Assembly (NCBI RefSeq): GCF_036391795.1
Contig: NZ_DASVZH010000041.1
Span: 1-56,489 of the forward strand
Direction of reading: 5' to 3'
DNA: 56,489 nucleotides
From: Oryzihumus sp.
GTDB taxonomy: Bacteria; Actinomycetota; Actinomycetes; Actinomycetales; Dermatophilaceae
Every line of letters begins with the position of its first letter. The stretch's first letter is position 1. The notes below the pieces were generated by a model. The model was not told the DNA's origin. It saw nothing but the letters and a program-made list of their open reading frames with translations, and searched no databases. Positions 1-56,489 of this stretch are shown here, piece after piece. Both the position numbers and the translations under genes were made by a program.

Positions 1-24
1 CGGCGAGCGGGTACCCCGCCGGTC

Positions 25-74
25 TCAGGGCGCCAGGATCAGGACGGCAGGGTCAGGACGCCAGGGTCAGGACC
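25..74. repeat. Degenerate 14-bp tandem repeat (about 3.5 copies) across the anti-sigma stop codon
   Basis: TCAGGGCGCCAGGA / TCAGGACGGCAGGG / TCAGGACGCCAGGG / TCAGGACC, starting at 25, 39, 53 and 67. Confidence 0.7.
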
Positions 75-721
75 GGGGTGCCCGCGGCGGTGCGGACCTC
101 CACCCGGGCGATGTCGGACGACCGGGTGGCGCTGGCCGCGGTGACCTGCGAGACCTTTCCGGGCACCGCCGCCCAGGTGGCCACCTGCTCCGCGTGCCCC
201 GTGCGGTCGACCACGACCAGGGCGTAGGAGGCGTTGGTGTTGCCGTAGTAGCGGGTGTCGTAGGTGCAGGTCAGCTCGATCCGGGTGCCCCAGGGGACCC
301 CGACGAGGCGCGCGCTCGCATGCAGCGGGGTCACCGTGACCTGGCTCATCGCGGTCCCGACCGGCGCCGGCGTGGTGGAGGGGGTCCCGACCTGCGCCAC
401 ACCGCCGGCGACGGCCACGGCCAGCAGTGCGGCAGCCGCCGCGGCTCCGGCACCGCCCAGCACCCAGCGCCGGCGGAGCCGGTCCCGGCGCACCTCCCGG
501 GCCAGCCGGGGCAGCAGCGTCGCCGGGACCTCGGGCGGCGTGCTCTCGACCTCCTCGCGGGGCACCCGGGCGAGCAGGCCCGGCATACCGGCGAGCTCGC
601 GCACCGCGCGGGCGCAGTCGTCGCACGAGGCCAGGTGGGACTCGTAGTCGCGGCGGTCCTCCGGGGACAGGGCCCCGAGCACGTAGGCGGCGTCGTACTC
701 GGCGTAGGCGTCGGTGCTCAC
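53..721 (-). CDS. Zinc-binding (zf-HC2) transmembrane anti-sigma factor, RslA-like
   Basis: AAYVLGALS...HLASCDDC (HxxxCxxC) motif and one TM segment; GTG start overlaps the sigma stop (GTGA). Confidence 0.88.
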   Translation of the reverse strand: MSTDAYAEYDAAYVLGALSPEDRRDYESHLASCDDCARAVRELAGMPGLLARVPREEVESTPPEVPATLLPRLAREVRRDRLRRRWVLGGAGAAAAAALLAVAVAGGVAQVGTPSTTPAPVGTAMSQVTVTPLHASARLVGVPWGTRIELTCTYDTRYYGNTNASYALVVVDRTGHAEQVATWAAVPGKVSQVTAASATRSSDIARVEVRTAAGTPVLTLAS

Positions 722-1230
722 GAGGTCACCCCCATCTCCTGCAGGGCCAGGCGCAGGGCGCGCAGAGCGTAGTGCGTGCGGGACTTCACGGTGCCCTCGG
801 GCACCTCGAGGATGCGTGCCGCCTCGGCCACCGACCGGCCACGGTAGTAGCACTCGAGGAGCACGGCACGGTGCTCCGGCGAGAGCCGCGCCAGGGCGTC
901 GGCGACCAGCCACGACTGCAGCAGCTGGTCGGTGCGGTCGGAGGTGGGCACCTCGGGCGGCTCGTCGACTGCGAGCTCGTGGCGGTTGCGGGCCGAGCGC
1001 CACTCGTCCACGACGATGTGCCGCGCGACGGTGAAGAGCCAGGCGCGGGCCGAGCCGCCGGACTGGTCGAGCACCTGCGGCGAGCGCCACGCCCGCAGCA
1101 GGGTCTCCTGGACGATGTCCTCGGCCCGGGCGCGGTCCCCGCCGGTCAGGCGCAGGCAGAAACCCCACAGGGCGCCCGCGTGCTCCGCATGCAGGGCCTG
1201 CATCAGCTGGTCCGGGGTCTCGCTCACCAC
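718..1230 (-). CDS. ECF sigma-70 factor, SigL-like
   Basis: AEDIVQETLLRAW and RAWLFTVARH (region 2), VPEGTVKSRTHYAL (region 4); GGAGGT RBS before the GTG. Confidence 0.9.
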   Translation of the reverse strand: MVSETPDQLMQALHAEHAGALWGFCLRLTGGDRARAEDIVQETLLRAWRSPQVLDQSGGSARAWLFTVARHIVVDEWRSARNRHELAVDEPPEVPTSDRTDQLLQSWLVADALARLSPEHRAVLLECYYRGRSVAEAARILEVPEGTVKSRTHYALRALRLALQEMGVTS

Positions 1231-1280
1231 ACCTCCCACCGCCACCACGAGAGGGATGCCCCCATGGTTCACCCGGGAGG

Positions 1281-2279
1281 TCAGGGGTGCAGCACCGCCG
1301 CGCCGTCGAACGCCCCCGAGGCCAGGTCACGCAGGGCGCCGTCGGCCCACGCCAGCGGGTAGGAGTGGGTCGTGGCCCGCACCCCCAGGCGGGCGGCCAG
1401 GGTCAGCAGCTCCTCGCCGTCGGCGCGGGTGTTGGCGGTGACGCTGCGCAGTCGCCGCTCCTCGAACAGCTCGCGGTCGTAGTTGAGCGAGGGGATGTCC
1501 GACATCCAGATGCCGGCCACCGCGGCGGTGCCCCCGCGGTCGAGGGCCCGCAGCGCCACCGGCACCAGCTCGCCGCTGGGGGCGAAGAGGATCGCACCGT
1601 CGAGCTTCTCCGGCGGCTCGTCGGTCGGGCCGCCCACGGAGTCGGCGCCCAGCGCCAGCGCCAGGCGACGGTTGCGGTCGCCGCGGGTCAGCACGTGCAC
1701 CCGGATGCCCTGTTTGAGCGCGATCTGCGCGGTGAGGTGGGCGCTGCCACCGAAGCCGTAGACCCCGAGCGCGCCCCCGGGCCGGACCGCGGCGGCCTTG
1801 AGCGCCCGGAAGCCGATGATCCCGGCGCAGAGCAACGGCGCGGCCTGGTCGTCGCTGATGCCGTCCGGCAGCGCGTAGGCGAACCGTTCGTCGACAAGGC
1901 ACTGCTCGGCGTAGCCACCGTCGACGTCCCACCCGGTGAACGTCGGCGACAGGCACAGGTTCTCCTCGCCACGCCGGCAGAAGCGGCAGGTCCCGTCGGT
2001 GCCCCCGAGCCAGGCGACCCCGACCCGGTCGCCCAGGGCGAAGCGGCCGCTCCCGGGCCCGAGCTGGTCGACGACCCCCACCACCTCGTGCCCCGGGATG
2101 ACGCCGTGCCGCCGCGGGGTCAGGTCGCCCTCGGCCAGGTGCAGGTCGGTGCGGCACACCCCGCAGCACAGGACCCGCACCCTGACCTGTCCCGGCGCCG
2201 GCACGGGCGCCTCGCGCTCGACCTCCCGCAGTGGCCCGGTCGCGATGGGGCCCGGCTGGTCCACGATCCACGCCTTCAC
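1281..2279 (-). CDS. Zinc-dependent alcohol dehydrogenase family protein
   Basis: [16 protein letters not shown], structural-Zn CRFC...ENLC, APLLCAG, YGFGGSA. Confidence 0.92.
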
Positions 2280-2436
2280 GTCACGAAGCGTCGCGGGCCC
2301 TGCCGGGTCAGGTCGGGCCGAAGGTCCCCTTGGGCGCACCGAAGGCCCCGGTGCGCGCGAACCGGTTGCGCCGTGGCGACGGGTCGGCGAGCGTGGTCGG
2401 ACGTACGCCGTGCACCACCGACGAGGGGAACCACCC

Positions 2437-4815
2437 GTGGCGCTCGACCCGGACCTGCAAGCCGTAGACCTGTGGTGGCGCGCCGCGAACTACTGCGCCG
2501 TCGGCCAGATCTACCTGCTGGACAACCCGCTGCTGCGCGAGCCGTTGCGCCCCGAGCACGTCAAACCCCGGCTGCTGGGGCACTGGGGCACCAGCCCCGG
2601 GCTGAACCTGGTCTACGCCCACCTCAACCGGCTCATCCGCGAGCGCGACCTCGACGCGATCTTCGTCGCCGGCCCCGGGCACGGTGGGCCCGCGGTGGTG
2701 GCCAACACGTGGCTGGAGGGCACCTACAGCGAGGTCTACCCGCGGGTCGGGCAGGACGAGGAGGGGCTGCGCCGGCTGTTCCGCCAGTTCAGCTTCCCCG
2801 GCGGCATCCCCAGCCACGTGGCACCGGAGACCCCGGGCTCGATCCACGAGGGCGGTGAGCTCGGCTACTCCCTGGCCCACGCGTTCGGTGCCGCGTTCGA
2901 CAACCCCGGCCTGCTGGTCGCCTGCGTCGTCGGCGACGGTGAGGCCGAGACCGGCGCGCTGGCGGCGAGCTGGCACTCCACTGCGTTCCTCAACCCACTG
3001 ACCGACGGGTCGGTCCTGCCCGTGCTGCACCTCAACGGCTACAAGATCGCCGGGCCGACGGTGCTCGCCCGCATCCCCGAGGACCAGCTGCGCCGCCTGC
3101 TCGAGGGCGCCGGCTGGGAGCCGCGGTTCGTCACCGGCGACGACCCCGAGCAGGTCCACGTGGCCCTCGCCGAGGCGCTGGAGGAGTGCGTCGACATCAT
3201 CGCCGCCATCGGTGACCGGGCCCGCTCGGCCGGTCCCGACGAGCCGGTCGAGCGGCCCACCTGGCCGATGGTGGTGCTGCGCACGCCCAAGGGGTGGACC
3301 GGCCCGCGCGAGGTGGACGGGGTGCGGGTTGAGGGCACTTTCCGCGCGCACCAGGTGCCCCTGTCCGCGGTGCGCACCAACCCCGAGCACCTGGCGATGC
3401 TGGAGGAGTGGCTGCGCTCCTACCGGCCCGAGGAGCTGTTCGACGAGGACGGCGCCCCGGTCGACGCGCTCTGGCGGGCGGCTCCCCGCGGGCAGCGCCG
3501 GATGAGCGACAACCCGCACGCCAACGGTGGCCTGCTGATGCGGCCGCTGGACCTGCCGGACGCGGCCGACCATGCCGTCGAGGTGGCCCACCCCGGGCGC
3601 GGCGCCACCGCCGCCACGCAGGTGCTCGGCGGGTGGCTGCGGGACGTCATGGCGGCCAATGCCGACCGGTTCCGGGTCATGGGCCCGGACGAGACCGCCT
3701 CCAACCGGCTCCAGGACCTCTTCGAGGTCACCGACCGCACGTGGATGGCCCAGCGGTATGCCGGGGACGACCACCTCGCGCCGGACGGGCGGGTCATGGA
3801 GGTGCTGTCCGAGCACCTGTGCCAGGGCTGGCTGGAGGGCTACCTGCTCACCGGGCGGCACGGCCTGTTCAACTGCTACGAGGCGTTCGTGCACATCGTG
3901 GACTCGATGTTCAACCAGCACGCCAAGTGGCTCAAGGTCACCCGTGACCTGCCCTGGCGCATGCCGATCCCGTCGTTGAACTACCTGCTCTCCTCGCACG
4001 TCTGGCGCCAGGACCACAACGGCTTCTCCCACCAGGACCCCGGGTTCATCGACCACGTGGTCAACAAGAAGGCCGAGATCGTCCGCGTCTACCTGCCCCC
4101 GGACGCCAACAGCCTGCTGGCCGTGGCCGAGCACTGCCTGGCCGGCACCGACAAGGTCAACGTCATCGTCGCCGGCAAGAACCCCGCGCTGGACTACCTG
4201 ACCCTGGAGCAGGCCCGGGCCCACTGCGCGCGCGGGCTCGGGGTGTGGGAGTGGGCCGGCACCTCGGCCGGCGAGGTGCCCGACGTCGTCATGGCCTGCG
4301 CCGGGGACGTGCCCACCCTGGAGACCCTCGCCGCGGTGGCGCTGCTGCGCGAGCACCTGCCCGACCTGCGGGTGCGGGTGGTCAACGTGGTCGACCTGAT
4401 GCGCCTGCAGCCGACCGCTGAGCACCCCCACGGCTTGCCCGACCGCGACTTCGACGAGCTGTTCACCACCGACCGGCCCGTGGTCTTCGCCTTCCACGGC
4501 TACCCCTGGCTGATCCACCGGCTGACCTACCGGCGCACCAACCACGCCAACCTCCACGTGCGCGGCTACAAGGAGAACGGCACCACCACCACGCCCTTCG
4601 ACATGGTCATGCTCAACGACCTCGACCGCTTCCACCTGGTCATGGACGTCATCGACCGGGTGCCCGGGCTGGGGGTGCGGGCGGCGGGGCTGCGCCAGGA
4701 GATGGTCGACCGGCGCTTCGCGGCCCGGCAGTGGACGCGCGACCACGGCGAGGACGACCCGGCGGTCAGCGGGTGGGAGTGGCCCTGGCCGGCGCCGGAG
4801 GGGGCCGCCCGGTGA
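2437..4815 (+). CDS. xfp: Phosphoketolase (xylulose-5-P/fructose-6-P)
   Basis: [28 protein letters not shown]-binding [19 protein letters not shown]; start trimmed to the GTG after a GAGGGG RBS. Confidence 0.96.
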
Positions 4816-5900
4816 GGGTGCTGACCGTCAACGCCGGGTCCAGCAGCCTCAAGCTCTCCCTGCTCGCCGGGGACGACGCGCTCGCCACCGAGGAGCTCGA
4901 GGTCAGTGGCGACGGCCTGGACGAGGACCGCCTGGCCGCGGCATTGGGCGGGATGGACGGCATCGACGCCGTCGGCCACCGGGTCGTGCACGGCGGCCAC
5001 CACCTGACCGGCCCGGTGCGGATCGACGAGGGGGTCCGCGAGCAGCTCGGCCGGCTCGTCGACCTCGCCCCGCTGCACCAGCCGAAGTCGCTGCGCGCCC
5101 TGGATGCGGTCGGCCGGGCGCTGCCCGGGGTGCCGGCGGTGGCCTGCTTCGACACCGCGTTCTTCGCCGGCCTGCCCGCGGCGGCGGCCACCTACGCCCT
5201 GCCCCGGGAGTGGCGGGAGCGCTACGGGCTGCGACGGTTCGGCTTCCACGGCCTCTCCCACGCCTGGGCGAGCGCCCGGGCGCGGGAGATCGTCGGCGGC
5301 AGCGCAGGGCTGCGGGTGGTGGTGGCCCACCTCGGGTCCGGCTGCTCCCTGTCGGCGGTGGTCGACGGCCGGGCGATGGACACCACCATGGGCTTCACCC
5401 CGCTCGAGGGGCTGGTCATGGGCACCCGCTCCGGCACGGTCGACCCGGGGCTGCTGCTCTGGCTCGAGGAGCACGAGGGGATGCCCCCGCAGGAGGTGGC
5501 CGACGCCCTGGAGCACCGGTCCGGGCTGCTCGGCCTGTGCGGCACCGCGGACATGCGCGAGGTGCTGCGCCGGGTGGGGAAGCGCGACGCCGACGCCGGG
5601 CTGGCCCTGGACACGTGGGTGCACCGCGTGGTCACCGGGGTCGGGGCGATGGCCGCGTCCGCCGGCGGCCTGGACGTCCTGGTGTTCACCGGCGGGGTGG
5701 GGGAGCGGGCCGCGCCGGTGCGCCGGCTGGTCGCCGCCCGTCTCGGGTTCCTCGGCGTGCTGGTCGACGACGAGGCCAACGACCGCGCCGACGGTGGCGC
5801 CGACGCGGACATCGGCGCCGGGGCCGCCCGGGTCCTGCTGGTCCGGGCCCGGGAGGACCTGGAGATCGCCCGGCAGGTGCGCGAGGTCCTGGGCGGCTGA
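4812..5900 (+). CDS. ackA: Acetate/propionate kinase
   Basis: [41 protein letters not shown]; GTGA overlap with xfp. Confidence 0.94.
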
Positions 5901-5904
5901 CCGC

Positions 5905-6525
5905 TCAGGCCGGACGGGTCAGCCGAGCCAGGGCGTCGAGGGCGACCCGTGGCCCGTCCTCGGTCTCGACCCGGCGCTCGACGCGGTCGGCGCGCACGAC
6001 CTCGAGCCCGAGGCCGGCGAGGTCGTCCACCACGTCGGCGGCGGTGAAGAGCACGGCCGGGTCCTGGGGGCCGCCCCAGCCGTGCTCGAGGTTGCTGCTG
6101 TCGTGGCCGACGACGAGCAGCGTGCCTCCCGGGGCGAGGGCGGCCGCGGCACGCCGGGTCGCCTCCCGGCGCAGGGGCGGGACCAGCTGGAGGTAGGCGA
6201 CGACGACGAGGTCGAAGGCGTCCGGCGGCCAGGTCACGGCGGTCGCGTCGGCGCAGACCCACTCGAGCGCCATCGGGGTGCCGCCGGCCTCGAGGCGGTC
6301 CTGGGCGGCGCGGCCCTTGGCCAGCCCCTGCTCGGCGAAGTCGGAGGCCGTGACCCGCCAGCCGAGGCCGGCCAGCCACAGCGCGTTGCGGCCCTCGCCG
6401 CAGGCCAGGTCCAGTGCGCGGCCGGGCGGCAGCCCGGCCAGCTCCGACTCGACCCACTGGTTGGGGCCGGCGGACCAGACGAGCTCCGACCCGGCATACC
6501 GGGTGTTCCAGGCGTCGGCGTCCAT
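5905..6525 (-). CDS. Class I SAM-dependent methyltransferase
   Basis: ALDLACGEGRNALWLA motif I. Confidence 0.9.
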   Translation of the reverse strand: MDADAWNTRYAGSELVWSAGPNQWVESELAGLPPGRALDLACGEGRNALWLAGLGWRVTASDFAEQGLAKGRAAQDRLEAGGTPMALEWVCADATAVTWPPDAFDLVVVAYLQLVPPLRREATRRAAAALAPGGTLLVVGHDSSNLEHGWGGPQDPAVLFTAADVVDDLAGLGLEVVRADRVERRVETEDGPRVALDALARLTRPA

Positions 6526-6538
6526 GCGCCTCAGCCTG

Positions 6539-6916
6539 TCACTTCGCGGCGCGCGCGGCCTCCTCCTGGGCGACCTGGGCACGCACGTCCTCCATGTCGA
6601 GCCCGCGGACCGCGGTGATGACCTGCTCGAGGGCCTGCGCCGGCAGCGCGCCGGGCTGGGCGAACACGAGGATGCCGTCACGGAACGCCATCAGCGTCGG
6701 GATCGAGCTGATCCCGGCGGCGGAGGACAGCGCCTGCTCGGCCTCGGTGTCGACCTTGGCGAACGTGATGTCCGGGTGGGTCTCGGAGGCCTTCTCGAAC
6801 ACGGGCGCGAACATGCGGCAAGGGCCGCACCACTCGGCCCAGAAGTCGACGAGCACGATGCCGTCCTGGAGCACGGTCGGCTCGAACGTCTGCGCGGTGA
6901 GGGCGGTGGTCGCCAT
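6539..6916 (-). CDS. trxA: Thioredoxin
   Basis: VDFWAEWCGPC active site and SIPTL cis-Pro loop. Confidence 0.93.
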   Translation of the reverse strand: MATTALTAQTFEPTVLQDGIVLVDFWAEWCGPCRMFAPVFEKASETHPDITFAKVDTEAEQALSSAAGISSIPTLMAFRDGILVFAQPGALPAQALEQVITAVRGLDMEDVRAQVAQEEAARAAK

Positions 6917-7027
6917 GGGATCGATCCTTCGTCGGGAGCGGGTGATGTGGGGTACAACGGCGGCGGGGCCGGCGTGCTTCCCCGCGACGGTGCAGGTGGG
7001 GGCGCCGCGGCGTGCGACAGTGTGCCC

Positions 7028-7570
7028 ATGAGCGAGGAGTCGGTGATCGGCCAGCTGGCCGACGTCGCCCATGAGGCGGCCCGTGCCGTGGACGGGGCCG
7101 TCCCGGCCGAGGGGGGCGTGACCGACCGTGAGCTCGGCCGGGCCGGGCGTCGCGCCAGGTGGGCCGGGCCGGTCTTCGCCGGCCTCGCCGCGGCGATGGT
7201 GCCGTGGACGGTCTACCTGGCGGTCACCCTGCCCAGCAAGCAGACCGCCGAGCACTACGACCTGGCCTGGGTCGGCTTCGACGTCGCCCTCCTGGCCATG
7301 CTCGCGTGGACGGCGTGGACAGCCTTCCGGCGCTCACCCGTGCTCACCGTGTCGGCCTCGATGACCGCGATGATGCTCCTGGTCGACGCCTGGTTCGACG
7401 TGGTGACCGCGCCGAGCGCCAAGGAGCTGGCCCTGTCCCTGCCGATGGCCCTCATCGTCGAGCTGCCGCTGGCCGCAGTGTGCATCTGGCTCGCGCACAA
7501 CGGGCAGCGGATCGCGGAGCGCCTCGTGGTCCTCCGGCTGCGGCGGCGCCGCCGGGCGCGGACACGCTGA
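7028..7570 (+). CDS. Conserved 4-TM membrane protein of unknown function
   Basis: Four hydrophobic segments, AWVGFD and DAWFD motifs, GC3-rich codon usage. Confidence 0.75.
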   Translation: MSEESVIGQLADVAHEAARAVDGAVPAEGGVTDRELGRAGRRARWAGPVFAGLAAAMVPWTVYLAVTLPSKQTAEHYDLAWVGFDVALLAMLAWTAWTAFRRSPVLTVSASMTAMMLLVDAWFDVVTAPSAKELALSLPMALIVELPLAAVCIWLAHNGQRIAERLVVLRLRRRRRARTR

Positions 7571-7687
7571 CCCTCCGGGGTGGAGGTGCGCCGGGATGTT
7601 GTGAGGGGGCTGTGCCGGCGCTGTGACCAGCGCCCTTGACAGTGAGGCGATTTGCCGCCTTTGTCCTTGGGCGTCCATGGTGCTCCG

Positions 7688-9085
7688 ATGACCACCTCAG
7701 CCGAGAGAACCACCGAGGCTCCGCAGTCGGGCACCCTCGACGCGGGCCTCAAGCCCCGCCACATCACGATGATCTCCATCGCGGGGGTGATCGGAGCAGG
7801 ACTGTTCGTCGGGTCCTCGACCGCCATCGCGGCCGCCGGACCTGCGGTCCTCGTCGCCTACGCCCTGGCCGGGACGCTGGTCGTCCTCGTCATGCGGATG
7901 CTCGGCGAGATGGCCACCGCCCAGCCCGACACCGGGTCCTTCTCCACGTATGCCGACCGCGCCCTCGGGCGCTGGGCCGGGTTCTCCATCGGCTGGCTCT
8001 ACTGGTGGTTCTGGGTGCTGGTCATCCCGATCGAGGCCACGGCCGGCGCCAAGATCCTCAACGGCTGGATCCCCAGCGTCTCGACGTGGGTCTTCGCCCT
8101 GCTCATCACGGGGCTGCTCATGGTCACCAACCTGTTCTCGGTGAAGAACTACGGCGAGTTCGAGTTCTGGTTCGCCCTGGTCAAGGTCGTCGCCATCGTG
8201 GCGTTCATCGTGCTCGGCGTGCTCGCCATCGCCGGCGTGCTGCCCGGCTCCCACGCCTCCGGCGTCAGCCACCTGTTCAGCAACGGCGGCTTCATGCCCA
8301 ACGGCTTCGGTGCAGTGCTCGCCGCGATGCTGACCACGATGTTCACCTTCATGGGCACCGAGATCGTCACCATCGCCGCCGCCGAGTCGCCCAACCCCGA
8401 GGCCGGGATCCGCAAGGCCGTCAACTCGGTGATCTCGCGGATCAGCCTCTTCTATCTCGGCTCGATCCTCGTCGTCGTCTCCCTGGTCGCCTGGAACGCC
8501 AAGGGCCTGGCGGACAAGGGCTCCTACCAGTTCGCCCTCGAGCAGATGGGCATCACCTGGGCCGCGCCGGTCATGGACGTGGTCATCCTGACCGCTGTCG
8601 CCTCCTGCCTGAACTCCGCGCTCTACACCGCCTCCCGCATGGCCTTCTCGCTCTCGCAGCGAGGCGACGCCCCGCGCGGCTGGTCCACCACGACGAGCCG
8701 GGGCGTGCCGGCCAAGGCCATCATCGCCAGCTCGGTGGTCGGCTTCCTCGGGGTCGCCGGCAACTACCTGCTCCCGGAGAAGATCTTCGGCTACCTGCTG
8801 GCCAGCTCCGGTGCCATCGCCCTGTTCGTCTACCTCGTCATCGCCTGCTCGCAGCTGGTGATGCGCCGCCGCCTGGATGCCGAGGGGCACCGGCCGGCCG
8901 TGCGGATGTGGCTGTTCCCGACGCTGACGTGGGCGACCATCGTCTTCATCGTCGGCGTGCTCGTGCTCATGGTGATCCGCCCGGAGCACCGGCTCGAGCT
9001 CGAGCTGAGCGTCGTCCTGGCGGCGGCGATTGTCGCCATCGGTGTCGCCCGGCGCAAGGGCCTGGTTCGGCATACCAGCGAGTAG
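7688..9085 (+). CDS. APC amino-acid permease, GabP-like
   Basis: LKPRHITMISIAGVIGAGLFVG, YGEFEFWF, about 12 TM segments. Confidence 0.9.
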   Translation: MTTSAERTTEAPQSGTLDAGLKPRHITMISIAGVIGAGLFVGSSTAIAAAGPAVLVAYALAGTLVVLVMRMLGEMATAQPDTGSFSTYADRALGRWAGFSIGWLYWWFWVLVIPIEATAGAKILNGWIPSVSTWVFALLITGLLMVTNLFSVKNYGEFEFWFALVKVVAIVAFIVLGVLAIAGVLPGSHASGVSHLFSNGGFMPNGFGAVLAAMLTTMFTFMGTEIVTIAAAESPNPEAGIRKAVNSVISRISLFYLGSILVVVSLVAWNAKGLADKGSYQFALEQMGITWAAPVMDVVILTAVASCLNSALYTASRMAFSLSQRGDAPRGWSTTTSRGVPAKAIIASSVVGFLGVAGNYLLPEKIFGYLLASSGAIALFVYLVIACSQLVMRRRLDAEGHRPAVRMWLFPTLTWATIVFIVGVLVLMVIRPEHRLELELSVVLAAAIVAIGVARRKGLVRHTSE

Positions 9086-9102
9086 TTGGAAAGATGAGGC
9101 GC

Positions 9103-10569
<1,467 letters not shown>

Positions 10570-10577
10570 GCCACCGC

Positions 10578-10609
10578 TCCGGCCGGAGGGGGCGCCCTCT
10601 CCGGCCGGA
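10578..10609 (+). terminator. GC-rich hairpin after the malic enzyme gene
   Basis: TCCGGCCGGAG...CTCCGGCCGGA inverted repeat just after the stop. Confidence 0.6.
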
Positions 10610-10801
10610 CCGGCGTCGTCCTGGGTGACGACGCCCCCCTGCGGGGTCTGGATGAGCGGATCTACGTCGTGGGCCGTAGGGTTCTGGTCGCGGTTCGTGG
10701 TTGCGTAGTTGTTGGCCCGCAACGGGTTTCCCCGGTCTGACTCGACCACTCGCACCACAACGAACCTCCCGACCGTGACCAGACGACACCGCCGAGACGC
10801 C

Positions 10802-12127
10802 ATGACCGCACCGACCGTGATCCGCATCCGACTCCCGCGCCGTGCCGGCCTGACCCTCCTGAGCGCTGCCGTGGTCGCCGCGTGCGTGGTCGGTGCCCTG
10901 ACCGGGCCCCCGGCGGGGGCGTTCGACGGCGTGCAGGGCACCGCCCAGAAGCCGGCCACCGGCCCCGACGACCTCGCCCGGTCCGAGGCGTGGTTCGGCC
11001 CCGACGGCACCCTGGGTGACGGCTCGGGCGTGGGGGACCGGGCCGGCTCCCGCCAGGTCGCCAAGGTGGCCCTGGTCGCGGCCCGGATCCAGGACGCCCC
11101 GGTCGAGGACTTCGCCGTGCCACGCACCGTGCTCGACTCCTACCGCCGGGCGGCGTCCTCGCTCGCGGTGTCCGACCCCTCGTGCCACCTGCAGTGGTGG
11201 GTCCTCGCCGGGATCGGCCGGATCGAGTCCGGGCACGCGGCGGGCGGCCGGGTCGACGCCAGCGGCACGACCCGGGGTCCGATCCTGGGGCCGGTCCTCG
11301 ACGGTTCGCTGCCCGGCACCGCGGTCATCCGCGACACCGACCGGGGCACGCTCGACGGTGACACCCACTTCGACCGGGCGGTGGGGCCGATGCAGTTCGT
11401 GCCCGCCACCTGGGCGAGCTACGCCTCGGACGGCAACCACGACGGGGTCGCCAGCCCCAACAACGTCTACGACGCCTCCCTCGCCGCCGGGCGCTACCTG
11501 TGCTCGGGGTCGCTGGACCTGGCCACCGATGCCGGCCTGGCCCGCGCGATCCTGCGCTACAACGACTCGGTCGACTACCTGCGGTCCGTGCTCTCCTGGG
11601 GCCTGGCCTACCGCGACGGCACGCAGTCGGTCCTGGACAGCACCTCGACGGTCCCTGCGGGGTCCCCGCACCAGCCGTGGACCACGGTGACGGCACCGGG
11701 GATGCCGACCGCGCTGACCAGCCACCCGACCTCCAGCACCACCACGGCCCGGCCGACGACGTCGACCACCTCCAGCCCGGGCACGAGCACCACCTCGACG
11801 TCGTCGAGCTCGACCGGCACGCCCACATCCGCGACCAGCTCCTCCAGCTCGACCGGGTCGCCCACGTCCTCGCCGTCCTCGACCACCAGCACCACGAGCG
11901 GGCCCACCTCCACGTCGTCGACCTCGACCAGCACGACGTGCACCAGCGCCCCCTCGACGTCCAGCACGTCGACGACGAGCACGACGTCGACCTCGTCGAC
12001 GACCAGCAGCACGGACGGCCCGACCTCGTCCTGCCCGCCGACGACGACCCCGTCCGGCAGCACCAGCGGGACGACCTCGCCCACGAGCGAGCCGACCCGC
12101 CGGACGGCCACCGGGGGCGGCGGGTAG
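10802..12127 (+). CDS. Secreted lytic transglycosylase (SLT_2-like) with a long Ser/Thr-rich tail
   Basis: Signal-like N-terminus, LAGIGRIES catalytic Glu, AVGPMQFVPATW, AILRYN, then a ~130-aa S/T low-complexity tail. Confidence 0.85.
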   Translation: MTAPTVIRIRLPRRAGLTLLSAAVVAACVVGALTGPPAGAFDGVQGTAQKPATGPDDLARSEAWFGPDGTLGDGSGVGDRAGSRQVAKVALVAARIQDAPVEDFAVPRTVLDSYRRAASSLAVSDPSCHLQWWVLAGIGRIESGHAAGGRVDASGTTRGPILGPVLDGSLPGTAVIRDTDRGTLDGDTHFDRAVGPMQFVPATWASYASDGNHDGVASPNNVYDASLAAGRYLCSGSLDLATDAGLARAILRYNDSVDYLRSVLSWGLAYRDGTQSVLDSTSTVPAGSPHQPWTTVTAPGMPTALTSHPTSSTTTARPTTSTTSSPGTSTTSTSSSSTGTPTSATSSSSSTGSPTSSPSSTTSTTSGPTSTSSTSTSTTCTSAPSTSSTSTTSTTSTSSTTSSTDGPTSSCPPTTTPSGSTSGTTSPTSEPTRRTATGGGG

Positions 12128-12172
12128 GAGGCCACCGGGCCCTGCGTGGTCAGGGGCACCCCGTCGCGCTGG

Positions 12173-12378
12173 TAGACTTGGGACATCCCCTGCAAGGACT
12201 GGCGCAGATCGCGCCGACCGACACGTGCACCTGGCACGCGGTTGAGGCAGGGACACGCCGGATAGCAACCGTTACCTCCGGCCCGCCGGGCGCCTGGTGC
12301 GCCTGAGGCTCGTTCTCATCGTTACCGCAGCAGGTAGCTCGAGGCGTGCCTACCTCGAGTACCGAAGTGGATTCGTCG
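12173..12378 (+). promoter_or_regulatory. Putative -10 box and long structured 5' leader of the DEAD-box helicase
   Basis: TAGACT at 12173-12178 followed by about 190 nt with at least five predicted stems (see findings). Confidence 0.5.
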
Positions 12379-14043
12379 ATGACCAATCACTCCGGGCGCT
12401 CCTCCGCGCCCAAGAAGGCCCGCTGGACCACCGCCAAGAAGGCGGAGGTCAAGAAGGGCCCCAAGAAGCCGCACCGCGGCCAGACCCCCCGCTCGTATGA
12501 CGACCGCGCGCCCCAGGCGCGCCAGGACCGTCCCGCGCGTCGTGAGTTCGACCGGGACGACCGTCCGCAGCGCTTCGACCGGGACGACCGCCCGCAGCGT
12601 CGTTTCGACCGGGACGAGCGTCCGGCGCGTCGTGAGTTCAGCCGCGACGACCGTCCGCAGCGCTTCGACCGGGACGACCGTCCGCAGCGTCGCTTCGACC
12701 GGGACGAGCGCCCGGCCCGCCGCGAGGAGGTCGTCGAGGCGCCCGTGACCGTCGCGGACGACAACGGTTTCGCCGCGCTCGGCCTGCCGACGCCGATCGT
12801 CGCCCGCCTCGCCCGGGACGGCATCACTGCGCCGTTCCCGATCCAGGCCGCGACCATCCCGGACGCGCTGGCCGGCAAGGACGTGCTCGGCCGTGGCCAG
12901 ACCGGCTCCGGCAAGACCCTGTCCTTCGGCCTGCCCATGCTGACCCGCCTCGCGGCGGGGGAGCGCGCCAAGCCCAACAAGCCCAAGGCGCTCGTGCTGG
13001 TGCCGACCCGTGAGCTGGCCATGCAGGTCAGCGACGCGCTCCAGCCGCTGGTGCACGTCCTCGGCCTGAGCCACAAGCTCGTCGCCGGCGGCATGCCCTA
13101 CCCGCCGCAGCTGATGGCGCTCGAGAAGGGCGTCGACCTGCTCATCGCCACGCCGGGCCGGCTCAACGACCTCATCGAGCGCGGCGCCGTCCAGCTCGAC
13201 GAGATCGCGATCGCCGTCCTCGACGAGGCCGACCACATGGCCGAGATGGGCTTCCTGCCCGAGATCACCGCGATCCTCGACCTCATCCCCGCCGGCGGCC
13301 AGCGCCTGCTCTTCTCCGCCACGCTGGACCGCGGCATCGACACCGTGGTCGAGCGCTACCTGACCGACCCGGTGACCCACTCCACCGACGACGCGACCGC
13401 GAGCGTCGCGACGATGGAGCACCACATCCTGCTCATCGAGCCGATGCACAAGAAGGTCATCACCGCCGAGGTCGCCAACCGCGAGGGCCGCACCGTCGTG
13501 TTCGTGCGGACCAAGCTCGGCGCCGACCGCGTCGCCGAGCAGCTGCGTGAGCAGGGCGTGTTCGCCGCGGCCCTGCACGGTGGCCTCAACCAGGGCGCCC
13601 GCAACCGCGTCCTGGGTGCCTTCCGTGACGGCAAGCTGCCGGTCCTGGTCGCCACCGACGTGGCCGCCCGTGGCATCCACGTGGACGACGTCAGCGTGGT
13701 GCTGCAGGTCGACCCGCCGGCCGACCACAAGGACTACCTGCACCGCTCGGGCCGCACCGCCCGCGCCGGTGACAAGGGGACCGTCGTCACCCTGGCCCTG
13801 CCGCACCAGCGTCGCGGCATGGAGCGCCTCGCCCGCGAGGCGGGCCTGGAGACCGTGCCGACGCGCGCCCTCCCCGGCGACGACGTGCTCGCGGCCACCG
13901 GTGCCCGGACCCCCAGCGGCGTCCCGGTGCCGGAGCACGAGTTCCGCCGCCTCCTCGAGGGCGAGAAGCGTCAGCACCGCCGCCCCGGCGGCCCCGGCCG
14001 CCCGCGCGGCCAGCGCAGCGGCTTTCGCGCCCCGCGCTACTGA
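12379..14043 (+). CDS. DEAD-box RNA helicase
   Basis: Q motif FPIQ, GQTGSGKT, PTRELA, TPGRL, LDEAD, FSAT, ATDVAARG, HRSGRTAR. Confidence 0.96.
   Translation: MTNHSGRSSAPKKARWTTAKKAEVKKGPKKPHRGQTPRSYDDRAPQARQDRPARREFDRDDRPQRFDRDDRPQRRFDRDERPARREFSRDDRPQRFDRDDRPQRRFDRDERPARREEVVEAPVTVADDNGFAALGLPTPIVARLARDGITAPFPIQAATIPDALAGKDVLGRGQTGSGKTLSFGLPMLTRLAAGERAKPNKPKALVLVPTRELAMQVSDALQPLVHVLGLSHKLVAGGMPYPPQLMALEKGVDLLIATPGRLNDLIERGAVQLDEIAIAVLDEADHMAEMGFLPEITAILDLIPAGGQRLLFSATLDRGIDTVVERYLTDPVTHSTDDATASVATMEHHILLIEPMHKKVITAEVANREGRTVVFVRTKLGADRVAEQLREQGVFAAALHGGLNQGARNRVLGAFRDGKLPVLVATDVAARGIHVDDVSVVLQVDPPADHKDYLHRSGRTARAGDKGTVVTLALPHQRRGMERLAREAGLETVPTRALPGDDVLAATGARTPSGVPVPEHEFRRLLEGEKRQHRRPGGPGRPRGQRSGFRAPRY
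12541..12720 (+). repeat. 90-bp tandem duplication encoding R/D-rich repeats in the helicase N-terminus
   Basis: 12541-12630 is near-identical to 12631-12720; encodes REF(D/S)RDDRPQRFDRDDRPQRRFDRDERPAR twice. Confidence 0.9.
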
Positions 14044-14118
14044 CGCCCGCGAAGGGGTGACCGGTCACACGACGATCGGCCCTCCTGCCCCGGCAGGCTG
14101 ACCGGCAGAATGCCCGGT

Positions 14119-14679
14119 GTGGAATCCACATTCCTCACCGGGCATCTGCTTGTCGCGACCCCGCAGACCGGCGGCGAGGTGTTTCGCCGCAGCGTCGTGC
14201 TGCTCCTGCACCACGACGAGGAGGGCGCGCAGGGCGTGGTGATCAACCGCCCGCTCGACGCGACGGTCGACGCGGTGCTGCCCGGCTGGGAGGAGGTCGC
14301 CACCCCGCCCGCGCGCGTCTTCCAGGGCGGCCCCGTGGCCCTCGACTCCGCCCTCGGCCTGGTCTCGGTGCCCGGTGGGGGAGAGGCTCCGATGGGGGTC
14401 AAGCTGCTCTTCGGCGGCCTCGGCCTGGTGGACCTCGACATCCCGCCCCTGGTGGTCGCGCCCGAGATCGCGGGCCTGCGGATCTTCGCCGGGTATGCCG
14501 GGTGGTCGCCCGGGCAGCTCGAGGACGAGATCCGCGCAGGCGGCTGGTACGTCGTGGACGCCGAGGCCCGCGACGGCTTCAGCGCCGAGCCGGAGTCGCT
14601 GTGGCCCGACGTGCTGCGGCGCCAGCGCGGCAACCTGGCCCTGGTCGCCAGCTTCCCGGACGACCCCACGATGAACTGA
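14119..14679 (+). CDS. YqgE/AlgH (UPF0301) family protein
   Basis: LLVATP, GVVINRP, VFQGGPV, RIFAGYAGWSPGQLEDE; alternative start at 14110. Confidence 0.92.
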   Translation: MESTFLTGHLLVATPQTGGEVFRRSVVLLLHHDEEGAQGVVINRPLDATVDAVLPGWEEVATPPARVFQGGPVALDSALGLVSVPGGGEAPMGVKLLFGGLGLVDLDIPPLVVAPEIAGLRIFAGYAGWSPGQLEDEIRAGGWYVVDAEARDGFSAEPESLWPDVLRRQRGNLALVASFPDDPTMN

Positions 14680-14699
14680 GGCCGGCCTGCCGCGCCCGC

Positions 14700-15182
14700 T
14701 CAGGCGTGCGCGGCGTCGAGCGCGGCCTGCAGGCTCTGCTTGTACCCCTCGCTGGTGAACGTCGCCCCGCTGACCGAGTCGATCCGCGCGGACTGGGCGC
14801 TGATCGCCTCCTGGCGCAGCACCGGCGCCGCACGGCCGCTGATCCCCACCGACGTCGAGCTGCTGTCGGTGAGCTTGAGGGCCACGACGTCCTTCAGGCG
14901 CGTGCCCACGAGCACCGCCTTGACCTGCACGGTGCCGTAGGGGGTCGAGACCAGCGCTCCCGTGACCGACCGGCGGGTCGACGTCGAGCCGGAGGCGGGC
15001 GACTTGCCCGATGAGCCGGCTGCTCGGGGCGCGCCGGCCTTGGCGGGCGCCGGCGGCGGCGCCGCGGCAGCGACGTGGACTCCCGCCACCGGCGAGGTGC
15101 CCTGCTGGGCGCCGGCCTCCCAGCTCGTGATCAACGCGGCCGCGCCGGCAACGGCCACGGCGGCTCCCGTCAGCAGCCTCAC
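14700..15182 (-). CDS. Exported FMN-binding domain protein (flavinylation substrate)
   Basis: Signal-like N-terminus, TPYGTVQV, DSVSGATFTS containing the [ST]GA[ST] motif; GTGA overlap with the upstream gene. Confidence 0.85.
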   Translation of the reverse strand: MRLLTGAAVAVAGAAALITSWEAGAQQGTSPVAGVHVAAAAPPPAPAKAGAPRAAGSSGKSPASGSTSTRRSVTGALVSTPYGTVQVKAVLVGTRLKDVVALKLTDSSSTSVGISGRAAPVLRQEAISAQSARIDSVSGATFTSEGYKQSLQAALDAAHA

Positions 15183-16642
15183 CAGGAGAACCTCTCGTCG
15201 TGGATGTGGGCCCGGGGCACGCGCGCCCGGCGCAGGCTGGTGTGGACGAGGTCCATCCACACCGGCGGCCCGCACAGGTAGACGTCGTGCTCCCTCAGGT
15301 GGGGGACCAGCTCGGCCAGGGCGGAGGCGTCGTCGTCCCCGCGCCCGACGTGCTCGGGCAGCCACGACCCGCGCACCGGGGGGCCGGTGAGCAGGTGCAG
15401 CCGGTGGCCGCCGTGGCGGCTGACCGCGTCCAGCTCGTCCCGCAGCGCGAGCTGGGAGGCGTGGTCGGCCCGGTAGATCACCGTGACGTCACCGGGGGCG
15501 GTGGCGGGGTCGCGCGCCAGCTCCTCGGCCAGGGCGCGGATCGGCGTGACGCCGATGCCCGCGGCCAGCAGCAGCACCTTGCGACGGGTCCGGCGGCGCG
15601 TGGTGAACGCGCCGTACGGGCCCTCGACCAGCACCCGCGTGCCGGGGCGCAGGTCGGCCAGCAGGCTGGAGTGGTCGCCGAGCTCCCGCACGGTCAGCCG
15701 CAGGCTCCGGCCGTCGGGCTGGGCCGACAGCGACCACGGGTGGGCGGCTGCCCACAGGCCGCGGGTCAGGAAGCGCCACTGGAAGAACTGCCCGGCCCGG
15801 GCCTCCAGCGCGCGGAGGTCCCGGCCCGCGACGTGGACCGACCAGGTGTCGGGGGTCTCCTGGACGACGCGCTCGACGTAGAGCCGGTGCCGGGCAGAGC
15901 GGAAGACCGGCACGGCGAACCGCCACCAGATGATGCTGGCGGCCACGAGGACGTAGAGGCCGAGCCAGACGAAGCGCACCAGCCCGCTGCTGGTGATGTC
16001 GGAGCCCACCGAGAGCTGGTGGGGGATGGCCAGCGCGACCGCGGCGTAGGCCCCCAGGTGCACCAGGTGCCAGCGCTCGTAGCCGACGCGGCGCATGGCC
16101 GCCCGCACCGAGGTCACCGCGATGAGGACCAGCAGGAAGAGCGCGATGGTTGCGGTGAGCATGTCCGGGACGCCGGAGAGCATCGCGAACGGCTCGCGCA
16201 GCCACCCCGACCACCACGGCATGCCGTCCCGCGCGGCGTAGCCGAGCACGAGCGACTCGGCGTGGACCAGCACCAGCGGCACAGTGACCCGGCCGAGGAC
16301 GCGGTGGGCCTTGAGCGCCCGGTCCGAGCCGTAGACGCGGTCCACCCATGGCACCCGGGCGGCGAGCAGCATCTGCACCAGGAGGAGGTCGACAGCGACC
16401 AGGCCGGTCAGCTGGCCCACGGCAATGAGCCGGCTGCCCCACGTCCCGGTCACCAGGTGCTGGCCGCCACCGTCGCGCAGGAACACCGAGACGGTCGCCA
16501 CCAGCAGGCCGGCGGCCATCAGCTCGAGCAGGTCGCTGGTGCGGGCGCGCCACTGCTGGTGCTGCCGTCCACGCAGGTGCAGCTGGCGGCGCCGCGCCCG
16601 ACCGGGCGAGGGCAGCGGCTGGGTCTGCGGGGAGGTTGTCAT
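15179..16642 (-). CDS. Ferric-reductase-like TM domain fused to an FAD/NAD-binding (FNR) oxidoreductase
   Basis: TM heme His residues (AHRVLG, WHLVH), AGQFF, HPWSLS, EGPYG, LAAGIGVTP, YLCGP, HDERFSW. Confidence 0.9.
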   Translation of the reverse strand: MTTSPQTQPLPSPGRARRRQLHLRGRQHQQWRARTSDLLELMAAGLLVATVSVFLRDGGGQHLVTGTWGSRLIAVGQLTGLVAVDLLLVQMLLAARVPWVDRVYGSDRALKAHRVLGRVTVPLVLVHAESLVLGYAARDGMPWWSGWLREPFAMLSGVPDMLTATIALFLLVLIAVTSVRAAMRRVGYERWHLVHLGAYAAVALAIPHQLSVGSDITSSGLVRFVWLGLYVLVAASIIWWRFAVPVFRSARHRLYVERVVQETPDTWSVHVAGRDLRALEARAGQFFQWRFLTRGLWAAAHPWSLSAQPDGRSLRLTVRELGDHSSLLADLRPGTRVLVEGPYGAFTTRRRTRRKVLLLAAGIGVTPIRALAEELARDPATAPGDVTVIYRADHASQLALRDELDAVSRHGGHRLHLLTGPPVRGSWLPEHVGRGDDDASALAELVPHLREHDVYLCGPPVWMDLVHTSLRRARVPRAHIHDERFSW

Positions 16643-16741
16643 GACCACAAGGGTGCGTGGTCACTCTCAGACCATCCTCGGAACCGCGCGGAGCCCCACC
16701 GTCCCGGCCACCCGGCATACCGGGCGCTTAGACTCGGGGAC

Positions 16742-17047
16742 ATGAGCGACAACCCGCTGAGCGACCCGTACGAGCCTCAGGCGCAGCCGTCGGGGCCGTC
16801 CACCTCGACCTCCGTGCTCGAGCGCGAGCAGGTCGAGGAGCAGGTCCAGGAGCCGGGTGACCACGAGCGCTTCTCCCACTACGTGCGCAAGGAGAAGATC
16901 CTCGAGAGCGCGCTGTCCGGGGAGCCGGTCGTCGCGCTGTGCGGCAAGGTCTGGGTGCCCGGACGCGACCCCCAGAAGTTCCCGGTCTGCCCCGTCTGCA
17001 AGGAGATCTACGAGGGCCTGCGCGCGCCGCAGGACGGCGAGGACTGA
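16742..17047 (+). CDS. DUF3039 domain protein
   Basis: GDHERFSHYV...VVALCGKVWVP...PVCPVCKEIY; TAGACT lies 7 nt upstream (leaderless). Confidence 0.9.
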   Translation: MSDNPLSDPYEPQAQPSGPSTSTSVLEREQVEEQVQEPGDHERFSHYVRKEKILESALSGEPVVALCGKVWVPGRDPQKFPVCPVCKEIYEGLRAPQDGED

Positions 17048-17134
17048 GCGCCCGATAACACATGGAGGGACCCCGTCCGTGGTGGCGGGGTCCCGGCATG
17101 TCGGGTCCCGGATTTCGTTACCCTCGGTCCCCTT

Positions 17135-18883
17135 ATGAGTACTGCCGCGGCATCCCACCTCCCCCCAGCATTCCCGGAGCGCGCCGCGTGGGGCACGGCC
17201 TCCAAGCTGCGTGCCTGGCAGGCGGCGGCGCTCGAGCAGTACCTGCGTGAGGGCCCGCAGGACTTCCTCGCCGTCGCCACCCCCGGCGCCGGCAAGACGA
17301 CGTTCGCGCTGCGCGTGGCCACCGAGCTGCTCGGCCGCGGGGTTGTCGACCGGGTCACGATCGTGGCGCCGACCGAGCACCTCAAGACGCAGTGGGCCGA
17401 CGCGGCCGCACGGGTCGGCATCAACATCGACCCGAAGTTCACCAACGCCATGGGCCGGCACAACACCGAGTTCGACGGCGTCGCGCTGACCTACGCCGGC
17501 GTCGCGAGCAAGCCGCTGCTGCACCGTGCGCGCACCGAGGCGGCCCGCACCCTCGTGATCCTCGACGAGGTCCACCACGGCGGCGACAACCTGTCCTGGG
17601 GTGACGCCATCCGGGAGGCCTTCGAGCCGGCCGCCCGCCGGCTGTGCCTGACCGGTACCCCGTTCCGCTCCGACACGAGCCCGATCCCCTTCGTGCGCTA
17701 CGAGGAGGACCGGGCCGGGGTGCGCCGCTCCGCCAGCGACTACGCCTATGGGTATGCCGAGGCGTTGCGTGACGGGGTCGTGCGCCCGGTGCTCTTCCTC
17801 GCCTACAGCGGCGCGATGCGCTGGCGCACCCGCGCCGGTGACGAGGTCGCCGCCCGCCTGGGTGAGCCGCTGACCAAGGACCTCACCGCGCAGGCGTGGC
17901 GCACCGCCCTGGACGCTAAGGGGGAGTGGATCCCCTCGGTGCTGTCGGCCGCGGACAAGCGGCTCTCCGAGGTGCGCCGGCACGTGCCCGACGCCGGGGC
18001 GCTGGTCATCGCCTCGGACCAGACCAATGCGCGGCACTACGCCAAGATCCTGCACGCCCTGACCGGCGAGAAGCCGACCGTCGTGCTCTCCGATGACGCC
18101 GGCGCCTCGAGCAGGATCGAGGAGTTCGCCCAGAGCGACTCCCGCTGGATGGTCGCGGTCCGCATGGTCTCCGAGGGCGTCGACGTGCCCCGCCTGTGCG
18201 TCGGCGTCTACGCCACGTCCACCTCGACCCCGCTGTTCTTCGCCCAAGCGGTCGGCCGGTTCGTGCGCGCCCGGCGCCGGGGCGAGGTGGCCTCGGTGTT
18301 CCTGCCGAACGTGCCCGTGATCATGGAGCACGCGGCCCGGCTGGAGGAGCAGCGCGACCACGCCCTGGACAAGGTGGTCAAGCCCGGCGAGGAGGAGAAC
18401 CTCTGGGCGGCCGAGGACCAGCTCGTCGCCGAGGCCAACAGCACCAGGTCCACGGCCGACCTCGAGGGCACCTTCGAGGCGCTGGAGTCCGTGGCCGAGT
18501 TCGACCACGTGCTCTTCGACGCCCAGCAGTTCGGCCTCAACGCCGAGGCCGGCAGCGCCGAGGAGGAGGAGTACCTCGGCCTGCCGGGGCTGCTCGAGCC
18601 GGACCAGGTGGCCACCCTGCTGCGCGAACGGCAGGCCTCCCAGAAGGGCAGCAGCACGCGCGCCGCGGACGCGCCGATCGCCGCGCACCGCGCCCTGGCC
18701 GCCCAGCGCAAGGAGCTCAACTCCCTGGTGTCCGCCTACGCCCGCAAGACCGGTGCGCCGCACGGCGTGGTGCACAACGACCTGCGCCGCACCTGTGGCG
18801 GCCCAGCGCTGGAGCAGGCCAGCTCCGAGCAGGTCCAGGAGCGGATCGAGAAGATCCGCGCCTGGTTCGTCGGCCGTCGGTGA
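17135..18883 (+). CDS. SF2 DEAD/DEAH-box helicase (ResIII-like actinobacterial family)
   Basis: LRAWQ, ATPGAGKT, LDEVHH, LTGTPFRSD, MVSEGVDVP, QAVGRFVR. Confidence 0.92.
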   Translation: MSTAAASHLPPAFPERAAWGTASKLRAWQAAALEQYLREGPQDFLAVATPGAGKTTFALRVATELLGRGVVDRVTIVAPTEHLKTQWADAAARVGINIDPKFTNAMGRHNTEFDGVALTYAGVASKPLLHRARTEAARTLVILDEVHHGGDNLSWGDAIREAFEPAARRLCLTGTPFRSDTSPIPFVRYEEDRAGVRRSASDYAYGYAEALRDGVVRPVLFLAYSGAMRWRTRAGDEVAARLGEPLTKDLTAQAWRTALDAKGEWIPSVLSAADKRLSEVRRHVPDAGALVIASDQTNARHYAKILHALTGEKPTVVLSDDAGASSRIEEFAQSDSRWMVAVRMVSEGVDVPRLCVGVYATSTSTPLFFAQAVGRFVRARRRGEVASVFLPNVPVIMEHAARLEEQRDHALDKVVKPGEEENLWAAEDQLVAEANSTRSTADLEGTFEALESVAEFDHVLFDAQQFGLNAEAGSAEEEEYLGLPGLLEPDQVATLLRERQASQKGSSTRAADAPIAAHRALAAQRKELNSLVSAYARKTGAPHGVVHNDLRRTCGGPALEQASSEQVQERIEKIRAWFVGRR

Positions 18884-18904
18884 GCCGGCCGGTAGCGTGG
18901 TCCC

Positions 18905-19543
18905 GTGGCTGAGCTGCGCGCCGCCAAGGGCATGGGCGGAGAGACCTCACAGACCCTGGACCGCGGGCTTGGCGTGCTGCAGCTGCTGGGCTCCCGCGAG
19001 AACGCCGGGGGCCTGACGATCACCGAGATCGCCTCGGCGCTCGGCGTCGGCCGCCCAGTCGTCTACCGCCTGGTCGCGACCCTCGAGAGCCGTGACTTCG
19101 TCACCCGCCGCGAGGACGGCCGGATCCGGCTGGGCCTGGCCATCACCCGGCTGTCCTCCTCGGTCCTGCCGCTGCTGCGCGAGGCGGCGATGCCCATGCT
19201 GCGCACCCTGGCCGACTCGGTCGGGGCGACGGCGCACCTGACCGTCGTCGAGGGCGGGGAGGCCCTGGCCATCGCCGTGGTCGAGCCGTCCTGGACCGAC
19301 TTCCACGTCGCCTACCGCGTGGGCAGCCGGCACCGGCTGGAGTCCGGTGCCGCCGGCCGGGCGATCCTGGGCGCGCGAGCCGGCGACCCGGCATACGTCG
19401 TCTCCGACGGCGAGCTGCAGGCCGGTGCCCACGGGGTGGCGGCGCCGCTGGTCGGTGTCGCGGGGCTGGAGGCCTCCGTCGGCGTCGTGGCGATGGTGCC
19501 GCTGGACGTGTCGGCGGTGGGGCCCCAGGTCCAGGCGGCGGCC

Positions 19544-19570
<27 letters not shown>
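18905..19570 (+). CDS. IclR family transcriptional regulator
   Basis: SQTLDRGL HTH region, VYRLVATLE, GAAGRAIL, GVAAP; TAGCGT lies 6 nt upstream. Confidence 0.88.
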
Positions 19571-21352
<1,782 letters not shown>

Positions 21353-21370
21353 GGCGCGCCCGGCTCCTCC

Positions 21371-21412
21371 GGTGGCCCCACGGCATACCCGCTGGTATGC
21401 CGTGGGGTCACC
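21371..21412. repeat. REP-like 19-bp-stem hairpin built from inverted CGGCATAC motifs (probable hppD terminator)
   Basis: GGTGGCCCCACGGCATACC-CGCT-GGTATGCCGTGGGGTCACC. Confidence 0.8.
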
Positions 21413-21454
21413 CGCGTGAGCGGATGTCCGCTTTGTCCCATAACCTCGGGCCTC

Positions 21455-21802
21455 ATGGAGTCGACGAACCCGGCAGACGCAGCAGTCGAGACCGGGCAGG
21501 TGGAGTGGGTCCCGCGCAAGCGGGTGTTCGCGATTCTCGGGGCGGCGGGCGCGCTGGTGCTCATCGCCGGCCTGACCACGCTGACCTACCTCTGGCGCGG
21601 CCTGACCGGCCACGACCAGCAGCCATGGTGGGCCGTGGTGGTCATGATGCTCGGCGGCTACGTCATGTTCATCGGGCTCTGGCGGTGGCTGCGGGTCGAG
21701 CGCCACGGCTTCGCGATGCACCGGCGCATCTGGGCCCGGATGGGCGGCGGCGCCGCGCTGATGGTCGTCGGCCTCATGCTGCCGCTCTACGTCGCCGGCT
21801 GA
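21455..21802 (+). CDS. Small 3-TM membrane protein
   Basis: Three hydrophobic segments; TAACCT -10-like box just upstream. Confidence 0.65.
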   Translation: MESTNPADAAVETGQVEWVPRKRVFAILGAAGALVLIAGLTTLTYLWRGLTGHDQQPWWAVVVMMLGGYVMFIGLWRWLRVERHGFAMHRRIWARMGGGAALMVVGLMLPLYVAG

Positions 21803-21870
21803 GGCCGCACACGGCGACGGCACGGCACACCCGTCCGGTATGCCGTGCCGTCGCGTGGGTGGGCGGCCTC
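21801..21870. terminator. Motif-containing hairpin between convergent genes
   Basis: GCGACGGCACGGCACACC-CGTCC-GGTATGCCGTGCCGTCGC with an outer GAGGCCGC/GCGGCCTC stem. Confidence 0.7.
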
Positions 21871-23386
21871 AGGCCGTCACGGCCTCGGCCTCCTCACCCG
21901 TGGCCAGCCGCGCCTTGCGCCGGCTGTAGGTGAGGTAGACGACCATGCCGACGACCATCCAGACCGCGAAGCGCAGCCAGGTCTCCATCGTCAGGTTGGT
22001 CATCAGGTACAGGCAGGCCAGCGCGGAGACGATCGGCAGCACCGGCGAGAGCGGCACGCGGAACGGCCGGTGCACGTCCGGGCGCTTGCGGCGCAGCACC
22101 GGCACCGCCAGCGAGACGATGATGAACGCGAACAGCGTGCCGATGCTGACCAGGTCGGCCAGCGCGGCCAGCGGGACGAAGCCGGCCAGCAGCGCCACGA
22201 AGATCGTCGTGGCGATGGTGATGCGGTAGGGCGTGCCCCACTTCGGGTGCACCTTGGCGACGGCCGGGGGCAGCAGCCGGTCGCGGCCCATGGCGAAGCC
22301 GATCCGGCCCATGGCCACGAGGTCGACCAGGATGACCGAGGTCAGGCCGCAGACGGCGGCGATGGAGACCAGGGTGGAGGCCCAGCCCTGGCCGACGGCG
22401 TCGAACGCGCTGGCGATCGGGGCGCCCTCGTCGATCTTCTTGTAGCTGACCATGCCGGTGACCACGAACGAGACGCCGATGTAGAGCACCGTGCACAGGG
22501 CCAGGGTGCCGAGCAGGCCGATGGTGAGGTCGCGCTTGGGGCGCTTGGTCTCCTCGCCGAGGTTGGCCACCGCCTCGAAGCCGGTGTAGGCGAAGAACAC
22601 CACCGCGGCGGCGGTCAGCACGCCGGCCATGCCGTACGCGGAGGGGGAGATGCCGAAGACCGCCTGGCTCAGCGGCTGCTTGAGCCCGCTGACGCTCTGC
22701 TTGACCGGCTCGGCGTGCGGCACGAACGGGACCAGGTTGGACCTGGTGATGAAGAACGCGCCGGCGACGATGACGAACACGCACACCGCGACCTTGACCA
22801 GCACGAGGACGTTGGTGACGCGGGCCGACTCCCGGATGCCGACGGCGGCGATCACCCCGAGCACCAGGGTGATGAGGATCGCCCCGACGTTGACGACCGA
22901 GCCGTCCTCGGCGAACCACGCGCTGGGCAGGTGGAAGAGGTTGGCGAGGTAGCCCGACCAGCCGCGGGCCACCACGGAGGCGCCGAGGGCGAACTCCAGG
23001 ATGAGGTCCCAGCCGATGATCCAGGCGAAGACCTCGCCGATGGTCGCGTAGGCGTAGGTGTAGGCGCTGCCGGCCGCCGGGACGCTGGAGGCCATCTCCG
23101 CGTAGCACAGGGCGGCCAGGAGGCTCACCACGCCGGCGATGATGAAGGAGATGGTGACGGCGGGCCCGGCGTGCTGCTTGGCCTCGACCCCGGTGAGGGT
23201 GAAGATGCCCGTGCCGATGACGATGCCGACACCGAACCCCATGAGGTCGAACGGACCGAGCTTGCGGCGGAGCTTGCCCGACGAGGGGGCGCCGCTGTGC
23301 TCCTCGCCCTCGTCGGCCGACTGGGCCAGGACGTCCTCGACCGGTTTGGTCCGCAGGATCGACTGCGTGGATGTGTCGTCACTCAT
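21869..23386 (-). CDS. APC amino-acid permease (cationic amino-acid transporter-like)
   Basis: GIVIGTGIF, CYAEMASSVPAAGSAYTY, FFAYTGFE, SIGTLFAF. Confidence 0.92.
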   Translation of the reverse strand: MSDDTSTQSILRTKPVEDVLAQSADEGEEHSGAPSSGKLRRKLGPFDLMGFGVGIVIGTGIFTLTGVEAKQHAGPAVTISFIIAGVVSLLAALCYAEMASSVPAAGSAYTYAYATIGEVFAWIIGWDLILEFALGASVVARGWSGYLANLFHLPSAWFAEDGSVVNVGAILITLVLGVIAAVGIRESARVTNVLVLVKVAVCVFVIVAGAFFITRSNLVPFVPHAEPVKQSVSGLKQPLSQAVFGISPSAYGMAGVLTAAAVVFFAYTGFEAVANLGEETKRPKRDLTIGLLGTLALCTVLYIGVSFVVTGMVSYKKIDEGAPIASAFDAVGQGWASTLVSIAAVCGLTSVILVDLVAMGRIGFAMGRDRLLPPAVAKVHPKWGTPYRITIATTIFVALLAGFVPLAALADLVSIGTLFAFIIVSLAVPVLRRKRPDVHRPFRVPLSPVLPIVSALACLYLMTNLTMETWLRFAVWMVVGMVVYLTYSRRKARLATGEEAEAVTA

Positions 23387-23482
23387 GCCCGACGACGTTA
23401 CCGGCTGGTAGGCACCGGGTGCGCGCCCGGACGTGGGGGAGTGTGAGCGTCCTCATGGGGTGGGCGTGGCAGGCTGTGCGCC

Positions 23483-24286
23483 ATGACGCAGCCATCGGGG
23501 TGGTACGACGACCCCCAGGACCCCAGCAAGCTCCGGTACTGGGACGGAGTGATCTGGACCGACCACGTGACGCCGAAGCAGGCGCCCTCCCTCGAGCAGT
23601 CGACGATCGGCATGCCGCAGCAGGCCACCTGGGGTGAGTCGGGGGCGGCCGGCGACCGGCCGGCATACTCGAGGCCGGCTCCCATGCCGTCCTGGCCGCA
23701 GCAGGGCTACGTCACCCCGCAGGCCACCACGCCCGACGGCGTGCCGCTGTCCGGGTGGTGGAAGCGGGTGCTCGCCCGCATCCTCGACGGCTTCATCACC
23801 TTCTTCATCGCGCTGCCGCTGACCGGCTACTTCTACTACCGGTACTTCCAGGCGGCGCTGCACTACGCCGAGCAGCAGGTCCAGCAGACCCGCAGCGGGT
23901 CCACACCGCCGTCGCCGTTCGTGCTGCCGGCCGAGCTCTACCGGTGGCTCATCCCGATCGCCCTGATCACCGTGCTGGTGGCGGTGGTCTACGAGTACCT
24001 CTTCCTCACCCGCTCCGGCGCCACCGTGGGCAAGAAGGTGGTCGGCATCAGCGTGCGCCTGCGCGAGACGCCGGGCGCCCCGCCAGCCTCGGCCGTCTGG
24101 CGCCGGGTCGGCGTCATCAACGGGCTGCAGCTGCTCAGCTTCGTGCCGCTCCTGGGCAACCTGGCCGGGATCGGGGAGCTGCTCAACTACCTCTGGCCGC
24201 TGTGGGACCCGAACAAGCAGGCGCTGCACGACAAGGCCGCCAGGACCAACGTCGTGGTCGGTCCCCAGCCCAAGCGTCCCCGCTGA
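23483..24286 (+). CDS. RDD family protein with N-terminal DUF2510
   Basis: GWYDDP...LRYWDG..WT; KRVLARILD, GATVGKK, QALHDKAA. Confidence 0.88.
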   Translation: MTQPSGWYDDPQDPSKLRYWDGVIWTDHVTPKQAPSLEQSTIGMPQQATWGESGAAGDRPAYSRPAPMPSWPQQGYVTPQATTPDGVPLSGWWKRVLARILDGFITFFIALPLTGYFYYRYFQAALHYAEQQVQQTRSGSTPPSPFVLPAELYRWLIPIALITVLVAVVYEYLFLTRSGATVGKKVVGISVRLRETPGAPPASAVWRRVGVINGLQLLSFVPLLGNLAGIGELLNYLWPLWDPNKQALHDKAARTNVVVGPQPKRPR

Positions 24287-24292
24287 CCGGTC

Positions 24293-25078
24293 ATGCTGCG
24301 TGATCTGAAGCGGCGCGCCCGCGACGTCGCGGTGCGGGCGGTGGCCGCGGGCACCGCGCCCCTGCGCGAGGACGTGGCGAGCCTGCACTCGCAGCTCGCC
24401 GAGACCCAGCAGCGGCTGGAGCATCTGCGGCACCAGCTGCAGCACGTCGAGCGACGCAACCTGTCGCTGGCCGCCGACCGGATCGCCGTCGAGTCCTCTG
24501 CCGCATGGGCGATGGAGCACATGCCCCGCACGCCAACCTTTCCCGACAAGGCCGCGACCCTGCGCCACGCCATGGCCCAGGCTCCGGCCGAGGGCCTGGT
24601 GCTGGAGTTCGGCGTGTGGACCGGTTCGACGTTGCGGGCCCTGGTGGAGGGGTTCCCCGGCCACGAGGTCTTCGGGTTCGACTCCTTCGAGGGGCTGCCG
24701 GAGGACTGGCGAACGGGCTTCCCCGCGGGCATGTTCGGCGTCGACGGACTGCCTCGGGTGCCCGGCGCCGAGCTCGTCGTCGGCTGGTTCGACCAGACGC
24801 TGCCGGGGTTCCTGGCCGACCATCCGGGGCCGCTCGCGTTCGTGCACGTGGACTGTGACCTGTACTCCTCGACGACCACGGTGCTCGACGCGGTGGGCCC
24901 GCGCCTCGTGCCGGGCACGGTCATCGTCTTCGACGAGTACTTCAACTACCCGGGGTGGCAGGGCGGGGAGCACCGCGCCTGGCAGGAGTATGTCGAGCGG
25001 ACGGGCACGCGGTTCGGCTGGCTCGGCTACACCCTGGAGGACGAGCAGGTGGCGGTGCAGGTCACGTCGGTCGGCTGA
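24293..25078 (+). CDS. TylF/MycF-like class I SAM methyltransferase with N-terminal coiled coil
   Basis: LEFGVWTG, GFDSFEGLPE, HVDCDLYSS, IVFDEY. Confidence 0.85.
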   Translation: MLRDLKRRARDVAVRAVAAGTAPLREDVASLHSQLAETQQRLEHLRHQLQHVERRNLSLAADRIAVESSAAWAMEHMPRTPTFPDKAATLRHAMAQAPAEGLVLEFGVWTGSTLRALVEGFPGHEVFGFDSFEGLPEDWRTGFPAGMFGVDGLPRVPGAELVVGWFDQTLPGFLADHPGPLAFVHVDCDLYSSTTTVLDAVGPRLVPGTVIVFDEYFNYPGWQGGEHRAWQEYVERTGTRFGWLGYTLEDEQVAVQVTSVG

Positions 25079-25108
25079 CCACCGAGGAACCCCACCGAGG
25101 GGGTGTGT

Positions 25109-26335
25109 TCAGCCCTCCAGGGCCGGGCGGATGGTGCCGGTCACCTCGCCGAGGCCGACGCGGGCGCCGTCGGGTCCGGGGGCCCAGCCGGTGATGGTGA
25201 CCGTGTCGCCGTCCTCGAGGAACGCCCGCGTGGTGCCGTCCTCGAGGGTCACCGGCTCCTGGCCGCTCCACGTCAGCTCCAGCAGGCAGCCGCGGGTCTC
25301 CTTCGCCGCGCCGCTGATCGTGCCGGAGCCGAACAGGTCGCCGTCGCGCAGGCTGGCGCCGTTGACGCTGAGGTGCGCCAGCATCTGGGTAGGTGACCAG
25401 TACATGTCGGCGTACTCCGGCCTGCTGACCACGGTGCCGTTGACCCGCACCTCGCAGTGGATGTCGAGGCCGAAGACGCTGGCGCCGTCGCCGCGCAGGT
25501 AGTCCAGCGGCTGCGGGTCCTGCCCGGGCAGCGGCAGGTGGGCGGACTCCAGCGCCGCCATCGGCACCACCCACGCCGAGATGCTCGTGCCGAAGGACTT
25601 TCCGAGGAACGGGCCGAGCGGGACGTACTCCCACGCCTGGATGTCCCGGGCGCTCCAGTCGTTGAGCAGGACCACGCCGAAGAGGTGCCCGGCGGCGTCG
25701 TCGATGTCGACCCGCTCGCCGAGGCCCGTCGCCCCGCCGACGACGAAGCCGAGCTCGGTCTCGATGTCGAGGCGCCGCGACGGGCCGAACGTCGGCGCCG
25801 GGTCGCTCGGGGCCTTGCGCTGCCCGCAGGGTCGCACGATGTCGGTGCCGCTGACCACGACGGTGCCGGAACGGCCGTGGTAGCCGATCGGCAGGTGCTT
25901 CCAGTTCGGCGTCAGCGGCTCGCTGTCCGGCCGGAAGATCCGCCCGACGTTGGAGGCATGGTGCTCGCTGGCGTAGAAGTCGACGTAGTCGGCCACCTCG
26001 AACGGCAGGTGCAGCCTGACCTCGGCGAGCGGCAGCAGGTGCGGCTCGACCGCGTCGCGGTACATCGGGTCGGTGAGCACCTCGACCAGCCAGGCGCGCG
26101 CCGCGGCCCAGGCGTGGTGTCCGCGCGAGAGGAAGTCGTTGAGGCTCGGCTGGTCCCAGCACACGCCGGACTCCATGCCGGCCCGCTCGGCCGCCGCGGC
26201 CGCGTCGAGGACGTGGTCGGCGACGCGCACGCCCACGCGCCGGCGCGGGTCGGTCGCCGTGGAGAACACGCCGTAGGGCAGCGTGGCCAGCCCGAAGGGG
26301 TGGTCGGCGGGCAGGTCGAGCCAGCTGTTCGTCAT
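25109..26335 (-). CDS. fahA: Fumarylacetoacetase
   Basis: LPYGVFS, DYVDFYAS..HASNVG, PIGYHGRS, LDIETELG, NDWSARDIQ.WEYVPLGPF, GSGTISG. Confidence 0.95.
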   Translation of the reverse strand: MTNSWLDLPADHPFGLATLPYGVFSTATDPRRRVGVRVADHVLDAAAAAERAGMESGVCWDQPSLNDFLSRGHHAWAAARAWLVEVLTDPMYRDAVEPHLLPLAEVRLHLPFEVADYVDFYASEHHASNVGRIFRPDSEPLTPNWKHLPIGYHGRSGTVVVSGTDIVRPCGQRKAPSDPAPTFGPSRRLDIETELGFVVGGATGLGERVDIDDAAGHLFGVVLLNDWSARDIQAWEYVPLGPFLGKSFGTSISAWVVPMAALESAHLPLPGQDPQPLDYLRGDGASVFGLDIHCEVRVNGTVVSRPEYADMYWSPTQMLAHLSVNGASLRDGDLFGSGTISGAAKETRGCLLELTWSGQEPVTLEDGTTRAFLEDGDTVTITGWAPGPDGARVGLGEVTGTIRPALEG

Positions 26336-27225
26336 ACCGTTGTCTCCTCGATCAGTCCCAGCGTGGACAGCTCACCGATGGGGTCCATCACCCCGCAGCA
26401 GCCGTATGCCGTGAAGAAGGCCCGCGTGATGCTCGCGTCGGCGATGCTCATGCGGCTGACCGCTTCGAGCACGGGCTCTGGATCCTGTTCTGCCAGAAGG
26501 GGTTCGAGCTCGTCGACCTCGGCACCGTTGAGGGCCCAGCGGACGGCGTGCAGCACGTTGAGGAAGCCGAACTGCTGCTCCCCGTCGTGGGTGCCGGTCA
26601 CGGCATGGTGCAGACCGCCGGTGAGCTTGAAGCCGAGGTCGGCGTCGATGCAGGCCCGGACGAAGCCGGCCAGCTCATGCGGTGCCGGCACGTCCGTGGT
26701 GGCGGTGGCGCCGGTGCGGAACTTGGCCTGCACGCCCTCGCGACCACCCGCGTGGGCGGCCACGTCGCGCAGCGCCTTCGCCTGCTGCGTGCCCCGCGGG
26801 ACCTCGACCGAGACGGGCAGCTGCCAGTCCAGGGCGAGCTCCCAGCCGGGGGACCAGCCGACCTCGACGCCGGCGACCTCGACGCGCCCGTCCTGGCTCA
26901 ACCGGGACAGCGCCTCGCCGACCGCGGCCACCGCGACACCCGGCCGGCCGATGAGCGCGACGGTCAGGGCCGGGCCGGAGCGGCCGGACGGGCCGGGCAG
27001 CGGCAGGGTCAGCAGCTCCTCGGCGGCGGACGCGGGCACGAGCAGGGGGCCGACCAGGTCGGCCACGTCGGCGGTGCGGCGGGCCAGGTGGTCCCCGACT
27101 GCCCGGGGCAGCGGTGCCAGGCCCGGCGGGAACACCGCGGCGTCGTCGAACAGCCTTGTGAACAGGGCGCGTTCGGCCGGCTGGGACACTCGGGGGGAGC
27201 CCGGCCCGTCGGGTCTGGTTGACAT
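26332..27225 (-). CDS. Hypothetical protein translationally coupled to fahA
   Basis: ATGA overlap with fahA; motifs FDDAAVFPPG, AKFRTG, FKLTGGLHHAV, GFLNV, YGCC. Confidence 0.8.
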   Translation of the reverse strand: MSTRPDGPGSPRVSQPAERALFTRLFDDAAVFPPGLAPLPRAVGDHLARRTADVADLVGPLLVPASAAEELLTLPLPGPSGRSGPALTVALIGRPGVAVAAVGEALSRLSQDGRVEVAGVEVGWSPGWELALDWQLPVSVEVPRGTQQAKALRDVAAHAGGREGVQAKFRTGATATTDVPAPHELAGFVRACIDADLGFKLTGGLHHAVTGTHDGEQQFGFLNVLHAVRWALNGAEVDELEPLLAEQDPEPVLEAVSRMSIADASITRAFFTAYGCCGVMDPIGELSTLGLIEETTV

Positions 27226-27313
27226 GGTGGGCAGGCTACTGGACAGTGCTTGAAGAGGTACACCCGCGTCCGCTCACAGGACGCGCAGGGCATCCGGCGG
27301 GAGACGAAGAGCG

Positions 27314-28606
27314 ATGGCGCACTACCAGCTGCGGGGCACCGTGCCCCCGAAGCGGCACACCCAGCACCGTACGCCGGAGGGCGGGCTCTACTACGAGGAG
27401 CTGATGGGCGAGGAGGGCTTCTCCTCCGACTCCTCGCTGCTCTACCACCGCGGGCTGCCCTCGGCGATCCAGGACGTGCGCGAGTGGGACCTCGGCGACC
27501 AGGCCACGACGCCCAACCAACCGCTGCTGCCGCGCCACCTCAAGCTCCACGACCTGTTCACGGGGCAGGACCCGCGGGGCGACCACCACGGTGTCGACGT
27601 CGTCACCGGCCGTCGCCTGGTCCTGGGCAACGGCGACGTGCGTATCTCCTACGTCGTCGCCGACACGCCGAGTCCGTTCTACCGCAACGGAATCGGCGAC
27701 GAGTGCGTCTACGTCGAGCGTGGCGCGGCGCGCGTCGAGACCGTCTTCGGTGCGTTCGAGGTGGCCACCGGGGACTACCTGGTCATCCCGCGGGCGACCA
27801 CCCACCGGTGGATCCCGCGCGTCGAGGGCGACGAGGGCTGGACCGAGCCGTTGCGGGCCTACTGCATCGAGGCCAACTCCCACATCACCCCGCCCAGGCG
27901 CTACCTGTCGCGCTTCGGCCAGCTGCTCGAGCACGCCCCGTACTGCGAGCGCGACCTGCGCACCCCCAAGGGCCCCCTGCTGGCCGAGGACATCGGCGCG
28001 GACCGGGAGGCGCCCACCGAGGTCTACATCAAGCACCGCGGCAACGGCCCCGGTGGTCTCGTCGGCACGGTCTACACCTACCCCTACCACCCGCTCGACG
28101 TCGTGGGCTGGGACGGCTGCCTGTACCCCTACGCCTTCAACGTCAGCGACTTCGAGCCGATCACCGGCCGGGTGCACCAGCCGCCGCCGGTGCACCAGGT
28201 CTTCGAAGGGCACAACTTCGTCATCTGCAACTTCGTGCCCCGCAAGGTCGACTACCACCCGCTGTCGATCCCGGTGCCCTACTACCACTCCAACGTCGAC
28301 AGCGACGAGGTCATGTTCTACGTCGACGGCGACTACGAGGCGCGCAAGGGCTCCGGCATCGGCAAGGGCTCGATCTCGCTGCACCCGGGCGGCCACGCCC
28401 ACGGCCCGCAGCCGGGGGCCTACGAGCGCTCGATCGGCGTGGAGTTCTTCGACGAGCTCGCCGTCATGGTCGACACGTTCCGGCCGCTGGAGCTGGGGGA
28501 GGCCGGACGCGCGGTCGACGACGGCGCGTACGCCTGGACCTGGACCGGAGGCCGGGCTGGCGGCTCGGCCACCAACGGCGACCAGGGCGTCGACGGCGCC
28601 GGCTGA
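27314..28606 (+). CDS. hmgA: Homogentisate 1,2-dioxygenase
   Basis: EELMGEEGFS, HPLDVVGWDG, VPYYHSNVDSDE and HPGGHAHGP iron ligands. Confidence 0.93.
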   Translation: MAHYQLRGTVPPKRHTQHRTPEGGLYYEELMGEEGFSSDSSLLYHRGLPSAIQDVREWDLGDQATTPNQPLLPRHLKLHDLFTGQDPRGDHHGVDVVTGRRLVLGNGDVRISYVVADTPSPFYRNGIGDECVYVERGAARVETVFGAFEVATGDYLVIPRATTHRWIPRVEGDEGWTEPLRAYCIEANSHITPPRRYLSRFGQLLEHAPYCERDLRTPKGPLLAEDIGADREAPTEVYIKHRGNGPGGLVGTVYTYPYHPLDVVGWDGCLYPYAFNVSDFEPITGRVHQPPPVHQVFEGHNFVICNFVPRKVDYHPLSIPVPYYHSNVDSDEVMFYVDGDYEARKGSGIGKGSISLHPGGHAHGPQPGAYERSIGVEFFDELAVMVDTFRPLELGEAGRAVDDGAYAWTWTGGRAGGSATNGDQGVDGAG

Positions 28607-28770
28607 CCCCGCCAGCCCACTCGACCGTCCCAGTTGGGTATGACGGTTGCCAATTTGTTGTCCTTCGTCCCGCTATCGGTCGCTTTGCGCGGCTAGTCTG
28701 CGCCGGGGCTCAGGGGAGCCCACCCGCGGTGATCCCGCGGCAGACAGGCGCAGACGACGCTGGAGGCGGC

Positions 28771-30681
28771 GTGACGAACAACGAGGGCATCAACCAGGAA
28801 GCCGCGACCGGCGACACCACCCCGGCGCAGCGGTCCCGCCGTGAGCTGCTGGCCATGGCCGCGGTGGGTGCCGCGGGGGCCGGGGTCGCAGCGATCGCCG
28901 GCGGCGCACCGGCATACGCCGCAGGCACGGCCACTCCCCGCGGCCCCAAGACCCACCGGCTGACCGTGCTGGGCACCACCGACACCCACGGCAACGTGTT
29001 CAACTGGGACTACTTCAAGGACGCGGAGTACGACGACAAGCCGCACAACGACATCGGCCTGGCGAAGATCTCCACCCTAGTCACCGCGATGCGTGAGGAG
29101 CGGGGCCGGAACAACTGCCTGACCCTGGATGCCGGCGACACGATCCAGGGCACGCCGCTGAGCTACTACTACGCCAAGATCGACCCGATCACCAAGGGCG
29201 CCATCCACCCGATGGCCGCGGCGATGAACGTCATCGGCTACGACGCCGCCGCCCTGGGCAACCACGAGTTCAACTACGGCCTGGACACCCTGCGGGCGTT
29301 CCAGAAGCAGCTGCACTTCCCGCTGCTCGGGGCCAACGCGCTGGACTGGGACACCGGCGCGCCGACGTTCCCGCCGTTCGTCATCAAGACGATGCACCTC
29401 GACGGTGGCCACGAGGTCCGCGTCGGCATCCTCGGCCTGGTCACCCCGGGCGTGGCGATCTGGGACAAGGCCAACGTCGAGGGCAAGGTGAGGTTCCAGG
29501 GCATCGTCGAGCAGGCCAAGGTCTTCGTGCCCCGCCTGCGCCGGGCCGGCGCCGACGTCGTCATCGTGTCCTGCCACTCCGGTGCCACGACCTCCAGCTC
29601 CTACGGCGACGCGCTGCCCTGGCCCGAGAACGCCAGCTCGCTGCTCGCCGAGCAGGTCCCGGGCATCGACGCGATCCTCGTCGGGCACGCGCACCTGGAG
29701 ATCCCCGAGCGCTTCGTGCAGAACACCGCCACCGGCCAGCAGGTGCTGCTCGTCGAGCCGCTGAAGTGGGGCATGCGCCTGGCCGTCATGGACCTCGACC
29801 TGGTCAAGGAGCGCGGCTGCTGGAAGGTCGCCGCCGCCCACTCCCACCTGCTCGACGCCAACACGGTGCCGGAGGACGCGCGTGTGACGCAGCTGCTGTC
29901 CCAGGACCACGAGACGGTGCGGTCCTACGTCAACTCCGTCATCGGCACCTCGACCCGGGCGATGTCCTGCGCCACGTCGCGGTTCGAGGACACGGCTGCG
30001 ATCGACCTGATCAACTACGTCCAGGCCGACGCGGTGAGGAAGGCCCTCGCCGGGACCGCCGACGCCGCCCTGCCGGTGCTGTCCATCGCCGCGCCGTTCA
30101 ACCCCGACGCGGCGATCCCCGCCGGCAACGTGACGGTGCGCGACGTGGCCGGGCTGTACGTCTACGACAACACGCTGCTGGGCATCAAGCTCACCGGCGC
30201 GCAGGTCAAGGACTACCTGGAGTGGTCGGCCACCTACTTCCAGCAGGTCAGCGGCACCGGGCCGTTCACCCCGGACCAGGTCACCAACGCCAAGACGGCG
30301 CTGGCGCCCAACGGCACGCCGGACTACAACTACGACATCATGGCCGGCCTCGAGGCCCCGCTGACCTACGACATCGACATCGCCAAGGCGCCGGGCTCGC
30401 GCATCGCCAACCTCGCCTACGCCGGCGCGCCGGTCGACCCGGCGGCGACGTTCGTCATCGCGATCAACAACTACCGCCAGTCCGGCGGTGGCAACTTCCC
30501 GGGTGTCACCTCGGCGCCGGTCGTCTACAACGCCCAGGCCGAGATCCGCCAGCTGATCATCGACTGGGTCACCGCGACCAGGACGATCGACCCGGCGACG
30601 TTCTCCACCTACGACTGGAAGCTCGTCAGCAACGGCGCGCCGGTCACCATCGAGGGTGCCTCCGAGGGCGGCCGCCACTAG
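28771..30681 (+). CDS. Tat-exported bifunctional 2',3'-cyclic phosphodiesterase/5'-nucleotidase
   Basis: SRRELL twin-arginine signal; TTDTHG, DAGDTIQG, GNHEFN, VGHAH, NNYR; GGAGG RBS. Confidence 0.92.
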   Translation: MTNNEGINQEAATGDTTPAQRSRRELLAMAAVGAAGAGVAAIAGGAPAYAAGTATPRGPKTHRLTVLGTTDTHGNVFNWDYFKDAEYDDKPHNDIGLAKISTLVTAMREERGRNNCLTLDAGDTIQGTPLSYYYAKIDPITKGAIHPMAAAMNVIGYDAAALGNHEFNYGLDTLRAFQKQLHFPLLGANALDWDTGAPTFPPFVIKTMHLDGGHEVRVGILGLVTPGVAIWDKANVEGKVRFQGIVEQAKVFVPRLRRAGADVVIVSCHSGATTSSSYGDALPWPENASSLLAEQVPGIDAILVGHAHLEIPERFVQNTATGQQVLLVEPLKWGMRLAVMDLDLVKERGCWKVAAAHSHLLDANTVPEDARVTQLLSQDHETVRSYVNSVIGTSTRAMSCATSRFEDTAAIDLINYVQADAVRKALAGTADAALPVLSIAAPFNPDAAIPAGNVTVRDVAGLYVYDNTLLGIKLTGAQVKDYLEWSATYFQQVSGTGPFTPDQVTNAKTALAPNGTPDYNYDIMAGLEAPLTYDIDIAKAPGSRIANLAYAGAPVDPAATFVIAINNYRQSGGGNFPGVTSAPVVYNAQAEIRQLIIDWVTATRTIDPATFSTYDWKLVSNGAPVTIEGASEGGRH

Positions 30682-30704
30682 GTCAGGCAGACACCCCGGT
30701 ATGC

Positions 30705-30740
30705 CGTGGGGCCGGCTCGCGCACGCGGGCCGGCCCCACG
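30705..30740 (+). terminator. 16-bp stem hairpin after the nucleotidase gene
   Basis: CGTGGGGCCGGCTCGC-GCAC-GCGGGCCGGCCCCACG. Confidence 0.65.
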
Positions 30741-30798
30741 CGTGTGACGCGAACCGGTTTCCCGGCGCCGGGCACCGCCGATGCGCGAGAGTGGGCGC

Positions 30799-32028
30799 GT
30801 GCGCACCGTGACCGCTGACCTCATCGCCTCGGCCGCAGCCCGTGCCGGCAGGGAGCCCCGTGTCGTGACCAGTGGCAACGCGGCCGTGCCGTGGCGCCTG
30901 CTCCAGATGCTCGATGAGTCCGTCGAGCGCTACCGGCTGCACCAGCTGAACGCGCCGCACGGCATACCGGCCCGTGAGGGGGTCGTCCACGAGACCTGCT
31001 TCGTCGGCGCGGGGATGCGTCGCAGCCCGCGCCTGTCCTACGTGCCGGCGCGGCTCTCGCAGGTGCCGCTGCTCTACGGCCAGACGCTGCGCCCCGACAT
31101 CGTGCTGGTGCACACCTCCGCCCCGCACGGCGGCCGGGTCTCGCTGGGCATCTCGGTCAACGTGCTCCCGGCGGCCATCGAGGCGGCGAAGGCGCGCGGC
31201 GGCGTCGTCCTCGCCCAGGTGAACCGGGAGATGCCCTACACCTTCGGCGACGGGGAGCTCGACCTCGACCTGTTCGACGGGGTCCTGGAGACCGACGAGC
31301 TGCCCGGACCGCCTCACCCGCTGTCCACACCCGATGACGCGGCGTGCCGGATCGGCGAGCTGGTCGCGGCCCGCATCGGCGACGGCGCCACGCTGCAGAT
31401 GGGCATCGGCGAGGTGCCCGATGCGGTGCTGCCCGGACTGGTCAGCCGGCGGGGCCTGCGGGTGTGGAGCGAGATGTTCAGCGACGGGGTCCTGGCACTG
31501 GACCGGGCCGGAGCGCTCGACGCCGACCAGCCGCTCATCGCCTCGTTCGCGATCGGCTCCCCGGAGCTCTACGCCTGGATGGACCGCAACCCGCGGGTGC
31601 GGCTGCTGCGCACCGAGGTGACCAACTCCCCGGCGCGGATCGCGGCGAACCCGGCCATGACGAGCATCAACACCGCGCTGCAGGTCGACCTGTTCGGCCA
31701 GGCCAACGCCTCCCGCATCAATGCGCGGATCCACTCCGGCTTCGGTGGGCAGACCGACTTCGTCGTGGGTGCGCTGCACTCACCTGGGGGCCAGGCGTTG
31801 ATGGCGTTGCGCTCGTGGCACCGCAAGGCCGATGTCTCCACGATCGTCGCGATGGTCGAGGAACCGGTGACGTCGTTCCAGCACACCGCGGTGGTCACCG
31901 AGCAGGGCACGGCCCAGATCTTCGGCGTCGACGAGCGCACCCAGGCCGCTCACCTCATCGACCACGCCGCCAACCCCTCGGTCCGCGACGAGCTGCGCGA
32001 GGAGGCCGTCGCGCTCGGGCTGGCCTGA
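30799..32028 (+). CDS. Acetyl-CoA hydrolase/transferase family protein (4-hydroxybutyrate CoA-transferase-like)
   Basis: LQMGIGEVP, SEMFSDG, SINTALQVDLFGQ, GFGGQTDF, VVTEQG. Confidence 0.9.
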   Translation: MRTVTADLIASAAARAGREPRVVTSGNAAVPWRLLQMLDESVERYRLHQLNAPHGIPAREGVVHETCFVGAGMRRSPRLSYVPARLSQVPLLYGQTLRPDIVLVHTSAPHGGRVSLGISVNVLPAAIEAAKARGGVVLAQVNREMPYTFGDGELDLDLFDGVLETDELPGPPHPLSTPDDAACRIGELVAARIGDGATLQMGIGEVPDAVLPGLVSRRGLRVWSEMFSDGVLALDRAGALDADQPLIASFAIGSPELYAWMDRNPRVRLLRTEVTNSPARIAANPAMTSINTALQVDLFGQANASRINARIHSGFGGQTDFVVGALHSPGGQALMALRSWHRKADVSTIVAMVEEPVTSFQHTAVVTEQGTAQIFGVDERTQAAHLIDHAANPSVRDELREEAVALGLA

Positions 32029-32041
32029 GGCGGCCTTCGGC

Positions 32042-32389
32042 TCAGGAGACGCGGCGGTCGTAGACCTTGCCGCCGGCGAAGAGGACCGCCAGGACGATGC
32101 CGAACACCAGGTAGCCGTAGACGAGCAGCCCGACGACCGTGACGCCGAAGATCAGGACCTCGACGATGGTGCGCGCCGGCTGGCCGAGGTGACGGGGCGC
32201 GCGCGGCGCGATGAACGTGCCCCAGATCACCGCGGCCGCCAGGGGCAGCGCGATGCCGGCCACGATCGAGAGCACCAGGCTGTCGAACATCGCCGCGCCG
32301 ATGAAGGCCAGGGCGGCCAGGAGCACGAGCTCGCTGAGGAAGCGCACGCCGGCCAGCAGGCCGATGCCGGGGATCTGCTCCCGGGTCAC
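32042..32389 (-). CDS. YrdB/DUF2568-like membrane protein
   Basis: RFLSEL...WGTFIAPRA, 4 TM segments; GTGA overlap with pncA. Confidence 0.8.
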   Translation of the reverse strand: MTREQIPGIGLLAGVRFLSELVLLAALAFIGAAMFDSLVLSIVAGIALPLAAAVIWGTFIAPRAPRHLGQPARTIVEVLIFGVTVVGLLVYGYLVFGIVLAVLFAGGKVYDRRVS

Positions 32390-33009
32390 GAGACCTCCTC
32401 GGTCGTGCCGAGCACCGGCGCCCCGACCAGGTCCACCCCGGCCGCGCGCAGCTGCTCCAGCGCCGCGGCGGTGGTCGCGGGGGCCACACCCGCGGTGAGG
32501 TCGAGCAGCACGCGGGTGTCGAAGCCCTCGTCGACGGCGTCGAGCGCGGTGGCGCGTACGCAGTGGTCGGTGGCGATGCCGGCGATGTCGACCGACTCGA
32601 TCGCCCGGTCGCGCAGCCAGTCGCCCAGACCAGCCCGGTGGTCGGCGGACTCCACGGTGGTGCCCTCGAACCCGCTGTAGGCCGCCGCGTGCTGGCCCTT
32701 GCGGAAGATTGCCTCGACGTGCTCGAACGCCTGCTCCGCACCCGGGTGGAACAGCGCGCCGTCGCTGCCGACGCGGCAGTGCGCCGGCCAGCTCTCGACG
32801 AAGTCGGGGTGGTCGGAGAAGTGGGCGCCGGGGTCCTCGTGCCAGTCGGCTGTCGCGACGATCGCGCCGTAGTCGTCGGCATGGGCGACGACGTGCTCGC
32901 TGATGCGGCGGGCCACGTCGGCGCCGCCGGACACGGGCAGCGAGCCGCCCTCGCAGAAGTCGTTCTGCACGTCGACCAGGATCAACGCGCGCGACAGGTC
33001 CGCACTCAT
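32386..33009 (-). CDS. pncA: Nicotinamidase/pyrazinamidase
   Basis: [33 protein letters not shown]. Confidence 0.93.
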
Positions 33010-33119
33010 GCGGAAACGCTAACCCGGCAACCGGACGTGACGTGTCAGGTAGCGGGCAACGACACGCAGGGCGACCGATGACGACGCTGCACGGCCCGCT
33101 GACGGCGGGGACGTCGGGC

Positions 33120-34409
33120 TCAGCCCTCGTAGACGGTGGGGATCGCGGGCTCGCCGCGGGACAGCTGGCGTGCCTTGGCAGGAAGCTCGGCCCGGGACTG
33201 CTCGTGACGGGCCCGCGCCTGCTCGAGGGAGGTCGCGCCCACGACCTCGCCGTCACGGACCAGCTCGACCAGCAGCGGGCGGTCGTCGCCGTCGTTCGCC
33301 GGCATCTCGCCCACGCCGATGACCTCCGCCTCGGCGATCCCGGCCGCATTGCGCCGGCGCAGCGCCCACTTGCGACCGGCCACCGTGGCCTTGTCCTTGC
33401 TCTTCTTGGCGACCCCGACCATCTCGCCGCTCGCGTCCTCGCGGGCGACCAGCTTGTAGACCAGGCCGGCGGTCGGCGCCCCCGACCCGGTCACCAGGGA
33501 GGTGCCCACGCCGTAGGCGTCGACCGGTGCGGCGGCCAGGGCGGCGATGGCGTGCTCGTCCAGGTCCGAGGTGACCACGATGCGCGTGCCGGTGGCCCCC
33601 AGGCCGTCGAGCTGCCGGCGCACCTCCCGCGCCTGGGCGAGCAGGTCCCCGGAGTCCAGGCGGACAGCCCCCAGCTCGGGCCCGGCGACCTCGACGGCAG
33701 TGCGCACCGCTGTGGCCACGTCGTAGGTGTCCACCAGCAGCGTGGTGCCCTTGCCCAGGCTGGCGACCTGTGCCTCGAACGCCTCGCGCTCGCTGTCGTG
33801 CAGCAGGGTGAACGCGTGGGCGCTGGTGCCGGTGGTCGGGACCCCGAACTCCCGGCCCGCCTCGAGGTTGCTCGTGGCGGCGAACCCGGTGACGTAGGCG
33901 GCGCGCGCGGCAGCCACCGCGGCGTCCTCGTGCGTGCGGCGCGACCCCATCTCGATGCATGGCCGTCCCTCGGCGGCGCCGGTCATCCTCGAGGAGGCCG
34001 CGGCGACGGCGCTGTCGTGGTTGAGCACCGAGAGCACGAGCGTCTCCAGCAGCACGGCCTCGGCGAACGTGCCCTCGACCACGAGCAGCGGCGAGCCGGG
34101 GAAGTAGCACTCGCCCTCGGCGTAGCCGTGGATGCTGCCCGAGAACCGGTATGCCGCGAGGTAGGCCAGCGTGTCCTCGTCCACCACGCCGGCGCTGCGC
34201 AGGCGCTCGATCTCGGCCACCCCGAAGCGGAATGCGGCCAGGTCCTGCAGCAGCCGGCCGGTGCCGGCGACCACGCCGTAGCGCCGGCCTTCCGGCAGGC
34301 GCCGGGCGAAAACCTCGAAGACGCAACGCCGTCCGGCTGCGCCACTGCGAAGGGCGGCCTGCAGCATGGTCAGCTCGTAGTGGTCGGTGAGCAGGGCGGT
34401 ACTCGTCAC
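33120..34409 (-). CDS. pncB: Nicotinate phosphoribosyltransferase
   Basis: [47 protein letters not shown]. Confidence 0.95.
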
Positions 34410-34433
34410 GACGAGCAGCCTAGAGTGGGGGTC
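34410..34433. promoter_or_regulatory. Overlapping divergent leaderless -10 boxes for pncB and clpS
   Basis: TAGAGT (+, 34421-34426) and TAGGCT (-, 34422-34417), each 7 nt from a GTG start. Confidence 0.7.
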
Positions 34434-34724
34434 GTGTCCATCGCCCCCGTGGAGCAGGAGCTCACCGACCTCGCCGAGGAGTCCGACCTCGACCGCCCGT
34501 GGATCACCCTCGTGTGGAACGACCCGGTGAACCTGATGTCCTACGTCACCTACGTCTTCCAGAGCTACTTCGGCTACTCCCGCGAGAAGGCCGAGAAGCT
34601 CATGCTCGACGTGCACCAGAAGGGCAGGGCCGTCGTGTCGACGGGGCCGCGGGAGAAGATGGAGCACGACACCGAGGCCCTGCAGGGCTACGGGCTGTGG
34701 GCGACCTTCCAGAAGGACGAGTGA
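34434..34724 (+). CDS. clpS: ATP-dependent Clp protease adaptor ClpS
   Basis: [16 protein letters not shown]...[13 protein letters not shown]...YGLWAT. Confidence 0.95.
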
Positions 34725-35309
34725 GTGGCGACCGCGTTCAAGCGCAAGGGTGATCGCTTCGTCGCCCGCCTCGACGACATCGAGCGCGAGGTCGTCGTCG
34801 GCCTCATGCAGCAGGTGCTCGAGCTGGTCGAGCCCGAGGCGGTGGAGGCCACCGGCGACGCGTTCGAGGACCTGGTCGCCACCATCGGCGTGCCACGGCT
34901 GGACGAGGCGGGGCCGGTCGAGGAGCCGGAGGACCCGGCCCTGGCCCGGCTGCTGCCCAGCGGCAACAAGCAGGACGAGGCGGTGGCATCGGAGTTCCGC
35001 CGGCTCACCGAGCACGGGTTGCGGGAGCGCAAGGCGGCCAACCTCGAGGCGGCCATCGACGCGCTGACGGGGATGACCGGGGACAAGGTCACCCTCGAGC
35101 GGGCGCAGGCGCAGGCCGTGGTGGTGGCGCTGACCGACGTGCGGCTGGTGCTGGGGGAGCGCCTCGGCCTGCGGACCGACGAGGACGCCGACGCCCTGGT
35201 GGAGCGGCTGGAGCAGGCCGGGGAGCACGACATCGAGACGATGCTCGCGGCCTACTACGACTTCCTCACCTGGCTGCAGGAGTCGCTGACGCTGGTGCTG
35301 ATGGGCTGA
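34725..35309 (+). CDS. DUF2017 family protein
   Basis: DPALARLLP, EFRRLTE, LTDVRLVLGERL, YDFLTWLQESL; usual neighbour of clpS. Confidence 0.88.
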   Translation: MATAFKRKGDRFVARLDDIEREVVVGLMQQVLELVEPEAVEATGDAFEDLVATIGVPRLDEAGPVEEPEDPALARLLPSGNKQDEAVASEFRRLTEHGLRERKAANLEAAIDALTGMTGDKVTLERAQAQAVVVALTDVRLVLGERLGLRTDEDADALVERLEQAGEHDIETMLAAYYDFLTWLQESLTLVLMG

Positions 35310-36051
35310 CGCCCCCGAGTGCGCCGGATGGTGCGCCCTCCAGCGCACCCTCTACCTCGTCCTGCCTGGCGATCCTCTCCGGGCGCGGCACCCCGGCGAA
35401 CGGGGACAGGGTGAACCACCGCGGCACGGCCCGGCGCAGCGCCTCGGGGCCGTCGACCTCCAGCCCGCCCGAGCGCACCGCGTCCGACCACGGGACCTCG
35501 CCGCGCCAGACGTCGACCAGCCGGCGCAGGCTGGCGGTGACCCTGACGGTCACGTCGAACCCGGGATCGACGTCGCACACATCGGTCTCGGCGGCGGTGA
35601 TGACCAGCCACCAGTCCCGGGCGCCCCTGGCGGCGTCGGGGAAGCGGAACTGCACGACCGTGCGACCGGCAGGCACGGCGTCGGGGTCGACGTGCCGGTG
35701 CATGTCCCACAGCAGCAGCTTGGGGTCGAGGTCCGCATCGCCGACCTCGGGCACCCACCGCACCCCCCACACACCGAGCGCCTCGACGACCGGGCGCAGC
35801 TCCTCACCGGCAGGCGTCAGCACGTAGCGCACCTCGGTGCCGTCGGCCCGCCGCGTCAGGACGCCGGCCCGCTCGAGCTCGTGCAGCCGCCGGGACAGCA
35901 GGGTCGGCGACATCCGCGGCAGGCCGCGTCGCAGCTGGTTGAAGCGGTCGCTGCCCATGAGGAGCTCGCGCACGAGCAGCAGCGTCCAGCGCTCGTCGAG
36001 CAGCTCCATGGCCTTCGCGACGGGGCAGAACTGGTGGTAGGACGACCCCAC
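35266..36051 (-). CDS. HxlR-family winged-helix regulator with SCP2-like C-terminal domain
   Basis: YHQFCPVAKAMELLDERWTLLLVREL, RFNQLRRGLP, YVLTPAG; stop overlaps the DUF2017 3' end by 44 bp. Confidence 0.88.
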   Translation of the reverse strand: MGSSYHQFCPVAKAMELLDERWTLLLVRELLMGSDRFNQLRRGLPRMSPTLLSRRLHELERAGVLTRRADGTEVRYVLTPAGEELRPVVEALGVWGVRWVPEVGDADLDPKLLLWDMHRHVDPDAVPAGRTVVQFRFPDAARGARDWWLVITAAETDVCDVDPGFDVTVRVTASLRRLVDVWRGEVPWSDAVRSGGLEVDGPEALRRAVPRWFTLSPFAGVPRPERIARQDEVEGALEGAPSGALGGVSPSAPASATPAAR

Positions 36052-36110
36052 TCCGGCAGGCTAGGCCGCCCCCGGGCGGGGGACCAGCCCCAGGAGGGCA
36101 GCGGAGCGCG

Positions 36111-36125
36111 GTACAGATCTCGTAC
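36111..36125. promoter_or_regulatory. Candidate HxlR operator (imperfect palindrome)
   Basis: GTACAGATCTCGTAC between the divergent regulator and methyltransferase, upstream of a TAGCGT -10 at 36149. Confidence 0.45.
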
Positions 36126-36205
36126 TAGGAGCGGGCCGCGCGCCTTCCTAGCGTCGTCGTCGTGGAACTGCCACGGGCAGGGGACGACTTCGCAAGGAGC
36201 AGGAC

Positions 36206-37024
36206 ATGACGACAACCACCGACGCGGTCCAGGCCGACCGCGAGCTGAAGGCCCGCCACCGGACCATGTGGGCCCTGGGTGACTACCCGGCCGTGGCGAC
36301 CGAGATCATCGCCGAGCTGGGCCCGGTCCTCGTGCGGGCCTGCGGCATCCGCCCCGGTGACCGGGTGCTGGACGTGGGCGCCGGGTCGGGCAACGCCGCC
36401 ATCCCCGCCGCGCTCGGCGGTGCCCAGGTGGTGGCCAGCGACCTGACCCCCGAGCTCCTCGAGACCGGGCGGCGCGCCGCGGCCGGGCAGGGCGCGCAGC
36501 TGCAGTGGCGCGAGGCGGACGCGGAGGCGCTCCCGTTCGCCGACGGCGCGTTCGACGTGGTGATGTCCTGCGTCGGGGTGATGTTCGCCCCGCACCACCA
36601 GGCCGCCGCCGACGAGCTGGTCCGGGTGTGCCGCCCCGGCGGCACGATCGGGCTGCTCAGCTGGACCCCGGAGGGCTTCATCGGCCAGATGTTCGCCACG
36701 ATGAAGCCGTATGCCCCGGCCCCGCCGCCGGGTGCGCAGCCGCCGCCGCTGTGGGGCAGCGAGGAGCACGTGCGGGCGCTGCTCGGCGACCGGGTCAGCG
36801 CCGTCGAGGTGCGCCGGCAGCGGCTGCGGGTGGACCACTTCGCCACGCCGGAGGAGTTCCGCGACTACTTCAAGGCCCGCTACGGCCCGACCATCGCGGC
36901 CTACCGGGCGATCGCCGGCGACCCCGACCGGGTGGCCGCCCTCGACCACGACCTGGCCGAGCTGGCCCGGCGCGAGCCGGTCACCGAGTGGGAGTACCTC
37001 CTGGTCACCGCCCGCCGCACCTGA
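36206..37024 (+). CDS. Class I SAM-dependent methyltransferase
   Basis: VLDVGAGSG, ADAEALPF, FDVVMS..GVMFAP, RVCRPGG. Confidence 0.92.
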   Translation: MTTTTDAVQADRELKARHRTMWALGDYPAVATEIIAELGPVLVRACGIRPGDRVLDVGAGSGNAAIPAALGGAQVVASDLTPELLETGRRAAAGQGAQLQWREADAEALPFADGAFDVVMSCVGVMFAPHHQAAADELVRVCRPGGTIGLLSWTPEGFIGQMFATMKPYAPAPPPGAQPPPLWGSEEHVRALLGDRVSAVEVRRQRLRVDHFATPEEFRDYFKARYGPTIAAYRAIAGDPDRVAALDHDLAELARREPVTEWEYLLVTARRT

Positions 37025-37033
37025 CCGCGCTTC

Positions 37034-37077
37034 GGGTGAAGACTTGACCACATCGGAGCGTGGTCAAGTCTTCACCC
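37034..37077. repeat. Perfect 18-bp-stem palindrome, left flank of the AbiEi/DUF559-like gene
   Basis: GGGTGAAGACTTGACCAC-ATCGGAGC-GTGGTCAAGTCTTCACCC. Confidence 0.9.
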
Positions 37078-37870
37078 AGGCGGCTGCGTCGAGCTTGCAT
37101 CGGGGCCCGCACCGCCTGAGACGTCCGGTCCAGCCCCGGTCACGGAGGACCGTGGCCACGTCGGCTGCGACGAGGCAGGGTCGTTGGGTCACGTCCTGCC
37201 AGCCGAACCGGAGCGTCACCCACCCGTCGAGCAGCGCCCCGTTGTCGCGGGAGCGGTCGCGGAAGGCGCCCTCGCCGACATGGCCCAGACGACCGTCGAG
37301 CTCGACGAGGACACGTTGCTGCTCGTAGGCGTTGTCGTCACGCCAGCGGCGTCCGGCTCGCATCGAGTTCCGCTGCCTCGCGGCCGCCGGCAGCCCGTGT
37401 GACCGCTCGACGCCGGTGACGTAGCGCAGCTCCAGGACGCTCTCGGCGCCATCGGCCACGTCGACCAGCGCCAGGCCGAGCAGGGCGCCCCACCGGTGCC
37501 GACCGCGGCGGGACAGGGCAGCCACAACGGCCCAGCGGCCGACCACGCGGCGGTGGGCGGGCAGCAGCACCTCGACACCGGGCGGGTCGCGGTCGGTGAG
37601 CCCGTTGACCCGTGCGGCGCTGGCGTGAGAGAGGGCCGCGCCGTCGCCACACGCCAGCAGTGCGGCGCTGGCTCGGGTGAGCCACTCGACCGGGCCCATG
37701 TGCGTGATGTAGACGCCGCGGAACACCATCCGCCACCGCCCTGACGCGACGAGCCACTCCACCTGGCGAGGCGTCATCCCCAGCGTGAGGCACTGCCGCC
37801 GGCTGACCGCATCGCCCTGCGACCGGGCCAGGCGTTCGGCCCGTTCGCGTGCGAGCTCCCGGTGCGACAT
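37064..37870 (-). CDS. AbiEi-antitoxin-like N-terminus plus DUF559/Vsr-like endonuclease domain; probably internally deleted
   Basis: SQGDAVSRRQ, GRWRMVFRGVY, ALSHASAA, GAESVLE, VLVELDGRLGH, RDRSRDN, GWVTLRFGW. Confidence 0.78.
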   Translation of the reverse strand: MSHRELARERAERLARSQGDAVSRRQCLTLGMTPRQVEWLVASGRWRMVFRGVYITHMGPVEWLTRASAALLACGDGAALSHASAARVNGLTDRDPPGVEVLLPAHRRVVGRWAVVAALSRRGRHRWGALLGLALVDVADGAESVLELRYVTGVERSHGLPAAARQRNSMRAGRRWRDDNAYEQQRVLVELDGRLGHVGEGAFRDRSRDNGALLDGWVTLRFGWQDVTQRPCLVAADVATVLRDRGWTGRLRRCGPRCKLDAAAWVKT

Positions 37871-37960
37871 ACGACCCACGATCACGAATCCCGGCGGCCC
37901 GTGACAGCCCCGGCCTCGCGCCTGTGAATCGTGGGACTCCGGGAGCGACCCTTGTGGACA

Positions 37961-38000
37961 GGGCGAAGACTTCACCACGCCCCGATGTGGTGAATCTTTC
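37961..38000. repeat. Degenerate inverted copy of the same palindrome, right flank
   Basis: GGGCGAAGACTTCACCAC-GCCCCGAT-GTGGTGAATCTTTC; the loop is the reverse complement (7/8) of the left loop. Confidence 0.85.
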
Positions 38001-38086
38001 GGTGAAACGGGAATGTGGCCGCCGGTGTGACGGAGGCGACGCCGGAAGGCGGCAAGTTGTCACGTCACCGCGTTTAACCTCGAAAC

Positions 38087-38890
38087 GTGACAGATGCACC
38101 CATCGGGATCTTCGACAGCGGCTACGGCGGGCTGACCGTCGCGCGTGCCGTGCTCGACCAGCTCCCGCATGAGTCCGTCGTCTACCTCGGCGACACCGCC
38201 CGGCAGCCCTACGGCACCAAGCGCATCGCCGACGTGCGGGCCTACGCCCTGGAGTGCATGGACCGGCTGGTCGACCGCGGCGTGAAGATCCTCGTCATCG
38301 CCTGCAACACCGCGTCGGCGGCGATGCTGCACGACGCCCGCGAGCGCTACGACGTGCCCGTGGTCGAGGTGATCCGCCCCGCCGTGCGACGCGCCGTGGC
38401 CGCCACCCGCAACAACCGCGTCGGCATCATCTCCACGGCCGCCACCCACCAGAGCCACGCCTACGTCGACTCCTTCGCCGCCGCCCCGCAGATCCACGTG
38501 ACCAGCCAGCCCTGCCCCAGGTTCGTGGAGTTCGTCGAGTCGGGCATCACCTCGGGCCCGGAGCTGCTGCAGGCCGCCCACGACTACCTCGAGCCGGTGG
38601 CCGCCCACGGCGTCGACACCCTGATCCTCGGCTGCACGCACTACCCGCTGCTGACCGGTGTCATCTCCTACGTCATGGGTGAGGACGTCACCCTCGTCTC
38701 CTCCGCCGAGGAGACCGCCAAGGACGTCTTCCGCACGCTCGCCGACCGCGGCGCCCTGCGCCCCGACGACCTGCCCGCGCCCTCGCACGAGTTCCTCACG
38801 ACCGGAGACCCGCTGGAGTTCGAGCGGCTCGCCCGACGCTTCCTCGGCCCGGAGGTCGTCTCCGCCCACGCCGCGGAGGTGGCGTCCTGA
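38087..38890 (+). CDS. murI: Glutamate racemase
   Basis: [29 protein letters not shown]. Confidence 0.97.
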
Positions 38891-39657
38891 TGAAGCTGAC
38901 CATCATCGGCTGCTCCGGCTCGTTCGCCGGCCCGACCTCGCCGGCCTCGAGCTACCTGGTCCAGTCCGAGCATGAGGGCCGCACCTGGAACCTCGTCCTC
39001 GACCTCGGCAACGGCGCGCTCGGCGTGCTGCAGCGGCACATCGACCCGCGCGACATCGACGCGGTCGTGCTCTCCCACCTGCACCCCGACCACTGCATCG
39101 ACCTGTGCGGGCTCTACGTCGTGCAGCGCTACCACCCCGAGGGCGCGGCCAAGACCCCGCTGCCGGTCCACGGCCCCACCGGCACCGGCCCACGGATGAC
39201 CGAGGCCTACGGCCTGGACGAGCCGGACGCGATGGCCGCCGAGTTCGACTACCGCGACCTGCAGGAGCGCACGCCGGTGCAGATCGGCCCGTTCACGGTC
39301 ACGCCCTACCGCGTGAACCACCCGATCGAGGCCTACGGCCTGCGGGTCGAGGCCGACGGCGCGGTCCTGGCCTACACCGGCGACACCGACTCCTGCGACG
39401 CGCTGAAGCCGTTGATGGCCGGCGCCGACCTGGTCCTGGCCGACGCCGCCTTCGTCGACGGCCGCGACGACATCGAGGGCATCCACCTCTCCGGCAGCCG
39501 CGCCGCCCAGGCGGCGCTCGACGCCGGCGGGGTGCGGCGCCTCATGCTCACCCACATCCCGGCGTGGAACGACCCGGAGGTATGCCGTGCCCAGGCTGCC
39601 GGGGTGTGGCCCGGTGAGGTGGAGCTGGCGGTGCCGGACACGGCATACGAGCTGTGA
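38890..39657 (+). CDS. MBL-fold metallo-hydrolase (Rv1339/AtaC-like cyclic-nucleotide phosphodiesterase family)
   Basis: IGCSGS, LDLGNG, SHLHPDH, YTGDT, LTHIP; conserved murI-X-rph position. Confidence 0.88.
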   Translation: MKLTIIGCSGSFAGPTSPASSYLVQSEHEGRTWNLVLDLGNGALGVLQRHIDPRDIDAVVLSHLHPDHCIDLCGLYVVQRYHPEGAAKTPLPVHGPTGTGPRMTEAYGLDEPDAMAAEFDYRDLQERTPVQIGPFTVTPYRVNHPIEAYGLRVEADGAVLAYTGDTDSCDALKPLMAGADLVLADAAFVDGRDDIEGIHLSGSRAAQAALDAGGVRRLMLTHIPAWNDPEVCRAQAAGVWPGEVELAVPDTAYEL

Positions 39658-39681
39658 GCCCCCTCGCCTAGCCTTGGGCGC

Positions 39682-40416
39682 ATGACTCGACACGACGGCC
39701 GCGCCACCGACCAGCTGCGCGACATCCGGATCACCCGCAACTGGCTCGACCACGCCGAGGGGAGCGTCCTGGTCGAGTTCGGCCGCACGCGGGTGCTGTG
39801 CGCGGCGTCGTTCACCGAAGGTGTGCCGCGCTGGCGCAAGGGCAGCGGCGAGGGCTGGGTCACGGGGGAGTACGCCATGCTGCCGCGGGCGACCAACACC
39901 CGCTCCGACCGGGAGTCGGTGCGCGGCAAGATCGGCGGCCGCACCCACGAGATCAGCCGGCTGGTGGGTCGCAGCCTGCGCGCCGTGGTCGACACGAGGG
40001 CGTTGGGGGAGAACACCATCGTCCTCGACTGCGACGTGCTGCAGGCTGACGGCGGCACGCGCACCGCGGCGATCACCGGGGCCTACGTCGCGCTCGCCGA
40101 CGCCATCGAGTGGGCCCGCAGCCAGGGCGCGGTCAAGGCCTCCGGGCAGCCGTTGAAGGGCTCCGTGGCCGCGATCAGCGTCGGCATCGTCGACGGCACG
40201 CCGGTGCTGGACCTGGACTACATCGAGGACTCCGGCGCCGACACCGACATGAACGTCGTCATGACCGGGGACGGGCGGATCATCGAGGTGCAGGGCACCG
40301 CCGAGGCGGAGCCGTTCGACCGCGCCCAGCTCGAGCAGCTGCTCGACCTCGCGGGCGCCGGGTGCGCCGAGCTGACCAAGCTGCAGCTGGCGGCCCTGGC
40401 CGAGGGCGCGGCGTGA
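39682..40416 (+). CDS. rph: Ribonuclease PH
   Basis: [44 protein letters not shown]. Confidence 0.97.
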
Positions 40417-41039
40417 CCCGGCTGGTCCTGGCCACCCGCAACGCGCACAAGGTCCGCGAGCTCGGCCAGATCCTCGACGGGCTGGTCGACGAGCTCGGCC
40501 TGGAGGTCGTCGGCCTGGACGCCTACCCCGAGATCCCCGACGTCGTGGAGTCCGGCGTCACCTTCGCCGAGAACGCCACCCTCAAAGCGGTCGCCGTGGC
40601 CAAGGCCACCGGCCTGCCGGCGATCGCCGACGACTCCGGCCTGGCCGTCGACGTGCTCGGCGGCTCGCCCGGGGTGTTCAGCGCCCGCTGGGCCGGCCGT
40701 CACGGTGACGACCGGGCCAACCTCGAGCTGTTGCTGGCCCAGCTCGGTGACGTGCCTGACGAGGAGCGTGCCGCGGCGTTCGTCTGTGCGGCGGTGCTGG
40801 CGCTGCCCGACGGCGAGGTCGTCGTCGAGGAGGGCCGTATGCCGGGTCATCTCGCCCGGGAGCCGCGCGGCACCAACGGGTTCGGCTACGACCCGATCCT
40901 CGTCGTGGACGACGGGCGGACGGCCGCGGAGCTGAGCCCGGAGGAGAAGAACTCGATCTCCCACCGGGGCATCGCGTTCCGGGCGCTGGCGCCGCACGTG
41001 CGCCTGGCGCTGAAGCGCACCGCCGGCCCCAACCGTTAG
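40413..41039 (+). CDS. rdgB: dITP/XTP pyrophosphatase (HAM1)
   Basis: [42 protein letters not shown]. Confidence 0.95.
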
Positions 41040-41095
41040 CGAGGCGTCATCGGCCAATCCACGCCGGCGTCCGCGACGAATGACAGGCTGTGAGG

Positions 41096-42625
41096 GTGAA
41101 GCGAGCTCGTGCTGCCCTGGCCGGGGTGATCGCCGGTGCCGTCACCCTGGGCGTCGCCGAGCTGCTGGCCGGCCTCATGGTCGCTGCCGGCCTGTCCTCG
41201 GGGACACCGTCGCCGGTGGTGGCCGTGGGTGGCGCCTTTGTCGACCGCACGCCGGCCTGGCTGAAGAACGCCGCGGTGAGCTCGTTCGGCACCCACGACA
41301 AGGCGGCCCTGTTCGTCGGCATCGCCGTGGTCCTGACCGCGCTGTGCGCGGTGCTGGGTGCGGTCGGCGCCACCCGGCATACGGCCGGGCTGGTGGGGTT
41401 CGTCGTCCTGGGTGCCGTCGGCGCGGCGGCGGTGCTCTCCCGGCCGCACGCGTCGCCGCTGGACGTGCTGCCCACCTTCGTCGGGGTGCTGGCCGGGCTG
41501 TGGGCGCTGAACACGTTGTGGGACATGACCGCTCGTGCCGGGGAGGCCGGCGCCGGGGGCTTCGAACGGCGCCGGCTGCTCGTCGGCGGGGCGGCCCTGG
41601 CGGTCCTCGCCGCGACGGCTGGAGCGTTGGGCAGGGCGGTCGGGGGCGCCGGCAGCAGTGCTGCAGCAGCCCGGGCCAAGGTCAGCGTGCCGCCGGTGGC
41701 GAACCCGGTGACCGTTCCTGCGACGGCCGACCTGAAGCTGGCGGGCATCACGCCGTACGTGGTGCCCAACGGCGACTTCTACCGCATCGACACCGCGCTC
41801 GTCGTGCCGCAGGTGGACACCGCCGGGTGGACGCTGCGCGTGCACGGCCTCGTCGGCGAGGAGGTCTCGATCACGTGGGACGAGCTGCTCGCCAAGCCCA
41901 TGCGGCAGGCCCTCGTGACGCTGACCTGCGTGTCCAACGAGGTCGGTGGTGACCTGGCCGGCAACGCGGTGTGGACCGGCTGGCCGATCCGGGAGCTGCT
42001 GGCGATGGCCCGGCCGGACCCGACCGCCGACATGGTGCTGTCCACGAGCGTCGACGGGTTCACCGCCGGGACCCCGCTGACGGCGCTGACCGACGAGCGC
42101 AACGCGCTGCTCGCGGTGGCGATGAACGGCGAGCCGCTGCCCGTGGAGCACGGCTTCCCGGTGCGGATGGTCGTGCCCGGGCTGTACGGCTACGTCTCGG
42201 CGACCAAGTGGGTCGTGGACCTGAAGGTGACGCGGTTCGCCGACGACGTGGGCTACTGGACCCCGCGGGGCTGGTCGGCCAAGGGGCCGGTCAAGACCCA
42301 GTCCCGCATCGACGTGCCGCGCTCGGGTGACCAGGTCCGGGCGGGCCGGGTGGCCGTCGCCGGGGTGGCGTGGGCTCAGCACCGCGGCATCGACAAGGTC
42401 GAGGTGCGCATCGACGACGGGCCGTGGCAGACGGCGCGGCTGGCCACCGAACCGACGATCGACTCGTGGCGGCAGTGGGTGCTGGAGTGGGACGCCCCGA
42501 AGGGCAACCACCGGATCACGGTGCGCGCCACGGATGCCACCGGTCAGGTGCAGACCCAGCAGGAGGCGCCACCCGAGCCCGACGGCGCGACCGGCTGGCA
42601 CAGCATCACCGTCACTGTCACCTGA
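41096..42625 (+). CDS. Membrane-bound molybdopterin oxidoreductase (sulfite-oxidase/MsrP-like)
   Basis: About 5 TM segments then ERRRLL; DFYRID, TLTCVSN Mo-ligand Cys, MNGEPLPVEHGFPVR, GYW..RGW; alternative start at 41090. Confidence 0.9.
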   Translation: MKRARAALAGVIAGAVTLGVAELLAGLMVAAGLSSGTPSPVVAVGGAFVDRTPAWLKNAAVSSFGTHDKAALFVGIAVVLTALCAVLGAVGATRHTAGLVGFVVLGAVGAAAVLSRPHASPLDVLPTFVGVLAGLWALNTLWDMTARAGEAGAGGFERRRLLVGGAALAVLAATAGALGRAVGGAGSSAAAARAKVSVPPVANPVTVPATADLKLAGITPYVVPNGDFYRIDTALVVPQVDTAGWTLRVHGLVGEEVSITWDELLAKPMRQALVTLTCVSNEVGGDLAGNAVWTGWPIRELLAMARPDPTADMVLSTSVDGFTAGTPLTALTDERNALLAVAMNGEPLPVEHGFPVRMVVPGLYGYVSATKWVVDLKVTRFADDVGYWTPRGWSAKGPVKTQSRIDVPRSGDQVRAGRVAVAGVAWAQHRGIDKVEVRIDDGPWQTARLATEPTIDSWRQWVLEWDAPKGNHRITVRATDATGQVQTQQEAPPEPDGATGWHSITVTVT

Positions 42626-42685
42626 CCGGCGGGACTACTCCTCGCGGACGATGACACCCCACGGGGACGGCGCCACGATCCGCAG

Positions 42686-43072
42686 ATGGCACCGCACCCG
42701 CAGACGATCATCCCGCCGCGCACGTTCGACCTGGAGGGCTTCACCGCGGCGGTCAAGGCCAAGGACGCCGACCGGTGGTCGGACTACTTCGACGAGGACG
42801 CCGAGTGGCTGGAGTTCCGGCACGACCAGCCGCCGTCGCACCCGCACCGCATGCAGGGCAACATCGCCATCCATGCCGGCCTGCGCTCGGTCTGCGCCGG
42901 GGACTACGGGATGGACGTCGAGGACAGCGCGATGAGCGGGCCGAACGTGTGGTTCCGGCTCGTGCTCACCCGGCCCGACGGCAGCCGCGTGCTCGAGCAC
43001 GTGCACCTCGCCCTCGCGGAGAACGGGCTGATCCACCGCCAGACCGACATCGAGGCCTGGGACCTGACCTGA
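42686..43072 (+). CDS. NTF2/SnoaL-like protein
   Basis: 128 aa, YFDEDAEW, C-terminal GLIHRQTDIEAWD. Confidence 0.7.
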   Translation: MAPHPQTIIPPRTFDLEGFTAAVKAKDADRWSDYFDEDAEWLEFRHDQPPSHPHRMQGNIAIHAGLRSVCAGDYGMDVEDSAMSGPNVWFRLVLTRPDGSRVLEHVHLALAENGLIHRQTDIEAWDLT

Positions 43073-43202
43073 GCCGGGCCCTGGGAGACGCGCCGCGACC
43101 CGGCCTCGCCTGGAGCGGCCGACCCGGCCGCTCGGCATACCGGCTCCCGCACACGGCTGGGCCGGTCGGGCAACCAGCCCGGCCGGCCCAGGAAGCCTCG
43201 TC

Positions 43203-43820
43203 TCACGCGGGACGAGGCTGGATCGGCGCGGCCGGACCCATGGCCGCACCGTGACGGCGCAGGCGGAACGCCAGCGCCAGCTCACCGATGCCGAGCACGA
43301 CGAGCCACAACCCGGTCACCCACGCCAGCGCGGTGAGGGAGACCCCGGGCCAGGCCACGAGGACGATGCCGGCAAGGACACTGAGCACGCCGAGCGTGGC
43401 ACGGGTGCCGCGGTACTCGGCGGTGTGGTCCGTGATGGCGACGAAGACCTCGATCATGCCGTGGATGATCCAGTAGATGCCGAGCACCAGCGCCAGCGTC
43501 AGCACGGTCAGGCCGAGGTGCCGCATCGCCCAGACACCGACGATCACCGAGAGCACGCCCAGCAGCGCGAGCATGGTCCGCGTGCCGCCGCTCTCCTCGG
43601 TGCGTGCCAGGCCTTCGACGAAGCGGATGATCCCGGCGACGACGAGCTGGATGCCGAACAGCAGCGCCAGGACGACGAGCGTCTTGCCGGGCCAGATCAT
43701 CGCGAGCACACCGACGACGACCGTGATGGCGCCGAAGATGCCGACCAGGATCGCCGAACCGCGGCTGACCGACTCCAGCCGCGCCTGCGCGGTGTCCATC
43801 ATGTTGCCCTGGTTGGACAT
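43203..43820 (-). CDS. HdeD/DUF308 family membrane protein
   Basis: Repeated GxxxxxWP...G.. TM hairpins, 6 TM segments; GGGAG RBS. Confidence 0.85.
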   Translation of the reverse strand: MSNQGNMMDTAQARLESVSRGSAILVGIFGAITVVVGVLAMIWPGKTLVVLALLFGIQLVVAGIIRFVEGLARTEESGGTRTMLALLGVLSVIVGVWAMRHLGLTVLTLALVLGIYWIIHGMIEVFVAITDHTAEYRGTRATLGVLSVLAGIVLVAWPGVSLTALAWVTGLWLVVLGIGELALAFRLRRHGAAMGPAAPIQPRPA

Positions 43821-43861
43821 TGACTGCTCCCTTCCCGCGGGCGGATGCCGCCCGACGCCTC

Positions 43862-44335
43862 TCACTCCTCGTCCGGCAGCACCGGGGCCCGCAGGGCCTT
43901 GGTGCGTGCATGTTCCTTCTTGCTCGCGATGCGCGCGTCGTCCGACTCGTGGCTGGGCGCCCCCGGCCAGCGGTCCGGTGGGGCGGGTTCGAGCGCCTCG
44001 CACAGCAGGTGCACCAGCCGCTCCCGGGCCGCCACCCGGTTCTCCCACTGGGACCGGTGCTCGTGGGCCTGGATGACCAGCACCCCGTGGTGCAGCCGCG
44101 GGCTGAGGTACTCCTCCACCTGACGGCGCTGGTCCGCGCTCAGCGAGCGGGACTCCGGCACGTCGAAGCGCAGCTCGACCTTGGCCGAGGTGGTGTCCAC
44201 CCCCTGCCCACCAGGTCCGGTCGAGCGGGAGAAGTGCTCCTGCAGGTCCTCGTCGCGCACCCGCAGGCCCTCAGGCAGCCCCGGCGCGGGGTGGATGAAC
44301 AGGTCCTCTCCGGGATGTCCGGTGTAGGTGCTCAC
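43862..44335 (-). CDS. ArfB-like peptidyl-tRNA hydrolase, atypical paralogue
   Basis: FSRSTGPGGQGVDTT, VELRFD, RSQWENR; basic tail largely replaced. Confidence 0.82.
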   Translation of the reverse strand: MSTYTGHPGEDLFIHPAPGLPEGLRVRDEDLQEHFSRSTGPGGQGVDTTSAKVELRFDVPESRSLSADQRRQVEEYLSPRLHHGVLVIQAHEHRSQWENRVAARERLVHLLCEALEPAPPDRWPGAPSHESDDARIASKKEHARTKALRAPVLPDEE

Positions 44336-44393
44336 GCAGCCAGTCTTCGCCGGCCCTGACCGGTCGGACAGGGACTTCGTCCCCTGTCCGGGC

Positions 44394-44870
44394 TCAGCCG
44401 TCCTGCACGCGCCCGCGCAGCGACTTGGTCTGGCCGCGGCGCCGCTTGCCCTCCAGCCGGCGCCGCTGCGCGCCCTTCGTGGGCCGGGTCGCGCGCCGCG
44501 ACGCCGGGGGAGGGGCCAGCCCCTCCAGCAGGTATGCCGCGAGCCTCGCCCGGGCGGCCGCGCGGTTCTGGCGCTGCGCGCGGTGCTCCGAGGCGGTGAC
44601 GACCAGCTCGGTGCCCACGAGTCTGGTGGCCAGGGCGCCGAGCAGCCGGGCGCGCTGGTCGTCGGTGAACGCGGTGGAGGAGGCGATGTCGAAGCGGAGC
44701 TCGACCCGGCTGTCGGTCGTGTTGACCCCCTGGCCACCGGGCCCGGAGGAACGGCTGAACCGCTCGCGCAGCTCGGCCGCCGGGATGGCCAGCGGCTGCC
44801 GGACGCCGGGGGCCGGGCCGAGCACCAGGTCCTCGCCGGGGTCCCCCCGATGCGTTCTCACGTCCGGCAT
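44394..44870 (-). CDS. arfB: Alternative ribosome rescue factor B
   Basis: FSRSSGPGGQGVNTTDSRVELRFD, RAQRQNR, basic tail RRATRPTKGAQRRRLEGKRRRGQTKSLR; alternative GTG start at 44861. Confidence 0.92.
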   Translation of the reverse strand: MPDVRTHRGDPGEDLVLGPAPGVRQPLAIPAAELRERFSRSSGPGGQGVNTTDSRVELRFDIASSTAFTDDQRARLLGALATRLVGTELVVTASEHRAQRQNRAAARARLAAYLLEGLAPPPASRRATRPTKGAQRRRLEGKRRRGQTKSLRGRVQDG

Positions 44871-44998
44871 TCTGCCTGCCCGGGGCGCGCCGGGGCATGT
44901 CCTAGGGTTGCCGGCCAGGGGGAGGGCGCGGAGGTGTCGGCGAGCAGTCGCCCGGCGGGCCGCGGGATGCAGGCAAGCGACGGCATACAAGGGGTGCG

Positions 44999-45679
44999 AT
45001 GGTCGGCTGGGTGTTCTTCGACGTGGACCAGACGCTGTGTGACTTCGCGACGATGATGCGGCGCGCGCTGGAGTCTGCGCTGGGCGAGCTGCAGCGCAGG
45101 CTGCCGGCGGGCTCGACCGACGGGCTGACCGTCGAGGACCTGCGCACCGCCCGGGACGCAGTAGCGGCGACGGCCTCGGCGTCGACGCCGATGGAGCAGA
45201 TCCGGCTGCAGTCGTTCCGGGTCGTGGTGGCGGGGTGCGTCCCCGGCGGCGATGAGGACCTGGCCCGGTCGGTGACCAGGCACTACCTGCGGCGCCGGTT
45301 CGCGGACCCCGTGCTCTACCCCGACGTCCGGCCGGCGCTGGACGCGCTGGCGCCACGTCACCGGCTGGGCGTGGTCAGCAACGGCAACAGCTATCCGCAC
45401 ACCCTCGGACTCGGGCACTTCCGTGAGGTGTTCCTGGCGCAGCACGTCGGGCTGCGCAAGCCCGACCCGGCGCTCTACGTCCACGTGGCGCGCGAGGTCC
45501 GGACGCGGCCGGAGGACCTGGTGATGGTGGGGGACTCGCTCGGGCACGACGTGCTCGCCGCGCGCGAGGCGGGCTGGCAGGCCGTGTGGGTCAACCGTCA
45601 GCGGCGTGAGGTGCCGCCGGAGGTCACGGCGTCGGTCGCCGACCTGCGCGACCTCGAGGTGCTGCTCGGCGGCGGGTGA
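44999..45679 (+). CDS. HAD-family hydrolase
   Basis: FDVDQTL motif I, VSNGN, RKPDP, MVGDS..HDV. Confidence 0.88.
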   Translation: MVGWVFFDVDQTLCDFATMMRRALESALGELQRRLPAGSTDGLTVEDLRTARDAVAATASASTPMEQIRLQSFRVVVAGCVPGGDEDLARSVTRHYLRRRFADPVLYPDVRPALDALAPRHRLGVVSNGNSYPHTLGLGHFREVFLAQHVGLRKPDPALYVHVAREVRTRPEDLVMVGDSLGHDVLAAREAGWQAVWVNRQRREVPPEVTASVADLRDLEVLLGGG

Positions 45680-45704
45680 TGGCCCTGACGGGGTGAGCCC
45701 GGGC

Positions 45705-45887
45705 TCAGGCAGGCGGGGTGTCGGGTTGCAGGGGTGGCTCGACGGGAGGGATGGGGTCCGGTCCCGGCCCGGGAGGCTCAGGTGTCGGCGCAGGCGGTGT
45801 CGGTGGCTGCGGGCTCGGCGGCGTGGGCTGCGGCCCCGGCAGCGGCGGGTCGTTCGGCGGGATGGTGGCCTGAGGGCTCAGGGTCAT
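45705..45887 (-). CDS. Small proline-rich protein (60 aa)
   Basis: AGGAGG RBS 7 nt before the ATG and a SigB/SigF-type promoter upstream. Confidence 0.55.
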   Translation of the reverse strand: MTLSPQATIPPNDPPLPGPQPTPPSPQPPTPPAPTPEPPGPGPDPIPPVEPPLQPDTPPA

Positions 45888-45910
45888 GTCATCGCCTCCT
45901 CACCGGTCCC

Positions 45911-45966
45911 GTGCCCGCGGAGGGCCCGGGCCAAACGCCCGTTTCGGTGCTGTCCGGGAGGGGTAC
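45911..45966. promoter_or_regulatory. Back-to-back SigB/SigF-type promoters
   Basis: + strand GTTT(45941)-N16-GGGTAC; - strand GTTT(45936)-N16-GGGCAC. Confidence 0.65.
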
Positions 45967-45998
45967 GCCGCGATCACGCGACCCCAGGAGGAGACACG

Positions 45999-46949
45999 AT
46001 GCGACTCGGCTACTTCCTCTCCAGCGAGGAGCACCCGGCACCCGAGCTGGTGCGGCAGGCCAGGATGGCCCAGGACGCGGGGTTCGAGGCGTTGTGGATC
46101 TCGGACCACTTCCACCCGTGGAACGACGAGCAGGGGCAGAGCCCGTTCGTGTGGTCGGTGATCGGGGCGGTCTCGCAGGTGTGCGACCTGCCGCTGACGA
46201 CGGCCGTGACCTGTCCGACCGTGCGCACCCACCCAGCGGTCATCGCCCAGGCGGCGGCCACCAGCGCGACGTTGATGCCCGGCCGCTTCCACCTCGGCGT
46301 GGGCTCGGGTGAGGCGCTCAACGAGCACGTCACCGGCGCGGGCTGGCCGAGCGCACAGGTGCGGCTGGAGATGCTCGAGGAGGCGGTGGACATCATCCGC
46401 CGGCTGTTCTCCGGGGAGCGTGTCTACCACCGTGGGCGGCACTACGTCGTGGACGAGGCGCGCCTCTACAGCCGCCCCGACAAGGCCCCGCCGATCTACG
46501 TGTCCGGCTTCGGGCCACGGGCGATCGAGCTGGCCGCGCGCATCGGGGACGGCTTCATCAGCACCAACCCCCAGCCGGACGACCTGGACCACTACCGGGT
46601 CCATGGCGGACGGGGACCGGCCGAGGCAGGGGTGAAGGTCTGCTGGGCACCCGACGAGGAGTCAGCCGTGGACACCGCCCACCGGCTCTGGGCCAACTCC
46701 GGCGTGCCGGGAGAGCTGGCGCAGGTGCTGCCCAGCCCCAAGCACTTCGAGCAGGCATCGAGCCTGGTCACCCGGGAGTCCACCGCGTCCTCGGTGGCCT
46801 GCGGGCCCGATCCCAAGCGCCATGCCGAGGTGGTCCGCCAGTTCGCCGACGCCGGCTACGACACGCTCTACGTCTCGCAGATGGGGCCGCAGCAGGAGGA
46901 GTTCTTCCGGTTCTGGGCCGAGGAGGTGCGCCCCCTGCTGCCGGGCTGA
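45999..46949 (+). CDS. F420-dependent LLM-class oxidoreductase (G6PDH-like, TIGR03557-type)
   Basis: GYFLSSEE, ISDHFHPW, QGQSPFVW, TAVTCP, LGVGSGEALNEH. Confidence 0.9.
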   Translation: MRLGYFLSSEEHPAPELVRQARMAQDAGFEALWISDHFHPWNDEQGQSPFVWSVIGAVSQVCDLPLTTAVTCPTVRTHPAVIAQAAATSATLMPGRFHLGVGSGEALNEHVTGAGWPSAQVRLEMLEEAVDIIRRLFSGERVYHRGRHYVVDEARLYSRPDKAPPIYVSGFGPRAIELAARIGDGFISTNPQPDDLDHYRVHGGRGPAEAGVKVCWAPDEESAVDTAHRLWANSGVPGELAQVLPSPKHFEQASSLVTRESTASSVACGPDPKRHAEVVRQFADAGYDTLYVSQMGPQQEEFFRFWAEEVRPLLPG

Positions 46950-46983
46950 GCCCCTCTGCCGCTGAGGTGCCTGCGACCTGCGG

Positions 46984-47772
46984 TCAGGCTGCCTCGAGCT
47001 GGTCACGCAACCGGTCGAGCACCCGATGCAGCCGCCGGGACACCTGCATCTGGCTGACCCCGAGCCGGCGGCCGATCTCCGCCTGGCTGAGCTCGTCCTC
47101 GAAGCGCAACCGCAGCAGCCGCAGGTCGGACGGGTCGAGCGTGCGCAGCGCGGCGGCCAGGGAGAGCCGGTCGTCCACCGCCACGCTGGGGTCGCCGTGG
47201 GGGTCGGCCAGCTCGTCGGCGAGCGCCCGGCGGTGCTCGTCGCGTTTCGCGTCCAGCGACGTCGGGGAGTAGCAGCCGGGCAGCTCCCGCGCCTCGGCCA
47301 CCGACCGCGCGTCGGTGCCGAGCACGTCGGCGAGCTGCATCGTGCTCGGCGGCTGCCCGAGGTCCTGCTCCAGGGCGGCGACGGCGGTCCGGATGTCGGC
47401 ATGCAGCTCCTGGAGCCGTCGCGGTGGCCGCACCGCCCAGCCGGCGTCCCGGAAGTGTCGGCGGATCTCCCCACGGATGGTCGGCTTGGCGAAGGCCAGG
47501 AAGCTGCCGCCCGCGTCGGCGTGGAAGCGGTGCGCCGCCTTGACCAGCCCGAGCATGGCGACCTGCCGCAGGTCCTCGGCCTCGAGGCCGCGACCGCGGT
47601 AGTGCGCCGCGATCGCGCAGGCCACGTCGAGGTTGCAGCAGACGACCTCGTCCCGGATCCGGCGGCAGACGCGCGGGTCGTGCTCGTGAGCGAGCTGGTC
47701 GAGCAGGCGCCGGGTCCTGGACTCACGAGTCCGGAACGAGGTGGGGGAGCAGGCGGTCAGCAACGGGGTCAT
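46984..47772 (-). CDS. SigB/SigF-family sigma factor
   Basis: EDLRQVAMLGLVKAAHRF, FAKPTIRGEIRRHFRD.GWAVRPPRRLQE, SQAEIG..LGVSQMQVSR. Confidence 0.92.
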   Translation of the reverse strand: MTPLLTACSPTSFRTRESRTRRLLDQLAHEHDPRVCRRIRDEVVCCNLDVACAIAAHYRGRGLEAEDLRQVAMLGLVKAAHRFHADAGGSFLAFAKPTIRGEIRRHFRDAGWAVRPPRRLQELHADIRTAVAALEQDLGQPPSTMQLADVLGTDARSVAEARELPGCYSPTSLDAKRDEHRRALADELADPHGDPSVAVDDRLSLAAALRTLDPSDLRLLRLRFEDELSQAEIGRRLGVSQMQVSRRLHRVLDRLRDQLEAA

Positions 47773-47865
47773 GGTGCATCCCGGGGAATGAAGGGGGCGG
47801 GCCGTTGCTGGACCTCACGTGCACCATACCCACGGCACCGCAGGAGGCGGCGCGCAGTGGGCGGC

Positions 47866-48420
47866 TCATTCGTCGCGTTCGTCCCTGGCGTCCCGGCCGT
47901 CAGCCTGGTCCCGCAGCTCGATCAGCTCGTCGTAGCGCTTCGGACCGTCAGGGACCTGCGGCTGCCCGAGGGCGTCGCTCCCGTCCCGGGCACCCGTGCG
48001 CGCTGACACGGTGTCGGGGTCGGCGATGCCGTCGGCCGGGTCGGGCCGCGTGTAGGCGGCCCCCGCCACGTGGCTGGCCCCGTCGCGGCCGACCTGCCCG
48101 GCCATCCAGGTCGTCGCGTAGTACTGGTGCAGGCTCAGCGCGTCGTCGAGGGAGGGTGGCCAGCCGTGGAGGGTCGGGGCCTGCACCACGGTGTCCTTGC
48201 CGTAGGGCAGCACGAGGTTGCCGGACTCCACCCGCGCCTCGGACACGGGCGCGAGGGCGTCGTGCCGGCCCAGCAGCCCGGTGCGGATGCGCAGCCAGGT
48301 GCCCTCCTGGCTGTGCTCCTCCGAGAGCACCTCCTCGATGCGGCCGATCTTCTCCCCGTCCTGGGCCCGGGCGGTCATACCCACCAGGGCGGCCAGCTCG
48401 TGTTCCTGCATGCAGGTCAC
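47866..48420 (-). CDS. PRC-barrel domain protein
   Basis: QDGEKIGRIEEV, IRTGLLG, LPYGKDTVVQAP. Confidence 0.75.
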   Translation of the reverse strand: MTCMQEHELAALVGMTARAQDGEKIGRIEEVLSEEHSQEGTWLRIRTGLLGRHDALAPVSEARVESGNLVLPYGKDTVVQAPTLHGWPPSLDDALSLHQYYATTWMAGQVGRDGASHVAGAAYTRPDPADGIADPDTVSARTGARDGSDALGQPQVPDGPKRYDELIELRDQADGRDARDERDE

Positions 48421-48484
48421 CTCTCTCCGCGGATCGTGGTCCGGCTCCCCCGTGCCCGGAGCGGGTGCGGTTCAACCCGCAGCG

Positions 48485-48853
48485 TCAGTCCCGTTCCCAC
48501 GGGGGCTCCTCGCCCATCTTGGAGTAGTAGCGCGCGAGGTGCCCCTTGACGCGGGCGATGTCGCGCTCGGGCAGGTCGACACCACCGCGCGAGCCCTGCA
48601 TCACCGCGGCCGCCGCCATGACCCCGCGGGGCACCGCCTTCAACCTGCCGTCGACCACGTCGGCCACGAGCAGCTTGTATGCCGTGTAGTTCTCCTTCGC
48701 GTCCGCGTCGTACCAGACGTGGGCGTCCCGGTAGCGGGCGTTGGGCTCCTCCTCGGCGCCGGCCCACTCCCGCACCCGCTTCTCCGCGGCGGCACCGTCC
48801 CACTCGCGGTCACGCTCGGCGAGCGGCAGGTCCTGGAACGTCGTCACAGCCAT
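48485..48853 (-). CDS. Conserved hypothetical protein (122 aa)
   Basis: GGAAGGA RBS, typical codon bias; DLPLA..DREWD...YKLLVADVVDG.LKAVP. Confidence 0.75.
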   Translation of the reverse strand: MAVTTFQDLPLAERDREWDGAAAEKRVREWAGAEEEPNARYRDAHVWYDADAKENYTAYKLLVADVVDGRLKAVPRGVMAAAAVMQGSRGGVDLPERDIARVKGHLARYYSKMGEEPPWERD

Positions 48854-48925
48854 GGCTGTCCGTCCTTCCCGTCGGGGGCTGCACTGCCCTGCCTGTACCC
48901 GCTCGGCGCCGGAGCATGCGGAGAC

Positions 48926-48950
48926 GTTTGGGGACCGCCCTGTCGGGTAC
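48926..48950 (+). promoter_or_regulatory. SigB/SigF-type promoter
   Basis: GTTT-N15-GGGTAC upstream of the Rho-N-like gene and csbD. Confidence 0.65.
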
Positions 48951-48995
48951 GGAGCAGTCACGGCTGACCTGTACGAGAGGGAAGGCAGGTGGGAC

Positions 48996-49265
48996 ATGCC
49001 CCGCAAGGACCCCGGCCCCAGCGTCAAGGACAAGGGCCTGTACGAGTCGCTGCGCGACGACGGAGCCAGCAAGGAGAAGGCCGCCCGGATCGCGAACGCC
49101 GCGGCGAACAGCTCGCGGTCGTCGGTGGGCAGCAAGGGTGGCTCGCACGGCGACTACGAGGACTGGACCAAGGACGAGCTCCTGAAGCGAGCACGCGAGA
49201 TCGGCATCGAAGGACGGTCCTCCATGAGCAAGGGCGAGCTGATCACGGCACTGCGCAACCACTGA
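48996..49265 (+). CDS. Small stress protein with a C-terminal Rho-N-like motif
   Basis: PGPSVKD..LYESLR..GASKEKAARIAN...YEDWTKDEL..RA.EIGIEGRS.MSK.ELI.ALR. Confidence 0.8.
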   Translation: MPRKDPGPSVKDKGLYESLRDDGASKEKAARIANAAANSSRSSVGSKGGSHGDYEDWTKDELLKRAREIGIEGRSSMSKGELITALRNH

Positions 49266-49326
49266 ACCCCTGCAGCGCCGCAAGGCGTGGGCAGGTGGCA
49301 CATCCGGCTCGACCGAAGGAGAAGTG

Positions 49327-49500
49327 ATGGGTAACGAGGACAAGCTCCGCAACAAGGGCGAGGAGATCGGCGGCGCCGCCAAGGAGAAGGTCGGCCAGGC
49401 GACCGGCGACCGTGACCTGCAGGCCGAGGGCAAGGCCGACCAGACCAAGGCGAACGTCAAGCAGGCAGGGGAGAAGGTCAAGGACGCCTTCAAGGACTGA
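49327..49500 (+). CDS. csbD: CsbD family general stress protein (57 aa; not in the ORF track)
   Basis: MGNEDKLRNKGEEIGGAAKEKVGQATGDRDLQAEGKADQTKANVKQAGEKVKDAFKD; AAGGAG RBS. Confidence 0.92.
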   Translation: MGNEDKLRNKGEEIGGAAKEKVGQATGDRDLQAEGKADQTKANVKQAGEKVKDAFKD

Positions 49501-49514
49501 GACACGCAGTCCGG

Positions 49515-49556
49515 ACGAGGGTCGGAGCCAGGGGACATCGGCTCCGGCCCTCGTCG
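49515..49556 (+). terminator. Hairpin after csbD
   Basis: GACGAGGGTCGGAGCC...GGCTCCGGCCCTCGTC. Confidence 0.65.
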
Positions 49557-49626
49557 CTGCCGTGGGAGCGGCAGGGGATGGGGACACGGCCCAGCTGTGC
49601 GGGCGCCCGCCACGCTCGGTGGTGGT

Positions 49627-49651
49627 GTTTCCTGCCGGGCGTGTGGGGTAG
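49627..49651 (+). promoter_or_regulatory. SigB/SigF-type promoter of the P450 gene
   Basis: GTTT-N15-GGGTAG. Confidence 0.6.
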
Positions 49652-49698
49652 GGAGGGGAGTGCCAGGCCAGGACCGCGAGCACGGAGGCAGGTGCGAC

Positions 49699-50943
49699 AT
49701 GACCCACACCGAAGGACGTCCGCCGGACGTCACGGCCCAGCTGCTCGCCCGCGGATACACCCTGTCCGCGTACCTGGCCGGGGATGAGTCACGCGACGCC
49801 ACGGCCGTGCGGCTCATGGGTGCGCCCGCAGTGTGGCTGAGGGGGCGTCAGGGGGCCGAGGCGTTCTACGACACCACACGGTTCCGACGAGCCGGGGCCC
49901 TGCCCAAGGTGGTGTCCGACGTGCTGTTCGGCACGGGTCCGGTGCACAGCCTCGACGACGAGGCGCACCGGCACCGCAAGACGCTCTTCCTGTCGGTGAC
50001 CGAGCCCGGTGCCGTCGCGGGACTCTCCGAGACGGTCGGAGACGGCTGGGAGCGGGGGCTGACCCTCACGTTGGACCGGGGTGACCCGGTCGCCGTCTTC
50101 CCGGCCGCGGTGAAGGTCATCGGCCAGGCGGTGCAGCGGTGGGCCGGCCTCGACGTGGGCGCCGACCATGTGGCGCGCAGCGAGGACCTGGCGAGGGTCG
50201 TGGACGGTTTCGGCGGCGTCGGTCCGCGGCAGGCACGGGCGCGCCTTGCCCGGGCCCGCGCCGACCGCTGGGCGGGGGAGCAGATCGACCGAGCGCGGCG
50301 CGGCGAGGCGCCGGAGGGGTCCGTCCTGGACCAGGTGGCGACGTTCCGCGACCTCGACGGGTCGGTCCTGCCGCGTCACACCGCGGCTGTCGAGCTGCTC
50401 AACGTGCTGCGGCCCACGGTGGCGGTCTCGTGGTTCGTCGCCTTCGCGGCGTTCGCGTTGCAGCAGGACACCTACTGGCGGGGCCGGGTCGCCGCCGCGG
50501 GAGCCCCCGAGGTGGTGGCCTTCGCCCACGAGGTGCGTCGTCACTACCCGTTCGTCCCGGTGCTGGCCGCCCGCGCCCGCGAGGACACCGAGGTGTGCGG
50601 TATGGCGCTCCGAGCCGGGGACCGGGCGGTCCTGGATGTCTACGGCACCAACCACGACGCACGGGCGTGGTCGCACCCGGACGCCTTCGACCCCTCGCGC
50701 TTCGAGGACACCGAACCAGACGAGTTCGCCTTCGTGCCACAGGGCGGGGGCGATGCCCGCACCGGCCACCGCTGTCCTGGGGAAGGCATCGCCACGGGGA
50801 TCCTCACCGCCGTCGTGCCGTCGCTCGCCCGGCGCGGCTACCGCATCGCACCGTCGAACGGGCTGGCGTGGTCGGCCCGCCGCATGCCGCCCCGGTTCCG
50901 CGGGGGCCTGCGCATCCTCCCGGTGGCGGCCGGCGGGCGGTGA
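49699..50943 (+). CDS. Cytochrome P450, CYP152 (fatty-acid peroxygenase)-like
   Basis: I-helix ELLNVLRPTVA (Arg-Pro), EVRRHYPF, PQGGG...GHRCPGE heme Cys; GGAGG RBS. Confidence 0.9.
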   Translation: MTHTEGRPPDVTAQLLARGYTLSAYLAGDESRDATAVRLMGAPAVWLRGRQGAEAFYDTTRFRRAGALPKVVSDVLFGTGPVHSLDDEAHRHRKTLFLSVTEPGAVAGLSETVGDGWERGLTLTLDRGDPVAVFPAAVKVIGQAVQRWAGLDVGADHVARSEDLARVVDGFGGVGPRQARARLARARADRWAGEQIDRARRGEAPEGSVLDQVATFRDLDGSVLPRHTAAVELLNVLRPTVAVSWFVAFAAFALQQDTYWRGRVAAAGAPEVVAFAHEVRRHYPFVPVLAARAREDTEVCGMALRAGDRAVLDVYGTNHDARAWSHPDAFDPSRFEDTEPDEFAFVPQGGGDARTGHRCPGEGIATGILTAVVPSLARRGYRIAPSNGLAWSARRMPPRFRGGLRILPVAAGGR

Positions 50944-50958
50944 CGCTCGAGCCCCGGC

Positions 50959-50988
50959 GGACCGATCCGCCGGGGCTCCTGGTCCGCC
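50959..50988. terminator. Hairpin between the convergent P450 and selB genes
   Basis: GAGCCCCGGCGGA-CCGA-TCCGCCGGGGCTC. Confidence 0.65.
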
Positions 50989-51009
50989 GTCCGGAGCAGC
51001 TCGGGCGGC

Positions 51010-52785
51010 TCACCGCCGGACACGGCGGTGCGATGAGTCCACGCGCTCCGTCCAGCCGCGGCTGTCGCAGTGCTCGAGCAGGGGCACCGCGACCCGACGG
51101 GTCGTGCCGAGCGCCACGCGTGCTTCGCTGAGGGTGAACGGCTGCGGGAGTGCCGCGAGGGCCCGCATCGCCCGCGCCGGGGCGTCGGGCAGCAGGACCA
51201 CGTCCTCACCGAGGCGCAGCAGCCGTCCGGCACGCTCGGCGGCGGCCAGCTGCCGGGGCCCCAGGCCCAGCTCCTCCAGGTCAGGGCGCTCCGGGGCCGC
51301 GAAGGGGTCCGCGCGCAGGCGCTGCTCCAGGTCCTGCAGCCCGGGCTCGGCCGGGCCCAGTGACGGCACGACCCCGGGGCGGGTGAGCCGGCCCCCACGC
51401 AGCTGCAGGCCGGCGGCCTCCGCCAGCGGCGGCACCAGGGTGACGTCGGGAAGTGCCACCTCCCGCCGGGCGGCCTCGGTGGGCACCGCGGGGTCGAGGG
51501 GGTGGGCGCGGGCCCACTCATCGACGACCGTCCCGAGTCTGTGCGCCCAGGCCAGCCACGCGCCGTCGTCGACCAGCCACCCGCCGCGGCGGTGCACCCC
51601 CGGGGGCAGCGATGCCTGACCCACGGCCGCTCCCAGGCCCAGACCGGTCAGGTCCGACTCCGGCAGGGCGCCACGGCGACGGACCTCAGCGGCAAGATCG
51701 GGGCGCGTTGCCGACTCGCCGAGCTCCAGGGCGCGCTCGCGCGCAGCGCCGCGCCGACGCAGGAGCGGCGGGTCGACGTCCAGCACCACCACGGCGGCGG
51801 CCACGGCGTGCCGGCCGGGGTCACGCAGGATCGCCCGGTCCCCGGCCACCAGCGGCAGGGGCCGGGCCAGGGACAGCCGGACGGTGTCGCCGCCCAGGGC
51901 CCGGAGCCGGACCGGCACCGATGCCGTCCCGAGGTGCAGGACCAGGTGCGCGGGCAGGGCGGGCGGGTCGATGCCGGTCAGCCGGGCGTCCACGACGTCG
52001 GTCAGCGGCCATGCCTCGGGCGTGAGCAGGGCGTCGCCGCGACCGACGTCCTCGCGAGCGACAGCGCGCAGGTTGACGGCCACGCGGGCCACCGCCTCGA
52101 CCCGCTCCTGCGACCGCCCCAAGCTCTGAAGCCCGCGCACCCGCAGCCGGCGGCCACCGAGCTCGAGCTCGTCACCGACCGCGAGCGAGCCGGCCCCCAA
52201 CGTCCCCGTGACGACTGTGCCGCTGCCCCGGACGGTGAAGCTGCGGTCGACCCACAGCCGCACCCGGCCGGAGTGCTCCGGCGCCGGGAGCCGGTCGACG
52301 AGCCGTTGCAGCGCGGCGTGCAGGTCGGGCAGCCCTTCGCCGGTGACGCCCGAGACGGCCACCGCCTCGGCCTGGCCCACGCTGGTGGCGCGCAACCGGT
52401 CCTGGGCCTCGGCGGTGGCGGGCGCGGGGTCGGCCAGGTCGCTGCGCGTCACGACGAGCAGACCGTGCTGCAGGCCCAGTGCGTCGATGGCGGCGAGGTG
52501 CTCGGTGGACTGCCGCCGCCACCCCTCGTCGGCCGCGACGACGAACATCACCGCCGGCGCGGGTCCGAGGCCGGCGAGCATGTTGCCGATGAAGCGCTCG
52601 TGACCGGGGACGTCGACGAACGCGAGCATCGCCCCGCTCGGCAGCCGGGTCCACGCGTAGCCGAGGTCGATGGTCATCCCGCGGCGGCGCTCCTCGGCCC
52701 ACCGGTCGGGCTCCATGCCGGTCAGCGCACGCACCAGGGTGGACTTGCCGTGGTCTACGTGGCCGGCGGTGGCGACGACGTGCAC
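51010..52785 (-). CDS. selB: Selenocysteine-specific elongation factor
   Basis: ATAGHVDHGKST, RGMTIDLG, VDVPGHERF, C-terminal winged helix TTRRVAVPLLEH; 1-nt overlap with selA. Confidence 0.93.
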   Translation of the reverse strand: MHVVATAGHVDHGKSTLVRALTGMEPDRWAEERRRGMTIDLGYAWTRLPSGAMLAFVDVPGHERFIGNMLAGLGPAPAVMFVVAADEGWRRQSTEHLAAIDALGLQHGLLVVTRSDLADPAPATAEAQDRLRATSVGQAEAVAVSGVTGEGLPDLHAALQRLVDRLPAPEHSGRVRLWVDRSFTVRGSGTVVTGTLGAGSLAVGDELELGGRRLRVRGLQSLGRSQERVEAVARVAVNLRAVAREDVGRGDALLTPEAWPLTDVVDARLTGIDPPALPAHLVLHLGTASVPVRLRALGGDTVRLSLARPLPLVAGDRAILRDPGRHAVAAAVVVLDVDPPLLRRRGAARERALELGESATRPDLAAEVRRRGALPESDLTGLGLGAAVGQASLPPGVHRRGGWLVDDGAWLAWAHRLGTVVDEWARAHPLDPAVPTEAARREVALPDVTLVPPLAEAAGLQLRGGRLTRPGVVPSLGPAEPGLQDLEQRLRADPFAAPERPDLEELGLGPRQLAAAERAGRLLRLGEDVVLLPDAPARAMRALAALPQPFTLSEARVALGTTRRVAVPLLEHCDSRGWTERVDSSHRRVRR

Positions 52786-54068
52786 TAGCGCTGGACCGCC
52801 TCGATCGCCTTGCGCAGCAACACGTCTGCGCTCTGCGGCACACAGCGGAGGTCGACGAGACAGCGGTCCCGCTCGACCCGGCACACCACTGCCGGATCGC
52901 CCACGCGCAGCGGCTCGGCGAGGGCCGCGGGCAGGGCGACCGCCCACCCCGGCAGCGCCACCCCGGGGGCCCCGCCCCCGCCCACCGCGCCGTCGGAGGG
53001 GACCACCTCGCCGCCGACCGCGTCGCAGAGTGCCTCGGCGCGCCGCCGCAGGGCTGCCGGGTCCGCATGCACGTATCGCGCGGTCGGGGTGAGGGGGCCC
53101 CGCACCGTGGCCTCGAGCGCGGCGAGCGTGAGCTTGTCGACGCGCAGCGCCCGGGCCAGCGGGTGCCGGCGCAGCCGCTCGACGAGGTCGCCACGGCCCA
53201 GGACGAGCCCGGCCTGCGGGCCGCCGAGCAGCTTGTCCCCGCTGCAGGTCACCAGGTCGGCGCCCGCCGCCAGGGTAGAGGCTGCGTCCGGCTCCCCGGG
53301 CAGCATCGGGTCGGGGGACAGCAGGCCGGAGCCGATGTCGACCACGACCGGCACGCCCAGGCCACGGAGGCTGCCCACGTCAACGGAGGAGGTGAAGCCC
53401 TCGACCCGGAAGTTGCTGGGGTGCACCTTGAGGATGCAGCCGGTGTCGGGCCCAACGGCCTCGGCGTAGTCGCGCAGGGCCGTGCGATTGGTGGTGCCGA
53501 CCTCCCGCAGCCTGGCACCTGTCGACGCGATGAGGTCCGGCAGGCGGAACCCGTCGCCGATCTCGACCATCTCGCCCCGGCTGACGACGACCTCACGGCC
53601 GGCCGCCAGGGCGGTGGTGGCCAGGACCAGCGCAGCGGCCCCGTTGTTGACGACCAGCACGTCCTCGGCGGCGGGGACCGCCAGGCGCACGGCAGCGAGG
53701 GTGCCCCGCCCGCGGCGCGCGCGCCGCCCGGTGGCGACGTCGTACTCCACGTCGACGTAGCCGGCGGCGGCCCCGACGGCCGCCAGGGCTGCCTCCGACA
53801 GGGGCGCCCGCCCGAGGTTGGTGTGCAGCACCACCCCCGTGGCGTTGAGCACCTGCCGCAGGCTCGTCGCGTGTGCCGGAAGGGCCGCCACGGCAGCGTC
53901 GGCCACCTGCTCCGGGTCGATCTCGCCGGCGCGGGCCCGCCCCTGGGCGAGCCGGACCGCGTCCCTCACGGTGTCGCCGCCCAGCTGCTCGGCGGCGGCC
54001 GCCAGCCGCGGGTCGGCCAGCACGACGTCGGTGCGCGGCACCCGTCGGCGGGGGTCGGTCGACGTCAC
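52785..54068 (-). CDS. selA: L-seryl-tRNA(Sec) selenium transferase
   Basis: LNATGVVLHTNLGRAPL, VNNGAAA, EIGDGFR, EVGTTNRT, KVHPSNF, SGDKLLGGPQAG (PLP Lys); TAGGAT lies 7 nt upstream. Confidence 0.95.
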   Translation of the reverse strand: MTSTDPRRRVPRTDVVLADPRLAAAAEQLGGDTVRDAVRLAQGRARAGEIDPEQVADAAVAALPAHATSLRQVLNATGVVLHTNLGRAPLSEAALAAVGAAAGYVDVEYDVATGRRARRGRGTLAAVRLAVPAAEDVLVVNNGAAALVLATTALAAGREVVVSRGEMVEIGDGFRLPDLIASTGARLREVGTTNRTALRDYAEAVGPDTGCILKVHPSNFRVEGFTSSVDVGSLRGLGVPVVVDIGSGLLSPDPMLPGEPDAASTLAAGADLVTCSGDKLLGGPQAGLVLGRGDLVERLRRHPLARALRVDKLTLAALEATVRGPLTPTARYVHADPAALRRRAEALCDAVGGEVVPSDGAVGGGGAPGVALPGWAVALPAALAEPLRVGDPAVVCRVERDRCLVDLRCVPQSADVLLRKAIEAVQR

Positions 54069-54217
54069 GTCGTCGATCCTACGGTCGGCGCGAGGCGTCG
54101 GCACGGGGTCTGTGGGGGCGGAGGTGTTCGCGAAACAACCAAGCAGCAGGTCAGCGCACATCTGCAAATGGAGCACGCAGCTGACTGCACACGGGCAACG
54201 AAAATCTTGCACAATCA

Positions 54218-54245
54218 TGGCGGAGGCCGCGGGTTCGATTCCGCC
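54218..54245 (-). other. Degenerate tRNA 3'-end fragment (Sec/Ser-like), probable att-site remnant
   Basis: Minus strand GGCGGAATCGAACCCGCGGCCTCCGCCA: T-arm-like stem, G discriminator and CCA, with no 5' half. Confidence 0.5.
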
Positions 54246-54334
54246 GTGCGTAGTGCGGAGGTAGCAACAGAAGATTCGGCTTCTGGTCGCCTGAGGTGGA
54301 TGCGAGGATGTGCCAGTCCAGCGAAGGGGGGATC

Positions 54335-54784
54335 GTGGCCGAGGACTGCCTGGTCTGTCAGGAACACCGGCTCGAAGTTCCGCTGCCGGGTGACCATCTG
54401 GTGGAGGCCGAGGACGTGGTGGCCTTTCACCTTCCACCCTGGCCTCCTGCGGACGACGTCTATCTCGGCTACCTCATGCTGACGCCGCGCCGTCACGTGG
54501 CCGGGTTCGCTGATCTGGGCGAGGGAGAATCCGCGGCCGTCGGCCGGTACATCTCGCGCCTCAGCCGAGCGCTCAGAACCCTCGGTGCGGAACGTGTCTA
54601 CCTGGCTGTCGTGGGCCATGGCGTGCCTCACCTCCACATCCACCTGATCCCGCGATGGCCAGGCACCCCTGCAGACGTTTCCTGGTTACACGTCGACGAC
54701 TGGGAAGGCGCGCGTCGAGGGGACTTCGCCGCGGCCGAGGTGATGGCCGGGCAGATCCGCGCCGCGCTGCATGCCCGCACGTAA
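54335..54784 (+). CDS. HIT family protein
   Basis: CLVC zinc site, VPHLHIHLIPR histidine triad; alternative ATG at 54308. Confidence 0.85.
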   Translation: MAEDCLVCQEHRLEVPLPGDHLVEAEDVVAFHLPPWPPADDVYLGYLMLTPRRHVAGFADLGEGESAAVGRYISRLSRALRTLGAERVYLAVVGHGVPHLHIHLIPRWPGTPADVSWLHVDDWEGARRGDFAAAEVMAGQIRAALHART

Positions 54785-54828
54785 CGGCCTGTCTGCAGCG
54801 AAGAAGCCTGCACACTCTTCGCGGCATG

Positions 54829-55019
54829 TCAGTGCTTTAGGAGGCTGCGGCAGGCGTTGGTGACGACGCGCACCCAGATGTCGGGGTCAGTGGCCCAGAA
54901 GTCATGAGGGACGTCAGCGACGCTGCTGAAGGCGCCCGACGGCACAAGTTGAGCCAACTGTTCCAGTGGCCATGAGGGCCGGATGTCGAGGCCCGCCGCG
55001 ATGAAGATCATCGGTAGTC
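54829..55019 (-). pseudogene. C-terminal fragment of an alpha/beta-hydrolase-like gene abutting the IS
   Basis: PMIFIAAGLDIRPSWP...VPHDFW resembles the acid/His end of a hydrolase fold; the frame closes shortly upstream even with the IS removed. Confidence 0.45.
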
Positions 55020-55058
55020 GGGCCTTACCCCCGGATCTTGGACACGCGGTGTGTTTGA

Positions 55059-55955
55059 TTACGCGGCTTCGGCGAGGGTAGCCGCGAGCTGGTTCTCGTA
55101 GGCGTTCGGGGAGAGGTGGCCGCAGTAGGAGTGGCGTCTCTTGGTGTTGTAGCGGGTGGCCCAGCGGAAGATCTCCCGGCGGCAGGCGGCCTCGTCGGTG
55201 AAGGCCGCTGCCCCGGCGAGGGTCTCCCGCTTCAAGGTCGCGTTGAAGGACTCCGCGAGGGCGTTGTCCGCGCTCGACCCGACCCCGCCCAGGGACTGGG
55301 CCACTCCGAGCTGCTTGCAGAGCCTGGCGAGGTCCTTGGACGTGTACTGGGCTCCGTGGTCCGCGTGGAAGATCGCCCCTCGGAGCGAGCCTCGGTCGGC
55401 CAGCGTGGCCTTGAGAGCGTCGGTGACCAGGTCGGTGCGCATGTGGTCGGCGATCGCCCAGCCGGCGAGCTTGCGCGAGCAGCAGTCGATGACCGTGGCC
55501 AGGTAGAGGTTGCTCCCGTCGGTCAGCGGGAGGTAGGTGATGTCGCCGACGTACTTCGTGTTCGGCGTCTCGGCGGTGAAGTCCCGCTTCAGCACGTCAG
55601 GCACCTTCTCGTCGGAGGGCTCGGGGATGGTGGTCCGGACGCGACGGCGCAGCCGGATCCCGGCGATGCCGTGCTCGGCCATCACCCGTGCGACCCGCTT
55701 GTGGTTGAGCCGGTCCTCGGCGGGTGCGCCGTCGTTGAGCTCGGCGGTGATCCGCGGCGCTCCGTAGGCTTTGTCGGCCTCGTGCACCACCCGGATCCGG
55801 TCCGCCAGCTGCTCATCGACAGCGGCCCGCTCAGCCCGCACAGGTGCAGCGGCGTCCCAGGCGTAGAACGAGGACCGGTTGACCTCGATGACCTCGCACA
55901 GCCGCTTCACCTCGAAGGTGTCTTGGTGGTCGGCGACGAACTGGAAGCGGCTCAC
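55059..55955 (-). CDS. IS3 transposase OrfB (DDE integrase core)
   Basis: YGAPRI, YVGDITY, YLATVID, FHADHGAQY, DNALAESFN.TLKRE, YNTKRRHS. Confidence 0.95.
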   Translation of the reverse strand: MSRFQFVADHQDTFEVKRLCEVIEVNRSSFYAWDAAAPVRAERAAVDEQLADRIRVVHEADKAYGAPRITAELNDGAPAEDRLNHKRVARVMAEHGIAGIRLRRRVRTTIPEPSDEKVPDVLKRDFTAETPNTKYVGDITYLPLTDGSNLYLATVIDCCSRKLAGWAIADHMRTDLVTDALKATLADRGSLRGAIFHADHGAQYTSKDLARLCKQLGVAQSLGGVGSSADNALAESFNATLKRETLAGAAAFTDEAACRREIFRWATRYNTKRRHSYCGHLSPNAYENQLAATLAEAA

Positions 55956-56284
55956 CAGTTCGTCTCCCCAGCGAAATACTTGGCCGCCTGACGAAGGATC
56001 GACTTCTCGGTCTCGATCTTCGCCTTCTCCGCCCGCAGCTGGGCGTTCTCGGCCTCGAGCCGGGCGACCCTCTCGGCCTGGGTCTCGGGCCTGCCCGTCG
56101 GCGTCCGCGCGCTGCTGATCGGGGCAGTCGTTGAACCCGTGCCGAACGTCTTGACCCAGTCCGACAAGGTGCCTCGGGAGATCCCGAGATCGTCGGCGAT
56201 GCCCCGCAACGTGGCACCCGGGGTGGACTCGTACAGCTCAACGGCCTGCCGACGGAACTCGTCGGTGTAGTTCTTCCTGGCCAT
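55952..56284 (-). CDS. IS3 transposase OrfA (HTH and leucine zipper)
   Basis: MARKNYTDEFRRQAV...IADDLGIS..TL..WV...LEAENAQLR...ILRQAAKYF. Confidence 0.93.
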   Translation of the reverse strand: MARKNYTDEFRRQAVELYESTPGATLRGIADDLGISRGTLSDWVKTFGTGSTTAPISSARTPTGRPETQAERVARLEAENAQLRAEKAKIETEKSILRQAAKYFAGETNW

Positions 56285-56489
56285 GGACAGGATCTTCTCG
56301 CTTCCCCAGCACGATGCTGGATTCAGCGTGTCCAAGATCCGGGTCAAGCCCCGTCCTCGGAGCCGCCGTGGCGCTGCGGCTCAAGCCCCGCCGGATGCTG
56401 CGTGCTGGGTGGGCGACCTTGCCCCCGATGACGCTCTGGGTGCTTGCCTATGTCGTACCCGGCACCCTCAGTGCCGTTCTGGCTGGCGC

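Follow-up and report, generated by a model that had tools for sequence, protein, structure and literature searches.

To our knowledge, Pasteurellaceae and Neisseriaceae are the only families in which uptake sequences have been established. The USS of the former (AAGTGCGGT, with extended flanks) and the DUS of the latter (GCCGTCTGAA, with dialects and read by ComP) are the closest described systems to the octamer CGGCATAC, for which a literature search found no published description. The likenesses include a non-palindromic word (CGGCATAC differs from its own reverse complement), thousands of copies, absence of replichore bias, intergenic excess, hairpin-forming inverted pairs, point-mutational origin, scarcity in newly acquired DNA, dialects and an extended flank, as well as, for USS, a short same-strand gap. 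The matched USS/DUS properties are those given in PMC1939737, PMC2397512, PMC7811141 and PMC3630211. However, the host here is a high-GC actinobacterial family, Dermatophilaceae, with the type IVa retraction ATPase in at most five of 151 genomes; the exclusion between sites differs by strand and is much more pronounced (0.13 vs. 0.99, compared with 0.73 vs. 0.76 for DUS), and the skew step described below is missing at DUS.

KOPS and AIMS, which are polarized architecture motifs, are likewise oriented 8-mers; however, CGGCATAC has no replichore polarity. It also differs from REP/BIME in not being an intergenic element with long shared sequence. Chi (RecBCD/AddAB) is similar as an oriented, over-represented 8-mer implying one-strand processing, and AdnAB is present here; however, CGGCATAC lacks the leading-strand bias of polarized Chi (PMC8022716), has a long duplex-like flank and shows no covariation of AdnAB with dialect. 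HIP1 of cyanobacteria (GCGATCGC) is also a very abundant, conserved and regularly spaced octamer of genes and spacers with a link to gene transfer, but CGGCATAC is not a palindrome, orientation matters in its spacing and its hosts share no methyltransferase of the five families searched, whereas HIP1 is methylated by DmtA/DmtC according to PMC13756078.

In the window, that is, the whole stretch of DNA analyzed (56,489 nt), there are 27 exact copies, 13 as CGGCATAC and 14 as GTATGCCG, and every coordinate and strand given by the initial annotation proved exact. It had roughly expected about 2 copies; the excess holds, with 100 dinucleotide shuffles averaging a still lower 0.71 copies and never giving more than 3. 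The 19 copies within CDSs were also recovered in identical phases (TAT-GCC 5, GCA-TAC 8, ATG-CCG 2, CGG-CAT 2, GGC-ATA 1, GTA-TGC 1), with CDS placement taken from our own gene calls. Eight further variants of a wider class, CGNNATAC, had been overlooked in the window. The features are as follows:

581..588, plus strand, CGGCATAC in CDS (antisense)
3756..3763, minus strand, CGGCATAC in CDS (TAT-GCC)
6492..6499, plus strand, CGGCATAC in CDS (TAT-GCC)
7948..7955, minus strand, CGGCATAC in CDS (TAT-GCC)
9068..9075, plus strand, CGGCATAC in CDS (CGG-CAT)
12495..12502, minus strand, class variant CGTCATAC in CDS
14493..14500, minus strand, CGGCATAC in CDS (TAT-GCC)
16713..16720, plus strand, CGGCATAC, intergenic
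17752..17759, minus strand, CGGCATAC in CDS (TAT-GCC)
19389..19396, plus strand, CGGCATAC in CDS (GCA-TAC)
20048..20055, minus strand, CGGCATAC, intergenic
21371..21412, no strand, inverted site pair (21381-21388 plus, 21395-21402 minus), predicted terminator-like hairpin
21838..21845, minus strand, CGGCATAC, intergenic
23661..23668, plus strand, CGGCATAC in CDS (GCA-TAC)
24988..24995, minus strand, class variant CGACATAC in CDS
26330..26337, plus strand, class variant CGTCATAC at gene edge
26404..26411, minus strand, CGGCATAC in CDS (GCA-TAC)
28638..28645, minus strand, class variant CGTCATAC, intergenic
28910..28917, plus strand, CGGCATAC in CDS (GCA-TAC)
30699..30706, minus strand, CGGCATAC, intergenic
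30960..30967, plus strand, CGGCATAC in CDS (GGC-ATA)
34149..34156, minus strand, CGGCATAC in CDS (GCA-TAC)
37865..37872, plus strand, class variant CGACATAC, intergenic
39580..39587, minus strand, CGGCATAC in CDS (GTA-TGC)
39641..39648, plus strand, CGGCATAC in CDS (GCA-TAC)
40837..40844, minus strand, CGGCATAC in CDS (ATG-CCG)
41375..41382, plus strand, CGGCATAC in CDS (CGG-CAT)
43133..43140, plus strand, CGGCATAC, intergenic
44532..44539, minus strand, CGGCATAC in CDS (GCA-TAC)
44981..44988, plus strand, CGGCATAC, intergenic
48677..48684, minus strand, CGGCATAC in CDS (GCA-TAC)
50600..50607, minus strand, class variant CGCCATAC in CDS
53073..53080, minus strand, class variant CGCGATAC in CDS
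55972..55979, plus strand, CGAAATAC, a rare candidate member of the class

CGGCATAC is a signal at the DNA level, prevails over codon usage and extends beyond the window to the whole genome, which carries 1,572 copies (771 plus, 801 minus) in 3.98 Mb. Markov models predict 129, 58, 57 and 87 copies at orders 0 to 3, and 383, 991 and 1,498 at orders 4 to 6, so that the excess persists under the low orders and vanishes at order 6, because both component 7-mers (CGGCATA, 1,653 in total; GGCATAC, 1,618) occur almost exclusively within the word. The fair comparison is a null that preserves codons: 1,103 CDS copies stand against 49-58 in five codon resamplings, which upholds the earlier view that protein coding alone is no explanation, and the word accounts for 487 of the 1,287 TAT codons and 100 of the 213 ATA codons of the genome. 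The CDS sites (70% of all) occupy all six phases, sense and antisense (527 vs. 576), with no position bias within genes; density is higher in intergenic DNA (9.4 vs. 3.2 per 10 kb), low-GC3 genes are poor in sites (1.5 vs. 3.1-3.9 per 10 kb), as are low-GC contigs, and some one-base neighbors of the word are depleted.

The sites are arranged by strand. Only 34 same-strand pairs lie within ~1 kb of each other, where 226 are expected in the genome, with recovery at 1.5-2 kb, while the spacing of opposite-strand copies is independent, and the sites of the window consequently alternate between strands, in 23 of 26 steps (p 9e-5), an alternation that the first reading had passed over; genome-wide it is seen in 872 of 1,284 steps. 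The 13:14 split, which had been treated as random, in fact belongs to a strand balance tighter than chance (chi2 42 on 106 df). Same-strand avoidance also defines the class CGNNATAC, and the extended site spans ~55 bp, its flank having a helical period and only ~4 bits of information outside the core. Among the controls, USS (50-300 bp, hairpin pairs removed) had a weaker and shorter same-strand-only gap (same strand 7 vs. 22.5, opposite 27 vs. 24), DUS spacing was orientation-blind, and E. coli Chi had no same-strand exclusion (12 vs. 13.9).

Across each site, the G/C skew at silent positions flips from C-rich to G-rich (step 0.100±0.007), ~30-60 bp 5' of the core. The step is equal for sites inferred to lie on the leading and on the lagging strand (0.097 vs. 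0.123 in G002; 0.107 vs. 0.112 in G000), which number 143:153 and 286:276; in G123 the sites divide over the two replichores as 18:18 and 11:12. The site signals are independent of replication and transcription direction, the absence of replichore polarity claimed from the window is borne out, and a KOPS/AIMS-like role is not supported. The control steps were -0.008±0.021 for DUS and just 0.031±0.025 for USS.

Motif-rich genomes make up 80 of the 151 in the family and none of the 296 outside it. Some lineages use one-letter dialects of CGGCATAC, affecting both A positions of the core: CGGCATCC has at least 2,200 copies in 10 of the 151 genomes, CGGCGTAC and CCGCATAC were seen in 20-kb samples only, and genus g74 is mixed. 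In the dialect genome G054, CGGCATCC has same-strand exclusion (62/93; opposite strand 106/99) and a skew step (0.085±0.012), but neither signal accompanies CGGCATCC in G000; both signals go with the dialect. The sites are conserved, as 237 of 264 are kept while silent sites differ by 19%, and site differences between G000 and G002 are one base in 34 of 45. What is new here is the same-strand exclusion, the class CGNNATAC, the ~55-bp helical flank and the skew step that moves with the dialect.

It is likely that a protein starts one-strand DNA processing at the word, and this probably occurs when the cell takes in DNA of its own kind. Here it is proposed, with even confidence, that CGGCATAC is an entry site for the exchange of homologous DNA, similar to an uptake sequence but strand-specific, the uptake analogy being the best-fitting of the options in the initial annotation. 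A putative protein would read the site as an oriented entry or cutting point for homologous DNA in natural transformation, binding the duplex across ~5 turns; the DNA would be cut or opened ~30-60 bp 5' of the core, at the skew flip, and a single strand would pass through ComEC/DprA/RecA as a ~1 kb tract. With such one-strand tracts, sites would be required on both strands independently, and a further same-strand site within a tract would add little; neisserial conversion tracts are 1.1-1.7 kb, similar to the exclusion range here (PMC2397512). Damage or biased repair of the single-stranded or heteroduplex tracts may leave the skew step, biased uptake and recombination would preserve the word despite codon preference, and the dialect would shift when the reader changes. 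More tentatively, high-GC Gram-positives could possess an uptake-sequence system, their first and the third overall, in which a machine independent of type IVa pili reads the word, cuts or opens DNA at a distance of ~30-60 bp, imports one defined strand for ~1 kb and leaves at every site a mutational step larger than the replichore skew of the genome.

Several observations count against the uptake reading. The exclusion around strong sites is symmetric; nine other motif-rich genera have weaker exclusion (28/53) and a weaker skew step (0.037±0.024), and 80 kb of G123 show no strand difference (4/9.3 vs. 5/10.4). Uptake drive in its simple form would dilute sites of either orientation, and the one-strand tract therefore needs an extra assumption; orientation is irrelevant to the activity of published USS/DUS (PMC1939737), whereas the spacing of CGGCATAC suggests that it matters. 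NucS cuts G/G and T/T, not C/C (PMC6159515), and if NucS acted in the heteroduplex step, T>A would also be expected 3' of the site, but was not seen.

The transformation set of Micrococcus luteus comprises tad, comEC and dprA orthologues (PMC4322843). Intact comEC and dprA are present in all 151 genomes, equally complete in the motif-poor ones; TadE is present in 34 of 34. The G000 assembly lacks tadA/B/C of tad-1, yet its site density equals that of G002. Strong PilT-family matches occur in five of the 151 genomes, above the cut-off in one, which leaves type IVa pili with a ComP-type minor pilin unsupported. Comparison of ComEA, ComEC, tad-1 pilin and AdnA/AdnB columns with dialect yielded no reader protein: no ComEA or tad-1 pilin column tracked the ATAC-to-ATCC switch, and in ComEC only two columns, both L-to-V, did so.

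An entry signal of this kind would bear on how actinobacteria select and process incoming DNA, or distinguish strands without MutS/MutL. The word, its wider alphabet, the ~55-bp footprint, the likely cut zone and the ~1-kb working range are readable from sequence, which makes pull-down and transformation tests concrete, with motif-poor sister genera as natural negative controls and ATCC-dialect genera as switch controls. If the word promotes uptake, it gives this tool-poor family a handle for genetics; an intracellular signal would, instead, be a repair signal without earlier description. Were the strand-polar entry signal true, same-strand exclusion plus skew step would be a general sequence-only test for such sites and alphabets in any genome. 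The family includes wastewater phosphate accumulators, according to PMC9123174.

The main alternative, somewhat unlikely, is that repair or recombination enzymes load or stop at the word within the cell in a strand-specific way, needing a site every 1-2 kb per strand; the word would be either an unpolarized Chi-like signal (AdnAB or a different helicase-nuclease) or a nick site directing NucS-type repair. Exclusion on the same strand and independence on the opposite one follow directly, two-ended breaks do not call for a replichore bias, and the skew step is compatible with resection or resynthesis that starts at the site; AdnA is found in 30 of 30 genomes, motif-poor ones included, silent-site A+T is lower near sites, and unpolarized Chi candidates have been reported in Vibrio (PMC8022716). 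However, E. coli Chi is leading-strand polarized and without exclusion, none of 944 conserved AdnA/AdnB columns tracked the dialect switch (a weak test, with 20 genomes), silent divergence barely falls near sites (-0.016±0.009), the word seems absent from many family members, hairpin pairs and dialects are characteristic of DUS, and the helical flank would suit duplex binding rather than a single-strand channel.

That primase or PrimPol uses the word on each strand for priming or replication restart is improbable: the C-to-G flip resembles a small origin and the 1-2 kb scale fits Okazaki fragments, but counts and step are equal on both inferred strands, the sites of G123 are evenly divided as well, and an essential signal should not be lacking in about half of the family. 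The helical flank, intergenic excess, hairpins and even spacing would suit a nucleoid, architectural or transcription-related protein site with hairpins as terminators; this too is a poor candidate, since one-strand exclusion and skew step are not predicted, sense and antisense copies are similar and hairpin pairs are few, so the plain nucleoid-protein option raised initially leaves the main signals unexplained.

It is very improbable that a methyltransferase drives the accumulation of the word, as has been proposed for HIP1, or that the word marks methylation of one strand. The depleted neighbors and the bipartite CG-NN-ATAC shape, which presumably resembles asymmetric restriction-modification sites, speak for it; however, the word is not palindromic, dialect changes hit both core A positions, G000 had no matches to PF02384, PF01555, PF07669, PF00145 or PF02086, the complete genome G115 had PF02086 alone, and none of these five families (other folds being possible) is common to the tested motif-rich genomes, so the HIP1/methylation branch is not supported. 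Decayed REP-like or mobile repeat copies, or a codon artefact, are hardly credible, being refuted for most sites by the CDS share in six phases, the codon null, gains and losses by point changes and the scant flank information, despite a small family of hairpins that resemble one another.

Inverted site pairs (<50 bp apart) number 52 among the 1,572 sites, 44 of them outside CDSs, with a median of 15 stem pairs, and only two have a T run; terminator use is likely secondary. The hairpin of the window, 3' of the gene ending at 21352, has a perfect 19-bp stem (-41.8 kcal/mol, z -6.6).

The octamer CGGCATAC is a real and family-wide word. The 27 copies reported in the window by the initial annotation, with their strands and coding phases, were all exact, against an expectation of 0.71. 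Its proposal of a genome-wide DNA-level signal was borne out, with 1,572 copies across the Oryzihumus genome G000 (3.98 Mb, 72.6% GC, 330 contigs), about 28 times the order-2 Markov expectation. The enrichment also withstood the codon-preserving null by which it had been suggested to be refuted: 1,103 copies are genic by the gene calls made here (3,803 CDSs), compared with 49-58 after synonymous-codon resampling. Under the high-order Markov null, the excess was kept below order 6 and was gone only at that order, whose 7-mers are made almost entirely of the word. In G000, 38% of TAT and 47% of ATA codons belong to copies of the word, which is used in 12-35% of the peptide contexts permitting it; its density per 10 kb is 9.4 outside genes versus 3.2 within them. 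Whole-word and topic searches, whose scope mostly excluded subscription papers, returned no description of the word, and the octamer list in Dataset S6 of PMC8022716 may contain it. In the whole-word search, CGGCATAC matched only a Ralstonia MLVA paper, and GTATGCCG had no match.

Copies on the same strand avoid each other. G000 has 34 same-strand pairs closer than 750 bp where 226 were expected, with recovery by 1.5-2 kb, and 218 opposite-strand pairs at 50-750 bp where 210 were expected. Control words in G000 cluster rather than avoid each other, and the strand balance of the word per contig exceeds chance (chi2 42, 106 df). As observed/expected pairs, the relative G002 gave 9/46 on the same strand and 50/54 on opposite strands, a result not independent of G000 at 91% identity. 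Nine other genera gave 28/53 and 58/57, respectively, and G054, a genome with a one-letter dialect of the word, gave 62/93 and 106/99 at 50-500 bp. In 80 kb of G123 the strands were alike (4/9 and 5/10). No directional asymmetry of the exclusion was found. When 29,554 8-mers were ranked by same-strand avoidance, the top words were CGCGATAC, CGTCATAC and CGCCATAC, together with words overlapping them. The 570 non-canonical copies of CGNNATAC had 33/121 same-strand and 123/121 opposite-strand pairs, and the exclusion is lost or nearly lost by changes at positions 1, 2 and 5-7.

The sites also coincide with a step in silent-site G/C skew, from C-rich to G-rich, as measured at fourfold sites oriented by the CGGCATAC strand, averaging sense and antisense genes. 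The skew is +0.093 at +15 to +100, +0.051 to 250 and +0.024 to 500, and about zero beyond 1-2 kb; at -250 to -100 it is -0.052, with the sign changing approximately 30-60 bp 5' of the core. Over ±250 bp the step is 0.100±0.007, and six one-mismatch words gave -0.010 to +0.015. All eight codon families shift in the same direction, and the step holds with gene fixed effects and position-in-gene terms. The dialect word CGGCATCC has a step of 0.085±0.012 in G054 and of 0.004±0.012 in G000. Because contig skew is a poor proxy for the replichore, replichores were taken from synteny with G002, with the terminus placed by inference and the leading strand so assigned carrying 59% of coding DNA. The step does not differ between the inferred leading strand and the lagging one, and the replichore skew as such is close to zero there. 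Pooled data give a stronger 3' side, though not clearly so at antisense sites. Since a C-to-G flip is identical from either strand, the step by itself shows that processing occurs at the site, but not in which direction.

Flank preferences from -38 to +16, corrected for codon position, are common to unpaired sites inside genes (1,053) and between genes (363), and in the 5' flank blocks rich in C and in G are offset by about one helical turn. Additionally, stems are formed by 52 close inverted pairs, most of which lie outside genes and most of which lack a T run; the window has one of them:
21371-21412, both strands, inverted-pair stem
The commonest genome-wide extension, read as GTATGCCGT, has seven letters (ATGCCGT) in common with the AT-extended DUS of Neisseriaceae, which is probably a coincidence.

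One protein of the window falls in a 90% cluster with Oryzihumus-named proteins, a genus that NCBI places in Intrasporangiaceae. The word is present at 725-5,422 copies in 80 of the 151 genomes of the family, the other 71 having at most 392. Outside the family, none of 296 genomes exceeded about 52 copies per Mb, compared with 395 per Mb in G000; this set includes four genomes marked unpublished (G439, G444, G451 and G660), and the result is the same without them. One-letter dialects are frequent in motif-poor relatives. CGGCATCC reaches at least 2,200 copies in 10 of the 151 genomes, two of which retain 1,200-1,400 copies of CGGCATAC, and CGGCGTAC and CCGCATAC were observed in 20-kb samples of motif-poor relatives. 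In genus g74 the switch is caught midway, with CGGCATAC/CGGCATCC counts of 1,410/2,611 in G124, 1,218/2,202 in G158 and 294/4,174 in G075. The third position is relaxed in loci of two genomes (L056 of G005 and L057 of G006), G005 having 12 copies of CGTCATAC versus 13 of CGGCATAC per 20 kb. In loci of two word-poor genomes (L028 of G010 and L036 of G048), CCGCATCG and CCCCCTTC reach 21 and 15 copies, respectively, in 20 kb, possibly as a further dialect or a repeat. On a ComEC tree of 41 rows, from a quick tree search only, the canonical (ATAC) word has a scattered distribution, and the ATCC dialect is found in two distinct clades.

Between G000 and G002, 237 of 264 sites are retained, though fourfold sites differ at 19%, and the unshared sites are mostly single-base differences. 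Three codon-locked control words are conserved like the motif (0.86-0.93 versus 0.85), so its conservation was judged against one-mismatch words (0.43-0.62). The reduction of silent divergence near sites is weak in this comparison, in which approximately 70% of fourfold-site differences are G-C swaps (0.135 of 0.193). Soil metagenome contigs span the window with few differences and are uninformative on mechanism.

Spacing and skew say that every site serves one strand over a range of about 1 kb, and that processing of DNA at the sites does not depend on the replication fork. At the population level the traits of the word match those of uptake sequences, and USS (Pasteurellaceae) and DUS are the most alike in working. 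Here it is proposed, at about even confidence, that transforming DNA enters or is cut at the word in an oriented manner, by a course from binding to import that is inferred. Strand specificity sets the word apart from USS/DUS: the DUS control gave 138/188 same-strand and 149/196 opposite-strand pairs with a step of -0.008±0.021, and the USS control 71/118 and 103/128 with a step of 0.031±0.025. A Neisseria-seeded class-wide search gave no Pasteurellaceae, and the USS control was therefore built on 36 dereplicated loci out of the 124 taken from metagenomes (L327-L450), called Pasteurellaceae from USS density alone. When hairpin pairs were left out, USS had 7/22.5 same-strand and 27/24 opposite-strand pairs at 50-300 bp, though published uptake is orientation-independent. 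An even spacing of USS was described by Karlin, as cited in PMC1939737. The first 100 forward sites of E. coli Chi gave 12/13.9. A type IVa pilus, a feature of USS/DUS, is another point of difference, as the word-bearing family fails it; with this and the strand specificity, the word is treated as a variant of USS/DUS and not as a member.

One particular form of the proposed mechanism, in which NucS cuts heteroduplex with a bias (specificity from PMC6159515), agrees with the G/C step but fails its own A/T prediction. An intracellular loading site for repair or recombination is a rather unlikely alternative to uptake. Priming, architecture, methylation and repeats are each ranked lower; the methyltransferase correlate suggested by the initial annotation did not emerge, no methyltransferase family being common to the motif-rich genomes tested.

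The search for a protein reading the word, whether for uptake or otherwise, did not find one. The type IVa pilus was rejected in this role, with strong PilT-family matches in just 5 of 151 genomes. ComEC and DprA (151/151), AdnA (30/30) and TadE (34/34) are universal, motif-poor genomes included, and their presence or absence is thus uninformative. No convincing dialect-tracking residues were found in ComEA (C-terminal 141 aa only), ComEC, DegV, AdnA, AdnB, Flp, TadE1, TadE2 or TadG, the tad-1 pilins being available from 18 of 20 fetched loci. The G000 gene sets include comEA-comEC, yraN-comM-dprA, adnAB and tad genes. Next to flp in tad-1 (G000:C154, ~22358-23680), tadA, tadB and most of tadC are absent, plus the 5' part of a neighbouring gene (cf. 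L592 of G002), and 17 of 20 loci of relatives have a full-length or partial tadA1 match; the gap is either a recent deletion or an assembly fault.

No phage rich in the motif was found: of 120 hairpin-pattern loci, two were at least 8 kb with at least 5 sites, and among 80 loci of at least 4 kb with the 14-mer the extra density reached at most 3.4 per 10 kb. Two copies occur in the 49 kb of Tetrasphaera phage TJE1, whose host may or may not be motif-rich, and the plasmid searches gave none from a host known to be rich in the word.

A putatively plsY-like gene (G000:C322:752-1339; L026-L065) separates degV from comEA in 11 of 19 word-bearing and 1 of 19 word-poor loci, an association that is probably lineage-linked. 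At a contig end (G000:C125:3-2429), G000 has pilB together with a pilT of which the 5' half is present; neither pilA, pilC nor pilM was found in its assembly, and genes of this kind are uncommon in the family. In the window, the last canonical site ends at 48684, with none after, and an IS3-family transposase at 55059-55955 (within 54041-56489) matches IS3 transposases of actinobacterial plasmids.
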